Virus record (IMG/VR): IMGVR_UViG_3300042562_001169
Length of the DNA: 45,523 nucleotides
Direction: 5' to 3' (one strand)
DNA from: a virus
Lineage: Duplodnaviria > Heunggongvirae > Uroviricota > Caudoviricetes
Shown: piece after piece, positions 1 through 45,523 of the stretch
Layout of the letters: the number at the start of each line of letters is the position of its first letter
Numbering within the stretch: the first letter of the stretch is position 1
The notes under the pieces: generated by a model
Told to the model about the DNA's origin: nothing
Database searches by the model: none
Seen by the model: only the letters and a program-made list of their open reading frames with translations
Position numbers and translations under genes: made by a program

Positions 1-51
1 AAAAAGTAAAACATATTGATTTTTTATCTGAGTATAGTATATTTATTACCA

Positions 52-96
52 ATGACGAGATACAAACTATACACGCCGAACAATTATATTACTTAA
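52..96 (+). CDS. Putative attenuator leader peptide MTRYKLYTPNNYIT (14 aa, tandem Asn codons AAC AAT)
   Basis: ATG 52, TAA 94-96, followed immediately by a terminator hairpin and then the AsnRS-like gene. Confidence 0.6.
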   Translation: MTRYKLYTPNNYIT

Positions 97-101
97 CAAG
101 T

Positions 102-133
102 AAGTCCCTATTTTATTTTAGGGACTTTTTTTT
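102..133 (+). terminator. Intrinsic terminator / attenuator in the 5' leader of the AsnRS-like gene
   Basis: AAGTCCCTA (102-110) pairs with TAGGGACTT (119-127); T-run to 133. Confidence 0.85.
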
Positions 134-169
134 GCCCATACGTAAACAATTAAAATTAAATATAAAACT

Positions 170-997
170 ATGAAACAAACAAAAACTTACCACGAATTGG
201 TACAAAAAATGAGAACGTTCTTTGTAAACAAGAACTTTATTGAGGTTCCATCTCAATCACGATTATCTATTTTAGCTGCTTGCGAAAATCCACATTCAGT
301 TAAAACATTTGAATATGGAGGTGAAATTTGGCCGTTACCACAGACAGGACAAATGTGGTTGGAATATGAATTATTGAAAAATCCTGAATGGGACGGTGTA
401 TTCTGTATATCAACATCATACAGAGAAGAGAAAAATCCAATCCCGGGTCGTCACGAATTAATCTTCCCAATGTTTGAATTTGAATCAAAAGGAACGATGG
501 AAGATTTGGTTGCATTAGAACTTGAATTGTTACAATTCTTAGGATTTGATTCACCGGTTGAGGTAAACTATGAAGATGTGTGTAAAGAATACGGTGGTGT
601 ATCCATTTTAGAGGACGAACACGAATCAAGAATGTGGAAAGAAAAAAGTGAGGTTATTTCATTACAAAACTTCCCAATTAGAACAAACCCATTTTGGAAT
701 ATGAAACATAATTCAGATAACATCTTCAATAAGGTTGACGTAATCCTTTTTGGGCAAGAAACAATTGGTTCAGCTGAGAGAAGTTGTGATGTTGTTAAGA
801 TGAGAGAGATGTTCTATACCATAGAAAATGGTGGTTACTCTCAGAAACTATTTGAATTATTTGGGAAAGATAGAGTTGAGAAAGAATTGGAAGAATTCTT
901 ATCTTTGGACTTCTTCCCACGTTTTGGTGCGGGGATTGGTCTAACAAGATTGGCGAGAGCTTACAATATAAATAAAGAATTAGTTGAGACATATTAA
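170..997 (+). CDS. Class IIb aminoacyl-tRNA synthetase catalytic-core protein lacking the anticodon-binding domain (AsnRS-like; probable asparagine synthetase of the archaeal AS-AR type)
   Basis: Motif 2-like YREEKNPIPGRHELIFPMFEFE, motif 3-like PRFGAGIGLTRL, ETIGSAER; 275 aa, no OB fold. Confidence 0.8.
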   Translation: MKQTKTYHELVQKMRTFFVNKNFIEVPSQSRLSILAACENPHSVKTFEYGGEIWPLPQTGQMWLEYELLKNPEWDGVFCISTSYREEKNPIPGRHELIFPMFEFESKGTMEDLVALELELLQFLGFDSPVEVNYEDVCKEYGGVSILEDEHESRMWKEKSEVISLQNFPIRTNPFWNMKHNSDNIFNKVDVILFGQETIGSAERSCDVVKMREMFYTIENGGYSQKLFELFGKDRVEKELEEFLSLDFFPRFGAGIGLTRLARAYNINKELVETY

Positions 998-1017
998 AAT
1001 GAATAGTATTTATTACT

Positions 1018-1215
1018 ATGAAGAAATTTTTAACATTTTTAATAATATGGATTGGTAGTAATTTGGCAGTACCTTTTTGGGTTGTTGGTCACGTTCATTT
1101 AAGTTTGAATATCTATAAAGATATTTATGAAATCTTGGCTTCTTGTGGTATGAACATATTAGTTTTGTTGGCTTTTTGGTTTGAATGGAAAAAAGAGAAA
1201 AAAAAAGAAAATTAA
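1018..1215 (+). CDS. Small two-TM membrane protein
   Basis: Two hydrophobic segments, basic C-terminus. Confidence 0.7.
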   Translation: MKKFLTFLIIWIGSNLAVPFWVVGHVHLSLNIYKDIYEILASCGMNILVLLAFWFEWKKEKKKEN

Positions 1216-1216
1216 T

Positions 1217-1247
1217 TTTGAAATGTCATAAAGATTATTTAATTTTG
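1217..1247 (+). promoter_or_regulatory. Bacteroidota-type primary sigma promoter
   Basis: TTTG 1217-1220, 19-nt spacer, TAATTTTG 1240-1247. Confidence 0.6.
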
Positions 1248-1251
1248 TCCT

Positions 1252-1431
1252 ATGAGTAAAGTAGTAAAAGAAATAGGGAAAAAATGGGAACAAGTTTATG
1301 ATGATATAGACGAGACGATTATTTGGAGATACGACACTTCAAAAAGCACATTTGGACCGTATGAGGTCGAAATAAAATATAAACGACCGGTGGTTAAAAC
1401 CAAGAAGGTAATAAGGAAAGTCACAATATAG
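1252..1431 (+). CDS. Hypothetical protein (59 aa, MSKVVKEIGKKWEQ...), below the ORF-track cutoff
   Basis: Open frame between a promoter and a terminator. Confidence 0.65.
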   Translation: MSKVVKEIGKKWEQVYDDIDETIIWRYDTSKSTFGPYEVEIKYKRPVVKTKKVIRKVTI

Positions 1432-1442
1432 TGACTTTTTTT
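1417..1442 (+). terminator. Intrinsic terminator
   Basis: AAAGTCAC/GTGACTTT stem plus T-run. Confidence 0.75.
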
Positions 1443-1465
1443 GGTTTATAAAATATTTATGAATT

Positions 1466-1648
1466 ATGGAACAAACAAGAATGTCAGAAATTAATCAACT
1501 ATTTGAGGAAATTAAAAGTCAAACTAAATTGAAAGAAGTTAAACCTTTATTAGTTGAATTGGAAGAAATAATTACCAAAAAAGAGGAATCAAATCAAAAT
1601 AAAGTTATCCAACTACAACAGGAAATCAATCGACTTAGTCATCTGTAA
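1466..1648 (+). CDS. Hypothetical coiled-coil protein
   Basis: 60 aa ORF, TATTTAT motif at 1454-1460. Confidence 0.6.
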   Translation: MEQTRMSEINQLFEEIKSQTKLKEVKPLLVELEEIITKKEESNQNKVIQLQQEINRLSHL

Positions 1649-1890
1649 CATCCGGTGATAATTCTACACCAAAAACTAATAACTCCACAACACCAAATTA
1701 TAATAACTCCACAAGGAATCAGGTTGGGTATACCCATAATTCACAACTTCAGGGGTATAATAATCAAATTTCACCAATTATACCTAATTTTCACGGTTTA
1801 CCAATATAACACAAAAAAAAATAAAAGAAATAGTTAATACAATTATTTGTTGATATTTATTAGTAACCAAATCTATAAAACACAACAATT

Positions 1891-3012
1891 ATGAAAAACC
1901 TATCAAAAGAAGAATTATTAAGCCGTCTTGAGGCAATTAACAGAAGTAATGCTATTATTTATTTCGATTTATCGGGAATTATATTAGGTGTTAATGACAT
2001 TTTTTTGGTGGCAATGGGGTATGGAATCGGTAATCACGATGAACTTATTGGTAAACACCATAGTACTTTTGTATGTGAAGAATATGCAAAGTCACCTGAA
2101 TATGAAAAATTTTGGGACATATTAAGAAGTGGTAAGTACTACCAGGGAGAATTTGAAAGGAGAAGAAAAGATAGAAGTCTTATAAATCTTCAAGCGACTT
2201 ATAATCCTATTTTTGATGATAGTGGTAAGATTACTAAAATAATGAAAATCGCTACTGACATTACGTCAATTGTTGATAGCAAGAAACAAATAGACGCAAT
2301 TAACCGAAGTACTGCTCTTATTAATTTTAATACAGATGGATTTATATTAGATGTAAATTCTATATTTTTAGAAACTATGGGGTATAAACCCAACGAAAAA
2401 AATAATTTAATAGGGAAACATCACAGTGTTTTTGTAAGTTACGAGTATTCAAAGTCCGATGAGTATATTAAGTTTTGGGAAAATCTAAGAAAGGGTAAGT
2501 TTTTTGATGGAATATTTGAAAGAAGAAAAGTAGATGGTTCTATTGTTTATTTACAGGCATCTTATAATCCTGTGGTTGACAGTAAAGGAAATATTACTGA
2601 AGTAGTTAAAATTGCGACAGATATTACTGAGTCAGTAAATAATAAGAAAAAAATAAATGAACTTACGACTAATTTGACAATTGAGTTGGAAAACTCTCAA
2701 AAACTTAAACACTCAATTGAATTAGAAAAAAATGCCGCTCTGAATGATTTAGATGTAGTATTGAAAAAGAGTCAAAATGAGTTAATAAAAATAATTGTTA
2801 AATGTGCATTGGCTGTTATAGTTGGTGTTGGTATTGTGACAACTATGTTATATTGGGTGGCTATTGTGACAAATCAAGATACACAAATTATTGGTTCAAC
2901 TTGGTCAAATATGTTTAGTGTATTATTAACTAACGCATTTTCAATCGTTGGTACAATTATGGGAATTAAATACGCCACGCAGGATGGTAGTAATAAACCC
3001 TCAAGTAATTAA
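1891..3012 (+). CDS. Tandem PAS-PAC sensor protein with coiled coil and C-terminal two-TM hairpin
   Basis: Two repeats of AINRS..I.F...G.IL..N..FL..MGY....IGKHHS.FV...FW..LR.G....G.FERR.....I.LQA.YNP..D..G.I....KIATDIT, as in PAS chemoreceptors; no MCP signalling domain. Confidence 0.9.
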   Translation: MKNLSKEELLSRLEAINRSNAIIYFDLSGIILGVNDIFLVAMGYGIGNHDELIGKHHSTFVCEEYAKSPEYEKFWDILRSGKYYQGEFERRRKDRSLINLQATYNPIFDDSGKITKIMKIATDITSIVDSKKQIDAINRSTALINFNTDGFILDVNSIFLETMGYKPNEKNNLIGKHHSVFVSYEYSKSDEYIKFWENLRKGKFFDGIFERRKVDGSIVYLQASYNPVVDSKGNITEVVKIATDITESVNNKKKINELTTNLTIELENSQKLKHSIELEKNAALNDLDVVLKKSQNELIKIIVKCALAVIVGVGIVTTMLYWVAIVTNQDTQIIGSTWSNMFSVLLTNAFSIVGTIMGIKYATQDGSNKPSSN

Positions 3013-3087
3013 AATTTACCACAAATAACTAAAATTGAATTGTCTTTGATATTTATATTAATAAACTAATTAAATATCAAAGACAAT

Positions 3088-3912
3088 ATGTTATTAAAAG
3101 TAGGGTCGAAAGGTGACGACGTAAAAAAACTACAAACAAAATTAGGGACAACCTCTGATGGTAATTTTGGTCCCGGTACCGAGAAATTGGTTAAAGAATG
3201 GCAAACCAAAAACGGATTAACTGCTGACGGAATAGTTGGTGAAGGAACTTGGAAAAAAATGTTTCCGGGTGAGATAATCAAAGAAGATGTTGTGATTCCA
3301 ACAGGTGGTCCATTTAAATTAGAAAAATTAAAAGGACATATCCCTGAATCAGTAATTGCTCAGATTCCGGACACAGCAAAAAAATTCAACATTACTAATC
3401 CATTAAGATTAGCTCACTTCTTAGCTCAATGTGGTCACGAATCAGGTGGATTCAAATCAGTGTCGGAAAACTTAAATTATTCAGCAAAAGGTTTAAAAGA
3501 CACATTTAAAAAATATTTTATAAGTGAAGCTGCGGCAACACCTTACGCAAAAAACCCTGAAAAAATCGCATCAAAAGTATATGGTGGAAGAATGGGTAAT
3601 GGTGATGAATCTACAAAGGAAGGTTATAAATTCAGAGGTAGAGGATATATCCAATTAACTGGTAAAGACAACTATAAAAATTTCACTAAATTCATCGGAG
3701 AAGATTGTATTGGAAATCCTGATTTAGTTGCAACAAAATATCCGTTAGCGTCTGCGGCATTCTTCTTTGACTCAAATAAATTATGGTCTATTTGTGATAA
3801 AGGCTCGGATGATGCTACGGTAACGTCGGTTACTAAAAGAGTAAATGGTGGAACCATTGGTTTACCTGACAGAATTAAACACTTTAAAGAATATTATAAC
3901 TTATTAAAATAA
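3088..3912 (+). CDS. Endolysin: N-terminal peptidoglycan-binding domain plus GH19 (chitinase-class) domain
   Basis: LLKVGSKGDDVKKLQTKLG..DG.FG..TE..VK.WQ..NGL.ADGIVG; RLAHFLAQCGHESGG, FRGRGYIQLTG, VTKRVNGG. Confidence 0.95.
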   Translation: MLLKVGSKGDDVKKLQTKLGTTSDGNFGPGTEKLVKEWQTKNGLTADGIVGEGTWKKMFPGEIIKEDVVIPTGGPFKLEKLKGHIPESVIAQIPDTAKKFNITNPLRLAHFLAQCGHESGGFKSVSENLNYSAKGLKDTFKKYFISEAAATPYAKNPEKIASKVYGGRMGNGDESTKEGYKFRGRGYIQLTGKDNYKNFTKFIGEDCIGNPDLVATKYPLASAAFFFDSNKLWSICDKGSDDATVTSVTKRVNGGTIGLPDRIKHFKEYYNLLK

Positions 3913-3955
3913 TTTTATATATTTACGGTATATTTATAATAAAAAACAATTAAAA

Positions 3956-4834
3956 ATGAATAAGAAATTAATTAAAGAAGACATTGCAAATATGAAATAC
4001 CTTTTTGGTTATAAACCGGGAAGAGTTATTTCTGAACAAGATATTGATTACACTACTGACGATTATTTAGATACTAACGACACTGAATTAGAAGAAAGTA
4101 ACCCATTCAAAATTGGTGGGGGATTTGAAGATTACAATTTCCCTGATAAATTAAAAGATAGATTAAGTGACATTTATGATTTATTAGATGAAGTAATGGA
4201 AGACCCGGATAACGACCCATCTGATTATTCAGATATGTATGATTTTGCGGGTGTAATAATTAGTCAAGTCTTAAATAAATTACGTGATGAATTTGGTGAG
4301 GATTTTGAAGAATACGAAGATGATGTTGATGATTATCTTAGAAATAATGAAGATGAAACAATATTTGATTTTTATAATAGTCGTTCAGGTTTTGACGATG
4401 AAGATGATGAAGATGAATTTGATGAGGATATGAATGAACAATATGACAACCAAAATGGTATGAATTGGGTTCAAAATACTACAATGGATAGACAAAGTCC
4501 AATAGATGATGACAATGATGTTGAAGGGGGTGTGATATCAATCCTTAAAAAACATCGTTTACTTGATAACGTAGTAGAACCGGATGATGCAAGAATATTA
4601 CTTAGAAATCAATCATCTGAAGTTGTTCAAAAGATTTTATCACTTTTACCTTCATTTACTGAATTAGGGTTTTTAGCGTTTATAAATTGTGAATCAGCAG
4701 ATTTTTCTGATGTGGACATTTGTAGTTTACCTAACTTAGCTTTTATAAACTTAAATGGTACTGAAAATAATTTTGAAGAACAAGATTATGAATGTGCTAA
4801 CACAGAAGATTCACCTTTTTATTTCCTTGAATAG
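3956..4834 (+). CDS. Acidic hypothetical protein with a short LRR-like C-terminal segment
   Basis: D/E-rich; LPSFTELGFLAF and LPNLAFINLNG. Confidence 0.8.
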   Translation: MNKKLIKEDIANMKYLFGYKPGRVISEQDIDYTTDDYLDTNDTELEESNPFKIGGGFEDYNFPDKLKDRLSDIYDLLDEVMEDPDNDPSDYSDMYDFAGVIISQVLNKLRDEFGEDFEEYEDDVDDYLRNNEDETIFDFYNSRSGFDDEDDEDEFDEDMNEQYDNQNGMNWVQNTTMDRQSPIDDDNDVEGGVISILKKHRLLDNVVEPDDARILLRNQSSEVVQKILSLLPSFTELGFLAFINCESADFSDVDICSLPNLAFINLNGTENNFEEQDYECANTEDSPFYFLE

Positions 4835-4847
4835 ATATTAAAAAAAT

Positions 4848-4873
4848 AAAACCCCCAATTTAGGGGGTTTTTT
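4848..4873. terminator. Bidirectional terminator between convergent genes
   Basis: AAAACCCCC/GGGGGTTTT with A and T tracts. Confidence 0.85.
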
Positions 4874-4875
4874 AT

Positions 4876-5568
4876 TTAAGATAAGTCTTTGGACATATTG
4901 ATTGCAGCTTGTAAAGCCATTCCCATATCCTCAATTACTAATTTACCACGTTTCTTATATGGTATAACATAAGATATACCGGATTCTCTCATCCATTTTT
5001 TATCTAACTTGTCAGATTTACCATATAATTCAAGATACTTATATTCCCAACCAGCCCATTCCCACTCTTCGTAGTCTTCTTCTTTTGGTTTATAGTCGGC
5101 ATCAAATAATCTATCCCCAATTTTAAATGTTTGACCTCCTCTGTGTGTATATCCGTGGTAACCAATTAGTTTATTATTATCGTCATATACTTCAGCAACT
5201 CCGTGAGGATATTCCTCACAAACTTTCATTTTGTTTTGGTAATACCACCAACCACGTTCAATATCACCAACATATTCATCATCTTTGGTTAAAAATGAAT
5301 TTGGTAAATGTTGTTCTCTTTTTAATTCTGGGGTATCTCCAAAATAATGAGAACCAATTTTTCCTCCGGTATATTTTTGTATAAAATAAATACATTCCGG
5401 ATTTATTAACCACCCATTTAAATCTCGGTGTGGAGTAATTCGGGACACTAGTTTTGTGAAACCTAAATTAATGTGAATTTTGTTTAATTTAGATTTTCCG
5501 GTATATTCAGGGTATTTTTCAAACTTTAATTTGATTTTCCCAATGTAGGGAGTTGTATTTTTTATCAT
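4876..5568 (-). CDS. Hypothetical protein (likely start 5568, MIKNTTPY)
   Basis: Long minus-strand ORF; the extension to 5643 overlaps the opposite gene. Confidence 0.75.
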   Translation of the reverse strand: MIKNTTPYIGKIKLKFEKYPEYTGKSKLNKIHINLGFTKLVSRITPHRDLNGWLINPECIYFIQKYTGGKIGSHYFGDTPELKREQHLPNSFLTKDDEYVGDIERGWWYYQNKMKVCEEYPHGVAEVYDDNNKLIGYHGYTHRGGQTFKIGDRLFDADYKPKEEDYEEWEWAGWEYKYLELYGKSDKLDKKWMRESGISYVIPYKKRGKLVIEDMGMALQAAINMSKDLS

Positions 5569-5616
5569 AATATAAAATTTTATGTAATGATATGAAATTT
5601 CAAAGTATTTATCAAT

Positions 5617-5856
5617 ATGAAAATTAGAATAACTGAATCGCAAATAAAAAAAATCGAAGAAGGTATCTTTTGGGATGAGGAGAACTTAAATGCGTTAAAA
5701 GGTATTACGGGAACCAAACAACAAAAAGAAGTCTTTAATGTTGAGGTAATAGAACCATTTTCAATAACATTGACGGATTCAATTCAATATCATAGATTAG
5801 TTTATATATTAAGAACAAATGGTGTTAAATTTAAAGCTAAGGTTGATAAAATATGA
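5617..5856 (+). CDS. Hypothetical protein with MKIRITESQ N-terminus
   Basis: ORF plus TATTTAT at 5606-5612. Confidence 0.75.
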   Translation: MKIRITESQIKKIEEGIFWDEENLNALKGITGTKQQKEVFNVEVIEPFSITLTDSIQYHRLVYILRTNGVKFKAKVDKI

Positions 5857-6311
5857 AACTAATAATTACAGAAAGTCAGTATAGAAAAATAATCAAAGAA
5901 GATACTCAATTAGAATACACTAGTGAATTTTTGGATGGTGTTACGGTTGTTGTGGTATTTGAGGATGACCCATTATACGAACAAGTTAAAGGATACTTTG
6001 AGGAGTATGGGTTTGGGTTTATGGTTCCCGGTAAGAATTTAATCATTATTGATGGTGAAATATTAGTGGGACAACCGGACGCTAAAAGTGTTTTAAAATT
6101 TATTGAAGCTCACGAGGTTACCCACGTATTATTAAGTCACGATGGTCCAAGAGATGAGAAAGATGAGTTGGAGGCTGACTTGGGAGCTTACCTATTATTA
6201 CAAGATAAAGGATATTACGAATCAATCCGAACATTACTAGACCACTTCCAAGAAAGACACGGAGTTGAGTTTGATGAGAGTATGTTGGACGATATAAAAA
6301 ATAGAATGTAA
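5853..6311 (+). CDS. Zincin-like protein (HEVTH) with MKLIITESQ N-terminus
   Basis: AHEVTH followed by ELEAD third-ligand-like Glu. Confidence 0.7.
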   Translation: MKLIITESQYRKIIKEDTQLEYTSEFLDGVTVVVVFEDDPLYEQVKGYFEEYGFGFMVPGKNLIIIDGEILVGQPDAKSVLKFIEAHEVTHVLLSHDGPRDEKDELEADLGAYLLLQDKGYYESIRTLLDHFQERHGVEFDESMLDDIKNRM

Positions 6312-6323
6312 AAAAAAACAATT

Positions 6324-6578
6324 ATGACAGAAATAAATTACCCTTCAGAAAAAACGTATTTCATTGGATATAATGAAAACGATGATAATGTTCATTATGG
6401 AATAATAGATGTTGACCAATGTATGGTGACAGGAAAAGAAACCGTTTATACAACAACAGTGGAACAGGAATATATTGACGAATTATTAGTTCATAATATA
6501 ATATATGAAGATACTTTACCAAAATCGTTGGATTTACCTGAAGGTTTATCTGGATTGACTCACACTTTAACAATTTAA
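6324..6578 (+). CDS. Hypothetical protein
   Basis: 84 aa ORF in the operon. Confidence 0.7.
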   Translation: MTEINYPSEKTYFIGYNENDDNVHYGIIDVDQCMVTGKETVYTTTVEQEYIDELLVHNIIYEDTLPKSLDLPEGLSGLTHTLTI

Positions 6579-6605
6579 ACACAATACCTGACAAAATAAC
6601 AAACT

Positions 6606-6630
6606 AACCTGACATCTTGTCAGGTTTTTT
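6606..6630 (+). promoter_or_regulatory. Inverted repeat AACCTGACA-TCT-TGTCAGGTT (terminator and/or operator) upstream of dnaK
   Basis: Perfect 9-bp IR plus T-run; extra CTGACA half-site at 6588. Confidence 0.6.
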
Positions 6631-6665
6631 GTTTTGGCACGATTTTGATAAAATGAGATTTGTGC

Positions 6666-6694
6666 TTGACACATTATAAATTAATATATATACT
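6666..6694 (+). promoter_or_regulatory. Near-consensus sigma70-type promoter for dnaK
   Basis: TTGACA 6666-6671, 17 nt, TATACT 6689-6694. Confidence 0.6.
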
Positions 6695-6714
6695 TTAACA
6701 AAACTTATTAAACT

Positions 6715-8583
6715 ATGGGAAAAATTATTGGAATTGACTTAGGAACAACTAACTCGTGTGTCTCTGTAATGGAGGGTAACGAACCGGTTGTAATAGCAAA
6801 TTCAGAAGGTAAAAGAACAACACCTTCAATCATCGGTTTCATCAACGAAGGAGAAAGAAAAGTTGGTGACCCGGCAAAAAGACAGGCGGTAACCAACCCG
6901 ACTAAAACAATATCATCAATTAAACGATTTATGGGTTCTACCTATGACGAGAGTAAAAACGAAATTGGGAAAGTTCCTTACTCTGTTGTAAACGAAGGTT
7001 CTCAACCAAGAGTTCAGATTGACGATAGAAAATACTCACCACAAGAATTGTCGGCAATCATCTTACAAAAGATGAAACAAACTGCCGAAGATTATTTAGG
7101 TGAATCAGTAACTGATGCGGTAATCACCGTCCCAGCTTACTTTAACGATGCCCAACGTCAGGCTACAAAAGAGGCGGGTGAAATTGCCGGATTAAATGTT
7201 CGTCGTATTATCAACGAACCAACCGCGGCGGCTCTTGCGTATGGACTTGACAAAAAAGGTGATAGTAAAATTGTTGTGTTTGACTGTGGAGGGGGAACTC
7301 ACGACGTGTCTATTCTTGACTTAGGTGGTGGTGTATTTGAGGTATTATCTACCGATGGAGACACACATTTAGGAGGGGACGACTTTGACAGAGTCATTAT
7401 TGATTTCTTGGTTGAAGAATTTAAGAACGATAATGGTGGTTTAGACATCTCAAAAGATGCTATGGCATTACAAAGGTTAAGAGAAGGTGCTGAGAAAGCG
7501 AAGGTTGAATTATCTTCATCACCTCAGACAGAAATCAACTTACCTTATTTAAGTGCTGATGCTACCGGACCAAAACACTTGGTAAAAACATTAACAAGAG
7601 CGAAGTTTGAACAACTTGCGGCTGAGTTAATCAAAAGAACCATTGACCCTTGTAAAACGGCATTGAAAAACGCGAAACTTAAGGTTTCCGATATTGATGA
7701 GATTATCCTTGTTGGTGGAACAACAAGAATCCCGGCAATACAAGATGCGGTTAAGAAGTTCTTTGGTAAAGAACCATCAAAAGGTGTTAATCCGGATGAG
7801 GTAGTTGCGTTAGGTGCGGCTATTCAAGGAGGTGTATTGGCTGGTGATGTGAAAGACGTGTTGTTATTAGACGTAACACCACTTTCATTAGGTATTGAAA
7901 CAATGGGTGGTATTTTAACACGACTTATTGAGGCAAATACCACAATCCCAACCAAAAAGTCACAAGTGTTCTCAACAGCTGTTGATAATCAACCTTCTGT
8001 AGAGATTCACGTCTTACAAGGAGAGAGACCAATGGCAAAAGACAACAGAACGATGGGTAGATTCCATTTAGATGGTTTACCACCATCAATGAGAGGTGTT
8101 CCTCAAATTGAGGTAATCTTTGATATTGACGCGAATGGTATCATCAATGTATCTGCAGTTGACAAATCAACAAACAAAACACAATCAATTAGAATTGAGG
8201 GTTCAACGGGATTATCTCAAGAGGATATTGAAAGAATGAAGGCTGAAGCTGAAGAAAATGCTGAAGCGGACAAAAAACTTAAAGAGGATGTGGACACATT
8301 AAACTCCGCTGACAACCTGATATTCCAAACAGGTAAATCTTTAACGGATTTAGAGGATAAGATTTCTGAAGAACAAAAAACAGAAATAACAACTCTTCTT
8401 GATACCTTGAAAGAATCTCATTCTAATAAAGATGTGGAAAATGTTAAAACGATTATGGAAGAACTTACCCAAAAGTTTCAAACCATCACACAGGAATTAT
8501 ACAATAGTGTAAATGAGAGTGAGACTCCGGAATCAGATATTAACGCTTCTGACGTAGAGTTTGAAGAAGTTAAACCTGAGTAA
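6715..8583 (+). CDS. dnaK: Hsp70 chaperone DnaK
   Basis: [67 protein letters not shown]. Confidence 0.99.
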
Positions 8584-8604
8584 CATTTTACGATAATGTT
8601 TTTT

Positions 8605-8635
8605 AATCCCAATAATTTTTTTATTGGGATTTTTT
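8605..8635 (+). terminator. Terminator after dnaK
   Basis: AATCCCAATAA/TTATTGGGATT plus T-run. Confidence 0.85.
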
Positions 8636-8666
8636 GTTTATCTTTGTTCCATAAATAAATAATATT

Positions 8667-9077
8667 ATGAAAGGAATATTGAAAAAAACGACAGGTGGTT
8701 TTTTTGTTTGGTATGATAAACCGGTTGATGAGGTTGCCACGGCATATGACTCACTTCCATTACATCCAAAGGCGACTGAAGGGTGGTCGGTAACGGAACG
8801 AGAAGATTTCTTCAAAAAATTTGTTGGTAAGACAATTGAATTTGAAATTGTTAATGAAACCATTACCGGTGAGTTTAGTTCTATGGGTGGTGGATATACA
8901 AATTACCAAGTTCAGTTAGCTAAACCAATTAAACCAAAATTTGATTGGGAATATTGGAAAAATAGATGTTTGGCTGCCGAACTTTTTATTGAGAAAAGTC
9001 CTTGTGACCCGGATATATATCCAAAACAAATGGAGGCGTATAACGAATGGCAAAAATGGGTAGAAGATGAAAGGTAG
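8667..9077 (+). CDS. Hypothetical protein (MKG.LKK...LPLHP module)
   Basis: N-terminal module shared with the next gene; TATCTTTG at 8639-8646. Confidence 0.8.
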   Translation: MKGILKKTTGGFFVWYDKPVDEVATAYDSLPLHPKATEGWSVTEREDFFKKFVGKTIEFEIVNETITGEFSSMGGGYTNYQVQLAKPIKPKFDWEYWKNRCLAAELFIEKSPCDPDIYPKQMEAYNEWQKWVEDER

Positions 9078-9864
9078 ATTAAAAAAAATTGATGATAAGT
9101 GGGTTATTGAATACTCAGGTGTTTCATATAAAGGTGGTAATCCAAAACAATTAGGTAATTACACAAAAAAAGTTGAGAAAAAAACTTTACCATTACATCC
9201 TAATTTTGTTACAATGACAGATTATGTTTGGGTTAAAGGTATTAAGGTTTACGATGGTGACGAGGTTGAATTTACTCAAGTATTAGTTAATCCTATGGGA
9301 AGAGAAGTTGACCCGAATGATTTAGGTAAAAATCTCTCAAAATGTAAATGGTACGCTAAACCCTCTTTAGTAGAAAAAGAAGAACAAAAACAACATCTAA
9401 TTGATATGATGAAATCTGATGAAGAGTTGGGTTTGTATGATGAACCTAAACAAGAATTATCTAAAGATGAAATTGATAAGTTTTTTGTTGATATGATTTG
9501 TAATCCTAAACAAGAATTATCTGTAAGACTACAAAATTCATTAAAACAATTCAATCTAACTTTAGAAGAAGCAATGAATACAGAAACGTACAAACTAAAA
9601 CAAATTGGATTTGGAAACAGAAGTATTATTGAGTTGCAAAGTTTTAAATCTAAACAAGAAATTAAACTTGAGGATATCTTTAACGATGAGAAAAGAGAAG
9701 GAGCTAAAAGAGTAATTCATCAACATAAAGTTTTGAAAGGTTTGTATTTAATCAACCCTGTTCATTTGGAAATGACAAGTGATGGTCACGGAGAATTTCC
9801 GGATGGTTATAAATTGACTCATAAAGGTATTCAATATATTATTAACCAATTAAATAAAGAATAA
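9067..9864 (+). CDS. Mosaic hypothetical protein containing an RNA polymerase alpha-CTD-like segment
   Basis: ELSVRLQNSLK...FGNRSIIEL resembles alpha-CTD LSVRSxNCLK...FGxKSLxE; PKQE-linked modules. Confidence 0.7.
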   Translation: MKGRLKKIDDKWVIEYSGVSYKGGNPKQLGNYTKKVEKKTLPLHPNFVTMTDYVWVKGIKVYDGDEVEFTQVLVNPMGREVDPNDLGKNLSKCKWYAKPSLVEKEEQKQHLIDMMKSDEELGLYDEPKQELSKDEIDKFFVDMICNPKQELSVRLQNSLKQFNLTLEEAMNTETYKLKQIGFGNRSIIELQSFKSKQEIKLEDIFNDEKREGAKRVIHQHKVLKGLYLINPVHLEMTSDGHGEFPDGYKLTHKGIQYIINQLNKE

Positions 9865-9867
9865 GAA

Positions 9868-10284
9868 ATGAGCGAGAATAACAAACCAAGAGTGTATACT
9901 TCAGAAATCTTAAAAGATATGATATCAAAAATCACACCGGAAGAATTGGCGTTAACTGAGATTGAAATGATGAATATGGTTTATGAGGATACCTACACCA
10001 ATAAAGAAATTAGAACTTGGTGGTTAAACCAAACTGAGGAAAGAAGACGAAATATGGTTCGTGAATATTTCAAAGGTGGTAATAGTGAAAACATCAACAC
10101 ATTATACGGAATTATGCCGGAAGAAATGGAGGAAATGTATAACATTAATGTTGATGTTGTTATAATGGATTGGGAAGAAATCTTATTTGATTTTATAGAT
10201 TTTTACCCGTGTCAATTACCTGACGAATTATTTGAATGGTTAAAAGAAAATTACGAAATACCAAAGAAAAAAAATGGATTATAA
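9868..10284 (+). CDS. Hypothetical protein
   Basis: 138 aa ORF in a tightly packed operon. Confidence 0.75.
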   Translation: MSENNKPRVYTSEILKDMISKITPEELALTEIEMMNMVYEDTYTNKEIRTWWLNQTEERRRNMVREYFKGGNSENINTLYGIMPEEMEEMYNINVDVVIMDWEEILFDFIDFYPCQLPDELFEWLKENYEIPKKKNGL

Positions 10285-10406
10285 TTATTGGCACAAACAA
10301 GTTATGATAAAGATGGGGATTCCTTTTACGGGATATCCGGTGATTATTGAGACGGAATGGGAAACTTTGGTGTTAAATAAAAATAATGGTAAATTTATAA
10401 GAAAAG

Positions 10407-10907
10407 ATGGAAAAGATTAAAGTTATATTTTTAGACATAGATGGAGTTCTTAATGTTTACTCCCACGACCACGATGAGTTTGGTAGTCAATTTCAACCCC
10501 AATTCGTCAATAACCTTAAACGAGTTATTGAAGAAACCGGAGCCAAGATTGTAATATCATCAACTTGGAGATATGCGGGTCTTGATAGGATGAAAGAAAT
10601 GTGGGAAAAGAGAAACTTACCTGGTGAGGTGATTGATATCACAGAGGATTGTACTTACTTATTTAATGAAGGTTTATTTGAATGGTTAGACCAAGTTGAG
10701 AGAGGTCACGAAGTTGAATATTGGTTAAATGAACATCCCGAAGTGGAAAAATATGTTATCTTTGACGACGATAATGATTTCTTACCAAATCAGAGAGGAA
10801 ATTTTGTTAGAACAGCAAACAACATCAATCATCCGGATTCGTTGGACATCGGTTATGGATTAACAAATGAATGTGCAAACAGAGCAATAAGAATATTAAA
10901 AGCGTAA
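10407..10907 (+). CDS. HAD phosphatase, Swiss-Army-Knife RNA-repair type
   Basis: IFLDIDGVLN, IVISSTWR, YVIFDD. Confidence 0.85.
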   Translation: MEKIKVIFLDIDGVLNVYSHDHDEFGSQFQPQFVNNLKRVIEETGAKIVISSTWRYAGLDRMKEMWEKRNLPGEVIDITEDCTYLFNEGLFEWLDQVERGHEVEYWLNEHPEVEKYVIFDDDNDFLPNQRGNFVRTANNINHPDSLDIGYGLTNECANRAIRILKA

Positions 10908-10911
10908 TAAA

Positions 10912-11094
10912 ATGAAAACCGTATTAAGAATAGTAAGTAGAGAAGGTAGTGAATTTATTGATATTCCAAACCCATACAATATGACACCGAGAAAAGACGA
11001 CCATTTTGTGTGGAAAGAAGAAAGTTATATGGTTTCTTGGGTTGAGTTTGATTTTGACACAAATACTTTGTATATTGTATCTGTAAATAATTAA
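10912..11094 (+). CDS. Hypothetical protein
   Basis: 60 aa ORF in the operon. Confidence 0.65.
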   Translation: MKTVLRIVSREGSEFIDIPNPYNMTPRKDDHFVWKEESYMVSWVEFDFDTNTLYIVSVNN

Positions 11095-11097
11095 GAG

Positions 11098-11277
11098 ATG
11101 GAAAAGTTAGAAACAGAAACGGTTACAGAATACTTGGAACGAATTGAAAACCAATTTAATCACCATTCTGGTAATATTGAAACCATCTTCAAAGAGATGA
11201 GAGAAAAGGGTGTAAAAATTTGTAGTAATTGTGGTTGTTCCATCTACAAAGATAAAGAACATAAATGTGAAGAATAA
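11098..11277 (+). CDS. Small protein with a C-terminal Zn-binding motif (59 aa)
   Basis: MEKLETETV...CSNCG...EHKC; fills the operon gap. Confidence 0.65.
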   Translation: MEKLETETVTEYLERIENQFNHHSGNIETIFKEMREKGVKICSNCGCSIYKDKEHKCEE

Positions 11278-11278
11278 T

Positions 11279-11536
11279 ATGAAAACATACACAAAAGGAA
11301 ACGTAATAGTTGAGGAGATTAAAGTTGGAGATATTCATTATGAATATGAATTGGGGGTTGGTATTAAATGTGAGGTAACAACGTTACCAACATTAAATGA
11401 GACCGGTCAATACATTTGGGAAAGTAAGAATTTGAGGACGGGTAATATTATCCAATATTTGGTTGACCCAAAATACTCACATTATTCGGCAAATCTCTAT
11501 GATTACGAAGCGTATAAAGTTAATACATACATATAA
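11279..11536 (+). CDS. Hypothetical protein (likely start 11279, MKTYTKG)
   Basis: Start chosen to abut the upstream stop. Confidence 0.7.
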   Translation: MKTYTKGNVIVEEIKVGDIHYEYELGVGIKCEVTTLPTLNETGQYIWESKNLRTGNIIQYLVDPKYSHYSANLYDYEAYKVNTYI

Positions 11537-11537
11537 G

Positions 11538-11705
11538 ATGCAAAACACATTCACAATAGACGAGATTAGAAAGTATATTCTATCACAGGATAGTATAGGT
11601 GATATCCTTTACAATTTAAGTGTCTCAAAAATACTTGAGGCAAATGAACCGGAAGAGGAAGAAGAAGATGATGAAGATGATTTTAATTTTGAAATAAGGA
11701 TATGA
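11538..11705 (+). CDS. Hypothetical protein with acidic tail (likely start 11538)
   Basis: MQNTFTIDEIRKY...EEEEEDDEDD. Confidence 0.65.
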   Translation: MQNTFTIDEIRKYILSQDSIGDILYNLSVSKILEANEPEEEEEDDEDDFNFEIRI

Positions 11706-11989
11706 TAAATCCCGAACAATTACAAGAAGGGTGGGTTAAATTCAGTAGAGTTCCCTGTGTAGAAGGATGTATTGATGTTTGGTATGGTGATTGTGCTCAT
11801 AACCCAAATAGTGAAATTAAACCACATTGGAACTTAAATGGTTTCAGAACCTATGTCAGATTAAATGGTGAGGGAAAATGGTTTAGTAATGATTATAGAA
11901 GAGGTTTAAAGAGTTTTACTATGGAAATGGGTGAAGTATCTACATCACAGGAAATTTGGGACGAAATAAGTAAATTTAACGAAGAATGA
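11702..11989 (+). CDS. Hypothetical protein
   Basis: 4-nt start/stop overlaps with both neighbours. Confidence 0.7.
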   Translation: MINPEQLQEGWVKFSRVPCVEGCIDVWYGDCAHNPNSEIKPHWNLNGFRTYVRLNGEGKWFSNDYRRGLKSFTMEMGEVSTSQEIWDEISKFNEE

Positions 11990-12387
11990 AAGGAATTATA
12001 AAAGTTAGAAGTTTTGATTCATTAAAGAAATTGAATTACAAACGAGCAAAAGGGAAAAGTGTAAATATTAAATCGTTGAATAGTTTAACCGACCGGACAA
12101 TCATTACCTTAGAAAAATTGGACCTTTTAACGCCCGAATTATTGTGGGAATTAATTGAAAGAAAAAAATATTTTAATATTGAAGAATATAAATTAGAATG
12201 GTTGATGGAACGTAGAAGAAAATCACTACCTTTGTCTCCTGAAGGAATGGAAGCGTATGTTAATCATTTTTCAGATGTCAAAATAGCGGTTTTAAGAATC
12301 CCGTATGAAATAAGAATAATTGGTGAGTATAAAAATTACATATACAAAAGAGAAAAAGATGAAAACGAACAAAATACTGTTTCTTGA
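11986..12387 (+). CDS. Hypothetical protein
   Basis: ATGA overlap. Confidence 0.7.
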   Translation: MKGIIKVRSFDSLKKLNYKRAKGKSVNIKSLNSLTDRTIITLEKLDLLTPELLWELIERKKYFNIEEYKLEWLMERRRKSLPLSPEGMEAYVNHFSDVKIAVLRIPYEIRIIGEYKNYIYKREKDENEQNTVS

Positions 12388-12943
12388 TAACGATGGTGTT
12401 ATCTGTTTAGATAATAATTGGGGTGGACGTTCCAAAAAATGGAGTGAGTATAAAAAACTTAATCCTGAGGCGACTAGTGATACTATGGCTCCCGTTGAAG
12501 TGAGATTTGACAACTTTGATAAAAAAGCTGTTAAGGTATTAAATGAAATCTTGGAAGAAACCGGTGCTGAAATCGTTGTTTCCTCTGATTGGAGATTACA
12601 CGCAACATTGGAAGAACTTGGTGAGTATTACCTATCAAAAGGAATCTCAAAAGCCCCAATCGCATTCACCAAACGATACATAGGTTGTGATAAACCTGAT
12701 GAATTTGAATGGACAAGAAGAACAATGTATGAACAACAAAGATGTATAGAAGTTAGACAATATCTAACGGACCATCCGGATGTAACTCATTGGGTTTGTG
12801 TCGATGATTTGGAACTAGGTGAAACAGATACTCACGATAGAGAACAAAAGTGGGGATTATCCAATTTTGTTCATACACCAAGAGCTAGTGAGGGAATCAA
12901 ACAGTCCGGGGTTAAAGATAAAATGTTACAATACTTAAAATAA
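12359..12943 (+). CDS. Second HAD phosphatase, Swiss-Army-Knife RNA-repair type (likely start 12359)
   Basis: ILFLDNDGVI, IVVSSDWR, WVCVDD. Confidence 0.85.
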   Translation: MKTNKILFLDNDGVICLDNNWGGRSKKWSEYKKLNPEATSDTMAPVEVRFDNFDKKAVKVLNEILEETGAEIVVSSDWRLHATLEELGEYYLSKGISKAPIAFTKRYIGCDKPDEFEWTRRTMYEQQRCIEVRQYLTDHPDVTHWVCVDDLELGETDTHDREQKWGLSNFVHTPRASEGIKQSGVKDKMLQYLK

Positions 12944-12944
12944 T

Positions 12945-13406
12945 ATGGAAAGAATAGAACATAAAACATTCAAAGATAACAGAGGGTCTTACACACCCAT
13001 TTCAACGACTGAATTAGACCTAAAGTGGACTCAGTGTTCAATTAGTGTCAACGATAAGGAATATACCTTTAGAGGACTTCATTATCAGTTAAATCCCCCA
13101 CAGACAAAGTATATTAAAGTAGTTCAGGGTTCGATTGTTGATTTTATGGTTGATTTACAAACAGGTGAAACCGATTATATTGTTCTTCGTGATTCTGACT
13201 CGGTATTAATTCCAAATGACAAAGCTCACGGATTCTTAACTTTGGAACCCAACACAATTGTGGTTTATTTGGCGGAAGGAGAATACAACCCGGAATCAGA
13301 ACATAGTATTGTTTGGACAACTAATCCGGTTGTTAAAGACGTTGTTAAAAATTTTACCGGTTTACACCCATTAGTTATATCTGAAAAAGATGCCATAGGT
13401 AAATAA
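12945..13406 (+). CDS. rmlC: dTDP-4-dehydrorhamnose 3,5-epimerase-like cupin
   Basis: FKDNRG, TFRGLHYQ, GSIVDF.VDL, AHGFLTL, YNPESE.SI.W. Confidence 0.8.
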   Translation: MERIEHKTFKDNRGSYTPISTTELDLKWTQCSISVNDKEYTFRGLHYQLNPPQTKYIKVVQGSIVDFMVDLQTGETDYIVLRDSDSVLIPNDKAHGFLTLEPNTIVVYLAEGEYNPESEHSIVWTTNPVVKDVVKNFTGLHPLVISEKDAIGK

Positions 13407-13432
13407 TACCTGAATGACTGATATTTATCAGT

Positions 13433-13936
13433 ATGATGCAATACTTCACTGAAATCCTTAAAACATTTTCAATAGCCCAACGTATTTGGGCTTTGATTAT
13501 TTTATGTATATCCGTCTTTTTTATAACATTTGGTTCAGATGTTATTGACGCGTTAAAACCGGACCAAACACAACAGAATTTGGTCATTAAGAGACAAAGA
13601 ATTATGATTACATCTCTTAACACCCAATTGGATACTTTGTCCTTTAGAGTTGATGATTTGACTCAGGAAGTAATTAACGGACAATCTGAATGTTCCTATA
13701 AAAGGATTCAAAGAGAGAAAGAGATAATTGCTCAGATTGATGAATTAGAAAATATGTTGAGAGGTAGTCTTAGACAAAAAGAAAGAATGGTAAAACGTAA
13801 TGAAGGACCTGGCTCATCAAATCCTGACAACGATAGTGTTGTTCGAGATGAGGTTAAAGTGATTGATGATGATAACACTGAAGAGGTCATATCCGCTTTA
13901 TGTAAGTTAAAAAATAAGATTAAAAATAAGAAATGA
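13433..13936 (+). CDS. Single-TM coiled-coil protein
   Basis: N-terminal TM helix followed by heptads. Confidence 0.7.
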   Translation: MMQYFTEILKTFSIAQRIWALIILCISVFFITFGSDVIDALKPDQTQQNLVIKRQRIMITSLNTQLDTLSFRVDDLTQEVINGQSECSYKRIQREKEIIAQIDELENMLRGSLRQKERMVKRNEGPGSSNPDNDSVVRDEVKVIDDDNTEEVISALCKLKNKIKNKK

Positions 13937-14286
13937 GACTAATAATTACTGAAAACCAACATAATAAATTAAGAATCGTTAAAAAATCTGATTTAGATGA
14001 TTCCGGGACTTGGTCAGCGGATGTATTAACACATAAAAGTGAGGGTAAAAATATATACACTTATAGTGATGGTGTTTTTACAAAAAGAGAAAAAAAACCA
14101 TTGGAAAGAGGTGTCACTCGTCACGGGGGTAGTAGAACAGAAATTTTCTATTTAACTGATGAACAAGCCGAACAAGCCAATGATTTAATAAATCAATCTC
14201 GTGAATTGGAGAGACAAGCTAAGGAATTACGTCAACAAGCCAAAGACGTTATACAACAAGAATTTCATTTACCACAAAAACGATAA
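13933..14286 (+). CDS. Hypothetical protein with MRLIITENQ N-terminus
   Basis: ORF with overlapping start. Confidence 0.7.
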   Translation: MRLIITENQHNKLRIVKKSDLDDSGTWSADVLTHKSEGKNIYTYSDGVFTKREKKPLERGVTRHGGSRTEIFYLTDEQAEQANDLINQSRELERQAKELRQQAKDVIQQEFHLPQKR

Positions 14287-14288
14287 AT

Positions 14289-14312
14289 AAAAAACCCCCT
14301 TGATTGGGGGTT
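14289..14312. terminator. Bidirectional terminator
   Basis: AACCCCC/GGGGGTT between convergent genes. Confidence 0.8.
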
Positions 14313-14317
14313 AATTT

Positions 14318-14590
14318 TTACTCTTGACTTGTAGCGTCTTTAATCTTTTTCTTTGTGTTTGTGAATTTATCCACTGAAGATAATCCTAAACAACCAAAAG
14401 CTAATAATGCAACTGCATCAACTAAATAAGGTGCCGGAGCAACATCTACTGTTGAAAAACTATTGTGATACATTGTAATACAAAGCATTACCGAACACAT
14501 AATACCAACAAATCTTTTCGATGATACAATTCCGTGTTCGTCAGTGAACAACCCTTTAATTCCACCATAAATACTCGAAAAAATACCCAT
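14318..14590 (-). CDS. Small two-TM protein (holin-like topology)
   Basis: SSKRF followed by two TM helices and a charged tail. Confidence 0.6.
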   Translation of the reverse strand: MGIFSSIYGGIKGLFTDEHGIVSSKRFVGIMCSVMLCITMYHNSFSTVDVAPAPYLVDAVALLAFGCLGLSSVDKFTNTKKKIKDATSQE

Positions 14591-14619
14591 AATTTTTAAT
14601 TTTTATTGTTTATGGTAAA

Positions 14620-14754
14620 TTAACGTCCTTGTCCTTGGTAGTTTCGTTCTGTCCTATCGTGTTTGTTTTTTGATTTTTTGTGTTTACCGGAAAACTTTTT
14701 CTTATTAAAAGAAAGTTTAGTACTAGAAGAAGAACCACCTTTTGGTTTTGCCAT
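14620..14754 (-). CDS. 44-aa Lys-rich basic peptide ending YQGQGR
   Basis: MAKPKGGSSSSTKLSFNKKKFSGKHKKSKNKHDRTERNYQGQGR; TATTTAT motif upstream on the minus strand. Confidence 0.75.
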   Translation of the reverse strand: MAKPKGGSSSSTKLSFNKKKFSGKHKKSKNKHDRTERNYQGQGR

Positions 14755-14888
14755 TTTGATTAAGGTTTAATACGTTTATTTACTCATATATAAATATCTC
14801 ATAAAATAAAAAAGGGGACGTAGCGATACTTCCCCTTTATTTTGTTACCATCACTGATAACGGTCCTAAACGTCCCCAATGGTGGGGT

Positions 14889-16166
14889 TTATTTTTCCTT
14901 AACTAAGATTAAACATCTTTTAAGGTATTCTTTTGCTCTTGAAGATGGGTCTTTGTGTGCCAACACTTTTTCAATGTCTTTAACAAGGTCTTCCCCGTGT
15001 TCATTTTCTTTATATAACTCAATAACTTTATCCATAGCTTTTTGACATTCATTATTTGTTTCATCAAAATAATTTTTGTTTCTAAAAGTGTTAATGTGGT
15101 TCATTAAGTTATAAGCCAAATGTTCACCAGAATCTTCAATACCATTGTGTAATCTCAAAGTTCTTAAAACATCTAAAGTATCAACCATTCCGTTAATACC
15201 ACCATCACGTTTTAAAACACTTGAAGTGTAGTTACTAAAGTTATCCGATGGACCAACCATTGTATCTAAAGGGATTATGTTACCGGCAACACACCTTGGT
15301 TTTTGGTCTTGTTCTTTTTCTGAATCTTGTTCAATTAGATGTTTTCTAATTGATTGTTTAAGTTCTATTTCGTTGATTACTATTTTATTCATTTTTAATT
15401 TTCTATTATTAAATGTTGATTCCGTTGTTAATGTTTTATTGTGTAAATATATTGCATTATCATAAATGTTATTAACAAGACTTCCAAAATCTTTATTTCT
15501 ATATTCTCCAGCATTATGATGTATCACATTTTTTAACGCAGTTAAAACAATTTTTTCGTCAATATTAAGTAATTTTGATATTTTTTCAGATAAAAATTTT
15601 AGATTTTCTTCTTTTAATTTAGATAATGATTCTTCATAATTATCATCCCAACTATTCAAATGATTTCTCATTAAATCCATCAAATCACTATATTCGTCTT
15701 GATTTCTAATACTGTTATCTTCATTCCCATTTGATTTTAAAAATTCAACAAAAGATGAATATATCCCCGGAATTTTTTTTGAATATGGTAAAAAATGTCT
15801 CATAACAACACTATCATTTTCATAAATTTTCATTTTTACCGGAAAATCATAAGTTCTTACATTTTTAAACGGATTTGAACTATCTGTGAAAATCATATCA
15901 TTATTATAATGATGTAAATCAATGTATATTTGGTAATGGTCGTTGTTTTTTTTATATTTAATAACTAAGTTTTCAGGATGATTTGTTAATAAATCTATAA
16001 TTGTTTTAAAAAGTAATTTATCTTTTACCGTTAATCCATATTTAAGTAATTGTTCTATAATTTTTAGAAATATTTTTTTACCAAATAATTTTATGGCTAC
16101 TGATGCAGTAATAATACCCGCAGTATTAACCAATAAACTATGTAAATCCTCATTTATTTTTTTCAT
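14889..16166 (-). CDS. Hypothetical protein (425 aa)
   Basis: Long ORF, upstream TATTTAT on the minus strand. Confidence 0.85.
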   Translation of the reverse strand: MKKINEDLHSLLVNTAGIITASVAIKLFGKKIFLKIIEQLLKYGLTVKDKLLFKTIIDLLTNHPENLVIKYKKNNDHYQIYIDLHHYNNDMIFTDSSNPFKNVRTYDFPVKMKIYENDSVVMRHFLPYSKKIPGIYSSFVEFLKSNGNEDNSIRNQDEYSDLMDLMRNHLNSWDDNYEESLSKLKEENLKFLSEKISKLLNIDEKIVLTALKNVIHHNAGEYRNKDFGSLVNNIYDNAIYLHNKTLTTESTFNNRKLKMNKIVINEIELKQSIRKHLIEQDSEKEQDQKPRCVAGNIIPLDTMVGPSDNFSNYTSSVLKRDGGINGMVDTLDVLRTLRLHNGIEDSGEHLAYNLMNHINTFRNKNYFDETNNECQKAMDKVIELYKENEHGEDLVKDIEKVLAHKDPSSRAKEYLKRCLILVKEK

Positions 16167-16208
16167 AACTAAAATTCTTTTATACTATAAATATAGTGAT
16201 AAATAGAA

Positions 16209-16616
16209 TTATTTAGTAACACTATCAATTAAGTTCTGTATTTTTTTTCTACCTTTATCACCGATAGGGATAGCGTTACCCCCTTCGTCAATCATAACGA
16301 ATTTAATGTTTGTTCTCAAAACAATTACTTGATTACCGGTATATACGTTGTGAGCACGTGCCTCCATATATAAGGTAACGGATGTTGTTCCGATGGATGA
16401 TGGTGAACCATAAATTTTTAATAGTTGCCCTTCTTTTGCGGGTTTCTCAAAAAAACATTTGTCAATAGATACTGTAACCATTCTTGGTGTGTCACATAAT
16501 TGCATTGAATATCCCGCGGCGGCAGCGTCAATCCACGCGAGTAATTTTCCCCCGAAGAGGTTTCCGTGAAATCCTAAGTCGGATTTTTTAATTGGGTGTG
16601 TGTTTAATAATTCCAT
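16209..16616 (-). CDS. Hotdog-fold acyl-CoA thioesterase (YciA-like)
   Basis: DLGFHGNLFGGKLLAWID, VTVSID..F.KP..G, IGTTS. Confidence 0.9.
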   Translation of the reverse strand: MELLNTHPIKKSDLGFHGNLFGGKLLAWIDAAAAGYSMQLCDTPRMVTVSIDKCFFEKPAKEGQLLKIYGSPSSIGTTSVTLYMEARAHNVYTGNQVIVLRTNIKFVMIDEGGNAIPIGDKGRKKIQNLIDSVTK

Positions 16617-16680
16617 ATGTTAAGTATAATAAAATTTTGGATATAAAACACATTAATTGATTATAAAAGTATTTATAGTT

Positions 16681-17652
16681 ATGATAAGTGAGAAACAAGT
16701 AAAATTAATAAATAAAATTGCGTCTAAAGATACATTCAAATACACAGGTGAAATAATTCAAGGTGTTGACCAACCTGCGGATATTGATTATAAATTTACA
16801 ATAACCGGTCATAAAAAACTGATGAGTGTTGGAGAATATTATGATTACCTATTACTTAAAGTTGTAATTACTGATGTTCACGACCCTGTAAGTAAATTAA
16901 TATTTAAACCTGAACCAACGGATACAGGTAAAGCGGTTGCTAGAATGTTTGAGAGTCAATTATATAGATTTTACTCAAGTTTAAATCAAGAAATTATGGA
17001 ATATCTGAAATATTTTAATGATTCCGGAGAAGAATTTGTAAGAACAACAATCGATGATTTAAGTTTTGATTTTAAAACCCCTGAAAACATAACAGAATCA
17101 AGAATGAGTAGATTAGCGATTAGAACAACGGTAACGGATATTGTTAATATATTAAAAAATGGTAAATCAGGAGAATTTAGATTACCTGATGTTGACGATG
17201 GTAGTGAATATAATTTCACAAATTTACCTTTTGGTTATTCACTTGATTTATATGTTGTAATAGATAATGATATTGAAAAATATGAAATGAACGGTCAAAT
17301 CACGGAAAATGATGTAATTCAAATAATAGTTAAATTTAACCCAAAAACATTAAGAAGAAATTTTTATAATATAATAGGGGAATTGAATGATATTGTTGCA
17401 CACGAGTTAGAACATTTATATCAATATTTTAGAGGTGAACACAAATTTAAAAAACAATCAAAGAAATCTTTTAAATATTACACAGAACCACAGGAGGTAG
17501 GTGCTCAAAGAATTGGGTTTAGAAGAGTTGCCAAATTAAGAAAATTACCATATAATGATGTAGTTAGAGATTGGTTTGAAACCCATAAAGAAATTCACGG
17601 ATTAACAGACGATGAAATGGAAAAAGTAATAGAAATTATAATTAATGGATAA
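16681..17652 (+). CDS. Hypothetical protein with C-terminal zincin motif (likely start 16681)
   Basis: AHELEH...E; TATTTAT at 16670-16676. Confidence 0.75.
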   Translation: MISEKQVKLINKIASKDTFKYTGEIIQGVDQPADIDYKFTITGHKKLMSVGEYYDYLLLKVVITDVHDPVSKLIFKPEPTDTGKAVARMFESQLYRFYSSLNQEIMEYLKYFNDSGEEFVRTTIDDLSFDFKTPENITESRMSRLAIRTTVTDIVNILKNGKSGEFRLPDVDDGSEYNFTNLPFGYSLDLYVVIDNDIEKYEMNGQITENDVIQIIVKFNPKTLRRNFYNIIGELNDIVAHELEHLYQYFRGEHKFKKQSKKSFKYYTEPQEVGAQRIGFRRVAKLRKLPYNDVVRDWFETHKEIHGLTDDEMEKVIEIIING

Positions 17653-18427
17653 TAGTGGACAAATAAGAGGTGTTATATCATATCTAACTAAACTAACACA
17701 CACTATTGATGAATTTAGATTTAAATTTGTTAATGTTAGTATTAATTCTGTAACTAGAAATATGAAATCTCAACCTGAGATTCAATATGATTTAGATATT
17801 ACCTCAAAAAAATCAGATATTCCTTATATATGGGATTTCTTCCATTGTAAGTCAAAACACATTATTGAAGAGGGTTGTGATATGGTTAGCGTTAGTTTTG
17901 GTGAGGTTTTTACTAATCTTAACGACATTTATTATGATGGTGTGAAAATACGTAAATATGGTGGGAATATCCCGGTATCATTTATTCAAAAAATATCTGA
18001 TGAGATACAACATTTAGGACCAAAACAAATAAAAGGACACTTTTGGTGTGGTGGTGAAAAAAAACAACTAATTTTAAATATTACTTATAAACTTTCAGAT
18101 GTTTATATTGACGATGGAATAACTACGGATGTTTCAGTTTATTGTCAGCAAGCATTAGTTAACGGGGAACTTTTGGAAAACATTCCTCAAGACCTTGCGG
18201 AAACTATTGTTGGATATATGACTGAAAGTGATGACCTTAGAATACCTTTAGATGGTATTGTTTGGGATGAAGTAACTAAATATATGGATTTAGAAGATTG
18301 TGAGTTATGGACACATACTTATACATATATTAGGAATATTGGAGATATTGAGATTGATGATTATAATTATGTTAATCAATCAACATTCTCAGGTAAAATG
18401 TGTGATTTTATTTCCGGAGATTATTAA
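17645..18427 (+). CDS. Hypothetical protein
   Basis: 260 aa ORF. Confidence 0.8.
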   Translation: MDNSGQIRGVISYLTKLTHTIDEFRFKFVNVSINSVTRNMKSQPEIQYDLDITSKKSDIPYIWDFFHCKSKHIIEEGCDMVSVSFGEVFTNLNDIYYDGVKIRKYGGNIPVSFIQKISDEIQHLGPKQIKGHFWCGGEKKQLILNITYKLSDVYIDDGITTDVSVYCQQALVNGELLENIPQDLAETIVGYMTESDDLRIPLDGIVWDEVTKYMDLEDCELWTHTYTYIRNIGDIEIDDYNYVNQSTFSGKMCDFISGDY

Positions 18428-19050
18428 CCTTTAAATCTTTTGATTAATTTAATTATAATTTCTTTTAAGGTTGAACTTGAAATTGTGATAATTCCGTAGG
18501 ATAATAATATTGTGACAATTTTATTAACATCCATAATTGAGAATTTACCTTCAGAAATTTGATGAATATAAGGTAATAACGGGATTAAAAACGCAAACCC
18601 TAATATATTACTTATTTTAAATAAAGTAATGTTAAGACTTTCCATAAATTCAAAAAACGTTTCATTCAATTCTTGTGTTTTAGAAAGAGTTACTTCAAAC
18701 TCACGTTCTAAACCTTTATCTGTAATTTTATCTTTAATTCTCTCAATTAATTTTGGACTATTATAGAAGAATGTCGCAATTGCTCCGGTAAGTAATAAAC
18801 TAATCTCAACATCATTCATAGACGGATATTTCCCTTCAAGGAAATCACCAACAGGTCCCATAAGACCACCGATAGACGCTCCGAATGTTAACAAGGCGGC
18901 TTTATCTCCACCCATAATTTCTTTAATTTGAGAGGTAATTAATTTACCCACATCACTATTTCGTTTTAAAATACTACCAAATTCACGTCCAATTGATTCG
19001 TTAAGTAACATTCTTTCTTGTGATTCGGTAATTAAAATATTCATTTCCAT
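18424..19050 (-). CDS. Membrane protein with ILITESQ N-terminus
   Basis: Several hydrophobic helices. Confidence 0.75.
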   Translation of the reverse strand: MEMNILITESQERMLLNESIGREFGSILKRNSDVGKLITSQIKEIMGGDKAALLTFGASIGGLMGPVGDFLEGKYPSMNDVEISLLLTGAIATFFYNSPKLIERIKDKITDKGLEREFEVTLSKTQELNETFFEFMESLNITLFKISNILGFAFLIPLLPYIHQISEGKFSIMDVNKIVTILLSYGIITISSSTLKEIIIKLIKRFKG

Positions 19051-19100
19051 AATTATAAATACTTTAATTATATTTATTGTTATATAACATTTAAAAAAAT

Positions 19101-19676
19101 ATGAATCCAGAATTAAAAAAAGGTGATAGAATAACTCTACTATATATGAGAGATGAAAGTTCTATGTTTCCCGGTGATAGTGGGACAGTAACTAGTGTTG
19201 ACGTAATCTTTGGTGATAAACAATACGGAGTAAAATGGGATAGTGGAAGTAAATTAGCCTTATTGGCGGATACCGACGCTTGGAAATTAGAAAAAAAACA
19301 AATTAAAGAAGATGAATTACAAAAAATGGATGTTCTATATAACAATATTGACGTATTTCGGTTTTTTAAGATGGGGTTTTTATACAAATACTTATTATTA
19401 GTTAGAAAGGCTAGTATTGTCAATATGTTTGGTGCGGGGGATTACCTATGGATGGGTAGAGAAAGAATTAAACACGAATTCAAATACAAAGATATCCCCA
19501 ATGAAGAGGCTTTTGAAGAAATGTTAGATATGGCGGACCAAGCTCAAGCTGAAATGATTAATGGTGTGATTGATTATTTGGAAAGTGAGGGGATTGAAGA
19601 AGATATGTCAAGTATTAACAAATACTTAAAAAGATTTGCCACTAAAATAGTTCAGAACTATATGCACATCGGATAA
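19101..19676 (+). CDS. DUF4314-like domain fused to a DUF5049-like segment
   Basis: GDRITL..M.D....PG..GTV..VD.....V.WDSGS.L.L; VRKAS.VNMFG. Confidence 0.6.
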   Translation: MNPELKKGDRITLLYMRDESSMFPGDSGTVTSVDVIFGDKQYGVKWDSGSKLALLADTDAWKLEKKQIKEDELQKMDVLYNNIDVFRFFKMGFLYKYLLLVRKASIVNMFGAGDYLWMGRERIKHEFKYKDIPNEEAFEEMLDMADQAQAEMINGVIDYLESEGIEEDMSSINKYLKRFATKIVQNYMHIG

Positions 19677-19714
19677 TTCAATAAACAAATATATTTATAT
19701 ACAAAACAAACAAT

Positions 19715-20404
19715 ATGAACGCATATTTTTTTAAAATGACAAACGAGGAAAGAGATAACATCCTTGACCAACATAAAGAGATTTATGATGGGTATGTAAC
19801 AAGTTACGTACAACCAGAAAAAGAACAACCATTATATACACAAGACTTTGCTAATGATAAAAAAGGACTTAATGTGAATAATAGAGGTGAAGTATCTGCT
19901 TATAGTAATTTAAGAATAAATGAAATGAGACACGATGGTAAATCTACCGGATTATTTTCTGAAGAAGAACCAAAGGAAGGTCACATATCTCCGGGTAGTC
20001 AATTTGAACCTGAAGAATCTTTTGAATCTGAAGATAAAGATGATGAATACTATGTTTCATTAGGTGAACAATTAGATATGATTGGTGATGGTGATGATGA
20101 TTTAGAACACGGAGTATTCGGACACGATGACGAAGATTATTCTGACGACGAATATCTACGTAGAAAATCGGGTGAAGGTAGATATTTTGACGATGAAGAT
20201 GAATTTATGGATTATGATGGGGATGACGCATCAACTTGGCCGGGAGCTAATTACGGTGACGATGATAATGATGAGTTAGTATTTAACCTTGGTGATAAAA
20301 TATTTGACGATGAGGATGATATTGATGATGAAGAGGTTGAAGGATTATTTGATAATTTAAGAGAATCGTTAGATATGTTTAAAAGATTTACAAAATATAA
20401 CTAA
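19715..20404 (+). CDS. Highly acidic hypothetical protein
   Basis: D/E-rich C-terminal half. Confidence 0.8.
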   Translation: MNAYFFKMTNEERDNILDQHKEIYDGYVTSYVQPEKEQPLYTQDFANDKKGLNVNNRGEVSAYSNLRINEMRHDGKSTGLFSEEEPKEGHISPGSQFEPEESFESEDKDDEYYVSLGEQLDMIGDGDDDLEHGVFGHDDEDYSDDEYLRRKSGEGRYFDDEDEFMDYDGDDASTWPGANYGDDDNDELVFNLGDKIFDDEDDIDDEEVEGLFDNLRESLDMFKRFTKYN

Positions 20405-20405
20405 T

Positions 20406-20672
20406 ATGAAAAAAGTAATTAAATTAAAAGAAAGTGATTTAATTAACATCATAAGACGTGTTATTAAAGAACAAGAGGTGGAAGAAGATAGATTAGATTT
20501 TGAAAAAATGTCAGATGAAGAATTACACTCATTACATCCACACATTAAAAAACACCCAAGACATTTTAAAAATTTCTCACCTACATCTGAATATTTAGGT
20601 TGGAAAGGTGAAGTGTCTAAAAGAAATATTTATAAGCAAAGAGGAAAATTCCACGACGCATTTGACAAATAA
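20406..20672 (+). CDS. Hypothetical protein with MKKVIKLKESDL...VIKEQ N-terminus
   Basis: ORF in the operon. Confidence 0.75.
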   Translation: MKKVIKLKESDLINIIRRVIKEQEVEEDRLDFEKMSDEELHSLHPHIKKHPRHFKNFSPTSEYLGWKGEVSKRNIYKQRGKFHDAFDK

Positions 20673-20684
20673 AAATAGATTACG

Positions 20685-20993
20685 ATGGAAATTAAAGATT
20701 TAGAATCATTTTATATAAATGAATCATCTCAAACTTTAGATGTTACATTTAGAATATTATCAGATAATGATGATGAAATTAGAGCTGACCAAATAGATTT
20801 ATCCGAAACAAAAACATTCGGGTATAATTTTTCAAAAGACGATACCGATGATTTATGGGACGAAGATGACGATGAAGATTATTTTGACACCTACGGTGAA
20901 GAATTTGATATGGATGAAGAAGAAATGATATCATTTTTAAATGAGTATTATTTAATATATCCAAATAGATTACCAAATACACAATTATATTAA
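20685..20993 (+). CDS. Acidic hypothetical protein
   Basis: ORF in the operon. Confidence 0.75.
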   Translation: MEIKDLESFYINESSQTLDVTFRILSDNDDEIRADQIDLSETKTFGYNFSKDDTDDLWDEDDDEDYFDTYGEEFDMDEEEMISFLNEYYLIYPNRLPNTQLY

Positions 20994-20998
20994 AAAAA

Positions 20999-21691
20999 AT
21001 GAAAAAAATTATTTTAACTATTATTGCAGCTACTATGTTACTTAGTTGTAATTCAAAAACAAAAACAGAAACTGTAGAAGATATTAAATCTGATAAAATT
21101 GTTAAGTTACACCAAGGGTCTTTTGCCTTTTGTGGGGCATCAGCGGCGGTTCCTACGGGAAGAAAGATTGTTGTTCAAGGTGTGGTATATGATGAAGGAT
21201 GTGCAATATGTCCTGTATTAGAAGGTCCATCTCTTTCTAATTTAGCAATGAAAGGTGAAAGTGGAACTTATGGAAAGTTCAATGTGGATAAAAACTTCCA
21301 AACACCTGATGGGACTAACAAAACCGTATGGTCTCTATTTTGGTATTATGATTCAAGTACAACTATACCACAATTTAATCCTGAAACTAAAAAGTGGGAA
21401 TTATTACCACCTGTAAATCGTTCATTTGTAATTAATTTAGATTCTCCAAGTACAAGTGAAAGTAATATGTTCGCAATGCCGGGTGTAATTATTGATACAA
21501 CTGATACAGGTATTGTGTTAGCTAAAGTATATGGACCACTTAATGAAGCAGCAGTTCCATTACGTAAAGCAGTTCCTGTTAAAAATGGACAGACTTCGGT
21601 TACCGCAGCTAAAGAAGGATTCCCTTATCCTGTTGGAACACCAATTCCGGTTGCTGAGTATAGTAAAGAACTTCAGAAAAAAGAAAAATAA
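20999..21691 (+). CDS. Lipoprotein
   Basis: Signal peptide with LLSC lipobox. Confidence 0.75.
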   Translation: MKKIILTIIAATMLLSCNSKTKTETVEDIKSDKIVKLHQGSFAFCGASAAVPTGRKIVVQGVVYDEGCAICPVLEGPSLSNLAMKGESGTYGKFNVDKNFQTPDGTNKTVWSLFWYYDSSTTIPQFNPETKKWELLPPVNRSFVINLDSPSTSESNMFAMPGVIIDTTDTGIVLAKVYGPLNEAAVPLRKAVPVKNGQTSVTAAKEGFPYPVGTPIPVAEYSKELQKKEK

Positions 21692-21696
21692 TAAAT

Positions 21697-21723
21697 AACC
21701 CCTCCGTTAAGAGGGGTTTTTTT
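21697..21723. terminator. Bidirectional terminator
   Basis: AACCCCTC/GAGGGGTT plus T-run. Confidence 0.85.
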
Positions 21724-22228
21724 ATGGTCCTACACGAGTTAATTGTAGTGTTACAATCTGATTTGGTCCTGAACTTGAATAAGGCCATAATCCGGTGGTT
21801 TGAAGGGTTATACTTTCAACACCATCATCAAGGATTTTAAACGTCCTAACACTCCCGTTAACCTGAAATTGGAGATAACCCAAGTCATATATGTTATTGT
21901 GTCCTACAATGGAGTAAAAATACTTTCTTTGCCAAGTTGTTGTTCCTCCACCGGTTTGTATTGGGTAAAATGATATAACACTATAATCTAAATGCCATCT
22001 TGTAAACCCTACTTGGATATCATCTAAAGGAAATATATCATATGTGTTAACATAATGTGAACCCGGATTATATATTGTTCCACTTAAGTTTGTGGTATTC
22101 TCCGTACTTACCACAGTAATCTTACTAATGACGTATTCACCACTTAACGATAATAATGTTGGTTCTTGATATACTTCACAAGAACTCATTGTTAACAAAG
22201 TCAACAATAATAATAGTAATTTCTTCAT
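21722..22228 (-). CDS. Lipoprotein (beta-rich, lipocalin-like)
   Basis: MKKLLLLLLTLLTMSSC; LSGEY.I.KI. Confidence 0.7.
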   Translation of the reverse strand: MKKLLLLLLTLLTMSSCEVYQEPTLLSLSGEYVISKITVVSTENTTNLSGTIYNPGSHYVNTYDIFPLDDIQVGFTRWHLDYSVISFYPIQTGGGTTTWQRKYFYSIVGHNNIYDLGYLQFQVNGSVRTFKILDDGVESITLQTTGLWPYSSSGPNQIVTLQLTRVGP

Positions 22229-22287
22229 AGCAGTTTATTTTTACAAATATATTACTTTTTTATTGAATATCAAAATATTTATTACAT

Positions 22288-22527
22288 ATGAGAACAGATA
22301 TTGATTATATTATTTCCTTAATGAAGGAATATACCCCAAAAACTGACGGTGAATTGGGTGAACAGGAATCCGCACCTGCGGCAGGAGGTGGTGGAGGTGG
22401 TAACACTAATGCTAGAGGTAGAAAATGGGAAACCGGACTAACAAGAGGTCCGGCTAATATGTTGGGGTTAAAAGGTGAAAAGTGGGGAACCGGATTATCT
22501 AGAGGTCACGCAAACCCTGTTCCTTAA
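22288..22527 (+). CDS. Small protein with a Gly linker and a duplicated KW.TGL.RG.AN motif
   Basis: KWETGLTRGPAN / KWGTGLSRGHAN. Confidence 0.7.
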   Translation: MRTDIDYIISLMKEYTPKTDGELGEQESAPAAGGGGGGNTNARGRKWETGLTRGPANMLGLKGEKWGTGLSRGHANPVP

Positions 22528-22540
22528 GTTATCGTTATAA

Positions 22541-22765
22541 TTACATTGGGGTTTCGTCAAACTTTTTTTCAAATTCGTCAAACATAGGAGTTAGATAATT
22601 ATCTGCAAATTCACACATACTTAATAATTGTTCTGATGAATAAGATGTTTTATCTGACATATAATATATTTCAACATCTAAAATTATTTCACTATCAATT
22701 ATTTGTTTCACACTTTTACAAGTTAGAGTTATTACCGATTCATTAATTTTATATTTCATAATCAT
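22541..22765 (-). CDS. Hypothetical protein
   Basis: 74 aa ORF. Confidence 0.6.
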   Translation of the reverse strand: MIMKYKINESVITLTCKSVKQIIDSEIILDVEIYYMSDKTSYSSEQLLSMCEFADNYLTPMFDEFEKKFDETPM

Positions 22766-22850
22766 TTATTTTATTTTACAAAGGTATTATTATTTTTTTT
22801 GATTAACAAACTATTTATAATAAAAATTAAATTAAAGATAAAACATAATT

Positions 22851-24275
22851 ATGACCACAACTTACTCAATTAATGAGGGGAACTACGCTCTAAACAGGGT
22901 TCTTCTTATGATGCAATACGAATTGGGTAAAACATTGGATGAACAAAAAATACCTACTGATAAGGATATAAAAAAATTTAAAGATAATGAGCGTTACAAT
23001 AACACTCAAAAATTTGTAGATAATACGGCAGTTTCATTTCGAGGACCTGATGGTAAACAAATATCGACAGCAACATTCCCAAAAGTTAATTTATCTAATG
23101 AACAATTAATATCCGGTATTGAAAAAATTTGGGTTAACTGGGACCACGACACCTCCGGTTATGTTGAAATAGGGTTAACAGGTGCTGGGTTTTTATTAGC
23201 TCTAACAGGTGTTGGAGCACCTTTAGGAGCGGTCTTAATCGCTGCGGGTACGGCTGTGGGTATTGCTGACGCGATAAAATATTATGATGAAAATAATCCT
23301 TACATGGGAACTATGATGTTAGCGTTACAGTTAATACCGGGTGGGGAGTTGGTAGGTATTTTAGCAAAAAATTCTGCGAAATTTGCCAAATATTACCCTA
23401 AATTTGTTAAAATTATTGAGAAATTAAGTAAAAATAAAGTAATAACTGATGTTGAAGGTAAAATTTTTGAATGGGGTACTAAACTATTTAATAAACACTT
23501 ACCTACAATAGCTAAATTACTTAGAAAACATTCGTTTAAAGCATTATCATTAAAATTAAAAAGAGAAAAATCATCAATTGTTTTACGGACAATTGTAAGC
23601 CTTTTACATTTTGGATTAAAAAAGACCCCTTCTTTTATAGGAAATTTAATTATTAAGATAGGTAGAGTATCAATTACGGTCGACCAATTATGGACGTTAA
23701 TGTCAACACCTGACAGTTGGAGAGAAAAAATGAGAGACAAAGGTGAATTTTCTAAAATTTTAGATATGTTATACGATGGAACATTAACTGATTCTGTCAA
23801 AGAAGGTTTATGGATTGTATGGCAAAAAATATTAGGTAATGACGTTAATGAAGATATTAATGAGGAGTTAATAAACGAAATGGAATCTCAAATGGATAAA
23901 TATGATGAAAATTTTGAATTATCAAAAATTCCAATTAGTGATAAGGTCATACCAAATAGATGGGAAAAAATTAATAAAACAAATAACCAACCCGTAAAAA
24001 CTACATCAGTTACTTTTAACGATGTGATTAAAGGAACTCAAACAATTAAAAAAGGAGATAAAGGGAATGTTGTTAGAGAAATACAAAATATGTTATCTTC
24101 AATAGGATATTATTTAGGTGATTCCGGAAAACAAACCAACGGAGTTGATGGAGATTTTGGAACATCAACAGAAACTGTAGTTAAATATTTTCAAATAGAA
24201 AATAACTTAAACGAAACTGGTGTGGTTGATAAGATAACCGCTAATAAGTTAAAAGAAAAATATGATGAAAGATAA
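22851..24275 (+). CDS. Large protein with hydrophobic Gly/Ala helices and a C-terminal peptidoglycan-binding domain
   Basis: IKKGDKGNVVREIQNML...DGDFG..TE..VK.FQ..N.L..TGVVD..T. Confidence 0.8.
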   Translation: MTTTYSINEGNYALNRVLLMMQYELGKTLDEQKIPTDKDIKKFKDNERYNNTQKFVDNTAVSFRGPDGKQISTATFPKVNLSNEQLISGIEKIWVNWDHDTSGYVEIGLTGAGFLLALTGVGAPLGAVLIAAGTAVGIADAIKYYDENNPYMGTMMLALQLIPGGELVGILAKNSAKFAKYYPKFVKIIEKLSKNKVITDVEGKIFEWGTKLFNKHLPTIAKLLRKHSFKALSLKLKREKSSIVLRTIVSLLHFGLKKTPSFIGNLIIKIGRVSITVDQLWTLMSTPDSWREKMRDKGEFSKILDMLYDGTLTDSVKEGLWIVWQKILGNDVNEDINEELINEMESQMDKYDENFELSKIPISDKVIPNRWEKINKTNNQPVKTTSVTFNDVIKGTQTIKKGDKGNVVREIQNMLSSIGYYLGDSGKQTNGVDGDFGTSTETVVKYFQIENNLNETGVVDKITANKLKEKYDER

Positions 24276-26004
24276 AAAAATATTAACTGAAATAAATCGT
24301 ATCAAAGAAATAATGGGTGTTCGTTTATTAACTGAACAACCACAGGTATTTGATAATATACTTACGTCTTTAGTTAAATTATCTAAAGGAGGGTTAAAAT
24401 CAAAAATTACCAAATTAATGAGTAAACCAAATATAAGTGGTGTTGAATTTAGAAATTTGATTGACGAAATTAAACTTATGAGAAACGTTGATAGTGGTTT
24501 AATTACGTTAATTAATAAATTTGAAAAAAGTATTGTAGATAAGGCTTCATCTACTAAGTATTCAAATCACATAACAAAAAGATTATCTGATGGTGCTACC
24601 GAATCTGAAATAACAAATGAAATACTATCTGATTTAAACTCGGTTTATGGTGACTTTATTAACGCTAAAATATTAGATGATTTTAAATTAAAACTATCTA
24701 AAAAAATTGATACTATACAACAAAAAATTAATCCACCTGAACCAGTACCTCCAACACCACCACCTCCACCAAACCCTAGTCCAATTAATAATAATAGTAT
24801 TCCTAATATTGAAAAAACTTGGAACGAAGTTACTGATTCAATACCGGATGAAACAATAAATAAAATAAGTGGAAGATATGGGAAACGATGGTCGTCAATA
24901 TTAGAACGACTAAAAACTACTGTATCGGTACCGTTTAAAACTAGTTTACGATTACAAAATGAAATTATTGAAGATTTTGGTATTTGGAAATTGGCGAAAC
25001 CAAATGAAAAACCTATTATTAAAAATAAAATTATAGCCAAATTAAAGTCGTTAGAAACTTCTCAAAATAATATTTTAGAGGCTACTAATTCATGGATAGA
25101 AAAAGAAATAAGACCTAAAGCGGCGACAGACCCTTTAATTCGTGAATTTTATAACAAAATAAAAAATAAAGAAGGGTGGGGTAAAATAAAAATGTTAGAA
25201 AATGTTTATAATTCTATAAACATTGCTATGAAAGATATTTTGGATAATGGAAAAAACTTGAACAAGGCTTATTTAAAAGTTTTAGTTAAACCTGTTACTA
25301 TACCGATAAATATTATGTCAGCTATCGTCAATAAAATTTGGGGTAAAAATTTAAACATGTTAGGTAAATTAACTCCGGAACAAGTTACGGCTTTTAAAAA
25401 TTGGTTTTTAACAACAAATCCTGCTGGTGTAAAAGGTGTGAGATTAGCGTTTAAAGATAATGGAATAATAGGGGGTATGACTTATGTAGGTTTCCAAGCG
25501 TTATATAGATATCTTTGGGTTTCTACTATGATTGGGATTTTTAGAACTGTAGGGGCTTTAGCAACTGAAGGTATTGATTTAGTTGCTGACACCGAAATGT
25601 CTGATAATAAAATACTTAATTTTCTTTTTGGTACTAAAGATTTTGATGAATTAAATAAAAAATTTAAAGAAGACCCTAACAAGTCAGATTATGAATACGC
25701 GGAAACTCTATTAGAAATGATGGTTAAACAAAGTGAACCTTTTAGACAATGGGTAGGAATGTGGCCGTTAGGTAAAGTTATTCAAGTAGTTAGGGAGGCA
25801 ATTAAAGCAACTCAAAATGGTACTCTTGATGAAGAAGTGAAAAAACTTGAAGAAGAAGCTAAAACATCTGAAAAAGAATTAGAGCAAGCGACAGGTAAAT
25901 CAGTTGAAGAAATTTTAGATAATAAACCAATACCGGCACCGAAAGATAATGATACCATTATAACTCCGGACCAAGAGAAAAAAGCTAACGACTCAAATTA
26001 TTAA
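24262..26004 (+). CDS. Large hypothetical protein with a Pro-rich hinge (putative virion-internal)
   Basis: 580 aa; PPEPVPPTPPPPPNP. Confidence 0.85.
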   Translation: MMKDKKILTEINRIKEIMGVRLLTEQPQVFDNILTSLVKLSKGGLKSKITKLMSKPNISGVEFRNLIDEIKLMRNVDSGLITLINKFEKSIVDKASSTKYSNHITKRLSDGATESEITNEILSDLNSVYGDFINAKILDDFKLKLSKKIDTIQQKINPPEPVPPTPPPPPNPSPINNNSIPNIEKTWNEVTDSIPDETINKISGRYGKRWSSILERLKTTVSVPFKTSLRLQNEIIEDFGIWKLAKPNEKPIIKNKIIAKLKSLETSQNNILEATNSWIEKEIRPKAATDPLIREFYNKIKNKEGWGKIKMLENVYNSINIAMKDILDNGKNLNKAYLKVLVKPVTIPINIMSAIVNKIWGKNLNMLGKLTPEQVTAFKNWFLTTNPAGVKGVRLAFKDNGIIGGMTYVGFQALYRYLWVSTMIGIFRTVGALATEGIDLVADTEMSDNKILNFLFGTKDFDELNKKFKEDPNKSDYEYAETLLEMMVKQSEPFRQWVGMWPLGKVIQVVREAIKATQNGTLDEEVKKLEEEAKTSEKELEQATGKSVEEILDNKPIPAPKDNDTIITPDQEKKANDSNY

Positions 26005-26006
26005 TT

Positions 26007-28955
26007 ATGGCATTAGATAGACAACAACTTTATATAAAATTCAAAAATAAAGCTAAAAAGGACGGAAAGGAAACGGAATTCAAATCAAATTATCCTGATA
26101 TGAATACTTGGGTACGTATTAGATTTAAAAATGAAGAAAATACAGAAATTACTTTTAATAAGTCAAAAACTAATAATATCATTACAAATGATTGGACTAT
26201 TAAACAATTTTATCAAAAATATGCGTGTGATTTAACTTGGGCAAAATCAACACAATATTGTGGTGGTAGTGGTGAAACTCCTACACCAACAGATTTAGAA
26301 ACAATTACTAATACAGAGATATTAGATAAAATAAAAACAGGTGGTAAAGAGTTTTGGGATAAAATTAAAATTGGAATTCCGTCAATAATTGTGAGAGCCG
26401 GTAAATATGTTTACGATAAAAGTCAAGATTTAGAAAAATGGTGGGAAAAATATAAAAAAGAACATAGTGGTGGCTCAACTAATAATGGTGGTGGTGGAAC
26501 ATCATCATCTACAGATTGGTTAAAAGACCCAACAGGTAGTAAGATGTATGTTTATCAACTTAATAAAGATTGTAAATGGTTGGCTAAAAGAGTTAGTTCA
26601 GGAAAAATATTTAATATTAGTGATATTCCAAAATATGATAGTTCAGTTCAAATATTGAATAAGGCTTTCCCTGATTTAATTAAAAATTGTAATTCATCGA
26701 GCACTGGTACTACAACAGCCTCCACTGTTATTAATACTGTAGACGCTGACACAACACCTGCGAACTTACCGGAATGGGCAAATTGTTTAAGAGTGATAAA
26801 AAATCTTAGTTTATCTAAAGACAGTAAAGGAGAAGAAGTTGTTATAGGACCTTTTGATAAAGATTTAGGTTATTTTTGGAAAGATATGACATTCTTGTAT
26901 GTTTCTAAAGATGGAACCAAAGTATACGGTAAATGGTCTTGTAAAGATAATGTATTAGTTATTAATACAGACGATGGTGAAGTGTGGATGTCAGGTTCAG
27001 GATGGAAAAAAGTTCAAGATAAATCAGAACTTCCGGATAAAAATTTTGACCCAACTTGGGTAGACGGAGATGATTTTTCATCATCAAGTGATGCGACATC
27101 CTCAAGTGATAAACAATCTCATCAAATAAAAAATCCTTTTTCATCTATGAAAACAGATTTCCCGGAATTTAAAGGTTTTGATAAAAATAAACCTATTAGT
27201 TTAAATCAAAATGAATCAACTATGGATAAATTAGAAAATATAATTAGTGAGGTTAACACTCTTATTACAGAACAAACACAACAAATTATCCAAGCACCTA
27301 AGGATGAATTAGATATATTACAAACAAGTCCATTTTTAAAAGATAAAGGGATTTTAACAGCGTTATGTAGAACTAATAACGGGACATCAAAACCGGTTAA
27401 CGTTAATGGTAAAATCTATTATGCGGCTAAAAAGTCGTTTAAAAAAGGTGATACAACAACCCCATATTATTTAACATATGATGGTATGATTTTAAAGGGT
27501 GGTGATTGTAGATTCTCATACGCTTTGAATGATAAGGGAAGTCCAATGAAGATTGCGGGAATGACATTCTTTGATTTAGATTTACAGTATACGGACATCT
27601 TAATGAAGTTTGGTATTGACCCTAAAAATTACGATACTGACCCATATTTTTTAATTAATAATATTAGTTTAGATTTAAAAAAACTTGTTGAACAAGGTGC
27701 TGTGTCAACAGTATTTAAAAGTTGGAATGATATGTTAAGATATTATCATCCAAATGATTATGCGACTTTTGCTTTAGTTCCTCTTTCAGGTGGGTCATTA
27801 AATCCCCCAACTAATAGAGGTCAATTAGCTCAATATATGCCAATTAATGGTAGAAATTATGGTTTAAATTATAACGACAAAGATGTTCAAATTTTATTTC
27901 CAAGTAACAAAGCACCGGTAATTTCAGGTGGTGAAAATCAAGAATTTACAAAAGCGGATTGTGATGCAGCAATAATAGGTTATTTATCGGGAGCAATTAG
28001 ATATCAGACTCGACAAGATAAGAGTGATAACAAAACAATTAATAGTGCTGAAAATAGAGAATTTATTAAAGGTTGTGACGGTTCAGGTGTATACCAAGAC
28101 CTTGTAATTACTCCTGACCAATTACCAAAGGTTAAAAAAGACAATAAAGTATTTAATTTTTGGAGAGGTGATACTTTAAACATTAAGAATGTATATAAAT
28201 TATTATCGGGTAAGGATAATAATTTACCGGCAGGTAAGAATCCTTATTTACCGTTTATTATTGATAGAACAAGAAACGAATCTAAAACAAAATTAGATAA
28301 TTTGATTAAAGAAAATTTACAAAAATTGTCTGAAGAAAAGAATAATAATTTATTATCCGAAACTAAGATTATCCAAACAAGAACTAAAATCTTAACGGAA
28401 AATAGAATTCTTAAATTTAAACAACCAAGAGAAAAATTCTTCAATGAAATTATATCGGAGGCTATTTATCTTAAATCTCAAGGTTTTGATAAACAAATTA
28501 TCAAAGAAGAATTTTGGGGAACGTTAAAAGGATTATTTGGGAAAGAAGGTTCTGAAGCAATATTCAAAACATTCAAAGAATATATGGGTAAATGGTTAGT
28601 AGGAAAATTAACGTCAGACAAACCAAATGGTTGGATGGCAACTAGTATTACTAAATCTGTTAATGAGATTCACAATGAGGACCTTGATAAGATTATTGAT
28701 TGTGAGTTTATTACTAAAAAAGTGTCTCAATCAATCATTACTAACCTTATTGATAAAATAGGTAAAGACAACGAAGTTGGTGGTAGTATATCAAGTGTTG
28801 TTAAAAATGGTTTATCAGGTTCAATTGATAAAGAACAGTTGAGAAGAGATATTGAAAAAGGTGTGTCAAAACAAGTTTGTCCTTCATTAGGAGAACTTTC
28901 TAAGAAATTAGAAGATAAGGCACACGAAATGAAAACAAAGGCAGTACAAGCCTAA
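26007..28955 (+). CDS. 982-aa hypothetical protein (putative virion-internal)
   Basis: Long ORF, third gene of the operon. Confidence 0.85.
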   Translation: MALDRQQLYIKFKNKAKKDGKETEFKSNYPDMNTWVRIRFKNEENTEITFNKSKTNNIITNDWTIKQFYQKYACDLTWAKSTQYCGGSGETPTPTDLETITNTEILDKIKTGGKEFWDKIKIGIPSIIVRAGKYVYDKSQDLEKWWEKYKKEHSGGSTNNGGGGTSSSTDWLKDPTGSKMYVYQLNKDCKWLAKRVSSGKIFNISDIPKYDSSVQILNKAFPDLIKNCNSSSTGTTTASTVINTVDADTTPANLPEWANCLRVIKNLSLSKDSKGEEVVIGPFDKDLGYFWKDMTFLYVSKDGTKVYGKWSCKDNVLVINTDDGEVWMSGSGWKKVQDKSELPDKNFDPTWVDGDDFSSSSDATSSSDKQSHQIKNPFSSMKTDFPEFKGFDKNKPISLNQNESTMDKLENIISEVNTLITEQTQQIIQAPKDELDILQTSPFLKDKGILTALCRTNNGTSKPVNVNGKIYYAAKKSFKKGDTTTPYYLTYDGMILKGGDCRFSYALNDKGSPMKIAGMTFFDLDLQYTDILMKFGIDPKNYDTDPYFLINNISLDLKKLVEQGAVSTVFKSWNDMLRYYHPNDYATFALVPLSGGSLNPPTNRGQLAQYMPINGRNYGLNYNDKDVQILFPSNKAPVISGGENQEFTKADCDAAIIGYLSGAIRYQTRQDKSDNKTINSAENREFIKGCDGSGVYQDLVITPDQLPKVKKDNKVFNFWRGDTLNIKNVYKLLSGKDNNLPAGKNPYLPFIIDRTRNESKTKLDNLIKENLQKLSEEKNNNLLSETKIIQTRTKILTENRILKFKQPREKFFNEIISEAIYLKSQGFDKQIIKEEFWGTLKGLFGKEGSEAIFKTFKEYMGKWLVGKLTSDKPNGWMATSITKSVNEIHNEDLDKIIDCEFITKKVSQSIITNLIDKIGKDNEVGGSISSVVKNGLSGSIDKEQLRRDIEKGVSKQVCPSLGELSKKLEDKAHEMKTKAVQA

Positions 28956-29025
28956 TTGTACCTCCGGAGTAGATTCCGGACGGGATTAACCATCTAAAAG
29001 AAAGGGGAAAATTCTGTATCTAGCG

Positions 29026-29050
29026 AAAAGGTGTCATTTGACACCTTTTT
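29026..29050. terminator. Intrinsic terminator
   Basis: AAAAGGTGTC/GACACCTTTT. Confidence 0.85.
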
Positions 29051-29082
29051 GTTTTTTATTTATACTTATAAAAAAAAAGATT

Positions 29083-29259
29083 ATGTGGGTAATAGTAAAA
29101 ATGATGAAACATCACACCGGAGTTGAGTTACCGGTTATTTTAGTTGATTCTTATTCTGAAATAATGACTTTTGAAACTGAAGAAGAGGCGTTAAAAATAA
29201 AAAAGATTTTTGAGGTTAATTCAGATTCGGGTCACAAATATTTAGTAAAAAAACATTAA
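29083..29259 (+). CDS. Hypothetical protein (likely start 29083)
   Basis: MWVIVKMMKHH... Confidence 0.65.
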   Translation: MWVIVKMMKHHTGVELPVILVDSYSEIMTFETEEEALKIKKIFEVNSDSGHKYLVKKH

Positions 29260-29263
29260 TTGT

Positions 29264-29294
29264 TTTGGTAGAATAAAAAAAAGTAATATATTTG
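29264..29294 (+). promoter_or_regulatory. Bacteroidota-type promoter
   Basis: TTTG 29264-67, 19 nt, TATATTTG 29287-94. Confidence 0.7.
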
Positions 29295-29298
29295 CCGT

Positions 29299-29559
29299 AT
29301 GAAAACATTTGACGATTTAGTATTTAAACCACACGTAATACGTAACGGAGTTCAAGCAAAATTGGACTTAGGGAACGATATTGAAGTTTCTGTGGTTGGT
29401 GGTGAGGGATTATATGGGAATGGTGTAACTTCTTTTGAAGTTGCGGCGTTTTACAAAACTCTTGGTAAATTTGTTCCATTTGAAGATGGTGATGATATTT
29501 CAGGATGGAACTCAAAAGAAGAAGTAACAAAAATTATTAATAGATTAGAAAATTTATAA
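29299..29559 (+). CDS. Hypothetical protein
   Basis: MKTFDDL.F...GGEGLYG.G...FEVA. Confidence 0.75.
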   Translation: MKTFDDLVFKPHVIRNGVQAKLDLGNDIEVSVVGGEGLYGNGVTSFEVAAFYKTLGKFVPFEDGDDISGWNSKEEVTKIINRLENL

Positions 29560-29562
29560 ATT

Positions 29563-29829
29563 ATGCCAGATTTTAGTGCAGAAATCGATATTGATGCTTG
29601 GGATTATATCTCAGCGTGTTCAAACAGAGAGGTTAAAGAGTTAATCGAGGCTCTTGTTGAAGATGGTCATTTAGATTCATTCAACGGACAAGTTAAACCC
29701 GCAAATGTACATAATTCCCTATTGGATGATGAATGGAGCGAAACATTAAATAAACTTAGAGATTCAAGACATTTAATGTCTTCCGAAGACGAACAAAGAA
29801 TTGTTGATGTAGCAAAAAGATTGGTATAG
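29563..29829 (+). CDS. Hypothetical protein
   Basis: 88 aa ORF. Confidence 0.7.
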   Translation: MPDFSAEIDIDAWDYISACSNREVKELIEALVEDGHLDSFNGQVKPANVHNSLLDDEWSETLNKLRDSRHLMSSEDEQRIVDVAKRLV

Positions 29830-29830
29830 T

Positions 29831-30217
29831 ATGAGAAAATTAATATTATTGATATTTCTTGTAATATCATCAATCTCTTTTTCTCAAGAGAAAAGATATG
29901 AATTTGAATCGATTGATGTAAGAACACCGGATGGGTGGGATATAAAAAAAATAAAAGGAGAAGTAGTTTTTTACGAAGACAGAAAAACAAATACAATTTC
30001 AATAATTACGGAACATCGTAATAATAAAATGTATGTAAAGTCTAAACAACTGTTTATTAGACAATATAATTTTTTATACACATTAGTTGATGATTACGGT
30101 AATGAATCAAGTATTAGGATAGAATTAGAGAATATAAGTGACGATTATGTAGTATTTTACTTCTATTCTGATAGACCAGGTGAGAAGTATTTTAGGTTAT
30201 GTTTGAAAAAATGTTAA
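29831..30217 (+). CDS. Secreted hypothetical protein
   Basis: Signal peptide MRKLILLIFLVISSISFSQ. Confidence 0.7.
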   Translation: MRKLILLIFLVISSISFSQEKRYEFESIDVRTPDGWDIKKIKGEVVFYEDRKTNTISIITEHRNNKMYVKSKQLFIRQYNFLYTLVDDYGNESSIRIELENISDDYVVFYFYSDRPGEKYFRLCLKKC

Positions 30218-30222
30218 AATAA

Positions 30223-30315
30223 AATGAGTTTAGAAATTGGTGTAAAATTGTTCTTCACGGTGTTAATAATCATATTTGCTTGGTATCATATTTCAAAATT
30301 CTTAAAAAGAAAATA
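30223..30315 (+). CDS. 30-aa single-TM peptide
   Basis: MSLEIGVKLFFTVLIIIFAWYHISKFLKRK. Confidence 0.45.
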
Positions 30316-30323
30316 AAAAAATA

Positions 30324-30354
30324 TTTGACTTTTATTAAACTTTTCGTAAGTTTG
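30324..30354 (+). promoter_or_regulatory. Bacteroidota-type promoter driving tRNA leader 1
   Basis: TTTG 30324-27, 19 nt, TAAGTTTG 30347-54. Confidence 0.75.
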
Positions 30355-30401
30355 ATATAATTATAGAAAACAAAGGTAGAGATACCACAAAATTTAAAAA
30401 A

Positions 30402-30524
30402 ATGAAAAACACTAATAAACATATGAACGTCGTGATTTGGAACCAACAATTTAGTAATTGTTCGTATCCGCGTATCTCGCATACAAGTTCAGATGATTTA
30501 TCAAGTGATTTAATTTTATACTAA
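30402..30524 (+). CDS. Leader peptide 1 of tRNA block 1: MKNTNKHMNVVIWNQQFSNCSYPRISHTSSDDLSSDLILY
   Basis: 40-codon ORF between promoter and terminator; contains AGTTCAG (30486-92) complementary to the terminator 5' arm. Confidence 0.75.
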   Translation: MKNTNKHMNVVIWNQQFSNCSYPRISHTSSDDLSSDLILY

Positions 30525-30551
30525 AGATTAAACCAACAATATAAGATAAAG

Positions 30552-30583
30552 TCCTGAACTCAAAAAGTTCAGGATTTTTTTTT
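30552..30583 (+). terminator. Attenuator terminator upstream of tRNA block 1
   Basis: TCCTGAACT/AGTTCAGGA plus 9 T. Confidence 0.9.
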
Positions 30584-30635
30584 GTTTCATAATAAATGAA
30601 ATACGAACTGAAATTTCAAAAAAAATGAAACAAAG

Positions 30636-30666
30636 TTTGGAAGTTAAAAAAAAAGGATTACCTTTG
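30636..30666 (+). promoter_or_regulatory. Bacteroidota-type promoter immediately upstream of tRNA-Ser
   Basis: TTTG 30636-39, 19 nt, TACCTTTG 30659-66. Confidence 0.75.
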
Positions 30667-30715
30667 TCCCATCAAAATAAAGGATATGTTATTTGAAATA
30701 TTGGTAAGAAAAAAT

Positions 30716-30803
30716 GGAAGGGTAAGCCAAGTCGGTCTATGGGTCGCGGTCTTGAAAACCGTTGGGGGTAACACCCGTGTGAGTTCGAGTCTCACCTCTT
30801 CCG
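30716..30803 (+). tRNA. tRNA-Ser(TGA)
   Basis: GGAAGGG/CTCTTCC, GCGGT-CTTGAAA-ACCGT, long variable arm, G73. Confidence 0.92.
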
Positions 30804-30807
30804 CGGG

Positions 30808-30895
30808 TTAGTTAAATAGTTTAATCCACACCCAAAAAAGAATGTCCGGAGCGTGTCCGGGGCGAACGTAATTGTGGTAACCGTTCATTAACTAA
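30808..30895 (+). ncRNA. Structured spacer RNA (two hairpins plus a possible pseudoknot)
   Basis: TTAGTTAA/TTAACTAA closing stem; TCCGG/CCGGG; GAACG/CGTTC; CCACA/TGTGG. Confidence 0.4.
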
Positions 30896-30904
30896 AAAAT
30901 ATTT

Positions 30905-30976
30905 TGCCCCTTCGTATATCGGTTAGTACACATGGTTTTGGTCCATGCGGGGGGAGTTCGATTCTCTCAGGGGTAA
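30905..30976 (+). tRNA. tRNA-Gln(TTG)
   Basis: TGCCCCT/AGGGGTA, CATGG-TTTTGGT-CCATG. Confidence 0.92.
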
Positions 30977-31030
30977 CAAAGGGTTCGGTGGAACCCCAAG
31001 AGTAGGTGATGAGCCTATGTCCACCAAAAC

Positions 31031-31098
31031 GCCGAGTGGTCCGGGACCAGAGACGGTTCATATCTGACTCTAGAATGGCTCAACACCATTACTCGGTA
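31031..31098 (+). tRNA. Degenerate tRNA with CAT anticodon (Met-like)
   Basis: GCCGAGT/ACTCGGT, CGG-TTCATAT-CTG, T-loop CTCAACA, reduced D-arm. Confidence 0.55.
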
Positions 31099-31154
31099 CG
31101 GATGCACTCAGATTTGTACGTTTGAGGAGTGGGAAGAATTAAAATGTGCAAATT

Positions 31155-31225
31155 GCCTTGTTGGCGTAACGGAAGCGTATTTGTTTTACATGCAAAGGGA
31201 AGTGGTTCGATTCCACTACGAGGTA
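31155..31225 (+). tRNA. tRNA-Val(TAC)
   Basis: GCCTTGT/ACGAGGT, TTTGT-TTTACAT-GCAAA. Confidence 0.9.
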
Positions 31226-31271
31226 CTAGAATGGGTTCACACTACACTGTAGGGAGTTAGGAAGTGTAATT

Positions 31272-31352
31272 GGGTAGCAAAAGTCGTTCGGATACGGCAA
31301 CCTGACTGTAAATCAGGTCTTCACGGGAGTGGTTCGAGTCCACTGTTGCCCA
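31272..31352 (+). tRNA. tRNA-Tyr(GTA)
   Basis: GGGTAGC/GTTGCCC, CCTGA-CTGTAAA-TCAGG, long variable arm. Confidence 0.9.
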
Positions 31353-31355
31353 CTA

Positions 31356-31504
31356 TGATAATGGTTTTCTCTATATTGGATGTCGACAATTCAATATGGG
31401 TTCAAGAATTCATCACCCCCCTGAAAAGGGAATGTGCCGAGGGCCTCGTAAAACTACGATTAAGCACTTAAGATTGGGGCGAGACGGGTACTCCAACATT
31501 ATTA
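31356..31504 (+). ncRNA. Structured spacer RNA
   Basis: TGATAATG/CATTATTA and TTGGA/TCCAA closing stems; internal CCC/GGG, TCGTA/TACGA, GTGC/GCAC. Confidence 0.4.
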
Positions 31505-31509
31505 TAATT

Positions 31510-31582
31510 GGGTCTTTTGTATAGATGGTTCGTACGCTAGTCTGAAGAACTAGAGGATAGGGTTCGATTCCCTGAGGACCCA
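31510..31582 (+). tRNA. tRNA-Phe(GAA)
   Basis: GGGTCTT/AGGACCC, CTAGT-CTGAAGA-ACTAG. Confidence 0.92.
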
Positions 31583-31712
31583 CAAACAAGGTGACGCTAC
31601 AGTCGTAAGATTCCGGAATCGAGAAGACAAAAAGCCTAAGTGTAAAGATGAGCTCCTACATCCTTGGACTACAACAAGCCATTTTGCGGTGAAAATCGTT
31701 GTAGTCAAAAAT

Positions 31713-31784
31713 TGCCTTGTCGTATAAAGGTTATTACGGATGACTGTTAATCATCTTATGGAGGTTCGAGTCCTCCCGGGGCAG
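31713..31784 (+). tRNA. tRNA-Asn(GTT) copy 1
   Basis: TGCCTTG/CGGGGCA, GATGA-CTGTTAA-TCATC. Confidence 0.9.
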
Positions 31785-31916
31785 CGAGGTTACCTTACAC
31801 CTCCTATATGGCACTCGGTCCGTTAAGCCGGGGAAGTGAGGTAAAAAAAAATGACTACTATTAAGGAATGATACGAGCCTGCAAAGTTCGAAAATAGTCA
31901 GGTGGTAGTCAAAATT

Positions 31917-31988
31917 GGACTTGTAGCTCAGAGGAAGAGCGGATGGTTGTTAATCATCGGGTCGGGATATCGTAATTCTCCAAGTCCG
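31917..31988 (+). tRNA. tRNA-Asn(GTT) copy 2 with atypical T-loop ATCGTAA
   Basis: GGACTTG/CAAGTCC, GATGG-TTGTTAA-TCATC. Confidence 0.8.
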
Positions 31989-32101
31989 CAAAACCTTAAA
32001 TGTGGTATCAGATACTGACAGCTCCTGCTTAAGAAGGGGTGATGGGTGTGAAAGCTGATTGAAAAGGGTACTTCTCAAACCCACATTGATAGGTGATATA
32101 T

Positions 32102-32175
32102 GGTGATTGTAGCTGAATTGGTAAAGCGTCTGATTGTGGTTCAGGAGATTGTGGGTTCGAGTCCCACCTTTCACA
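32102..32175 (+). tRNA. tRNA-His(GTG) with encoded G-1 opposite A73
   Basis: TCTGA-TTGTGGT-TCAGG; acceptor with two T.T mismatches. Confidence 0.85.
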
Positions 32176-32190
32176 CTTAAATTATGTGTT

Positions 32191-32448
32191 ATGGATGAAG
32201 ATGGAAAAATTGAAGAATTAGAGGGTCTAATTGTAGATTTAAGATTTGATTTAAAGAAATCCAAAGATAAAGAGTTGATTTACTTGGACATTTTATCCAA
32301 CATTGATAATTCGTTAAAAGTGTTGTTCAAGAGGGAACAAGAAAATGAGAGATTTAATCTTGGTGATGATGTTAATTACCGAGAATGTATTGAGAATCTA
32401 AAGTCGGCGTTGGACGAATATAAACGAGTTTATAAATTACGGTTATGA
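32191..32448 (+). CDS. Hypothetical protein (likely start 32191)
   Basis: MDEDGKIEELEG...; the upstream ORF extension lies inside tRNA-His. Confidence 0.7.
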   Translation: MDEDGKIEELEGLIVDLRFDLKKSKDKELIYLDILSNIDNSLKVLFKREQENERFNLGDDVNYRECIENLKSALDEYKRVYKLRL

Positions 32449-32498
32449 AAAAGGTATTGGATAATCTTTGAGGTCTGCTAAACAACAGACTCAAGATT

Positions 32499-32687
32499 AT
32501 GAGTGTAAACACAAACAGAATGAAACTGAACAACGCGACTTGTTCAAAAGATTACAGATTGATTTGGTTAAAGTTTGAATACTCCCCTTATTGGGATGAG
32601 GGTGTTTATTACAGAAAAGGACAATTTTCTCACAAATACAGAGAACATAAAACTTGGAAGTATAACCGAAAAACTCAATGGAAGTAA
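32499..32687 (+). CDS. Hypothetical basic protein
   Basis: 62 aa, WKYNRKTQWK end. Confidence 0.65.
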   Translation: MSVNTNRMKLNNATCSKDYRLIWLKFEYSPYWDEGVYYRKGQFSHKYREHKTWKYNRKTQWK

Positions 32688-32689
32688 AA

Positions 32690-32753
32690 TGTGTTGTTCC
32701 CGTGAGAGGGGGGTATGAAATACGAGGTAGGTTATATCATCCTACACAACACA
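32690..32753 (+). ncRNA. Four-way-junction spacer RNA
   Basis: TGTGTTGT/ACAACACA enclosing TCCC/GGGG, GTAT/ATAC and GTAGG/CCTAC. Confidence 0.4.
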
Positions 32754-32775
32754 GAGGAGTTCTTAACCTCAAAAT

Positions 32776-32867
32776 GGTCAGGTGGCGGAATTGGTAGACG
32801 CAAAGGAATGTCTAAGGTTGGTATCATTCATTCTGTCCAATTACAGGTTCGAGACCTGTCCTGACTA
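32776..32867 (+). tRNA. tRNA-like gene with Leu-type D-arm and a non-canonical 14-nt anticodon loop
   Basis: GGTCAGG/CCTGACT, ACAGG-TTCGAGA-CCTGT, GAATG/CATTC stem with loop TCTAAGGTTGGTAT. Confidence 0.6.
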
Positions 32868-32874
32868 CAAAATT

Positions 32875-32947
32875 GTCTCCATCGTTCAACTGGAAAGGAC
32901 TTATCTTTACGACAGATAGAATAGGGGTTCGAATCCTCTTGGGGACA
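32875..32947 (+). tRNA. tRNA-Arg(ACG)
   Basis: GTCTCCA/TGGGGAC, TATCT-TTACGAC-AGATA. Confidence 0.9.
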
Positions 32948-32949
32948 CA

Positions 32950-33041
32950 AAAGTAGAGACAACGAGGATGATGCGCAAATTCATTAATTAGGTTCGAATC
33001 CTAAGCCGGGGGTTTATCCCCCGGCATTGAGACTCTACTTT
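32950..33041 (+). ncRNA. tRNA-like element with a displaced T-arm
   Basis: AAAGTAGAG/CTCTACTTT enclosing TTAGG-TTCGAAT-CCTAA and an 8-bp GC hairpin. Confidence 0.45.
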
Positions 33042-33046
33042 CATTT

Positions 33047-33132
33047 GGAGAGTAAAACAATCAGGGTATTGTCACCGCCTGCTAAGCGAGTGGTTCGGTT
33101 AAATGGATGGATTTCGAGTATTCTGCTCTCCG
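33047..33132 (+). tRNA. tRNA-Ser(GCT)
   Basis: GGAGAGT/GCTCTCC, CTGCTAA loop, long variable arm, G73; weak T-stem. Confidence 0.8.
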
Positions 33133-33148
33133 CAGAAAATTAAAGATT

Positions 33149-33244
33149 ATGGAAGAAAAAGAGAAAGAAAAATTTTGGTATGAAGCAGGGTCTTTCATAA
33201 CTAAAAAAGGTATTAAAGTAACTCTTTATTTAGAGGTAAAATAG
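33149..33244 (+). CDS. 31-aa hypothetical peptide
   Basis: MEEKEKEKFWYEAGSFITKKGIKVTLYLEVK. Confidence 0.45.
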   Translation: MEEKEKEKFWYEAGSFITKKGIKVTLYLEVK

Positions 33245-33249
33245 ACATT

Positions 33250-33444
33250 ATGAAAACATTTGAAACAAAAGAATTCTTAAATGAATTAGATAAGATGGGG
33301 GTGGTTTATACAATTGATTCTAACCCGAGTCCTGAAAAAATTGAGAGATTAAAGAAAAGTATTGAAAAAAGAGATTTAAGAATTAAACAAATGGTGGAAG
33401 ATTATAATTCCGGTAAATTTGATGAAGTGATTAAATCGTTATAA
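33250..33444 (+). CDS. Hypothetical protein
   Basis: 64 aa ORF. Confidence 0.65.
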   Translation: MKTFETKEFLNELDKMGVVYTIDSNPSPEKIERLKKSIEKRDLRIKQMVEDYNSGKFDEVIKSL

Positions 33445-33446
33445 AA

Positions 33447-33559
33447 TAATTAGTTCCCCCGTTTGTTCCGTCAAGGGGTATAAAGAGACATCAATCAACG
33501 GAACCCCAAATGGAGTCCTTGCCTTAGTAGGATAAAGATGTTATAAACTCAACTAATTA
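33447..33559 (+). ncRNA. Pseudoknotted spacer RNA
   Basis: TAATTAGTT/AACTAATTA; CCCC/GGGG with loop GTTCCGT pairing to ACGGAAC; ACATC/GATGT; TCCT/AGGA. Confidence 0.5.
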
Positions 33560-33563
33560 AATT

Positions 33564-33636
33564 CTAGATGTGGGAAAGTTGGTAATCCGCTACACTTGGA
33601 CCGTAGAGACCGCTGGTTCGAGTCCAGCCATTTAGA
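33564..33636 (+). tRNA. tRNA-Pro(TGG) copy 1
   Basis: CTAGATG/CATTTAG, CTAC-A-CTTGGAC-C-GTAG. Confidence 0.85.
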
Positions 33637-33700
33637 CGAAAGGAAACTGTTACTAATTTATTGGACCTCATAGTGGGGGGAATCGTAGAATTAGAAAATT

Positions 33701-33774
33701 CGGGGTGTGGACTAAAGGCTAGTCGCCTGGTTTGGGACCAGGACATCGAGCAGATTCGATTTCTGCCACCCCGA
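33701..33774 (+). tRNA. tRNA-Pro(TGG) copy 2
   Basis: CGGGGTG/CACCCCG, CCTGG-TTTGGGA-CCAGG. Confidence 0.9.
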
Positions 33775-33840
33775 CAATTAATTAATATTATTTACTTTTT
33801 TTGAACTTATAGTATATTTATAATATAAATAAGATACATT

Positions 33841-34413
33841 ATGACTACGAGTTTGAAAGAAGATATATTAAAATTAAGGAAAGAAGGTAAAAATTATAAT
33901 GAGATTTGCGAAATATTAAATTGTTCTAAAGGGACTGTTTCATATCATTGTAATAATAATAGTGTAGGGGGTAACTATGTTAGTAATGTTAGAGAAAAGT
34001 TAACAGATGTTGAAATTGAAGAGTTAAACATATATTATAAAGACCATTCAATTGAGGAATGTATAATTAAATTTAATCTTGGCCGGTCAACAGTTATTAA
34101 ATACACGAAAAACAAATATGTTAAATTAAGTGTAGATGAATTAAGAGATAGGAATTACAATAAAGTTAAAACACATAGACAAAGGTTAAAAGAAAAATCT
34201 ATTAGTTATAAAGGTGGTTCGTGTGAAAAATGTGGATATAATAGATGTAATTCGGCGTTAGAATTCCATCATTTAGACCCTAATAAAAAAGATTTCGGGA
34301 TTGGAACATATAGTGTTTTATCTTGGGATAAAATAAAAGAAGAATTAGATAAATGTATTTTATTATGTGCGAATTGTCATAGAGAATTACATTACAATTT
34401 ACTCGGTCAGTAG
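33841..34413 (+). CDS. HTH-HNH homing endonuclease; 3' end overlaps tRNA-Ile
   Basis: HTH (NYNEICEILNCSKGTVSYH); CEKCG..LEFHHLDP..LLCANCHRELH. Confidence 0.9.
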   Translation: MTTSLKEDILKLRKEGKNYNEICEILNCSKGTVSYHCNNNSVGGNYVSNVREKLTDVEIEELNIYYKDHSIEECIIKFNLGRSTVIKYTKNKYVKLSVDELRDRNYNKVKTHRQRLKEKSISYKGGSCEKCGYNRCNSALEFHHLDPNKKDFGIGTYSVLSWDKIKEELDKCILLCANCHRELHYNLLGQ

Positions 34414-34476
34414 CTCAATCAGTAGAGCATTCGCCTGATACGCGAAAGGTAGTAGGAGCGTAGCCTACCTGACCGA
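34404..34476 (+). tRNA. tRNA-Ile(GAT) with atypical T-loop AGCGTAG
   Basis: CGGTCAG/CTGACCG, TTCGC-CTGATAC-GCGAA. Confidence 0.82.
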
Positions 34477-34558
34477 CAAATGTGGCTCACTGATTTTGAT
34501 TATTAAGCTCAAATTACTTATATTTTGAGCCAAATAATAGAGTAAAATGAGCCCAATC

Positions 34559-34629
34559 GCCCCCAAAGCTTTAAGGTGAAGCACGATACTTTTAATATCG
34601 GGAAGTTGGTTCGATACCACCTGGGGGTA
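34559..34629 (+). tRNA. tRNA-Lys(TTT)
   Basis: GCCCCCA/TGGGGGT, CGATA-CTTTTAA-TATCG. Confidence 0.88.
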
Positions 34630-34637
34630 CAAAAAAA

Positions 34638-34902
34638 ATGTTTAACTAATAAATCAAAAGTTGTGAGTAGTGTTACTTGGTCAGTATTTAGTGCTGAATA
34701 TTTTAGTGAAGTAAAAAAAGAATTAGTGTGGAGAAAACAAACTTTTCTTTATATGGGAGATTTATCCAACGTAGATATGACAACAGATTGGAGATTTAGT
34801 GATGTTGAAGGAAAAAGAAGAAAGTGTAAATTTTTAGGGTTAATAGATAATCCGGAATTTCCACTAAAAGGACCAATTAAAACATATAGAAATAATGAAT
34901 AA
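34638..34902 (+). pseudogene. Hypothetical gene with an out-of-frame ATG (possible 1-nt insertion, or a downstream GTG start)
   Basis: ATG 34638 reads M-F-N-stop, but the adjacent frame stays open to 34902. Confidence 0.35.
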
Positions 34903-35401
34903 GTACGGAAAAACATTGGTTTTGGATTCAAGTTATATGCCAAGGTCTATCATAAACACTGAAAGGGCTTTTGTAATAACTTATAAAGGTAATGCAAGTG
35001 TAATTGCCGAACATCCGGAATCATTTAATCTAATCAATCCTGAATTAGATATTAAGAAACCTTCAATCATAAGGGTTTATAAATACGTGAATCAACCAAT
35101 TCATAAAGTTCCATTAAGTAGAGAGAATGTTTATCGTAGAGATAACTTTGAGTGTGTTTACTGTGGGTGTGATAATCGTAAGACATTGACATTAGACCAC
35201 GTAATACCCCAATCTAAAGGGGGTAAAGACGCGTGGGACAACTTGGTTACCGCTTGTAGAAGATGTAATGGTGAGAAGTCCAATTTGACTTTGGAAGAGT
35301 ATGGTAAAGAAATCCCCCAACCAAGACGACCACACTATTTAATGATGATGAAACAAGTTCATTATGTTCCAAAAGAATGGGAAGATTATTTGTTTATTTA
35401 A
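34895..35401 (+). CDS. HNH endonuclease (bacterial-type)
   Basis: SRENVYRRDNFECVYCG...LTLDHVIPQSKGG..WDNLVTACRRCN. Confidence 0.9.
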   Translation: MNKYGKTLVLDSSYMPRSIINTERAFVITYKGNASVIAEHPESFNLINPELDIKKPSIIRVYKYVNQPIHKVPLSRENVYRRDNFECVYCGCDNRKTLTLDHVIPQSKGGKDAWDNLVTACRRCNGEKSNLTLEEYGKEIPQPRRPHYLMMMKQVHYVPKEWEDYLFI

Positions 35402-35419
35402 AAAATAGTTATATCTTTG
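35389..35419 (+). promoter_or_regulatory. Bacteroidota-type promoter inside tRNA block 1
   Basis: TTTG 35389-92, 19 nt, TATCTTTG 35412-19. Confidence 0.7.
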
Positions 35420-35435
35420 TCAAAAATTAATAGAT

Positions 35436-35597
35436 ATGACAATGGAACAAGAAATTTTAGGTTTTACAAATTGGTTATACACTAACAATTGGAAACTAAT
35501 TGGTGATGGTATGTGTTTGAATCTTGAAACAAAGGAAATTGGTTATATTAACGAACTAATGGTCGAATATGAACTAATTGCCGAATATAAAGAATAG
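35436..35597 (+). CDS. Hypothetical protein (53 aa)
   Basis: MTMEQEILGFTNW...; downstream of the promoter. Confidence 0.6.
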   Translation: MTMEQEILGFTNWLYTNNWKLIGDGMCLNLETKEIGYINELMVEYELIAEYKE

Positions 35598-35602
35598 AAA
35601 TT

Positions 35603-35845
35603 ATGATACCAAAAAATGAAATGGTTGAAGGTTGGTATAAGGGTTTCTGTAGAAACAATTATATGGCTTTTTGGGACGGAGAGAAGTTCCAATACATCCG
35701 ATATAAGTTCGGGTATCGTTTGGATACCATAGAACATTTTGAAGATGTTAAAGAACAAAGATTAGATGGGTTTGTCCCGGTTGAGAGAATTGAAAGATTA
35801 ACTCCGGAGGAACAATGGAATGAAAAAAATGAAATAGGATATTAA
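35603..35845 (+). CDS. Hypothetical protein
   Basis: 80 aa ORF. Confidence 0.7.
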   Translation: MIPKNEMVEGWYKGFCRNNYMAFWDGEKFQYIRYKFGYRLDTIEHFEDVKEQRLDGFVPVERIERLTPEEQWNEKNEIGY

Positions 35846-35846
35846 G

Positions 35847-36446
35847 ATGATAGATAATATAAAAGAAATCAAAGAATTACTGAATTTCTCGGACAAAAAC
35901 GATTTCTATATGTTATACGTTTTCAAGAGAAAAAAGGACCAACCTGAGGGTGAGAGAGATAATCACCAATCGGTTAGAACAATCAAAACATATTGTATTG
36001 ACAGCATTGAACATCTTGATAAGAGATACGATGAAATCAAACAATTATGTGAGATGTTCAAGGCAAGAGCTTACATTCACGTTCAGAAACAAAACCATAT
36101 GGATGTTTCTTTGGAAATGATGATGTCGTTAGCTGAGAGAATTAAAAATGGTGTGAAAAACCAAAAGGGTTTATTTGATTCCGTTGTGGGTCAAATCAAA
36201 ACACAAGAAAAAAGATGGATTGTAGATATTGATACAACTGACCCTGATTTTTTATATGAAGTTGCGGATTTTATTAAAGACCTTAAACCAGTTGGTTTTA
36301 AAGTTGAAAAAGTAATACCTACCAAAAATGGTAGACATTTAATCACATCTCGATTCGATGTTAAAACATTTAGTGAAAAATACCCGGATGTTGATATTCA
36401 AAAGAAAAATCCAACATTATTGTATTATCCAAATAGTTTAGATTAA
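35847..36446 (+). CDS. Hypothetical protein with AEP (primase-polymerase)-like motifs
   Basis: WIVDID and PTKNGRHLI. Confidence 0.55.
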   Translation: MIDNIKEIKELLNFSDKNDFYMLYVFKRKKDQPEGERDNHQSVRTIKTYCIDSIEHLDKRYDEIKQLCEMFKARAYIHVQKQNHMDVSLEMMMSLAERIKNGVKNQKGLFDSVVGQIKTQEKRWIVDIDTTDPDFLYEVADFIKDLKPVGFKVEKVIPTKNGRHLITSRFDVKTFSEKYPDVDIQKKNPTLLYYPNSLD

Positions 36447-36625
36447 ACAACACATAGAAAAACGGACAATAGAGGCGTAAATTGGTTAGTCCACGCCCCG
36501 ATATAGCATTAGCCTATATTGTGACGACTCTAAACACCCCAAGAAGTGTTATGTTTTGTTGAGTAAGGTAAGAGAAGGTTGAAAGTCCAAAACATACTTA
36601 TCCCAACTTGGTGGATGTGTTGTTT
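36445..36625 (+). ncRNA. Repeated structured RNA motif, copy 1
   Basis: 11-bp closing stem; shares CAAGAAGTGTTATGTTT(T)GTTGAGTAAG with 39891-40077. Confidence 0.65.
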
Positions 36626-36634
36626 TTATTAAAT

Positions 36635-36704
36635 GGTCTTGTTGGTCGTGGCGACCGGTTAGTCTGCAAAACTAACAGAGTGAGTTCGATTCTCACCGAG
36701 ACCT
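36635..36704 (+). tRNA. tRNA-Cys(GCA)
   Basis: GGTCTTG/CGAGACC, TTAGT-CTGCAAA-ACTAA, U73. Confidence 0.9.
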
Positions 36705-36708
36705 CAAA

Positions 36709-36860
36709 TAACATAATTGTTTAACCACGAAAATGGGCTTGAACAACCGAATGGAAGACGCGTTTCTTACTAGGGAGTAAAATAGAAAATTAGATTCGGA
36801 GGCATCCGGGTTGTGTGAAAAAGTAGGGAGCTCCCGGCAGGGACTAAAATAATTGTGTTA
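36709..36860 (+). ncRNA. Structured spacer RNA
   Basis: TAACATAATT/AATTGTGTTA closing; TTTCT..AGAAA, TACT/AGTA, TCGGA/TCCGG. Confidence 0.4.
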
Positions 36861-36866
36861 TTATAT

Positions 36867-36938
36867 ACGTCATTGGTGAAATGGTTATCATTTTAGTCTC
36901 CAAAACTAAAGTTTCAGATTCGAGTTCTGAATGGCGTG
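36867..36938 (+). tRNA. tRNA-Trp(CCA)
   Basis: ACGTCAT/ATGGCGT, TTAGT-CTCCAAA-ACTAA, G73. Confidence 0.9.
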
Positions 36939-37010
36939 CAAGAAGACGGAGAGTGAGTCAAGGGTAATTCCGTTATGGTTATCCCTCGAGGGTCTCTCCT
37001 GAAGAAATAT

Positions 37011-37084
37011 GGATTTTGAAGTACAATTGGACGTGCGACCGGTGTAAGACCGGGAGGATATAGGTTCGAATCCTATCATTATCC
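37011..37084 (+). tRNA. Atypical tRNA-like gene (loop TGTAAGA, G33; nominal TAA)
   Basis: GTAC/GTGC D-stem, CCGG/CCGG anticodon stem, ATAGG-TTCGAAT-CCTAT; weak acceptor. Confidence 0.5.
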
Positions 37085-37088
37085 CAAG

Positions 37089-37236
37089 AAACAGACCTAT
37101 AACTTACGTCAGTGGTAGTGTAGGGGTGAGGTTCGGAGTAATCAACCAAACCAAGAAACCGCCGAGGGTAAACACGAGTATGATGCTTGTCTAGTCCCCT
37201 AAGACTGAAATATCGGAGAATCCTCATTGTCTGTTT
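37089..37236 (+). ncRNA. Structured spacer RNA with pseudoknot potential
   Basis: AAACAGAC/GTCTGTTT; CAGT/ACTG, AGGGG/CCCCT, TGAGG/CCTCA, ACGAGTA/TGCTTGT. Confidence 0.4.
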
Positions 37237-37246
37237 TTTTAAAATA

Positions 37247-37443
37247 AAAAGTTTAACAACCGGGGTGTCCATACTCTAAAAAATTAATGGACTAGCGTGT
37301 TGATAGGGGTGACCTCCCAATAGTAGCACCGTAGTAATACGGTAAAGGATAGATAAGGACTAGTACGCCGGTGACGAACACGACGAATTCCGGAATTCCC
37401 ATTGTAGCCCGCTACGACCCGAGGGCGGGGTTGTTAAACTTTT
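37247..37443 (+). ncRNA. About 200-nt structured RNA closed by a perfect 15-bp stem
   Basis: AAAAGTTTAACAACC/GGTTGTTAAACTTTT; GTCCA/TGGAC, CGTGTT/AACACG, ACCGTA-GTAA-TACGGT. Confidence 0.6.
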
Positions 37444-37461
37444 TTCTTTATATTTATCAAT

Positions 37462-37806
37462 ATGAAAAACTTTAAATTTTTAATGGATAAACTCAAGGAC
37501 TATAATTTAGATTCTGAGGATTATGCGGTTTTTGGTTCCGCACCATTAGTAATCACCGGAATGATTAATGATGTTAATGACTTAGACGTAATTATACGTC
37601 CATCAAAATGGGAATTTAATGATGAAGGTGAATATAGAACCAAAGATATTGAATTTTTCAATAATTGGCCCGAATACGATATTGATGACTTAATTGATAA
37701 TCACTCATTCGTTTATAATGGGGTTCGATTCATAAATCCAAAGAAAGTTATTGAATATAAAAAATCCCTTAAAAGGAATAAAGATAAAAATATTTGGGAT
37801 AATTAA
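37462..37806 (+). CDS. Minimal nucleotidyltransferase-like protein (Pol-beta superfamily)
   Basis: YAVFGS...NDLDVII. Confidence 0.65.
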   Translation: MKNFKFLMDKLKDYNLDSEDYAVFGSAPLVITGMINDVNDLDVIIRPSKWEFNDEGEYRTKDIEFFNNWPEYDIDDLIDNHSFVYNGVRFINPKKVIEYKKSLKRNKDKNIWDN

Positions 37807-37878
37807 AATAAATCTTACCAATAATTGACTTTTTACAAAACTAACGTATATTTATTAGAAATTACAATAACACAACAA

Positions 37879-37953
37879 ATGCAAACTTTAAACATATTAC
37901 TTACGATAGCGGGAACTGAGGGTAGAGATACAACTTGGAAGCAGATGGTATGA
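37879..37953 (+). CDS. Leader peptide 2 of tRNA block 2: MQTLNILLTIAGTEGRDTTWKQMV
   Basis: 24-codon ORF; AGATGG (37943-48) complementary to the terminator 5' arm; TTG-N19-TATATTTA promoter-like element at 37825-37854. Confidence 0.75.
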   Translation: MQTLNILLTIAGTEGRDTTWKQMV

Positions 37954-37982
37954 TATATATTTAAGTAAAAAAAATATTCAAA

Positions 37983-38014
37983 AATCCATCTTCAAAAAAG
38001 GTGGATTTTTTTTT
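37983..38014 (+). terminator. Attenuator terminator upstream of tRNA block 2
   Basis: AATCCATCTT/AAGGTGGATT plus T-run. Confidence 0.9.
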
Positions 38015-38023
38015 GTCTTAAAG

Positions 38024-38054
38024 TTTGGTATATTGAAATAAAAGATTATCTTTG
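38024..38054 (+). promoter_or_regulatory. Bacteroidota-type promoter
   Basis: TTTG 38024-27, 19 nt, TATCTTTG 38047-54. Confidence 0.75.
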
Positions 38055-38075
38055 TAAGGAATTAAAAAACAAGAT

Positions 38076-38186
38076 ATGGACGATACAAGAGAAGAGTTGG
38101 TTATGGATTACTCACCAATATTAGGAGTAACCTACGGATTAAAAAATGTTTTGGTTGAGGATGATTCAACAGAAAAAGAAGAATAA
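38076..38186 (+). CDS. 36-aa hypothetical peptide
   Basis: MDDTREELVMDYSPILG...; lies between two near-identical promoters. Confidence 0.5.
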   Translation: MDDTREELVMDYSPILGVTYGLKNVLVEDDSTEKEE

Positions 38187-38202
38187 AAAAAAGATTAAAA
38201 AG

Positions 38203-38233
38203 TTTGGTATAATGAAATAAAGTATTATCTTTG
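38203..38233 (+). promoter_or_regulatory. Bacteroidota-type promoter upstream of tRNA-Glu (near-copy of 38024)
   Basis: TTTG 38203-06, 19 nt, TATCTTTG 38226-33. Confidence 0.75.
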
Positions 38234-38280
38234 TACCATCAAAATGAAACAAGTTAATTGACATATTGGTAATATAAAAC

Positions 38281-38352
38281 GGCCCTATCATCTATCGGTT
38301 AGGATATTTGGTTTTCATCCAAAAAAGTCGGGTTCGACTCCCGGTGGGGCTA
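38281..38352 (+). tRNA. tRNA-Glu(TTC)
   Basis: GGCCCTA/TGGGGCT, TTTGG-TTTTCAT-CCAAA. Confidence 0.92.
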
Positions 38353-38417
38353 CAAGGGTTATGAACAACGTGTCCCCTTAATTTCACAATGTTGACAATT
38401 CGGAAAGACGAGTAAAT

Positions 38418-38487
38418 GGGTCAGATGACAACGGCAGTTCAACTGATTTGCAATCAGATTGTTTGGGTTCGACTCCCACTGTATCCA
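38418..38487 (+). tRNA. tRNA-Ala(TGC), irregular acceptor stem
   Basis: CTGA-TTTGCAA-TCAG; G3.U70 wobble retained. Confidence 0.65.
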
Positions 38488-38587
38488 CAAAAAACAGAAA
38501 GACAGAATACGGGAAGTCACTACCCGGGAAACACGGTTCTTTCTCCTTCAATTGTTATAGGATAGTCACCTTTGAATTGAAAATTTT

Positions 38588-38659
38588 GGTCTATTTGTCT
38601 AACGGCTAGGATGCTACCCTGTCACGGTAGAGGCGAGAGTTCGATTCTCTCATAGACCG
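38588..38659 (+). tRNA. tRNA-Asp(GTC)
   Basis: GGTCTAT/ATAGACC, CTACC-CTGTCAC-GGTAG, G73. Confidence 0.93.
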
Positions 38660-38708
38660 CAAAACTCAAGATTAATTACCTTGAGAATGGAAGGTTCGAA
38701 ACTTCCGA

Positions 38709-38817
38709 TTGATTATAGTGTAATGGTGCACACCATCCCCCCAAAACAGGGTTCGAGTCCCTGGAACGTGGGCTTCTCAGGGGAAGGGAGATTAAGGTTC
38801 GAATCCTTACTAATCAG
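38709..38817 (+). tRNA. tRNA-like gene with a large insertion in the anticodon loop containing a second T-arm
   Basis: TTGATTA/TAATCAG, GTGT/GCAC, TAAGG-TTCGAAT-CCTTA; insert CAGGG-TTCGAGT-CCCTG. Confidence 0.55.
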
Positions 38818-38822
38818 CAAAT

Positions 38823-38892
38823 TGCGTTAAAGTGTAAAGGTTGCATCTAAGTCTCATAAGCTTGGGGGGTGGTTCGAGTCCACGTTACGCTA
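38823..38892 (+). tRNA. tRNA(CAT), Met-type
   Basis: TAAGT-CTCATAA-GCTTG; acceptor with mismatches. Confidence 0.75.
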
Positions 38893-38906
38893 CTAAGAAT
38901 AAACAT

Positions 38907-38979
38907 CGTGGGATAGAGCAGTTGGCAGCTCGTGTGGCTCATAACCATAAGGTCGGAGGTTCGAGTCCTCCTCCCGCTA
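38907..38979 (+). tRNA. tRNA-fMet(CAT) (initiator-like)
   Basis: C1 mismatched with T72, GAGC/GCTC D-stem, TGTGG-CTCATAA-CCATA. Confidence 0.85.
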
Positions 38980-39001
38980 CTAATTTAATAACTAAATCCG
39001 T

Positions 39002-39175
39002 ATGGCTACAGTAGCAAAAAGGTCAAGACAACAAAGAGTTCTTGAAATGTTGGAGAAACAATTAAAAAATGGTTTAAAAACCGAAAAAGGAACACGAGAT
39101 GTGAAGGTTCCATTAACTGATTCTGATAAGAAGAGAATCGTTAAAGAGATTGAGAATCTCAAAACAAAAGTATAA
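39002..39175 (+). CDS. Basic hypothetical protein (57 aa)
   Basis: MATVAKRSRQQRVLEMLEKQLK... Confidence 0.65.
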   Translation: MATVAKRSRQQRVLEMLEKQLKNGLKTEKGTRDVKVPLTDSDKKRIVKEIENLKTKV

Positions 39176-39224
39176 ACTTATAAGTTTAAAATTTAAATTT
39201 ATTTTCAAGGTATAAGTTTAAAAT

Positions 39225-39298
39225 GCGGGTATGGTGTTTAACGGCTAGCACGTGGGCCTTCCAAGTCTGAAGTTTCGGTTCGAATCCGAATATCCGCT
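39225..39298 (+). tRNA. tRNA-Gly(TCC)
   Basis: GCGGGTA/TATCCGC, TGGGC-CTTCCAA-GTCTG, U73. Confidence 0.92.
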
Positions 39299-39300
39299 CA

Positions 39301-39728
39301 AAAATAGTGAAAAAGTAATTATATGAAGTAACCTTCGGGGACACTGCCGGAACCCTTTAACACATAGGTAGGTGAAAAGTATGATGAAAGACAACGGCGC
39401 ACCGGTCAACCATCTGGGAGTAATTACCCATAACGGATGTGGAGATGAAGTCACAGCTCCTTAGGACCGCAATGGTGAAAAATTTGGTCGAACTATTTTA
39501 ATTTTTATATTCTGTTTGACGTTAGACAGTATGGTGCCCTGGATATCTCGGAAACACAAGTGGGGAAGGAAGTTACTCACCACATACAGAAAACATAGAT
39601 TCGTATGTCTAACGAAAGGTTAAGTGAAAAGGTCGGCATTCGTTCCAACGTTGCGACAGACTATAATAGGGGAGTGAAGGGGTTTGGGCCTTCACACTTA
39701 ATTACCAATCTATGTCGGTAACAGAATA
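39301..39728 (+). ncRNA. Large non-coding structured region (two domains of about 200 nt)
   Basis: AAAATAGT/ACTATTTT and TATTCTGTT/AACAGAATA closing stems; long-range GTTAGACA/TGTCTAAC and CATAGATT/AATCTATG. Confidence 0.6.
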
Positions 39729-39732
39729 AATT

Positions 39733-39804
39733 GGCTCCATCGTTCAACGGATAGGACATTTCTCTTCTAAGGAAATTATCGGGGTTCGAATCCCTGTGGA
39801 GTCA
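39733..39804 (+). tRNA. tRNA-Arg(TCT)
   Basis: GGCTCCA/TGGAGTC, TTTCT-CTTCTAA-GGAAA. Confidence 0.92.
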
Positions 39805-39812
39805 CAACAATT

Positions 39813-39885
39813 GCCTTGGTGGTGGAACGGTAGACACGGAAGTCTTAGGAACTTCATATTGAGGGTTCGATTCCCTCCTGAGGTA
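39813..39885 (+). tRNA. tRNA-Leu(TAG) with short variable loop
   Basis: GCCTTGG/CTGAGGT, GAAGT-CTTAGGA-ACTTC, variable region ATATT. Confidence 0.85.
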
Positions 39886-39890
39886 CAAAA

Positions 39891-40077
39891 TTTACGCATA
39901 GAAAGACAAACAAAATACAAGCCACAACAGTTAATGCACTACAATGTATTACAACACTATCAAGAAGTGTTATGTTTGTTGAGTAAGATAAAGAAAAACC
40001 TGGACGTGAGTTAGGTATGGATTAAGGTGAGAGTCGTAACCTCCATAGAATTATCCCCATCTTGAGGGATGTGTAAA
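39891..40077 (+). ncRNA. Repeated structured RNA motif, copy 2
   Basis: TTTACGCAT/ATGTGTAAA closing; core block shared with 36445-36625. Confidence 0.65.
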
Positions 40078-40081
40078 AATA

Positions 40082-40235
40082 TACATTATCATAACTCGGT
40101 GTGATACACCGCCAACTACCTCCTTAAACAACGTGGGAACTGCGGTTCTCCCAATGTGGCCGAAGTGATGATGTAAAAAGAAACAGAGAAAAATCTGGAC
40201 AGCGAAAGCAGGATAGACCTTGGACAGTTTCTTTT
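40082..40235 (+). ncRNA. Two further stem-closed spacer elements
   Basis: TACATTATCAT/GTGATGATGTA (40082-40175); AAAAGAAAC/GTTTCTTTT (40176-40235). Confidence 0.4.
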
Positions 40236-40288
40236 AGTAGTTTAAGAGACAGAGCTGACTTCTACTTTAAAAAAATGCTCTGCGACAG

Positions 40289-40361
40289 GCTGGTAAAACA
40301 TAAATGGTGATGTGCTTGTTTTGTACACAAGATAATAGGGTTCGATTCCTTATACCAGCTC
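40289..40361 (+). tRNA. tRNA-Thr(TGT)
   Basis: GCTGGTA/TACCAGC, CTTGT-TTTGTAC-ACAAG. Confidence 0.9.
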
Positions 40362-40426
40362 AATTTTTTTTATTGTTCGAATCTGACTTTTGACTCTTTT
40401 TGTGATATTTATAATAAAGAGAAGTT

Positions 40427-41140
40427 ATGAAAAAATGGACAGAAGAAGAATTTAATTTATCAGTGAATTACATAAATAATGGGTTGACTTATGATGAAAT
40501 TGCGGAATTCTTAAATAGAACTAAAAAATCGGTTAGAATAAAGTTAAATAAATTTGGTGTTTATGTTAAACCAAAAATTTATACTATTGAAAAAAAATGT
40601 ATTCATTGTAATAATGATTTTATATCGTTTATTAGTGAAGAAAGAAAATATTGTTCTCAGTCGTGTTCCGCAAAAGAAAATAATAAATTATATGTTAAAC
40701 GACAAAAAACCGAATTTAATGTAGAAGTTAAAAATCTGAATAAACAAATTAAAAATTGTTTGAATTGTGGGTGTGAAATTAATGATTCAACAAAAACATA
40801 TTGTAATCAAATTTGTTTTCACGAAAATCGTAAAAAAAATATTTTTAATTTAATCAATAATAATGATACTACATTAAATCCAAGACAATATAAAAAATAT
40901 CTTATTGAAAAATATGGTAATAAATGTATGGAATGTGGATGGGGTGAAAAAAACCCAAAAAGTAATACAATACCAATTGAGTTAGAACATATCGACGGAA
41001 ATGGGTCTAACAACACATTAAGTAATTTAAAATTATTATGTCCTAATTGTCATTCTTTAACTCCAACATATAAGGGGGCGAATAAAGGTAATGGAAGACA
41101 TAATAGAAGAGAAAGATACCAAGATGGTAAAAGTTATTAA
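40427..41140 (+). CDS. HTH-Zn finger-HNH homing endonuclease
   Basis: LTYDEIAEFLNRT..SV; CxxC..YCSxxC repeats; IELEHIDGN..NN.LSNL.LLCPNCH. Confidence 0.9.
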   Translation: MKKWTEEEFNLSVNYINNGLTYDEIAEFLNRTKKSVRIKLNKFGVYVKPKIYTIEKKCIHCNNDFISFISEERKYCSQSCSAKENNKLYVKRQKTEFNVEVKNLNKQIKNCLNCGCEINDSTKTYCNQICFHENRKKNIFNLINNNDTTLNPRQYKKYLIEKYGNKCMECGWGEKNPKSNTIPIELEHIDGNGSNNTLSNLKLLCPNCHSLTPTYKGANKGNGRHNRRERYQDGKSY

Positions 41141-41143
41141 AAT

Positions 41144-41223
41144 AGTTAGGTGGCGGAATTGGATAGACGCGGCCCCGTTGAGGGGTTTAACCGGAATTAC
41201 AGGTTCGAGTCCTGTCCTGACTA
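41144..41223 (+). tRNA. tRNA-like gene paralogous to 32776, non-canonical anticodon arm
   Basis: AGTTAGG/CCTGACT, GCCCC-GTTGA-GGGGT (5-nt loop), ACAGG-TTCGAGT-CCTGT. Confidence 0.6.
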
Positions 41224-41227
41224 CAAT

Positions 41228-41430
41228 TGAGATAGAGATACTCAATAGATTTGGCATCGTTTCTTAAACAAAGATGTAGCTGACGCCTCAAACGGTTTTA
41301 CAGAGGGGGTCTTAGGGTTAATAGGGAGCCTACCAACTCACCTCCTAGTAATGGTTGACTTTTTAAGTGGTAAGACACGTAGGGTTTTTGAATAGGAAAA
41401 ACTAAGAATATCTACACCAAAATAATCTCA
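41228..41430 (+). ncRNA. About 200-nt structured spacer RNA
   Basis: TGAGAT/ATCTCA, TTTGG/CCAAA, GTCTTA/TAAGAC, TAGG(G)AG/CTCCTA, GTTTTT/AAAAAC. Confidence 0.45.
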
Positions 41431-41443
41431 TTGGTGGAAAAAT

Positions 41444-41516
41444 GTCCTCGTGGTGAAACGGTAAACACAACGGTTTTAAGCATCGTAAGCTGTAGGTTCG
41501 ACTCCTACCGGGGATA
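41444..41516 (+). tRNA. tRNA-Leu(TAA) with short variable loop
   Basis: GTCCTCG/CGGGGAT, ACGGT-TTTAAGC-ATCGT, variable region AAGCT. Confidence 0.85.
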
Positions 41517-41582
41517 CTAATATTTAATATTATGAAAAACAACCAACCCAACTCCACTTAGTTTTAGCTATTAGCTAAAATT

Positions 41583-41813
41583 ATGACTCAGAAATTGAGA
41601 ATTTGGAGAGTAGTACCCGTTAGTAACGGTGTTCAGGCTCCCACTTTTTTCGTAGAAACTACGGAAGAAGGACGTGAGAAGGCAGAGGAATCTGCGATTA
41701 AACAAGCACGAATTAAATCGGGCTTAGGAAAGTTCAAACAATGGAACTTTAGATTGGAGAAACTCTCTGTGAGGGTTGATAAATTTGGTAGGTATGTGAA
41801 ACACCACCAATAA
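41583..41813 (+). CDS. Hypothetical protein
   Basis: 76 aa ORF. Confidence 0.65.
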   Translation: MTQKLRIWRVVPVSNGVQAPTFFVETTEEGREKAEESAIKQARIKSGLGKFKQWNFRLEKLSVRVDKFGRYVKHHQ

Positions 41814-41852
41814 GTTGACATATGTTTGTGGGTTCATTAAAAACCCATAATT

Positions 41853-41924
41853 GGTCTCGTAGCTCAAAGGTGGAGCAGTTCGCTCATAACGAAAAGGATG
41901 GGATATCGTGATTCCCCGAGACCA
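41853..41924 (+). tRNA. tRNA(CAT), probable Ile2 (lysidine type), atypical T-loop ATCGTGA
   Basis: GGTCTCG/CGAGACC fully paired, TTCG-CTCATAA-CGAA; the Ile2 call is an inference. Confidence 0.75.
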
Positions 41925-42036
41925 CAGCGGATATTTGAGTGTAAGCAAGTACAATATCTATCGTTAGACCCTTACAGGTGATGAACGGTGGTCTTAGGGT
42001 CATTCCTAAGTGTAGATACCAGTTAACTCTACATAG

Positions 42037-42064
42037 AACCTTCAAGGAAACTTGGGGGTTTTTT
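42037..42064 (+). terminator. Terminator closing the tRNA array
   Basis: CAAG-GAAA-CTTG core with extended stem and T-run. Confidence 0.7.
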
Positions 42065-42204
42065 ATTTACAATAAAATAAATCATCCTTATATTTATAAC
42101 TGAAACCTTGTTGCTGAGGTTCTCGTGTCCACAGAGGCATTTGAGTTGGAATTGATACCAACGAAGAGAAGTTCAATAAACATAAAAAATAAAATAAGGA
42201 AATT

Positions 42205-43068
42205 ATGTATTACCAAACAAAAACAGGTACGCCTTGTGCGTATATCTCAAAAGACAGAAAACGTCTTAAACAATTTGGACAAACTGTCTATCTAAACAAC
42301 GGGGACGAATTCCAATTGGAATTATTCAACCCATCATCAACCACAGTATTAGCGAAAATCAAACTTGACGGAAGTTATATCTCCGGAGGAGGAATTGTTC
42401 TTAAACCGGGACAAAGAGTATTTCTTGAGAGATACCTTGACGACGCTTGTAAATTTAAGTTTGAAACTTATGAGGTTGATGGAACATCAAATGAGGTATT
42501 GGATGCCATCGCCGGAAATGGGGATGTTGTTATCGACTTCTTTGATGAATATAAACAACCGGTGTGGAACAACCCAATAACTTATGTTGGTGGTTCATTT
42601 GGTGGACCAACTCATACATATTATAACAATACAGGTACATTTTCAGGTGGATATGCTCATACAACATTAAGTAATAATGTATCTTTTACGTCATCAAGTA
42701 ATACTGCGGGAGTTAATTTTAATACTACCTCAATAAGTAATACTTTTGCAGGACCAAACATTAGAAGTAAAAGAGGTATATTAAAATCTAAAGGTAATTC
42801 TCGTAGTGAGGTTACTATGGATGGTATGTTATCTATGGACTCAGTAGAAACCGGTAGAGTTGAAAAAGGTGGTTCATCTGACCAATCTTTTAAAACGGTA
42901 GATAAAACTTTTAATCATTATACTTGTTCTACATCGATATGGAAGATATTACCGGTGTCACAACAGGTTTTTGAAAAACAGGATTTAAAAGTGTATTGTG
43001 TTAACTGTGGAAAAAAAAGAAAAAAAGATTCCGATAAATTTTGTTCTTCTTGTGGGGACAAATTCTAA
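42205..43068 (+). CDS. Hypothetical protein: beta-rich N-domain, low-complexity linker, C-terminal zinc ribbon
   Basis: EFQLELFNP...LAKIKLDG; YCVNCG...KFCSSCG. Confidence 0.85.
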   Translation: MYYQTKTGTPCAYISKDRKRLKQFGQTVYLNNGDEFQLELFNPSSTTVLAKIKLDGSYISGGGIVLKPGQRVFLERYLDDACKFKFETYEVDGTSNEVLDAIAGNGDVVIDFFDEYKQPVWNNPITYVGGSFGGPTHTYYNNTGTFSGGYAHTTLSNNVSFTSSSNTAGVNFNTTSISNTFAGPNIRSKRGILKSKGNSRSEVTMDGMLSMDSVETGRVEKGGSSDQSFKTVDKTFNHYTCSTSIWKILPVSQQVFEKQDLKVYCVNCGKKRKKDSDKFCSSCGDKF

Positions 43069-43096
43069 AAAATAAACAAATAACAAGGTTTCATAA

Positions 43097-43126
43097 AAAA
43101 ACCCCTTCTTTTCAGAGGGGGTTTTT
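43097..43126. terminator. Bidirectional terminator
   Basis: AAAAACCCCT/GGGGGTTTTT. Confidence 0.8.
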
Positions 43127-43141
43127 GATTTTATATTAATT

Positions 43142-44956
43142 TTATGGTGTTGTTGGTGTTGGGGTTGGTGTTTCAGTATTAGTAGGTGTTGGAGTTTGAG
43201 TTGGAGTCTCGGTAGGTGTTGGTGTTTGCGTCGGAGTCTCAGTTGGTGTTGGGGTTGGGGTTGGGGTTGGACATCCATTAGGGTCGGATGATGTAATTTG
43301 TCCAAGTCCTCCCGTAATGTTATACCAGGCAGTTCCGTTAGAATAGTAACCATCAGGAGCAGGAGTTATTAATGATGTGTCAATGTATATATATTCATTA
43401 AGATTCGGTCCAATTCCACCTGCAACAGGTGCGTAAACATTAATTGGTGAACCAACATTAGTACAAGCATCAATTGATGTTGCTCCGGTTCCTAAACTAT
43501 ATGTGTAATAACCAAATGTTGCTGTTGGTGTCATTGAAGGTGTTGGAGTTATTGTCGTTGTAGGTGTTGGTGTGATAGTAGGTGTTGGTGTTGGAATTAT
43601 TGAACATAATGTAAATGGTGATATAGCAAATCCTGTGTTATCTAATTCAACTTCTTGTCCTAAATACGCGTAATATCCTGACATATCAATAGTTGATGGT
43701 CCATATACATCATTAAAGAATTCAGTATTCATATCGAAAGTACTATTTTCTCCATAAATAACTATTGGTGTACCGGTAGAACATACTGAATAAATACTAG
43801 TGTCAAATAATACATTAAATAAAGTTCTTGTTACAACGGTAGGTGTTGGTGTTTGAGTTGGAGTTTCAGTTTGAGTTGGTGTTTGAGTTGGTGTTGGTGT
43901 TTGAGTTGGAGTTTCAGTTTGAGTTGGAGTTGGTGTTTGCGTCGGAGTCTCGGTTGGTGTTGATGTTTGAGTTGGTGTTGGTGTCGGAATATTGTATGTG
44001 AAAATATTTGACGTTGTAGGTCCACCATTAATACATTCTTGAGTTATTCTAAAATAAATAATATTTGTTGGGTCTATACCAATATCAAATGGTTCCGGTG
44101 TTGAACACTGACCAACTATTGGAACCCAAGTTATAAGGTCTAAAGAGTATGATAAGAATGCTTGAACACAATTAGGTTCTAAATTTACAAAGTTATATTC
44201 CCAAGTTGTGCCAGCACTATATGTTACGCTAAGTAATTCTATTCCACATAATGGGAATGTTGGTGTTGGAGTCAATGTCATCGTATTTGTTGGTGTCATT
44301 GTAGGTGTTGGAGTTGGTGTTGGGATATTATTTTGAATCTCATTTGAGGTTGTTGGTCCACCAACAATTGATTCTTGTGTTATTCTAAAGATAACACTGT
44401 CGTATAATTCTATACCCACATCCCAAGTTGTTGGAGACGTAACACATCCAATGATATTTGTTACCCAATTAAAACCACCATCAAGCGAGTATTCTAAGTA
44501 TAAATTAGAACAATTACTATCAATGTTTATAAAAGTGTATTCCCAATTATATGCTGATGTATTAACAACACTTGATAATATTATACCATTTAATGGGAAT
44601 GTTGGAGTTGGAGTTGGAGTCTCAGTTTGCGTCGGAGTCTGTGTTGGAGTCTCAGTTTGCGTCGGAGTCTGTGTTGGAGTCATTGTAGGTGTTTGAGTTG
44701 GTGTTTGACTAGGTGTTTGAGACGGAAGTATTGGTGAGTGAGTAGGTGGAAAATCCAATACCTCAATAATATCAACACAAGAAGATGTCCCTTGATTATT
44801 TAAAAATCTTAATGTTCCATCAAAAGCCCAAACATTTTTAATTTGACCGGGTGCTAATGAAACTTGGTATTGCCACATACTATCTGACAATGTTTTGTAA
44901 TTGAAAAATATTGTGATTTGACAAATATTTTTTAAAATGTATTTTTTTCCTACCAT
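43142..44956 (-). CDS. Thr-Pro (mucin-like) repeat protein with a duplicated beta domain; putative virion fibre or decoration
   Basis: Five TPT(P/Q)T tracts separating globular modules; two homologous FPL.GI...FRITQE...GGPTTSN domains. Confidence 0.8.
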   Translation of the reverse strand: MVGKKYILKNICQITIFFNYKTLSDSMWQYQVSLAPGQIKNVWAFDGTLRFLNNQGTSSCVDIIEVLDFPPTHSPILPSQTPSQTPTQTPTMTPTQTPTQTETPTQTPTQTETPTPTPTFPLNGIILSSVVNTSAYNWEYTFINIDSNCSNLYLEYSLDGGFNWVTNIIGCVTSPTTWDVGIELYDSVIFRITQESIVGGPTTSNEIQNNIPTPTPTPTMTPTNTMTLTPTPTFPLCGIELLSVTYSAGTTWEYNFVNLEPNCVQAFLSYSLDLITWVPIVGQCSTPEPFDIGIDPTNIIYFRITQECINGGPTTSNIFTYNIPTPTPTQTSTPTETPTQTPTPTQTETPTQTPTPTQTPTQTETPTQTPTPTVVTRTLFNVLFDTSIYSVCSTGTPIVIYGENSTFDMNTEFFNDVYGPSTIDMSGYYAYLGQEVELDNTGFAISPFTLCSIIPTPTPTITPTPTTTITPTPSMTPTATFGYYTYSLGTGATSIDACTNVGSPINVYAPVAGGIGPNLNEYIYIDTSLITPAPDGYYSNGTAWYNITGGLGQITSSDPNGCPTPTPTPTPTETPTQTPTPTETPTQTPTPTNTETPTPTPTTP

Positions 44957-45044
44957 TTTGAGTTGTTTTTAATATATAAATATTTACTTTTTCCAATTAA
45001 TCATTTTTTATATTGAAATTTTATCTATCTTTGTATCAAATTAT

Positions 45045-45500
45045 ATGATTATGAAAAGAATTTATTTAGATGACGTAAGAACTCCAACCGGAGATAACTG
45101 GATAGTGGTGAGAAATTACGATGAATTTGTTAGTAAAGTTAATGAGATTGGTTTAGAAAATATTGACATAATTTCTTTGGACCACGATTTGGGTGATACT
45201 GCAATGAAAGAGTATTTTGATAATGTTTCACCAAATTACACTTTGGATTACAACAATATTGACGAGAAAACCGGATATGACGCTGCTAAATTCTTGGTTG
45301 CGTTATTTCATAATACAAATGAAGGTAGATTCAATATGAGTAGAAGTGAAAGAAAAAGAGATAAGTTTGTGTTTCCAATTGTATATGTTCATTCTGCAAA
45401 CCCAATCGGAAGTGCAAACATTATGGGTTATTTAAACAACTTTTATATGAACGAGGGTCAAGCACAAACTTGTGTAAGAGTCCAAATACCACACGTATAA
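45045..45500 (+). CDS. Cyclic-phosphate-processing receiver-like phosphoesterase
   Basis: IYLDDVRTP, ISLDHDLG, TGYD, VHSANPIG. Confidence 0.75.
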   Translation: MIMKRIYLDDVRTPTGDNWIVVRNYDEFVSKVNEIGLENIDIISLDHDLGDTAMKEYFDNVSPNYTLDYNNIDEKTGYDAAKFLVALFHNTNEGRFNMSRSERKRDKFVFPIVYVHSANPIGSANIMGYLNNFYMNEGQAQTCVRVQIPHV

Positions 45501-45523
45501 TGGGTCCGGAAGGTGAAAAAATA

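Follow-up and report, generated by a model that had tools for sequence, protein, structure and literature searches.

Candidate leader-peptide attenuators with block-matched codons upstream of two tRNA gene blocks in a tailed phage

The window considered here (the whole analysed stretch of 45,523 nucleotides from a lake phage) contains 24 tRNA genes on the plus strand at positions 30716-41925, as identified by ARAGORN and confirmed by Rfam. The genes form two blocks, and each block is preceded by a cassette consisting of a Bacteroidota-type promoter, a conserved small open reading frame (40 and 24 codons, respectively) and a strong intrinsic terminator. The same order of promoter, leader ORF, terminator and tRNA block had been proposed in an earlier sequence-only reading, and it was upheld by ARAGORN, pattern search and alignments. 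The features are as follows.

30324..30354, + strand: leader 1 promoter, TTTG-N19-TAAGTTTG, of the Bacteroidota sigma-A type (pattern search), invariant in 6 relatives
30375..30388, + strand: conserved GGUA-GAGA-UACC mini-hairpin in the leader 1 5' UTR
30402..30524, + strand: leader ORF 1, 40 codons, MKNTNKHMNVVIWNQQFSNCSYPRISHTSSDDLSSDLILY
30420..30428, + strand: segment 1, CAUAUGAAC, putative anti-antiterminator partner of segment 2 (MFE fold, pair table)
30486..30495, + strand: segment 2 (antiterminator strand), in which AGUUCAG (30486-30492) is complementary to CUGAACU (30554-30560)
30550..30583, + strand: leader 1 intrinsic terminator (segments 3 and 4), a hairpin at 30550-30576 followed by a T-run
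30636..30666, + strand: consensus promoter TTTG-N19-TACCTTTG between the leader 1 terminator and tRNA-Ser, a separate transcription input for block 1
30716..36939, + strand: tRNA block 1, from Ser(TGA) to Trp(CCA) (ARAGORN, Rfam)
37824..37854, + strand: leader 2 promoter, aTTG-N19-TATATTTa, near-consensus, read from the sequence and kept in aligned relatives
37879..37953, + strand: leader ORF 2, 24 codons, MQTLNILLTIAGTEGRDTTWKQMV
37943..37948, + strand: candidate leader 2 antiterminator strand; AGAUGG is complementary to CCAUCU (37986-37991), and the strand extends over the final codons and the stop codon
37983..38014, + strand: leader 2 intrinsic terminator, a hairpin at 37983-38007 followed by a T-run
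38024..38054 and 38203..38233, + strand: two consensus promoters between the leader 2 terminator and tRNA-Glu (pattern search, alignment)
38076..38186, + strand: conserved ORF of 36 amino acids, acidic, between these two promoters in the 273-nt gap from the terminator to tRNA-Glu
38281..41925, + strand: tRNA block 2, from Glu(TTC) to Met(CAT) (ARAGORN, Rfam)

Block 1 consists of Ser(TGA), Gln, Val, Tyr, Phe, Asn, His, Arg(ACG), two Pro, Ile(GAT), Lys, Cys and Trp genes. Block 2 consists of Glu, Asp, Met(CAT), Gly, Arg(TCT), Leu(TAG), Thr, Leu(TAA) and a further Met(CAT). The lists given in the sequence-only reading were partly confirmed. Three of its genes, Met (31031-31099), Ser(GCT) (33047-33133) and Ala (38418-38486), are called solely at the relaxed ARAGORN threshold. 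This Met gene is identical in 65 of 69 positions to a default-called Met gene of the relative L091; the Ser(GCT) and Ala genes are diverged or weak. Added to the lists are a second Asn(GTT) gene (31917-31988) and two odd class-II tRNA-like genes (32776-32867 and 41144-41224), the latter named Gln(TTG) by ARAGORN. Because of such weak, odd and additional genes in both blocks, the proposed complementarity of the two cohorts is only partly confirmed: they are nearly, not perfectly, complementary. Block 1 is interrupted by an HNH endonuclease gene and other ORFs and has an internal promoter at 35389, and another HNH gene lies inside block 2 at 40427-41140.

The codons of each leader correspond to the tRNAs of the following block. 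Each of the 13 tRNA specificities of block 1 is represented by one or more codons in leader 1 (P=0.007), and leader 2 has codons for all nine specificities of block 2 (P=0.005). The match is concentrated in the part of the leader in which stalling of a ribosome would keep the antiterminator strand available for pairing. In this sensor zone (codons 2-25 of leader 1), matching codons make up 21 of 24 in leader 1 (P=0.0006) and 13 of 17 in leader 2 (P=0.011), whereas the leader 1 tail (codons 26-40) has 6 of 15, and the two tails have about 40-50%. The null for these coverage and sensor-zone P values was provided by windows from the phage's own long ORFs. Taken by itself, the whole-ORF match is of moderate significance (P=0.04 and 0.03), and each leader matches the opposite block poorly (0.28 and 0.26).

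The match extends to isoacceptors: CGT is matched to Arg(ACG) and AGA to Arg(TCT), TTA and CTN are matched to Leu(TAA) and Leu(TAG), and ATA is separated from ATT/ATC. The observations in the sequence-only reading that leader 1 lacks Ala, Glu and Gly codons and uses CGT, ATT and ATC, and that leader 2 uses AGA and two ATA codons, are correct. It left out eight Asp, Leu or Thr codons of leader 1, whose tRNAs reside in block 2; six of the eight are in the tail, behind the antiterminator strand.

Both leaders are conserved as ORFs, the 40-codon one in at least 17 and the 24-codon one in at least 12 distinct relatives; their loss would have refuted the proposal. Synonymous third-position changes are seen (AAC/AAT, CAA/CAG, GTC/GTA, GCG/GCA, GGA/GGT/GGC), and replacements mostly remain within the amino-acid set of the leader's own block.

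The content of the leaders tracks that of the blocks. In nine of ten architecture-distinct cassettes the leader has a codon for every tRNA box of its block. The summed own-block match is 6.32, compared to 3.92 +/- 0.52 when leader-to-block pairings are permuted, and the observed value was reached in none of 200,000 permutations (P about 5e-6). Within families, Sum D for covariation is 27 vs. 0.8 +/- 6.2, reached in 0 of 20,000 permutations. Over 41 cassettes the match is 74% in the sensor zone and 40% in the tail, and ordinary ORF ends upstream of tRNA-adjacent terminators, used as negative controls, match at 0-2 codons.

Individual tRNA moves are followed by leader codons, as had been predicted. 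Between window leader 1 and the A cassette of L002, Asn and Pro leave the block and Glu enters it, while leader Asn codons change from five to none, Pro from one to none, Ile from three to one, and Glu from none to one. Between L001-B and L055-B, Thr in the block is replaced by Ala; the leader loses all seven Thr codons and goes from one to two Ala codons. In L023, Arg(TCT) has relocated to block 1; AGA is gone from leader 2 and two AGA codons are present in leader 1. In the L080 variant of leader 2, whose block has no Leu tRNA, TTA codons drop from two to none. Since the relatives share ancestry, the number of independent events is small: there are about five leader families, and roughly six to eight tRNA moves were counted. 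The permutation checks gave codon-to-block pairing far above permuted pairings and window coverage above that of own-ORF windows. These comparative results support the interpretation of each leader as a multi-codon sensor, which is itself an inference from sequence alone.

The leader 1 RNA has a predicted trp-like switch of four segments. Its MFE fold (-48.6 kcal/mol, z=-5.1) contains helices 1:2 and 3:4, and the RNA cut before segment 4 folds into 2:3. The 7-bp antiterminator core is fully paired in 17 of 18 sequences, with only one cell unpaired; three pairs change on both sides and none on one side only, and slid controls give 17-42% pairing. Within the L003 clade, segment 2, but not the 3' arm, shows covariation with the 5' arm. 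The predicted 1:2 helix has 8 of 9 pairs (30420-30428 with 30487-30495) and is mostly invariant, with one CG/UG/UA series. The leader 1 terminator is 92% paired across relatives, with compensatory pairs.

The evidence for leader 2 is weaker. Its terminator is well supported: in the alignment, 98.5% of cells are paired at the true register (slide -1), and compensatory changes occur. The candidate antiterminator comprises 6 bp in the window and 6-8 bp in relatives, with 96% of cells paired. However, its pairs are invariant, no covariation was found in them across relatives, its duplex energy does not stand out clearly from that of shuffles (z=-1.4), and a search for a 1:2 (anti-antiterminator) helix gave no convincing equivalent. 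The claim of an antiterminator-capable sequence in both cassettes was thus borne out by compensatory changes only in leader 1. An 11-mer of the mini-hairpin of the leader 1 5' UTR occurs again within leader 2, at 37921-37931.

Both cassettes are likely ribosome-mediated leader-peptide transcription attenuators whose sensor codons list the tRNAs of the following block, although experimental, expression or translation data are absent. Leader translation, coupling of transcription and translation, stalling, and the response of read-through to stalling are all inferred, and metatranscriptome contigs were uninformative. In the proposed scheme for leader 1, transcription would begin at the leader promoter and a ribosome would translate the leader. 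If codons 2-25 are all decoded fast, the ribosome in the tail would cover or separate segment 2 (30486-30495), segments 3 and 4 would form the terminator (30550-30576), and transcription would end. Shortage or lack of charging of any one cohort tRNA would make the ribosome stall upstream and mask segment 1 (30420-30428), the 2:3 pairing would block the terminator, and RNA polymerase would continue into the tRNA block. In an untranslated leader, 1:2 and 3:4 would form, resulting in termination. Segment 2 lies 30-39 nt upstream of the leader 1 stop codon, and thus would not be covered directly by a ribosome paused there. A simpler scheme is suggested for leader 2: since its candidate antiterminator strand extends over the end of the ORF, stop codon included, it would be masked by the terminating ribosome. 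The net effect would be a negative feedback in which decoding capacity controls the tRNA supply of each cohort.

It had also been claimed that the attenuators gate the tRNA blocks. This is too strong for the window. The motif TTTG-N18-20-TAnnTTTG has 13 sites compared to 1.66 expected, including those at 30324, 30636, 38024 and 38203, and the latter three are conserved consensus sites past the terminators, so the absence of an own promoter downstream of the terminator does not hold here. With these promoters, and the one at 35389 inside block 1, tRNA levels may be set largely without read-through, which would only add to promoter-driven transcription. Hence the attenuators of the window likely modulate tRNA output rather than strictly gate it, providing a demand-dependent input on top of the basal input from each block's promoter; this, too, is inferred. 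Most relatives, like the window, have a consensus promoter downstream of the terminator. The first tRNA is 11-15 nt past the terminator, with no -7 box between, in L043 and in the B-type cassettes of L001, L002 and L055, and in L080 and L090 a homologue of window leader 1 stands 47 nt from the tRNAs, likewise without a -7 box. In these six cases the tRNAs are therefore reachable solely by read-through.

The enterobacterial trpL, hisL, thrL, leuL, pheL and ilvL are classical leader-peptide attenuators of amino-acid biosynthetic operons. The phage cassettes share with them a short leader ORF (translated, as we infer), regulatory codons upstream of the antiterminator strand, mutually exclusive helices (1:2, 2:3 and 3:4, as predicted for leader 1), an intrinsic terminator before the regulated genes and, by inference, the choice between termination and read-through by ribosome position. 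Unlike the classical systems, they are phage-encoded, control tRNA genes instead of biosynthetic enzymes, and often have a second promoter past the terminator. Instead of repeating codons for one or two amino acids, the phage leaders represent each of 4-19 tRNA specificities by a single codon or a few, and the output, tRNA, would directly relieve the sensed shortage. In thrL (Thr and Ile) and ilvL (Ile, Leu, Val) a single leader also reports more than one amino acid, but these are two or three related amino acids and the genes are biosynthetic, whereas the phage leaders cover up to 13 boxes in the window and 18 in L043. T-box riboswitches (Rfam RF00230) similarly control read-through by the state of a specific tRNA, which is inferred for the phage. 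However, they bind uncharged tRNA directly via a specifier codon and the T-box sequence, require no translation, and regulate aminoacyl-tRNA synthetase and amino-acid genes. The Rfam scan of positions 29000-43500 (E<=0.1) gave no T-box match, only tRNAs and a few weak unrelated matches. No paper describing leader-peptide attenuation of tRNA genes was found in the literature searched.

Other explanations should be considered. The cassettes could be independent micro-protein genes, each with its promoter and terminator, that merely lie upstream of blocks transcribed from their own promoters, the codon likeness being due to coincidence or ancestry. Indeed, in the window and most relatives both terminators are followed by consensus promoters, conservation of the peptides is good, and certain single-window statistics are only moderate. 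However, this leaves unexplained that leader composition shifts with tRNA gain and loss, that replacements stay mostly inside the block's amino-acid set, that matches are limited to codons preceding the antiterminator strand, that compensatory changes preserve the antiterminator pairing, and that some relatives have no promoter between the terminator and the tRNAs. We consider it very unlikely. Also very unlikely is that the short leader RNAs left by termination (about 220 and 150 nt) are the functional products, acting in trans as small RNAs or peptides, with the terminators merely ending them. The RNA and peptide of the Sinorhizobium trp attenuator were reported to act in trans (PMC7968998); the leader 1 RNA has an unusual degree of structure (z=-5.1), both leaders share a conserved GGUAGAGAUAC hairpin, and both cassettes have a strong promoter and terminator. 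On the other hand, such a role does not account for the codon-to-cohort tracking or the sensor-tail asymmetry, and it is compatible with attenuation and could coexist with it rather than replace it.

One more possibility is that the attenuators sense general host amino-acid starvation or translation stress, via uncharged tRNA or ribosome slowdown, and not the supply of phage tRNA species; the codon match would then mark the tRNAs worth boosting during starvation. The mechanism is the same as that of the charging-sensing trp, his and thr attenuators, and stalling as such does not distinguish a missing tRNA from an uncharged one. However, extra tRNA is no cure for amino-acid shortage, and matching at the isoacceptor level suggests that tRNA species are sensed, not amino acids, making this reading, too, very improbable.

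Under the preferred reading, attenuation by codon-listing leaders, the phage probably boosts tRNA output when decoding of the block's codons slows, although this is deduced from sequence alone. A bolder version, towards which we lean only slightly and which the evidence does not exclude, is that huge phages run a general tRNA-supply homeostat, with each tRNA block under feedback control by a codon-listing leader peptide, down to the isoacceptor level. If so, loss of any host or phage tRNA species, be it due to anticodon nucleases, host shut-off or codon-usage mismatch, would turn on the block that replaces it, and leaders and blocks would co-evolve while homing endonucleases embedded in the array shuffle the tRNA genes.

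Each tRNA block of the window is preceded by a cassette consisting of a promoter, a short leader ORF (40 codons in leader 1, 24 in leader 2) and an intrinsic terminator. This two-cassette anatomy had been proposed in a sequence-only reading and is upheld, as are the three promoters it placed downstream of the terminators (30636, 38024 and 38203), all of them perfect consensus sites. The elements are as follows.

30324-30354, promoter of cassette 1
30402-30524, leader 1 ORF
30550-30576, terminator of cassette 1
30716-36939, tRNA block 1
37824-37854, promoter of cassette 2
37879-37953, leader 2 ORF
37983-38007, terminator of cassette 2
38281-41925, tRNA block 2

Leader 1 is retained as an ORF of 36-40 codons in at least 17 distinct relatives and leader 2 as an ORF of 23-24 codons in at least 12, with third-position synonymous changes in both. 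Thus loss of the ORFs in relatives, which would have refuted the proposal, is not observed. The near-invariant nucleotide core of the leaders suggested that they might be non-coding RNAs; this was rejected, given the synonymous changes elsewhere in the ORFs, and the invariance is partly imposed by the DNA search pattern used to collect relatives. Both leader ORFs are preceded by an A-rich stretch; such stretches are typical of Bacteroidota start sites.

The codon content of both leaders fits the downstream block. Codons were scored by tRNA box against default ARAGORN calls only, with Ser, Leu and Arg split by codon family and ATA kept separate; P values refer to all same-length windows in the long ORFs of the phage. 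The own-block match is 0.69 for leader 1 and 0.70 for leader 2, versus 0.28 and 0.26 for the other block. All boxes of the own block are covered (13/13, P=0.007, and 9/9, P=0.005, respectively). The match is denser in the sensor zone, that is, the codons whose A-site stall leaves the antiterminator strand uncovered: 21 of 24 codons in leader 1 (codons 2-25; P=0.0006) and 13 of 17 in leader 2 (P=0.011), compared with 6/15 (codons 26-40) and 3/6 in the tails. With the relaxed tRNA set, the leader 1 sensor zone matches at 23/24 codons. Its synonymous codons are rarer and more GC-rich than expected (P=0.013), and it uses CGT (11% of the phage's Arg codons) over AGA (76%).

From its near-complete presence in many lake-water metagenomes, the 59-67% identity of its DnaK/Hsp70 homologue (622 aa, 6715-8583) to genes of uncultured 630-735 kb phages, and the 13 sites with the Bacteroidota promoter consensus TTTG-N18-20-TAnnTTTG (1.66 expected), we infer that the window comes from a large phage, uncultured and infecting a freshwater member of the Bacteroidota. 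The GC content is 30%. DNA similarity searches of GenBank phages produced no match and no close relative. A 604-aa protein (43142-44956, - strand), with long Pro-Thr(-Gln/Glu) linker repeats separating repeated domains, matches phrog_15511, of unknown function. Related loci were collected by using a 199-aa ORF located in block 1 as query (76 loci) and by two DNA-pattern searches (55 more).

Relatives with rearranged arrays have differing leaders, each fitting its own block. Examples from four related loci are listed below.

Leaders and blocks in related loci
L001, leader MKTMNTNTNLDTPTTPNGDAGTIRMSSDIIFE; block Pro, Asn, Asp, Gly, Thr; matching codons N4, P2, D3, G2, T7
L001, leader MRTILLHTLLLNRQGLLRRLMR; block Leu(TAA), Gln, Arg(TCT), Leu(TAG); 8 Leu, 4 AGA and 1 Gln codon
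L002, leader MKTTIQHMVFSKQQIVCWYERMLLCSSDVIVG; block Glu, Val, Phe, Lys, Cys, Trp, Tyr, Met, Gln, Arg(ACG), His, Ser; Glu present, Asn and Pro codons absent (the tRNAs for Asn and Pro lie outside this block)
L055, leader MMNIDLNKFNPAPANGDGNLMSS; block Pro, Asn, Asp, Gly, Ala; 2 Ala codons, no Thr
L043, single 48-codon leader; 21 tRNAs; 18/19 boxes matched

An objective pipeline, requiring a strict single-hairpin terminator, taking the longest closed ATG ORF ending at most 95 nt upstream and assigning tRNAs until the next terminator, yielded 81 cassettes in 132 sequences. Summed over ten architecture-distinct cassettes, the own-block match is 6.32 versus 3.92 +/- 0.52 for permuted pairings, a value reached by none of 200,000 permutations. 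Within leader families, shifts in codon counts track shifts in block membership (Sum D 27 versus 0.8 +/- 6.2; 0/20,000 permutations reach it). The codon-to-cohort correlation predicted for relatives therefore holds, both against permuted pairings and for changes within families. As a control, ordinary ORF ends that happen to lie upstream of terminators near tRNAs match at 0-2 codons. In 41 non-redundant cassettes, the match is 74% in the sensor zone and 40% in the tail.

The leader 1 RNA has a strong secondary structure (-48.6 kcal/mol, z=-5.1) and alternative folds. In the minimum free energy fold, segment 1 (30420-30428) pairs with segment 2 (30487-30495), forming a candidate anti-antiterminator (1:2), together with the terminator (3:4). 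When cut before the 3' arm, the RNA folds as the antiterminator (2:3), 30486-30492 pairing with 30554-30560; the antiterminator sequence of the window is AGTTCAGG. In 18 leader-1-type, A-type and B-type sequences (the latter two being leader types found in relatives), every cell but one of the 7-bp core of the antiterminator is paired. Three pairs change on both sides and none on one side only, and slid controls are 17-42% paired. In the L003/L023/L120 clade of relatives, the 5' arm of the terminator changes from ACU to AUC together with a change of segment 2 from AG to GA. As the 3' arm is unchanged, this joint change specifically supports the 2:3 helix. The terminators are also supported by compensatory pairs.

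The evidence for leader 2 is weaker. Its candidate antiterminator pairs AGAUGG with CCAUCU over 6 bp in the window and extends to 8 bp in most relatives. Its overlap with the final codons and the stop would, if the pairing is genuine, place it ideally for masking by the terminating ribosome. The pairs are invariant, and thus no covariation is seen across the relatives compared. Nor is the duplex energy clearly better than that of shuffles; such shuffles are weak for any single cassette (z from -0.2 to -3.5) and cannot alone show an antiterminator. Among Rfam families, neither a T-box nor any other known RNA family was matched. The sole leader-like hit, Thr_leader at 30516-30583 (28 bits versus a gathering score of 55, E=0.08), was dismissed as a chance resemblance of the terminator.

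Taken together, a real, conserved and statistically supported leader-peptide attenuator design ahead of the phage tRNA blocks is the likely interpretation, in the absence of experimental proof. The proposal that the attenuators gate the blocks is weakened for the window. Conserved consensus promoters lie 3' of both terminators, an additional promoter (35389) lies inside block 1, and a promoter and a 36-aa ORF intervene between the leader 2 terminator and tRNA-Glu. A -7 box is found downstream of the terminator in most leader-1-type and leader-2-type cassettes. In B-type cassettes and L043, the tRNAs start 11-15 nt past the terminator, and in two other relatives, L080 and L090, a close homologue of leader 1 lies 47 nt from the tRNAs without any -7 box. 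From this promoter-less spacing, as opposed to the promoters present here, we infer, without experimental proof, that the same element fully gates the block in some phages, whereas in the window the attenuators probably supplement a basal promoter, their quantitative weight relative to the downstream promoters being unknown. Four freshwater metatranscriptomes searched over 29800-42200 provided assembled contigs only, of which many derive from related strains. Although some contigs span the terminator of leader 1, read-through RNA cannot be distinguished from DNA carry-over, and starts, ends and levels cannot be read.

Several other elements were observed near the cassettes. The conserved 36-aa acidic ORF (38076-38186, MDDTREELVMDYSPILGVTYGLKNVLVEDDSTEKEE) is located between the terminator of leader 2 and the promoter of tRNA-Glu. 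It lacks a terminator but is preceded by a consensus promoter of its own (38024), and block-2 boxes account for 22 of its 35 codons when counted by hand. L102, L109 and L117 do not have this ORF, and their gap measures 95 nt. At 30636-30715 and 38203-38280, the tRNA promoters are part of a repeated module about 80 nt long, AAGTTTGG..TAYCTTTGTnCCATCAAAA..GTTATTTGAAATATTGGTAA, which recurs ahead of several tRNA sub-blocks in relatives; its conserved stretch 3' of the -7 box could be a processing or regulatory site. The 11-mer GGTAGAGATAC occurs both in the 5' UTR of leader 1 (30375-30385) and inside leader 2 (37921-37931, reading G-R-D-T), with 0.46 matches expected in the window. It forms a GGUA-GAGA-UACC mini-hairpin, is nearly invariant among relatives and is missing from leaders of types A, B and C. 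In most relatives (L003, L005, L013 and others), an operator-like palindrome, GACACTTTT-ATA-AAAAGGTGT, lies in the spacer of the leader 2 promoter; it has been lost from the window.

The tRNA array occupies 30716-41925 on the + strand (ARAGORN, confirmed by Rfam), and its initial gene lists need only minor amendment. Three genes are detected only at the relaxed ARAGORN threshold: Met (31031-31099), which is clearly orthologous to a default-called gene of a relative, and Ser(GCT) (33047-33133) and Ala (38418-38486), which are diverged or weak. A second, previously unlisted Asn gene is present. Each block contains one odd class-II tRNA-like gene (32776-32867 and 41144-41224); the two are paralogous, with a Leu-like body, a long variable arm and abnormal anticodon loops. 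ARAGORN labels the block 2 copy Gln(TTG), yet it has G at position 33, and at the same place in the arrays of relatives the program reports 8-nt loops with "anticodons" GAAA, GTAA, TAGT and TAAT. Two Gln codons occur in the window-type leader 2, and none in the variants of L023 and L080, in which the block is without the class-II gene. The array also contains three genes for HNH endonucleases (33841-34413, 34895-35401, 40427-41140), and an N-terminal HTH domain is present in two of these proteins. All three are likely homing endonucleases and might drive the shuffling of tRNA genes among relatives.

The inferred mechanism is shared with attenuators of the trp/his/thr type. The phage cassettes differ in acting on tRNA genes, in having leaders that list many different codons, some of them isoacceptor-specific, and in an output that would directly relieve the shortage sensed. 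To our knowledge, regulation of phage tRNA genes is essentially undescribed. A search of open-access full texts, which excludes subscription-only literature, found no account of tRNA genes being controlled by attenuation or by leader peptides. The reason for the near-complete tRNA sets of large phages is debated; among the explanations advanced are compensation for codon usage, degradation of host tRNAs and evasion of anticodon nucleases. If the interpretation is correct, no earlier case of attenuation acting on tRNA genes is known, and a translation-speed sensor on every block would form a direct feedback loop from decoding capacity to tRNA supply, with a testable readout for the tRNAs that become limiting during infection. 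The leaders would be natural multi-codon stall reporters and, in metagenomic phage genomes, a sequence marker by which functional tRNA operons could be located and ambiguous tRNAs, such as the CAU-anticodon Ile2, assigned.

Follow-up and report, generated by a model that had tools for sequence, protein, structure and literature searches.

Leader 1, a short open reading frame (ORF) upstream of the first block of tRNA genes in a phage genome, is probably the sensing part of a ribosome-mediated transcription attenuator that controls read-through from its promoter, P_A, into tRNA block 1, as judged from the DNA of the locus and of its relatives. The window, the whole stretch of 45,523 nucleotides that was analyzed, derives from a large uncultured phage of lake-water metagenomes that carries a long tRNA array and encodes Hsp70 and other large-phage-type genes. 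The leader region can form three mutually exclusive helices, termed 1:2, 2:3 and 3:4; 2:3 and, in one of two subtypes (subtype B), 1:2 covary among relatives, and 3:4 was kept in all of them. For each amino acid of the block-1 tRNAs the sensor has one to four codons, and for the block-2 amino acids it has none. An earlier note, made from the letters of the window alone, had interpreted leader 1 as an attenuator; this interpretation was supported, with the refinements described below, by covariation and by conservation of the amino acid set, and we infer a response to tRNA shortage. Discussion of giant-phage tRNA sets usually turns only on codon usage or on escape from host tRNA-cleaving defenses, and we know of little on how phages control their own tRNA genes.

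A family of leader 1 homologs

A search with the 982-amino acid protein encoded next to the leader recovered six IMG/VR contigs in which the tRNA order is that of the window, at 38 to 59% protein identity, and degenerate DNA patterns recovered further leaders from IMG/VR and metagenome contigs, some of them longer than 300 kb. The resulting 53 distinct homologous leader ORFs comprised 40 of subtype A, including that of the window (M K N T N K H M N V [VS] I W [NK] Q Q F S N C S Y P R I S H T S S, followed by a variable tail), and 13 of subtype B (M R T (I) N K H M V I I S K S Q F [MKR] N C W Y P R V ... G S E). Among the cultured phages of INPHARED, the 1.2-kb leader region was matched through tRNA-Ser only, with no cultured relative, and the adjoining 982-amino acid protein gave no match by tblastn.

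The leader 1 ORF (30402 to 30524, plus strand, as are all features below unless stated otherwise) comprises 40 codons and encodes the 40-residue peptide MKNTNKHMNVVIWNQQFSNCSYPRISHTSSDDLSSDLILY. An A-rich stretch, with no Shine-Dalgarno sequence, lies 5' of its ATG, and this A-rich start context was conserved in relatives. The reading frame remained open in the 53 distinct homologs: indels were multiples of 3, the variable tail stayed in frame, and the encoded peptides were 29 to 41 residues long. Judged by this conservation of the frame, leader 1 is probably a translated, promoter-near short ORF. A precursor of a ribosomally synthesized and modified peptide (RiPP), which would likewise have a constant N terminus and a variable C terminus, was considered and rejected; its surroundings encode no modifying enzymes, and the covariation of the RNA speaks for a different kind of element.

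AT-rich DNA often contains short ORFs and 7-mer repeats, and leader 1 might be a chance ORF beside an ordinary terminator. Random 40-mers were drawn from the window's own amino acid frequencies; a run of at least 23 residues lacking A, D, E, G, L and T had a probability of 8.9e-5, and such a run that also contained all 14 other amino acids had a probability of 5e-7 per ORF. When 1.42 Mb of fetched DNA was scanned in six frames, runs of at least 20 codons with all 14 amino acids were found in the leader 1 family only. With these results and 53 homologs that show covariation, a chance origin is refuted, and we regard its probability as negligible.

Promoters and terminator

Promoter P_A of the leader transcript (30324 to 30354; TTTG-N19-TAAGTTTG) is of the Bacteroidota sigma-A type and was kept upstream of the leader in relatives. 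The motif TTTG-N18-20-TAnnTTTG had 13 matches in the window against 1.66 expected, a count reached by 0 of 100 shuffles. From the promoter motifs, the sole basis for this assignment, we infer that the host is a member of the Bacteroidota. The 5' untranslated region contains a hairpin with a GNRA loop in the minimum free energy (MFE) fold (30375 to 30386; GGUA-GAGA-UACC). Across relatives its loop is GAGA, GAAA or GUGA, and the hairpin is missing from subtype B.

Between the leader 1 ORF and the tRNA genes lies an intrinsic terminator (30548 to 30583), detected by terminator scan and in the MFE fold, with a 13-pair stem, a 5-nucleotide loop and a run of nine T residues (30575 to 30583); a terminator was kept at this place in all relatives. 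A second promoter motif, P_B (30636 to 30666; TTTG-N19-TACCTTTG), is located between the terminator and the tRNA genes, the first of which, tRNA-Ser, starts at 30716. P_B-type motifs after the terminator were found in 31 subtype A sequences and in 0 of 13 subtype B sequences. In subtype B, the first tRNA follows the terminator after 35 to 45 nucleotides that contain no promoter motif.

The earlier note had cautioned that a second promoter downstream of the terminator would reduce the element to an inducible boost. This caveat holds for subtype A but not for subtype B. In the subtype of the window, the leader 1 attenuator would act as an inducible boost because P_B would supply a basal level of tRNA transcripts. 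In subtype B, the switch would be on/off, since the terminator is followed by no promoter ahead of the first tRNA, and passing the switch appears to be the sole route for block-1 transcription.

The presence of P_B bears on a different explanation, in which leader 1 stands alone as a small gene or small RNA, with its peptide or approximately 215-nucleotide RNA working in trans and the downstream promoter as the only source of tRNA transcripts. The consensus promoter after the terminator in subtype A, the strength of the terminator and the high conservation of the N-terminal 30 residues next to a variable tail would all fit such a gene. Precedent for action in trans is found in two reports on Sinorhizobium, which describe terminated attenuator RNAs and leader peptides that can act in this way (PMC6614838, PMC7298713). 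Subtype B, in which no promoter separates terminator and first tRNA, does not fit a stand-alone gene; nor does the conservation of the peptide across subtypes, which is one of composition and not of sequence. Together with the covariation of the RNA helices described below, these observations make a stand-alone gene quite unlikely.

Probable sensor codons of leader 1

The earlier note had pointed to codons 5 to 27 of leader 1 as a run of 23 consecutive codons cognate to block-1 tRNAs, and both its codon list and its coordinates were reproduced exactly on rechecking. Its observation that the run includes unusual GC-rich codons was also correct. By the codon usage of the window's long ORFs, GTC and GTG account for 4% and 10% of Val codons, TCG for 6% of Ser, CCG for 18% of Pro, CGT for 11% of Arg and ATC for 14% of Ile codons. 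The composition of the 23-codon run was as claimed, but the usable part of it ends at about codon 24. When a ribosome was placed on codons 5 to 24 in mask folding, nucleotides 30486 to 30492 were left free; ribosomes whose A site is at any of codons 25 to 37 cover the AGTTCAG motif located there, which sets the limit of the sensor at about codon 24. The effective sensor, codons 5 to 24 (30414 to 30473; N K H M N V V I W N Q Q F S N C S Y P R), already contains all 14 non-block-2 amino acids.

The claim that the run holds no amino acid specific to block 2 was borne out across the family, the sensors of which lack A, D, E, G, L and T. These six residues never occurred at codons 5 to 24 of the 40 subtype A leaders or at codons 4 to 25 of the 13 subtype B leaders, and every member retained all 14 other amino acids in the sensor stretch. 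The order of the residues varied. Trp is encoded by codon 13 in subtype A and by codon 19 or 20 in subtype B, and approximately 10 of the approximately 23 sensor positions are unlike between the subtypes. The lack of block-2 residues, the retention of the other 14 and the relocation of Trp suggest that the composition of the sensor, and not its sequence, is conserved. Just outside these limits the pattern loosens: seven members carry Thr (ACC) at codon 25, and 3' of the sensor, residues of the block-2 class make up approximately 59%, against 39% in the proteins of the window. Within the sensor, codon 6 of one member (L017) is AGA.

The same comparison bears on the idea that leader 1 belongs with TnaC, SecM and Erm among the nascent-peptide arrest leaders, in which case an element such as W13 ... 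P23, KHM or YPR would stall the ribosome upon a signal from a small molecule or factor. KHM, QF, NC and YPR are indeed common to both subtypes, as an arrest motif would be. The position and spacing of Trp shift, however, and the sensor positions that differ between the subtypes do so while the amino acid set stays the same; in leader 2, the second leader described below, the order is likewise shuffled and the composition kept. A kept set in a changed order is the signature of regulatory codons and not of an arrest motif, and we regard an arrest leader as very improbable.

Match between leader 1 and tRNA block 1

The window contains 24 tRNAs by ARAGORN and several more by Rfam. Block 1 (30716 to 36939; ARAGORN and Rfam, with a CAU cloverleaf added by alignment folding) comprises Ser-TGA, Gln, the CAU cloverleaf, Val, Tyr, Phe, Asn (two genes), His, Arg-ACG, Ser-GCT, Pro (two genes), Ile-GAT, Lys, Cys and Trp. 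Its order was kept in relatives, and HNH endonuclease genes and GC-rich spacers break it up. Block 2 comprises tRNAs for E, A, D, M, G, R (TCT), L and T. At the end of block 1 is a tRNA-like element of low score (37012 to 37084), the anticodon position of which reads UAA.

The earlier note had counted 14 block-1 amino acids and both Ser boxes. By ARAGORN and Rfam at default settings, 13 of the 14 amino acids were accounted for, but Met depends on the atypical CAU cloverleaf (31031 to 31099). This 69-nucleotide element departs from canonical tRNAs and was detected by ARAGORN only at a relaxed threshold; it is conserved in relatives, where seven pairs are compensatory and the YUCAUAU loop is invariant. 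Both Ser boxes are present, although Ser-GCT (33047 to 33133), unlike Ser-TGA, was detected in the window only at a relaxed ARAGORN threshold; in relatives it was detected at the default. With these assignments, 22 of the 23 codons from 5 to 27 are cognate to ARAGORN or Rfam block-1 tRNAs, and the remaining one, ATG, fits the CAU cloverleaf. The regulatory codons of leader 1 thus correspond to the products of the regulated genes.

The correspondence extended to amino acids that are divided between the two blocks. For Arg, leader 1 has the rare codon CGT and block 1 has Arg-ACG, and leader 2 has AGA and block 2 has Arg-TCT. For Ile, leader 1 has ATT and ATC and block 1 has Ile-GAT; leader 2 has ATA only, and block 2 has CAU tRNAs in subtype A and Ile-UAU in subtype B. 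In subtype B, the Arg-TCT tRNA sits in block 1, AGA is found at codon 2 of leader 1 and mostly also at codon 16 or 17, and the core of leader 2 lacks AGA, reading E A D T T in place of E G R D T T. The match is imperfect in the relative L065, which has Pro and Met tRNAs upstream of its leader, yet retains P and M codons in the sensor. Taken as a comparison of sequences, these findings support the view that the amino acid set of leader 1 is in step with the two-block split of the tRNA array. The Arg-TCT/AGA and Phe/TTT correspondences are single events.

Leader 2, upstream of block 2

A second cassette (37825 to 38015) divides the tRNA array. It contains leader 2, an ORF of 24 codons (37879 to 37953; MQTLNILLTIAGTEGRDTTWKQMV), which together with its terminator spans 37879 to 38015 and precedes tRNA block 2. 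The composition of leader 2 (T, L, A, G, E, D, Arg as AGA and Ile as ATA) mirrors block 2, with the exception of an Asn codon that is retained at position 5. In relatives, the order of its residues was shuffled and the set was kept, as in ILLTIAGTE, TLLLTIGAE, TILLLTGAE and TILLGGTEA. When block-1 and block-2 amino acids were compared between the whole ORFs of leader 1 and leader 2, a test that involves no picking of windows, the difference had a Fisher p value of 1.2e-4; for the sensor parts alone, the p value was 4.5e-10. A candidate antiterminator in leader 2, AGAUGG/CCAUCU, has 6 to 8 bp in some relatives and 5 bp in those where codon 22 is TCG or ACG. By these sequence comparisons, the evidence for an antiterminator is weaker for leader 2 than for leader 1.

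Leader 2 also bears on whether the amino acid make-up of leader 1 matters at all. Leader 1 could be a general translation-coupling switch that senses any ribosome on the leader, and with it overall translational capacity, so that its amino acid content would be incidental. The three-helix design would by itself suffice for such a switch, and there are only one to four codons per amino acid. RNA structure, in the form of a central hairpin within the sensor, can also account for part of the conservation seen at the nucleotide level and at synonymous sites. An incidental make-up is difficult to reconcile with the count of zero A, D, E, G, L or T residues in approximately 1,090 sensor codon cells of two subtypes, against approximately 59% block-2-class residues in the tail. 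It also sits poorly with the constant retention of all 14 other amino acids through the relocation of Trp, and with the complementary set, including ATA and AGA, held by leader 2. We consider a general coupling switch unlikely, and the reading of leader 1 as an attenuator responsive to block-1 codons is retained below.

Probable RNA switch of leader 1

Four segments make up the putative switch. Region 1, the 5' strand of an anti-antiterminator (30420 to 30428; CAUAUGAAC), lies in codons 7 to 9 and pairs with 30487 to 30495 in the MFE fold of the full transcript. Region 2, the 5' strand of the antiterminator (30486 to 30492; AGUUCAG), lies in codons 29 to 31. Region 3 (30554 to 30560; CUGAACU) is the loop-proximal part of the 5' arm of the terminator, and region 4 is the terminator 3' arm (30566-30573; AGTTCAGG). 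The earlier note had proposed that AGTTCAG forms 7 bp with CTGAACT and acts as the antiterminator. The positions of this pairing were confirmed, covariation backs it, and the antiterminator itself stands; the switch has three helices, however, and the 1:2 helix and the central hairpin go beyond the earlier description.

Antiterminator helix 2:3 had 7 of 7 pairs in 58 of 58 distinct sequences, which fell into six sequence states with three compensatory pairs. The pairs were counted by a custom script because RNAalifold, run on a mixed alignment of both subtypes, found the central hairpin but misaligned the terminator arms of subtype B. Regions 2 and 3 read AGUUCAG/CUGAACU in most of subtype A, GAUUCAG/CUGAAUC in one subtype A clade, GGUUCGG/CCGAACC in most of subtype B and GGUUCGG/CCGAGCC, with one G·U pair, in two subtype B sequences; the other two states have the same region 2/3 pairs and differ in the terminator 3' arm only. 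In the GAUUCAG clade, the 3' arm is still AGUUCAGG, which leaves the terminator one pair short and the antiterminator perfect. Since the 3' arm of this clade is unchanged, region 2 follows region 3 and not region 4. In no sequence did another window of the ORF pair as well with the terminator 5' arm as region 2, which had a mean of -10.5 kcal/mol compared with -4.6 kcal/mol for the best of the others. Covariation and the folding of truncated transcripts together identify an antiterminator helix that excludes the terminator.

Covariation of region 2 with the 5' arm of the terminator and not with its 3' arm makes sense only if formation of the terminator is contested, and it argues against the stand-alone gene or small RNA considered above. 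We return to leader 1 as an attenuator.

The full leader transcript folded with a z score of -5.2, and in that fold region 2 was paired with region 1. Nearly all family members had a predicted equivalent of the 1:2 helix. That of subtype B is formed by codons 1 to 5, and covariation links its AU-rich part to the flank of region 2 (AUUAAU/AUUAAU, AAUAUU/AGUAUU and CUAAUA/UAUUGG). In subtype A, the helix is weakly informative, as AAC/AAT variation is partly incompatible with pairing. These predictions point to an anti-antiterminator that overlaps the regulatory codons.

The central hairpin (30445 to 30462; AACAAUU-UAGU-AAUUGUU) lies within the sensor and was recovered in the RNAalifold consensus. 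Its six predicted pairs were kept in 25 of 25 aligned sequences, with one pair changed from AU to GC in subtype B and another from AU to GU in six sequences. From this modeling, the hairpin may possibly serve as a pause or timing hairpin.

The earlier note had suggested folding with a ribosome mask as a check on the switch. In this check, helix 2:3 was present in the MFE of a transcript cut before region 4, but the complete transcript always formed the terminator. MFE alone is indecisive for this switch, and the informative fold is that of the truncated nascent transcript, in which the 2:3 helix was lost only with the A site at codons 25 to 37. The antiterminator is of 7 bp only and closes a 61-nucleotide loop. 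Because the terminator always wins on the complete transcript, the choice between terminator and antiterminator must be kinetic, which is also the case for classical attenuators.

The stop codon lies 16 to 32 nucleotides past region 2 in subtype A and 2 to 14 nucleotides past it in subtype B. As a terminating ribosome leaves region 2 uncovered in subtype A, shut-off in this subtype needs either re-formation of helix 1:2 or passage of the ribosome.

The leader of relatives was covered by contigs of lake metatranscriptomes from four runs, although contigs are blind to RNA ends and DNA carry-over is possible. One such contig stops at the position of 30581, within the T run, and another spans the terminator into tRNA-Ser; contig ends are not RNA ends.

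Proposed mechanism

In the proposed mechanism, scarcity of any block-1 tRNA would cause a ribosome to stall within codons 5 to 24 of leader 1. The stalled ribosome would cover region 1, or keep it from region 2, and so leave AGUUCAG free. Free region 2 could then capture the loop-proximal part of the terminator 5' arm as it emerges, which would prevent nucleation of the terminator and allow RNA polymerase to continue into the tRNA genes. With quick decoding, the ribosome would cross region 2 and leave, helix 1:2 would re-form, helix 3:4 would form, and transcription would stop at 30583. The net effect would be negative feedback on the supply of block-1 tRNAs, and the complementary leader 2 would act likewise on block 2. 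Most amino acids have one or two codons in the sensor, and a single hungry codon may or may not suffice as the trigger.

We lean, if only slightly, toward a broader interpretation in which the two leaders form a two-channel homeostat of tRNA supply, as complementary "pangrams" that each read every tRNA of their block. A block would be switched on when any of its own tRNAs is limiting and off once supply is restored; early infection, decay of host tRNAs or attack by host anticodon nucleases, for instance, could act as triggers. Depletion of any block-1 tRNA, but of no block-2 tRNA, is predicted to raise read-through at leader 1, and the two leaders would serve as mutual controls.

If these proposals are correct, these would be the first tRNA genes under leader-peptide attenuation, and leader 1 would be the most multivalent attenuator known, with 14 amino acids. 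Phages would then gauge decoding capacity via the ribosome and tune tRNA transcription by feedback. Attenuation could serve 14 amino acids, beyond one to three, and its classical form would work in Bacteroidota-type hosts and on RNA genes.

Comparison with known attenuators

Leader-peptide attenuators of enterobacteria include trpL, hisL, leuL and pheL, and the multivalent thrL (Thr and Ile) and the leader of ilvGMEDA (Ile, Leu and Val). Like these, the phage element combines regulatory codons in a promoter-near short ORF with an intrinsic terminator and the helices 1:2, 2:3 and 3:4; its sensor contains rare codons, as does the leu leader, and it is the composition of the leader that is conserved, not the sequence. 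Unlike these, it would control phage tRNA genes and not biosynthetic enzymes, its sensor of 14 amino acids has one of each where the enterobacterial leaders have runs for one to three, and two complementary leaders split the amino acids in a Bacteroidota-type host. In trpL, the stop codon lies before region 2, whereas here it lies after it; cover by a terminating ribosome fails for subtype A, and subtype B is closer to trpL in this respect. There is no sequence similarity between the phage leader and the enterobacterial leaders.

Among Rfam leader families, the sole hit was Thr_leader, which scored 28.2 bits, below the cut-off of 55 (E = 0.067), and covered the terminator only. Between 30300 and 42300, at the gathering threshold and at E values up to 1, Rfam reported tRNAs, this sub-threshold Thr_leader and a sub-threshold Plastid-ycf2 match on the minus strand over tRNA-Lys. 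The T-box model had no Rfam match in the window at the gathering threshold or at E values up to 1.

Two further systems resemble the phage element in function. The pheST attenuator of Escherichia coli, with its pheM leader, senses the supply of charged tRNA and controls one aminoacyl-tRNA synthetase. Both are cases of leader-peptide attenuation directed at the translation apparatus, with a synthetase as the target there and the tRNAs themselves as the putative target here. T-box riboswitches bind uncharged tRNA directly and do not need translation. In both T-boxes and the proposed switch, tRNA status is converted into read-through of a terminator via an antiterminator, but here the ribosome would be the reader.

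A search of the full-text literature, including that on the T4, T5 and giant phage arrays, found no attenuators before phage tRNA genes, and control of tRNA genes in the style of the trp operon is unpublished as far as this search shows. As read from its sequence, the architecture of leader 1 is that of a classical leader-peptide attenuator, and the target genes, the sensor for 14 amino acids and the paired leaders set it apart from known attenuators. In the arrays of T4, T5 and giant phages, as in the window, tRNA genes are clustered among homing endonucleases.

Features of the tRNA leaders

Downstream of the sensor (codons 5-24), the leader-1 open reading frame ends in a variable tail (window positions 30483-30521). 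Across this tail and its homologues, block-2-class residues (A, D, E, G, L and T) accounted for approximately 59% of positions, compared with a background of 39%, and the most common of them were D, L and T. This enrichment might keep a block-1 shortage from stalling ribosomes over region 2 (AGUUCAG, 30486-30492), the 5' strand of the predicted antiterminator, or it might be meaningless.

The two leaders also shared an 11-mer, GGTAGAGATAC, with one copy in the 5' untranslated region of leader 1 (30375-30388) and the other within the open reading frame of leader 2 (37922-37935). The leader-1 copy forms a GNRA hairpin, the leader-2 copy encodes the residues G R D T, and relatives retain both.

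A 36-codon open reading frame (MDDTREELVMDYSPILGV...; 38076-38186) follows the leader-2 terminator and precedes block 2; it is flanked on either side by near-identical promoters at 38024-38054 and 38203-38233. Its core, YSPILGV, was conserved in the related loci L001 and L005, and the open reading frame was absent from L004. In L065, a contig of subtype B (one of the two diverged groups of leader-1 homologues), block 2 contains a tRNA-Phe (220-297 of that contig, minus strand), and leader 2, found by pattern search (MKNLNIILLGGTEADTRFRTEMV), has gained a TTT codon; the other leader-2 copies lack TTT, and the tRNA and codon in L065 represent a single event.

Each block has the motif TTGA(C/A)ATATTGGTAA directly 5' of its first tRNA, at 30691-30707 and 38258-38273. 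It is conserved and precedes the first tRNA in both subtypes, lying 17-21 nt ahead of it in subtype-B loci such as L065 and L068. The motif lies too near the tRNA to act as a promoter; a site of processing or binding is one possibility.

Other contents of the tRNA array and window

Block 1 includes an atypical cloverleaf of 69 nt (31031-31099). Its anticodon loop reads YUCAUAU (anticodon CAU), its anticodon stem is extended and its T-loop is non-canonical. Conservation of this cloverleaf extends to over 30 related contigs, where seven pairs are compensatory and none is broken. It may represent an unusual form of tRNA-Met or tRNA-Ile2.

Each block also carries one member of a paralogous pair of type-II tRNA-like shells (32776-32867 and 41144-41224), which have acceptor, D and T arms in common and anticodon arms with loops of 14 nt or 5 nt. 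Two HNH homing-endonuclease genes are inserted in block 1 (33841-34413 and 34895-35401). Long, GC-rich spacers free of open reading frames separate tRNAs at 30805-30904, 30978-31154, 36940-37440 and elsewhere; these spacers had no match in Rfam and are probably structured RNAs.

Elsewhere in the window are phage genes for a full-length homologue of Hsp70/DnaK (6715-8583; Pfam E = 1e-254) and, at 1891-3012, for a protein that carries two PAS domains.

Follow-up and report, generated by a model that had tools for sequence, protein, structure and literature searches.

Results

Two related elements in a phage tRNA array

Two non-tRNA elements, copies A and B, lie inside the tRNA cluster of the window, by which we mean the whole 45,523-nt stretch of phage DNA analysed here (IMG/VR record IMGVR_UViG_3300042562_001169). 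Both are placed on the strand of the tRNA genes, copy A just ahead of tRNA-Cys and copy B just behind tRNA-Leu(UAG) (Table 1). The original prediction, made from sequence alone, had described them as two diverged copies of one structured RNA; the coordinates that it gave for them held exactly, as did their spacings from the two tRNA genes. All of the shared blocks it had listed were found aligned by MAFFT, namely CATAGAAA, a 27-28-nt core running from CAAGAAG to GAGTAAG, TTATCCC and GGATGTGT, and a 26-nt core of the two copies had no chance match in 100 shuffles of the window. The three stem pairs it had quoted (P1, P2 and P4 in our nomenclature) held as well and are all kept in 77 relatives, and its two internal variable regions correspond to VR1/P2.1 and VR2/P4.

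A covariance model of the element (R1) scored copy B at 181.5 bits (E = 5e-42) and copy A at 110.6 bits (E = 1e-24), and, with filters off, found no third copy in positions 29000-45523. Single-sequence folding energies of the copies were unremarkable (z = -1.3 and -1.4); support for an RNA therefore comes from comparative evidence, not from thermodynamics. No promoter of its own was matched at copy A or copy B. Bacteroidota-type promoter matches numbered 13 against 4.0 expected, and the nearest ones on the same strand stand upstream of whole gene blocks. An intrinsic terminator was considered and rejected, as neither copy has a terminator-like site; five family members further disfavour it, since transcription has to pass through them to reach a tRNA-Cys that starts 8-14 nt downstream.

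Table 1 Features of copies A and B and of their surroundings in the window
Feature	Position	Strand	Remarks
Bacteroidota-type promoter match, nearest upstream of copy A on the same strand	35389..35419	+	Transcript assignment inferred
Copy A, whole RNA (P1 to P1')	36445..36625	+	R1 covariance model
Copy A, P1 5' strand	36445..36455	+	Pairs with 36615-36625; 11 bp; P1 covaries in family
Copy A, J1/2 (AGAAA)	36456..36460	+	Invariant in 77/77
Copy A, P2 5' strand	36461..36468	+	Pairs with 36552-36560, one bulged U; family P2 99.2% paired
Copy A, variable arm 1 (P2.1)	36469..36532	+	Closed by UAGAG/CUCUA; family closing stem with covariation
Copy A, P3 hairpin	36533..36550	+	Pseudoknot: loop CCAAG (36539-36543) pairs with CUUGG (36607-36611)
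Copy A, J2/4 (GAGUAA)	36561..36566	+	AGUA invariant in 77/77
Copy A, P4 with variable arm 2	36567..36602	+	GGUAAG/CUUAUC; pairing in sequence and family alignment
Copy A, P5 hairpin	36603..36614	+	CCA/UGG; family covariation
tRNA-Cys	36635..36705	+	Starts 9 nt after copy A; slot also used in L144, L132, L130, L179
Bacteroidota-type promoter match, nearest upstream of tRNA block with copy B	38203..38233	+	Twin at 38024-38054; inferred
tRNA-Leu(UAG)	39813..39886	+	Ends 5 nt upstream of copy B; slot also used in L011, L007, L006
Copy B, whole RNA	39891..40077	+	R1 covariance model
Copy B, P1 5' strand	39891..39899	+	Pairs with 40069-40077; 9 bp including one G-U
Copy B, J1/2 (AGAAA)	39900..39904	+	Invariant in family
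Copy B, P2 5' strand	39905..39912	+	Pairs with 39973-39980; sequence and family pairing
Copy B, variable arm 1 (P2.1)	39913..39952	+	AAUAC/GUAUU; family closing stem
Copy B, P3 hairpin	39953..39971	+	Pseudoknot: loop UCAAGA (39960-39965) pairs with UCUUGA (40060-40065)
Copy B, J2/4 (GAGUAA)	39981..39986	+	AGUA invariant in family
Copy B, P4 with variable arm 2	39987..40055	+	GAUAA/UUAUC; same arm also in L011
Copy B, P5 hairpin	40056..40068	+	CCC/GGG; family pairing

An uncatalogued RNA family

At the gathering threshold, neither element matched any of the 4227 models of Rfam 15, which include ribozyme, riboswitch, tRNA, tmRNA, 6S, SRP, RNase P and Y RNA-like families as well as GOLLD and ROOL. 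Neither element was matched when the tRNA region (30000-42500) was scanned at E ≤ 5, and at E ≤ 10 copy B alone gave no match and copy A alone just noise of 12-14 bits. The original prediction had been unable to assign a named motif, and this held in the Rfam search that it had proposed; a covariance-model search with a covariation check, which it had likewise suggested, found both homologues and strong covariation. The family now comprises at least 77 distinct sequences of roughly 145-270 nt, scoring 83-186 bits, from IMG/VR and metagenome contigs, and its carriers are many unrelated large phages, most of them apparently of lake origin. The functional RNA family that had been inferred is thus supported by 77 distinct homologues with strong covariation, and copies A and B are genuine members of one uncatalogued, structured non-coding RNA family.

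No match was returned from 50,697 deposited phage records. Among 185,579 bacterial and archaeal species genomes the core pattern matched at 37 places, none of which scored with the model. Copies number 1, 1, 1, 1 and 2 in five phage genomes of 94-340 kb with 90-100% completeness; the DnaK encoded in the window is missing from all five, and its 982-aa protein has a weak partial match in only one. With such copy numbers, and two copies in the tRNA region of the window, an interspersed repeat or MITE-like element was rejected.

Conserved fold and covariation

The conserved fold consists of five helices, P1-P5, with P1, P2, P4 and P5 meeting in a linker-free four-way junction. Arm P2 opens with an internal loop, AGAAA / (G)AGUA, beyond which it forks into two hairpins, the variable P2.1 and P3; the loop of P3 forms a pseudoknot of 5-6 bp with the loop of P5, a contact that was absent from the original prediction and emerged from family covariation. 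Situated between P2 and the junction, AGAAA faces AGUA, and both junction strands are identical in all 77 sequences. They may form a bulged-G/S-turn (sarcin-ricin / loop E) motif, as had been suggested; the data are consistent with this at the sequence level only, and it is not provable without three-dimensional data.

Pairing is found in 96.6% of 2859 pair cells across the 77 sequences, compared to 39-47% with slid partners, and reaches 99.2% in P2. Compensatory change was detected at 17 pairs, with none of 500 shuffles matching the observed scores, and RNAalifold applied to an independent MAFFT alignment recovered P1, P2, P3 and P5. The third pair of P5 is A-U (54), U-A (11) or C-G (9), and the outer pair of the pseudoknot is U-A (30) or C-G (10), the combinations C-A and U-G never being seen; copy A carries C-G where U-A is usual. 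One-sided changes on the 5' strands are A-to-G and C-to-U, and the P2 pair 20-215 is G-U in 56 of 77 sequences, for which the other strand would have an A-C mismatch. Along with covariation in the pseudoknot and an orientation that strictly follows transcription, these G-U-specific substitutions show that selection acts on the RNA.

Nearly all conserved nucleotides sit in the junction-centred core, which comprises about 105 near-invariant nt and includes the pseudoknot. The inner helices (the inner 6 bp of P1, P2 and P3) are almost invariant in sequence, an outcome for which simple structural selection does not account; dense tertiary packing, catalysis or DNA-level constraint are conceivable sources. 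P1 varies in length from 7 to 18 bp, and P5 has 3 bp. The two hypervariable hairpins measure 17-132 nt and 24-106 nt and are shuffled among members, with 8 instances of identical VR1 beside different VR2 and 6 of the reverse; arm 2 of copy B, for example, recurs identically in L011 next to another arm 1. The closing stem of P2.1 nonetheless has at least 5 bp in 72 of 77 sequences, with covariation.

Genomic setting

A same-strand tRNA or tmRNA was found at 44 of 85 match loci, within the flanking DNA available, and the RNA is always co-oriented with tRNAs. Recurrent slots place it 5-14 nt from tRNA-Leu or tRNA-Cys. About half of the members are not near tRNAs, such that the description "beside tRNA genes", although true for the copies in the window, applies to only about half of the family. 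In most loci a gap of no more than ~65 nt separates the start of the RNA from an upstream ORF or tRNA that runs in the same direction, whereas the spacing to the gene that follows shows no regularity. Neighbouring genes vary by locus (SPFH, exonuclease, MoxR ATPase, HNH, unknowns) and none is conserved.

The close spacing to upstream genes would suit a signal acting in cis on processing or stability, placed where the upstream gene or tRNA ends, serving as a target of host RNases (P, E or III) or as a block to 3' exonucleases and having no function of its own; the cloverleaf-like topology may be read in the same way. We consider this unlikely. Just 1-2 copies occur in genomes of 94-340 kb, behind different genes in different phages, and a near-invariant core of this size with a pseudoknot far exceeds what such signals need. 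Further, the P1 + P5 stack lacks a fixed length, which speaks against a ruler of the RNase P/Z type, and ARAGORN and the Rfam tRNA model are blind to the RNA.

A second alternative is that part of the constraint acts on DNA, the element being a selfish or recombination-prone cassette, such as one cut or carried along by the freestanding HNH homing endonucleases that abound in these tRNA arrays. This would explain both the invariant helices and the spread over unrelated phages. It is also in line with the three HNH ORFs in the array of the window, the recurrence of HNH families F1 and F6 within 2 kb at many loci, the shuffled variable arms and the presence of the RNA in phages without the DnaK and, but for one weak partial match, the 982-aa protein of the window. 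Nevertheless, the G-U substitution pattern, pseudoknot covariation and strict co-orientation show selection on RNA, the copy number is not repeat-like and no HNH gene is consistently adjacent, leaving this explanation very unlikely.

Discussion

Relation to known RNAs

Species 1 and 2 of phage T4 (rnaC, 139 nt; rnaD, 119 nt) are likewise stable, non-coding, non-tRNA RNAs inside a phage tRNA cluster, beside tRNA and homing endonuclease genes, and both copies in the window share this placement and strand. The T4 RNAs are co-transcribed with tRNAs and their function is still unknown. Homology to them was not found: with filters off, R1 returned nothing above 10 bits in NC_000866 69800-72200, and 1.8 bits within rnaD. 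The present RNA is larger than they are, has a four-way junction and a pseudoknot, and in about half of its members is encoded away from tRNA clusters. Structured RNAs without a known function are also represented in phages by GOLLD and ROOL, which often lie by tRNAs, combine conserved cores with variable decorations (10.1101/2024.12.08.627333) and have been found to form RNA-only multimers (10.1101/2024.12.08.627333). They are ~3-5 times larger than the present RNA, and their Rfam models did not match the window copies.

In overall topology the RNA is a giant cloverleaf with a contact of the D-loop/T-loop kind: four helices surround a single junction, no linker separates the last hairpin from the closing helix, and the second and fourth arms touch through their loops. 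A tRNA or tRNA-like structure was nevertheless rejected, since ARAGORN and RF00005 give no call and the P1 and P5 lengths contrast with the fixed 12-bp stack of tRNA. Unlike tRNA, the RNA lacks a constant loop resembling the anticodon loop as well as any CCA or discriminator feature, and its junction strands measure 5 and 6 nt.

Proposed role

Taken as a whole, we lean, if only slightly, towards a compact RNA that is freed from polycistronic transcripts and provides a binding site acting in trans, a reading for which there are no expression or end-mapping data. Copies A and B would be transcribed on the tRNA strand within a polycistronic tRNA/mRNA transcript, from which enzymes trimming the neighbouring tRNAs, together with other host RNases, may release a discrete RNA; for copy A, the 3' end is inferred to lie at the RNase P site of tRNA-Cys. 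As about half of the members lie away from tRNAs, tRNA-linked processing cannot be the general route of release. The compact core is presumed to be the working part and most likely to act in trans, binding a conserved partner common to the hosts of these unrelated phages, although no such partner has been identified. That the element is a gene, and not a repeat or cis-signal, is backed by its 1-2 copies per genome, its differing neighbours and the carriers without the DnaK of the window. The original prediction had offered a ribozyme, a protein sponge or a processing signal, and our analysis does not resolve these options; ribozyme and processing signal are kept as rivals.

The main alternative is a self-cleaving ribozyme of a new class. 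By cutting the polycistronic transcript, it would separate the tRNAs downstream from the mRNA or tRNA upstream, and the AGAAA / GAGUA loop beside the four-way junction, held by the loop-loop pseudoknot, would supply its active site. This is possible, with catalysis putative and without cleavage data. In its favor, conserved nucleotides cluster at the junction, the internal loop and the tertiary contact, with peripheral arms free to vary, and the RNA sits within transcripts needing cutting. It occurs at 1-2 copies per genome in unrelated phages without a conserved neighbour gene, and small self-cleaving ribozymes in phages show similar scatter. Precedent is given by the HDV-like theta ribozymes, structured RNAs that directly adjoin phage tRNA genes (PMC10879173), much as copy B closely follows a tRNA. 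Theta ribozymes sit just downstream of tRNAs and trim tRNA 3' trailers. The present RNA differs from them in having no nested double pseudoknot, in size and in conserved nucleotides, and many of its members are not beside tRNAs.

The hairpin ribozyme in its natural four-way form offers a second comparison, as the present RNA too has a perfect four-way junction and AGAA opposite A-GU in the same orientation to the junction. Reading junction-AGAA(A)-distal helix on one strand and distal helix-A-GU-junction on the other, the internal loop resembles loop A of the hairpin ribozyme, which also stands on a perfect four-way junction. However, no counterpart of loop B came to light in the conserved core, Watson-Crick pairing between the loops takes the place of loop-loop docking in joining the two arms, the internal loop abuts the junction directly, and the Rfam hairpin model did not match. 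Against a ribozyme in general, no Rfam ribozyme model matches even weakly, AGUA/GAA is also a common non-catalytic bulged-G motif, and helix sequences in known small ribozymes are far less conserved than here. A bolder version, which we can only raise as a possibility, is a new catalytic RNA class of ~105 core nt, self-cleaving or otherwise RNA-processing, that would cut tRNA/mRNA transcripts of large phages.

A riboswitch-like aptamer, sensing a ligand and controlling expression of the downstream tRNA or gene, may also be considered. Aptamers such as those of the lysine and SAM-I riboswitches are built in this way, from a multi-helix junction, a loop-loop contact and a motif resembling an S-turn. 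Yet an expression platform is lacking, the element having no terminator-like match and tRNA-Cys following 9-14 nt on; there is no conserved downstream gene, distances are irregular and neighbours come from unrelated families; and no Rfam riboswitch model matches. We regard this explanation as very improbable.

The outward arms P2.1 and P4 vary freely and are exchanged by recombination, and hairpins resembling the tRNA T-arm are present in the variable arms of some members.

Structure of the RNA family

The RNA family to which copies A and B belong is real, strand-specific and structured, with a compact junction and pseudoknot core and two dispensable arms. Its closing helix, P1, has an almost invariant inner part of 6 bp (ACACAU/AUGUGU) and 1-12 outer bp that covary freely. 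The junction strand J1/2 (AGAAA, invariant in 77/77 sequences) leads into P2, a helix of 8 bp (GACAAACA/UGUUUGUU), within which a three-way branch carries P2.1 and P3. P2.1, the hairpin of variable arm 1 (VR1), measures 17-132 nt and has a covarying closing stem of at least 5 bp in 72/77 members; P3 is AACAC/GUGUU with the loop UAUCAAGAA. The strand J2/4 reads GAGUA followed by U or A, its AGUA being invariant, and is followed by P4, whose five closing pairs (GAUAA/UUAUC) all covary and which holds the second variable insert (arm 2, VR2) of 24-106 nt. P5 has 3 bp and the loop AAUCUUGA, its third pair being A-U (n = 54), U-A (n = 11) or C-G (n = 9). As P4, P5 and P1' are contiguous, with zero linker nucleotides, P1, P2, P4 and P5 make a perfect four-way junction. 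A pseudoknot joins the P3 loop, (U)CAAGA, to the P5 loop, UCUUG(A), through five invariant pairs and a sixth that is U-A (n = 30) or C-G (n = 10, copy A among them); C is never found against A there, nor U against G. Other pairings of the two AACAC with the two GUGUU segments were dropped, being not conserved and disrupted in copy B, which has ACGC.

Between P2 and the junction, the AGAAA and GAGUA strands stand opposed. The original prediction had suspected a loop-E/S-turn here, and the sequence signature (AGUA opposite GAA, as in the bulged-G motif of sarcin-ricin and loop E) is indeed present in 77/77 members; that the loop adopts this three-dimensional form remains inferred from sequence alone. 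The core is used almost wholly inside the fold and leaves no conserved free loop, making antisense action unlikely. The least explained feature is the near-invariance of the helix sequences, for which dense tertiary packing or recognition of specific sequence offers a better fit than a simple signal does. A reading in which the RNA is only a cis-acting signal for processing or stability is unlikely.

Support for the fold

Minimum free energy folding of copy A or copy B alone is unexceptional (z about -1.3 to -1.4), so that the evidence has to come from related sequences. Of all cells in 38 pairs and 77 sequences, 96.6% hold a pair; sliding the partners by 1-3 columns lowers this to 39-47%. Double changes occur in 17 pairs (176 cells), with 0/500 shuffles reaching the observed covariation. 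This paired fraction comes from alignment A4, which was fitted to the family covariance model R1 and is not independent of it; hence two independent checks matter. In the nine-sequence MAFFT alignment A2, 93.8% of cells are paired, compared with 39-48% when slid, and RNAalifold applied to A2 predicted P1, P2, P3 and P5 de novo.

The original prediction had listed shared blocks, compensated stems and the limits of two diverged copies; all held, including the end of copy A 9 nt before tRNA-Cys and the start of copy B 5 nt after tRNA-Leu(UAG). The 26-nt core common to both would not be expected by chance in the window. It had also reasoned that a match to a known family would remove novelty and that missing covariation would argue against function; neither applies, as no Rfam 15 model matched either copy at three sensitivities and covariation is strong.

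When only one side of a helix changes, A becomes G or C becomes U on the 5' strand, which is rich in purines and C; the 3' strand, rich in U and G, stays fixed, giving G-U wobbles. The first P2 pair, for example, is G-U in 56/77 sequences, where the opposite strand would give A-C mismatches. This pattern and the strict co-orientation of the RNA with tRNA genes show that selection acts on a + strand RNA. Lengths of VR1 leave remainders of 0, 1 and 2 (modulo three) in 23, 34 and 20 sequences, and those of VR2 in 40, 17 and 20; the lack of strict multiples of three, together with covariation, speaks against coding.

Family size and variable arms

An exact-core scan of IMG/VR returned 11 contigs, a set enlarged by looser scans and one metagenome scan. 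Two loose pattern scans gave mostly chance matches, which were removed by R1, a model built from the nine sequences of A2 that scores true members at 83-186 bits and chance pattern matches at no more than 19 bits, with an empty gap between. At least 85 complete hits with 77 distinct sequences were obtained, 163-289 nt long with some 10 nt of flank counted on either side; the family is larger than this. Judging by their names, most member contigs appear to originate in metagenomes of freshwater lakes and sediments, and one in a TARA ocean sample. Among 185,579 bacterial and archaeal species, one genome each, the core pattern matched 37 times, and zero of these matches scored with R1. Deposited phage genomes gave only chance words by megablast and blastn, and the core strings, in RNA or DNA spelling, found nothing relevant in the full-text literature searched. 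No description of the family appeared in the ribozyme, tRNA and phage literature searched, although overlap with the 8,495 unnamed candidates in a catalogue of IMG/VR structured RNAs (PMC10690425) is not excluded.

The arms are modular. Eight cases combine an identical arm 1 with differing arms 2, and six combine an identical arm 2 with differing arms 1; one contig, L011, combines arm 1 of contig L007 with arm 2 of copy B. The conserved core evidently gives co-infecting phages a patch for recombination. That the RNA gene is in part a selfish cassette constrained at DNA level, a reading to be weighed against selection on the RNA strand, is very unlikely. In minimal members the hairpins are as short as 17-24 nt. 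A recurrent hairpin with a covarying 7-bp stem and the constant loop GGUUUGGG occupies arm 2 in four contigs (L006, L007, L366, L373) and also stands free in a spacer of the window. Some arms contain hairpins resembling a tRNA T-arm (GGUUCGAGUCC, GGUUCAACUCC and GGUUCGAUUCC in contigs L379, L348 and L324), which could be tertiary modules of T-loop type or fragments captured from tRNAs. In a variable arm of copy A, the resemblance of GAAAGUCC to RNase P conserved region I is treated as a coincidence, this arm being common to only a few members.

Genomic context and transcription

The family is of low copy, has no linked protein gene and occurs in phages without two large proteins of the window. 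Five IMG/VR genomes with a completeness rating of 90-100% (94, 116, 128, 309 and 340 kb) hold 1, 1, 1, 1 and 2 copies, and the tRNA region of the window exactly two. The DnaK of the window is absent from all five, and its 982-aa ORF has a weak partial match in only one, so that the RNA core is far better conserved than both proteins. This persistence suggests either a host-common partner or catalyst-like self-sufficiency.

Slots of the RNA recur yet vary among phages. Copy A and four other members lie 8-14 nt upstream of a tRNA-Cys; copy B and three more lie between tRNA-Leu(UAG), which ends about 5 nt before them, and tRNA-Thr; and at three loci a phage tmRNA follows 360-2300 nt downstream. 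These tmRNA genes (contig L003, 2254-2656; also L156 and L142) are separated from the RNA by largely ORF-free DNA. At 41/85 hit loci the available DNA holds no tRNA, and the RNA lies behind varied genes, such as that of a 231-aa protein of unknown function; other such contexts are a 456-aa protein adjoining a MoxR-type ATPase and sites flanking an SPFH/Band 7 gene on one side or the other. A protein partner identified by neighbourhood was rejected, as the flanking-ORF clusters are recurrent but mutually unrelated. The start of the RNA is usually about 65 nt or less from where a co-directional ORF or tRNA ends, and distances to the next gene are irregular; a ligand sensor is among the least likely readings.

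The Bacteroidota-type promoter TTTG-N17-23-TAnnTTTG is enriched in the window (13 matches, 4.0 expected, 0/100 shuffles), and a sigma-70 scan of the window showed no enrichment; the host phylum is thus probably Bacteroidota, an indirect inference. The nearest same-strand match to copy A (35389) precedes three ORFs, copy A and tRNA-Cys, and those nearest to copy B (38024 and 38203) precede the block from tRNA-Glu through copy B. Such motifs may mark tRNA transcript starts. No terminator-like site was found at either copy, and this, with member positions before tRNA genes, led to rejection of a terminator reading. With promoter-type matches upstream of the blocks and no terminator at the copies, both would be internal to polycistronic transcripts.

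Comparison with known RNAs and possible function

Stable RNAs encoded in phage tRNA clusters were already known in the T4 era, and no function was ever found for them. The functionally nearest known RNAs are the small stable rnaC and rnaD of the T4 cluster, along with GOLLD and ROOL, which are large phage RNAs. Homology to rnaC or rnaD was rejected, as R1 gave no match across the T4 region, and the family is not part of GOLLD or ROOL, whose Rfam models are silent on both copies. Its topology is cloverleaf-like, yet tRNA detectors miss it, and a tRNA-like ruler (P1 + P5 = 12 bp) was rejected because P1 varies from 7 to 18 bp. Copies A and B thus represent a new family within the still unexplained structured non-coding RNAs of phage tRNA regions.

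We propose that the RNA would be excised from tRNA or mRNA precursors, released by processing, and would then act through its core; this is inferred, without expression data. Our first choice, which could as readily prove wrong as right, is that it serves some conserved factor of host or phage as a scaffold or decoy. A self-cleaving or other ribozyme remains possible, with catalysis only inferred. The AGAAA and GAGUA strands, and the way they are oriented towards a perfect four-way junction, recall loop A of the hairpin ribozyme, which serves as a lead only; no counterpart of loop B was found in the conserved core and the Rfam hairpin model is silent.

With its well-supported architecture and near-invariant core, the family is a better-defined example of the stable RNAs of phage tRNA clusters, and its 77 natural variants already mark which parts tolerate change. 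A new ribozyme class, or an RNA engaging a conserved host machine, would, if true, be new biology for large environmental phages, and the small core favours structure determination and engineering.

Other features of the window

By ARAGORN, 24 tRNA genes, all on the + strand, lie between 30.7 and 41.9 kb. Rfam adds a few matches, possibly non-canonical or decayed tRNA genes. HNH families related to those among the tRNA genes recur near the RNA in other contigs. Among deposited phages, megablast and blastn found no close DNA-level relative of the window, only chance words; its DnaK-like ORF is nearest to those of uncultured phages of 630-735 kb (59-67% identity).

Coordinates of the RNA copies and other features of the window
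Feature	Position	Strand	Basis or remark
RNA copy A	36445-36625	+	
RNA copy B	39891-40077	+	
tRNA-model match	31917-31988	+	Rfam tRNA model, uncalled by ARAGORN
tRNA-model match	32776-32867	+	Rfam tRNA model, uncalled by ARAGORN
tRNA-model match	37012-37084	+	Rfam tRNA model, uncalled by ARAGORN
Weaker tRNA-model match	38419-38487	+	Rfam tRNA model, uncalled by ARAGORN
Weaker tRNA-model match	38823-38892	+	Rfam tRNA model, uncalled by ARAGORN
HNH homing-endonuclease ORF	33841-34413	+	among tRNA genes
HNH homing-endonuclease ORF	34895-35401	+	among tRNA genes
HNH homing-endonuclease ORF	40427-41140	+	among tRNA genes
DnaK/Hsp70 homologue	6715-8583	+	phrog_22485, 829 bits
Promoter-type match	30636-30666	+	Bacteroidota-type motif
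Promoter-type match	35389-35419	+	Bacteroidota-type motif
Promoter-type match	38024-38054	+	Bacteroidota-type motif
Promoter-type match	38203-38233	+	Bacteroidota-type motif
Other promoter-type matches			Bacteroidota-type motif
Free-standing hairpin, loop GGUUUGGG	~39667-39693	+	within spacer 39300-39732
ORF-free stretch	37246-37444	+	about 200 nt
Hairpin-closed element	40082-40175	+	ACCUCCUUA at ~40117-40125

The ORF-free stretch follows the tRNA-like match that ends at 37084 and has a 16-bp long-range closing helix and a T-run at its end; it has the look of a further structured RNA of the array, with a folding z of only -1.2. Directly 3' of copy B, the hairpin-closed element exposes ACCUCCUUA, which resembles the 3' tail of 16S rRNA, and this flank is also kept behind the copies in L007 and L011.

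Follow-up and report, generated by a model that had tools for sequence, protein, structure and literature searches.

The leader 2 unit and its surroundings

The window analysed here is a stretch of 45,523 nucleotides of phage-like DNA with a G+C content of about 30-38%, in which an Hsp70 homologue is encoded. Its tRNA region extends over 30.7-41.9 kb, where ARAGORN identified 24 tRNAs and Rfam added several weaker ones. The same DNA is present in lake-water metagenomes, and the phage that bears the window is a giant lake phage of Bacteroidota. Its relatives are uncultured IMG/VR jumbo-phage contigs of 280-322 kb. Among deposited phages no close relative of the window was found, the sole match being to tRNA-Glu, and Flavobacterium phage immuto was rejected as a test case since its four tRNAs are too few. 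Homologues of the leaders were sought with degenerate DNA patterns and with unbiased BLAST of whole related contigs. One 281-kb contig, G001, which is related through a neighbouring gene, has few tRNAs, and no leader homologue was found in it.

The leader 2 unit is located between a 114-codon ORF and tRNA-Glu and consists, in order, of a promoter, an A-rich leader, a 24-codon ORF, a 30-nt spacer and an intrinsic terminator that ends at 38014 (Table 1). Block 2, the tRNA block behind it, contains in order Glu(TTC), an Ala(TGC)-like element, Asp(GTC), a CAT-like element, a CAT tRNA of initiator type, Gly(TCC), Arg(TCT), Leu(TAG), Thr(TGT), an odd TTG element, Leu(TAA) and a last CAT tRNA. ARAGORN detected no tRNA-Ala in block 2 of the window. 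The Ala(TGC) element at 38419-38487 scored 27.7 bits, just below the Rfam cut-off of 29 bits, and its acceptor stem is poorly paired; a normal tRNA-Ala lies at the corresponding place in relatives. By its sequence, the block-2 tRNA-Ala of this phage appears to be a decayed copy.

Table 1. Coordinates of leader 2, its neighbouring features and the sister unit, leader 1, in the window.
Feature	Position	Strand	Details
Leader 1 and its terminator (sister unit ahead of block 1)	30402..30583	+	comparison; 40 codons, ORF 30402-30524
Leader-2 promoter, Bacteroidota sigma-A type	37825..37854	+	TTG 37825-27, 19 nt, TATATTTA 37847-54
Leader ORF 2	37879..37953	+	24 codons and TGA, encodes MQTLNILLTIAGTEGRDTTWKQMV
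Sampler run, codons 6-19 (ILLTIAGTEGRDTT)	37894..37935	+	every codon of block-2 type
In-ORF hairpin (CUGAG...CUUGG)	37916..37938	+	candidate pause hairpin; conserved in lineages A-D
Segment 2 (GCAGATGG, core AGATGG 37943-48)	37941..37948	+	predicted antiterminator 5' half; resembles terminator 3' arm
Stop-to-terminator spacer	37954..37983	+	inner stem of predicted antiterminator hairpin
Intrinsic terminator	37984..38014	+	segment 3 ATCCATCTT 37984-92; segment 4 AAGGTGGAT 37998-38006; T-run 38006-38014 (T9)
Consensus sigma-A-type promoter	38024..38054	+	directly 3' of terminator
Acidic 36-codon ORF	38076..38186	+	a promoter on either side; in relatives present, longer or absent
Second promoter copy	38203..38233	+	92% identical to 38024-54 copy
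Motif TTGACATATTGGTAA	38258..38272	+	9 nt before tRNA-Glu; same motif precedes first block-1 tRNA (30693-30707)
tRNA block 2	38281..41925	+	ARAGORN, Rfam
CAT tRNA, candidate tRNA-Ile2	41853..41925	+	elongator-type acceptor stem, unusual T-loop

The sequence-only reading that preceded this analysis began the feature at 37825. That position is in frame with the ORF, but it is the TTG of the upstream promoter element, and the ATG of the ORF lies at 37879. In relatives both elements of this promoter are kept and the spacer and the upstream DNA diverge. Matches to the consensus TTTG-N19-TAnnTTTG number 13 in the window, where 3.6 would be expected, and a promoter of the Bacteroidota type with its -7 box consensus has been described for Flavobacterium (PMC9723704). 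The site could also be read as a sigma-70 promoter, TTGACT-16-TATATT. This reading was rejected, because such sites are no commoner than in shuffled sequence and the element fits the Bacteroidota form TTG-N19-TAnnTTT(G/A).

A post-terminator promoter was present in every leader-2 homologue for which downstream sequence was read. With the promoters at 38024-54 and 38203-33 placed after the terminator, block 2 can be transcribed without read-through. Read-through of the leader 2 terminator can only add to tRNA transcription in this phage, and this is the main caveat to the interpretation given below. An attenuator might still matter at an infection stage when the downstream promoters are off. 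Ahead of block 1 the arrangement differs in lineages C and E, where no sigma-A-type promoter was read in the 28-45 nt between the leader-1 terminator and the first tRNA, so that block 1 would there need read-through. In two complete relatives, of 309 and 322 kb, the TTGACATATTGGTAA motif recurs in exact or near-exact form at the two places where the tRNA blocks begin. The related string TTGA[AC]ATATTGGTAA was considered as a general promoter and rejected, since in complete relatives it marks only these two block starts.

The unit is thus self-contained, with a promoter, an ORF and a terminator of its own and with new promoters after it, and small ORFs are abundant in phage tRNA regions. This would suit an independent microprotein gene, whose composition matches block 2 by coincidence and whose terminator could simply insulate block 2, that is, shield the tRNA promoters from upstream transcription. 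Searches of Pfam and PHROGs gave no family for leader 1, leader 2 or the 36-codon ORF, which speaks against such a gene, and the codon content of the leader bears on the same question.

Codon match between the leaders and their tRNA blocks

The 14 consecutive block-2-type codons at positions 6-19 of the ORF are exactly those that the sequence-only reading had listed. As it had also stated, ATA is used for both Ile residues and AGA for Arg. It had also held that this run, together with the start Met, covers every block-2 specificity. All 11 specificities are covered by the ORF, but Gln is reached through codons 2 and 22, which lie outside the run. The AGA codon alone says little, because AGA is the common Arg codon here (AGR makes up 0.80 of the Arg codons). 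Rare-codon enrichment was not significant in either leader, with P=0.15 for leader 1 and P=0.08 for leader 2.

The codon match was compared with a null set of 200,000 random 24-codon segments drawn from 34 real ORFs of the window. A block-2 run of at least 14 codons had P=0.002 in these segments, coverage of all 11 block-2 specificities had P=0.0009, and at least 20 cognate codons out of 24 had P=0.0003. The run and the full coverage were found jointly in none of the 200,000 segments. Leader 1 is more extreme than leader 2, as its run of 23 block-1 codons and its coverage of 15 of 15 specificities were each found in 0 of 200,000 segments. In a second test the peptides were fixed and all 646,646 splits of the 22 tRNA species into 12 and 10 were enumerated. 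Partitions that equalled the real split in the total match of both leaders had P=3.3e-4 (0.03%), those that gave leader 2 a run of at least 14 had P=4e-5, and those in which every tRNA species was covered by its own leader had P=1.1e-4 (0.01%). The match also holds within single amino acids. Leader 1 encodes Arg by CGT (tRNA ACG) and Ile by ATT and ATC, and leader 2 encodes Arg by AGA (tRNA TCT) and Ile by ATA; this joint split has P=0.0046. The codon match of leader 2 with block 2 is confirmed as real and far beyond chance.

Homologues of leader 2 were compared in six lineages. Lineage A has the leader of the window, MQTLNILLTIAGTEGRDTTWKQMV, and the other leaders are MKNLNISLTIAATEGRDTTWMLMV in lineage B, MKHNLYMDLTTGAEGRNPRMEMV in lineage C, MKYNLYMDLTIATEGRNPRMEMI in lineage C2, MQTLNTLLLTIGAEGRDTT[RW][ST]EMV in lineage D and MKTTHIILIGGTDRTEATTPMEMV in lineage E. 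The frame is open for 23-24 codons in all six at 69-88% nucleotide identity, and the other two frames of the homologues contain 1-4 stops. Conservation of the uORF frame in relatives had been set beforehand as a check that could refute the leader, and the frame was kept across the lineages, so this ground for refutation failed. Length differences of the ORF between lineages are whole codons, and synonymous changes occur (GCG/GCA, ACA/ACG, GGC/GGA/GGT, TTA/CTA).

Within lineage A the conservation is at the nucleotide level, as the whole transcript, including its untranslated parts and most synonymous sites, is almost invariant while its flanks diverge. This pattern would be expected of a non-coding small RNA in which the open frame is incidental. 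Such an RNA is nonetheless highly improbable, given the preservation of the ATG, the stop and 23-24 codons at 69-74% nucleotide identity next to frames interrupted by 1-4 stops, the whole-codon length differences and the synonymous changes. In addition, beyond the terminator only a short hairpin is conserved, and the leader 2 fold without the terminator is no better than that of shuffled sequences (z=-0.06).

The content of the sampler is kept to a greater degree than its order. Lineage E is the most distant of the six, and its sampler, IILIGGTDRTEATT, has 13 of 14 residues in common with that of lineage A as a set, with no more than 4 of the 14 at the same position. Among the real proteins of the window, no 14-mer reached this degree of set sharing, and among random peptides made up only of block-2 residues it had P=0.0018. 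The replacements within leader 1 follow the same rule: the in-run changes V11S (two or three base changes), N14K/S and H27N all stay within the block-1 set, and beyond the run the tail is free to change in both its sequence and its length. By our own tally, about 14 of 16 in-run replacements in the two leaders remain cognate (P ~0.007). Judged from these comparisons, selection probably acts on what the leader samples and not on the protein sequence.

Some replacements do break the match in leader 2, namely D17N in L037, L7S in lineage B and N-P-R in lineage C, and these favour the independent microprotein gene. The joint run and coverage in 0 of 200,000 segments and the partition tests, with P from 1e-4 to 3e-4, argue against coincidence. 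Leader 1 also behaves alike with the complementary tRNA set, and a scrambled order with a kept composition and free tails is unlike a folded or binding peptide. On balance, we consider an unrelated microprotein gene to be improbable.

The tRNA blocks themselves provide a further comparison. The split of tRNA species into two blocks was kept in 12 contigs, and the order within blocks was reshuffled. In G005 and G006, block 2 precedes leader 1 and block 1, and each leader is still directly upstream of its own cohort. Leader content tracks the moves of tRNAs between blocks for Tyr, Leu and CAT/ATA. First, lineage C is the only one with tRNA-Tyr in block 2, and its leader 2 is likewise the only one with Tyr; the Tyr codon of leader 1 in lineage C lies outside the run. 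Secondly, the Leu tRNAs of lineage E are outside block 2, and leader 2 there has 1 Leu codon as against 4. Third, block 1 of lineage C is without a CAT tRNA, and no internal Met occurs in leader 1 there. Lastly, G002 has one block-2 CAT tRNA and no ATA codon in its leader; in every other contig ATA occurs one or more times, and most of these contigs have at least two CAT tRNAs. There are counter-examples. Leader 1 of lineage C uses TCN codons and no Ser(TGA) tRNA was found in that lineage. Also, tRNA-Trp was not detectable in G008, G009 and G014, nor was tRNA-Lys in G008, and the W and K codons were kept.

From the ATA codons the sequence-only reading had proposed that one block-2 CAT tRNA is tRNA-Ile2, with the tRNA at 41853 as best candidate. 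In the CAT tRNA at 38907-38980, C1 is unpaired and A11:U24 is present, both of them marks of an initiator (read by eye from the sequences). The 41853 tRNA has a CAT anticodon and a normal G1-C72 acceptor stem, which indicate an elongator-type body and not an initiator, and it had no match in E. coli. Its positional counterpart in G006 is the CAT tRNA that closes block 2. This counterpart shares 82.7% identity, along its whole length, with a tRNA of P1-like plasmids that has a CAT anticodon and is annotated in RefSeq as tRNA-Ile. Together with the co-variation of CAT tRNAs and ATA codons, these features give indirect support and make it likely that block 2 contains an Ile2; that the 41853 tRNA is this Ile2 is plausible.

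Terminator and alternative pairing

The terminator was paired in 189 of 189 cells across 21 sequences, and two of its pairs were changed on both sides (UA to CG). The sequence-only reading had drawn attention to AGATGG at 37943-48, in the tail of the ORF, which is the exact complement of CCATCT at 37986-91 in the 5' arm of the terminator. This pairing is kept in other lineages or lengthened. Between segments 2 and 3 it can reach 5-6 bp in lineages A and B and 8 bp in lineages C, D and E, where segment 2 is GGAGATGG. Segments 2 and 3 were paired in 92% of cells, versus 35-70% when the partner was slid. A strict covariation test of the antiterminator found no pair changed on both sides, and in lineage A its edge, at codon 22, is hypervariable (CAG/TCG/ACG/GAG/GTG) with no compensation.

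When the transcript was cut after segment 3, the minimum-energy fold contained the helix between segments 2 and 3 in 5 of 6 lineages, and a shifted variant of it in lineage C2. The predicted energies are -8 to -15 kcal/mol for the antiterminator hairpin, in the four lineages where it was isolated, versus -10 to -16 kcal/mol for the terminator. The spacer between the stop codon and the terminator is 26-33 nt long across lineages and its sequence is lineage-specific. The stop codon (37951-53) begins 3 nt after the end of segment 2 (37948), in an arrangement that is identical in all lineages, so a terminating ribosome would mask segment 2. Judging by the size of the ribosome footprint, a ribosome held at codons 6-16 would leave segment 2 unmasked. 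The hairpin within the ORF could be a pause site. In lineage C this hairpin is extended to 8 bp, and the non-cognate codons N-P-R are its 3' half.

The sequence-only reading had described the two leaders as of the same design, and they do share a promoter, a sampler ORF, an in-ORF copy of the terminator 3' arm and a terminator. In leader 1 the copy is (A/G)GTTCAG(G), which the ORF carries in both diverged lineages. A sub-threshold Rfam match to Thr_leader was found on the leader-1 terminator (28 bits, against a cut-off of 55 bits). Contigs from three RNA libraries (X19, X21 and X23) bridge the leader 2 terminator, where DNA carry-over is possible, and a contig from the X20 library ends at 38014. 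Since the RNA libraries are represented by contigs, they reveal neither transcript ends nor expression levels, and uncovered stretches cannot be interpreted.

The attenuator interpretation and known systems

Leader-peptide attenuators are known in bacteria from trpL, hisL, leuL and pheL, from the multivalent thrL and ilvL, and from pheM ahead of pheST. They respond to how fast the ribosome moves through particular codons, and so to the supply of charged tRNA. Leader 2 resembles the trpL type in its short ORF, which is predicted to be translated and is enriched in diagnostic codons, in its intrinsic terminator, in a predicted alternative hairpin that would use the 5' arm of the terminator, and in a stop codon placed so that a ribosome would block this hairpin. 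We therefore interpret leader 2 as a trpL-type, ribosome-sensed transcription attenuator, the signal of which would be the supply of the tRNAs encoded downstream. Every part of the sequence-only reading that could be tested by sequence comparison held, and its interpretation is supported, subject to the caveat of the downstream promoters. We favour the attenuator at somewhat better than even confidence. That leader 2 senses tRNA supply at all, whatever its output, is a broader claim and we consider it to be probable.

According to this interpretation, the host-type promoter at 37825-54 would start a transcript of about 155 nt, and a ribosome would translate the 24-codon ORF, in which codons 6-19 would sample about one codon per block-2 tRNA. 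If decoding is smooth, the ribosome at the stop codon would cover segment 2, segments 3 and 4 would form the terminator and transcription would end at 38014. If any sampled tRNA is short, the ribosome would stall upstream and the free segment 2 would pair with segment 3; the terminator could then not form, and RNA polymerase would continue into block 2. The stalling, the switching and the effect on tRNA output are what we infer from the arrangement of these parts. In Flavobacteria there are indications that leader peptides attenuate transcription ahead of operons for amino-acid biosynthesis (PMC9723704). Several points besides the downstream promoters count against an attenuator. These are the short antiterminator helix of lineage A with its hypervariable edge, the lack of antiterminator pairs changed on both sides, the exceptions to the codon match and the lack of a significant rare-codon bias. 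In addition, one codon per tRNA would signal weakly next to the runs of codons in his or trp leaders, and the sampled codons are also read by host tRNAs.

The output of the leader could also be elsewhere. The leader would then sample block-2 tRNAs, and its RNA or peptide would act in trans, or the transit of the ribosome would change how a read-through precursor is processed or how stable it is. Whatever the output, the codon match and its co-evolution would stand. The post-terminator promoters make cis control of block 2 partly redundant, and the near-invariance of the whole lineage A transcript fits an RNA with a function of its own. There is also a precedent in the trans-acting products of an attenuator. 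The rnTrpL RNA and the peTrpL peptide of Sinorhizobium are derived from an attenuator and are reported to act in trans (PMC6614838, PMC7968998). They have no sequence relationship to leader 2. In that system the terminated leader transcript and its peptide can have functions of their own, and functions of this kind could explain the near-invariance of the leader 2 transcript. Several features of the leaders speak against an output elsewhere: in all lineages and for both leaders, segment 2 is a copy of the terminator 3' arm, and the stop codon is so placed that a ribosome terminating there would mask this segment. In addition, rearrangement has left each leader physically joined to its own block, as would be expected of action in cis, and the target in trans is hypothetical. 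We thus regard an output in trans, or one on a precursor, as unlikely, though less so than an unrelated microprotein gene.

The mechanism class of leader 2 under the attenuator interpretation is that of the classical leader-peptide attenuator; what differs is the tRNA-gene target, the cohort logic of one codon per tRNA and the phage setting. The genes behind the leader 2 terminator are the tRNAs themselves and not enzymes. The phage leaders have about one codon each for 10-15 tRNAs, and not runs of one or two kinds. They are phage-encoded, two units split the phage tRNA set, and in this window promoters follow the terminator. T-box riboswitches are a second point of comparison. These bind uncharged tRNA directly, without translation, and control aminoacyl-tRNA synthetase and amino-acid genes. 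Leader 2 would share with them the sensing of tRNA status and the choice between a terminator and an antiterminator, but an Rfam scan of the leader region (29500-43500, at E<=1) found no T-box or other riboswitch and no leader family. A search of the full-text literature found no description of codon-matched leader attenuators ahead of phage tRNA blocks.

Taken further, the tRNA genes may form cohorts, each with a co-evolving sampler leader, which would work as a homeostat that raises tRNA transcription when any sampled codon slows. Decoding would be slowed, for example, after depletion or cleavage of host tRNAs, and a tRNA that changes block would be followed by its codon. We lean towards this view by a narrow margin.

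For the tRNA genes of this phage, a feedback sensor may be readable from sequence. From the model one can predict the tRNAs on which each leader would report, and the stable division of the tRNAs into two blocks would have an explanation; the leader sequences also give hints as to what the ambiguous CAT tRNAs are. If the cohort and homeostat reading is true, it would add a new class of regulated target and a new multi-specific logic to ribosome-mediated attenuation, and many large phages would share it. Leader-peptide attenuation would then extend from amino-acid metabolism to the translation machinery, and the expression of phage tRNAs would be linked to the depletion of host tRNAs during infection or defence.

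Apparent decay and divergent tRNAs

Block 2, the second tRNA gene group of the window, looks decayed in this phage. The elements at issue are a tRNA-Ala(TGC) and a weak CAT tRNA-like element, which are listed with the other features in the table below. In addition, several lone T-arm-like hairpins lie between the tRNA-Asp of this block and the initiator-type tRNA (38662-38895), and in relatives the genes at these positions are intact.

The GTT-anticodon tRNA is 70% identical to the CAT tRNA of block 2 that is the candidate tRNA-Ile2, and both carry an unusual T-arm, GGGATATCGT(A/G)ATTC, instead of the usual GGTTCGA. Also, each block contains one of two paralogous tRNA-like elements, which are 97% identical across their 3' 32 nt and both of which have abnormal anticodon loops. 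ARAGORN called the block-2 copy as Gln(TTG); position 33 of this copy is a G, and its extra arm is long.

Features of the window, in order of position
Feature	Position	Remarks
Hsp70/DnaK homologue	6715-8583	full-length, phage-encoded; Pfam E=1e-254
Motif TTGA[AC]ATATTGGTAA	30693-30707, 38258-38272	about 9 nt 5' of the first tRNA of each block
GTT-anticodon tRNA	31917-31988	Rfam 45 bits; not called by ARAGORN
tRNA-like paralogues	32776-32867, 41144-41224	
ORFs matching HNH endonuclease	33841-34413, 34895-35401, 40427-41140	scattered between tRNA genes
G+C-rich region without ORFs	37090-37445	between Leu(TAA)-like tRNA and 114-codon ORF
tRNA-Ala(TGC)	38419-38487	acceptor stem mispaired; 27.7 bits
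Weak CAT tRNA-like element	within 38662-38895	27.7 bits
CAT tRNA	41853-41925	candidate tRNA-Ile2

Sequences flanking the blocks

The motif at the block starts might serve as a signal for processing or as a promoter of a special kind. Exact or near-exact copies were found at both tRNA block starts in two complete relatives (309-322 kb), and in lineages C and E of the related jumbo-phage contigs the motif stands immediately 3' of the terminator of leader 1, the codon-matched leader of block 1. Upstream of leader 2, its block-2 counterpart, the G+C-rich region had no match in Rfam. One RNA-library contig joins 37445 straight to 37810, and thus some relatives lack the 114-codon ORF.

Block arrangement in relatives

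In the related contigs G005 (L111) and G006 (L112 300-12400), block 2 is located upstream of leader 1 and block 1. Both Leu tRNAs in this lineage are upstream and on the opposite strand, the leader-2 Gly codons are GGC and GGG, and G006 has an extra Gly(GCC) tRNA. In the G002 lineage (L039/L040), many tRNAs, among them Val, Cys, Met, Tyr, Thr and Arg, are 85-94 nt long, and some Rfam tRNA matches cover 114-146 nt, a length which suggests insertions or introns. One of the three HNH matches in the window was clear and two were under the Pfam cut-off. Mobile genes of this type could have contributed to the reshuffling of gene order that is seen in relatives.
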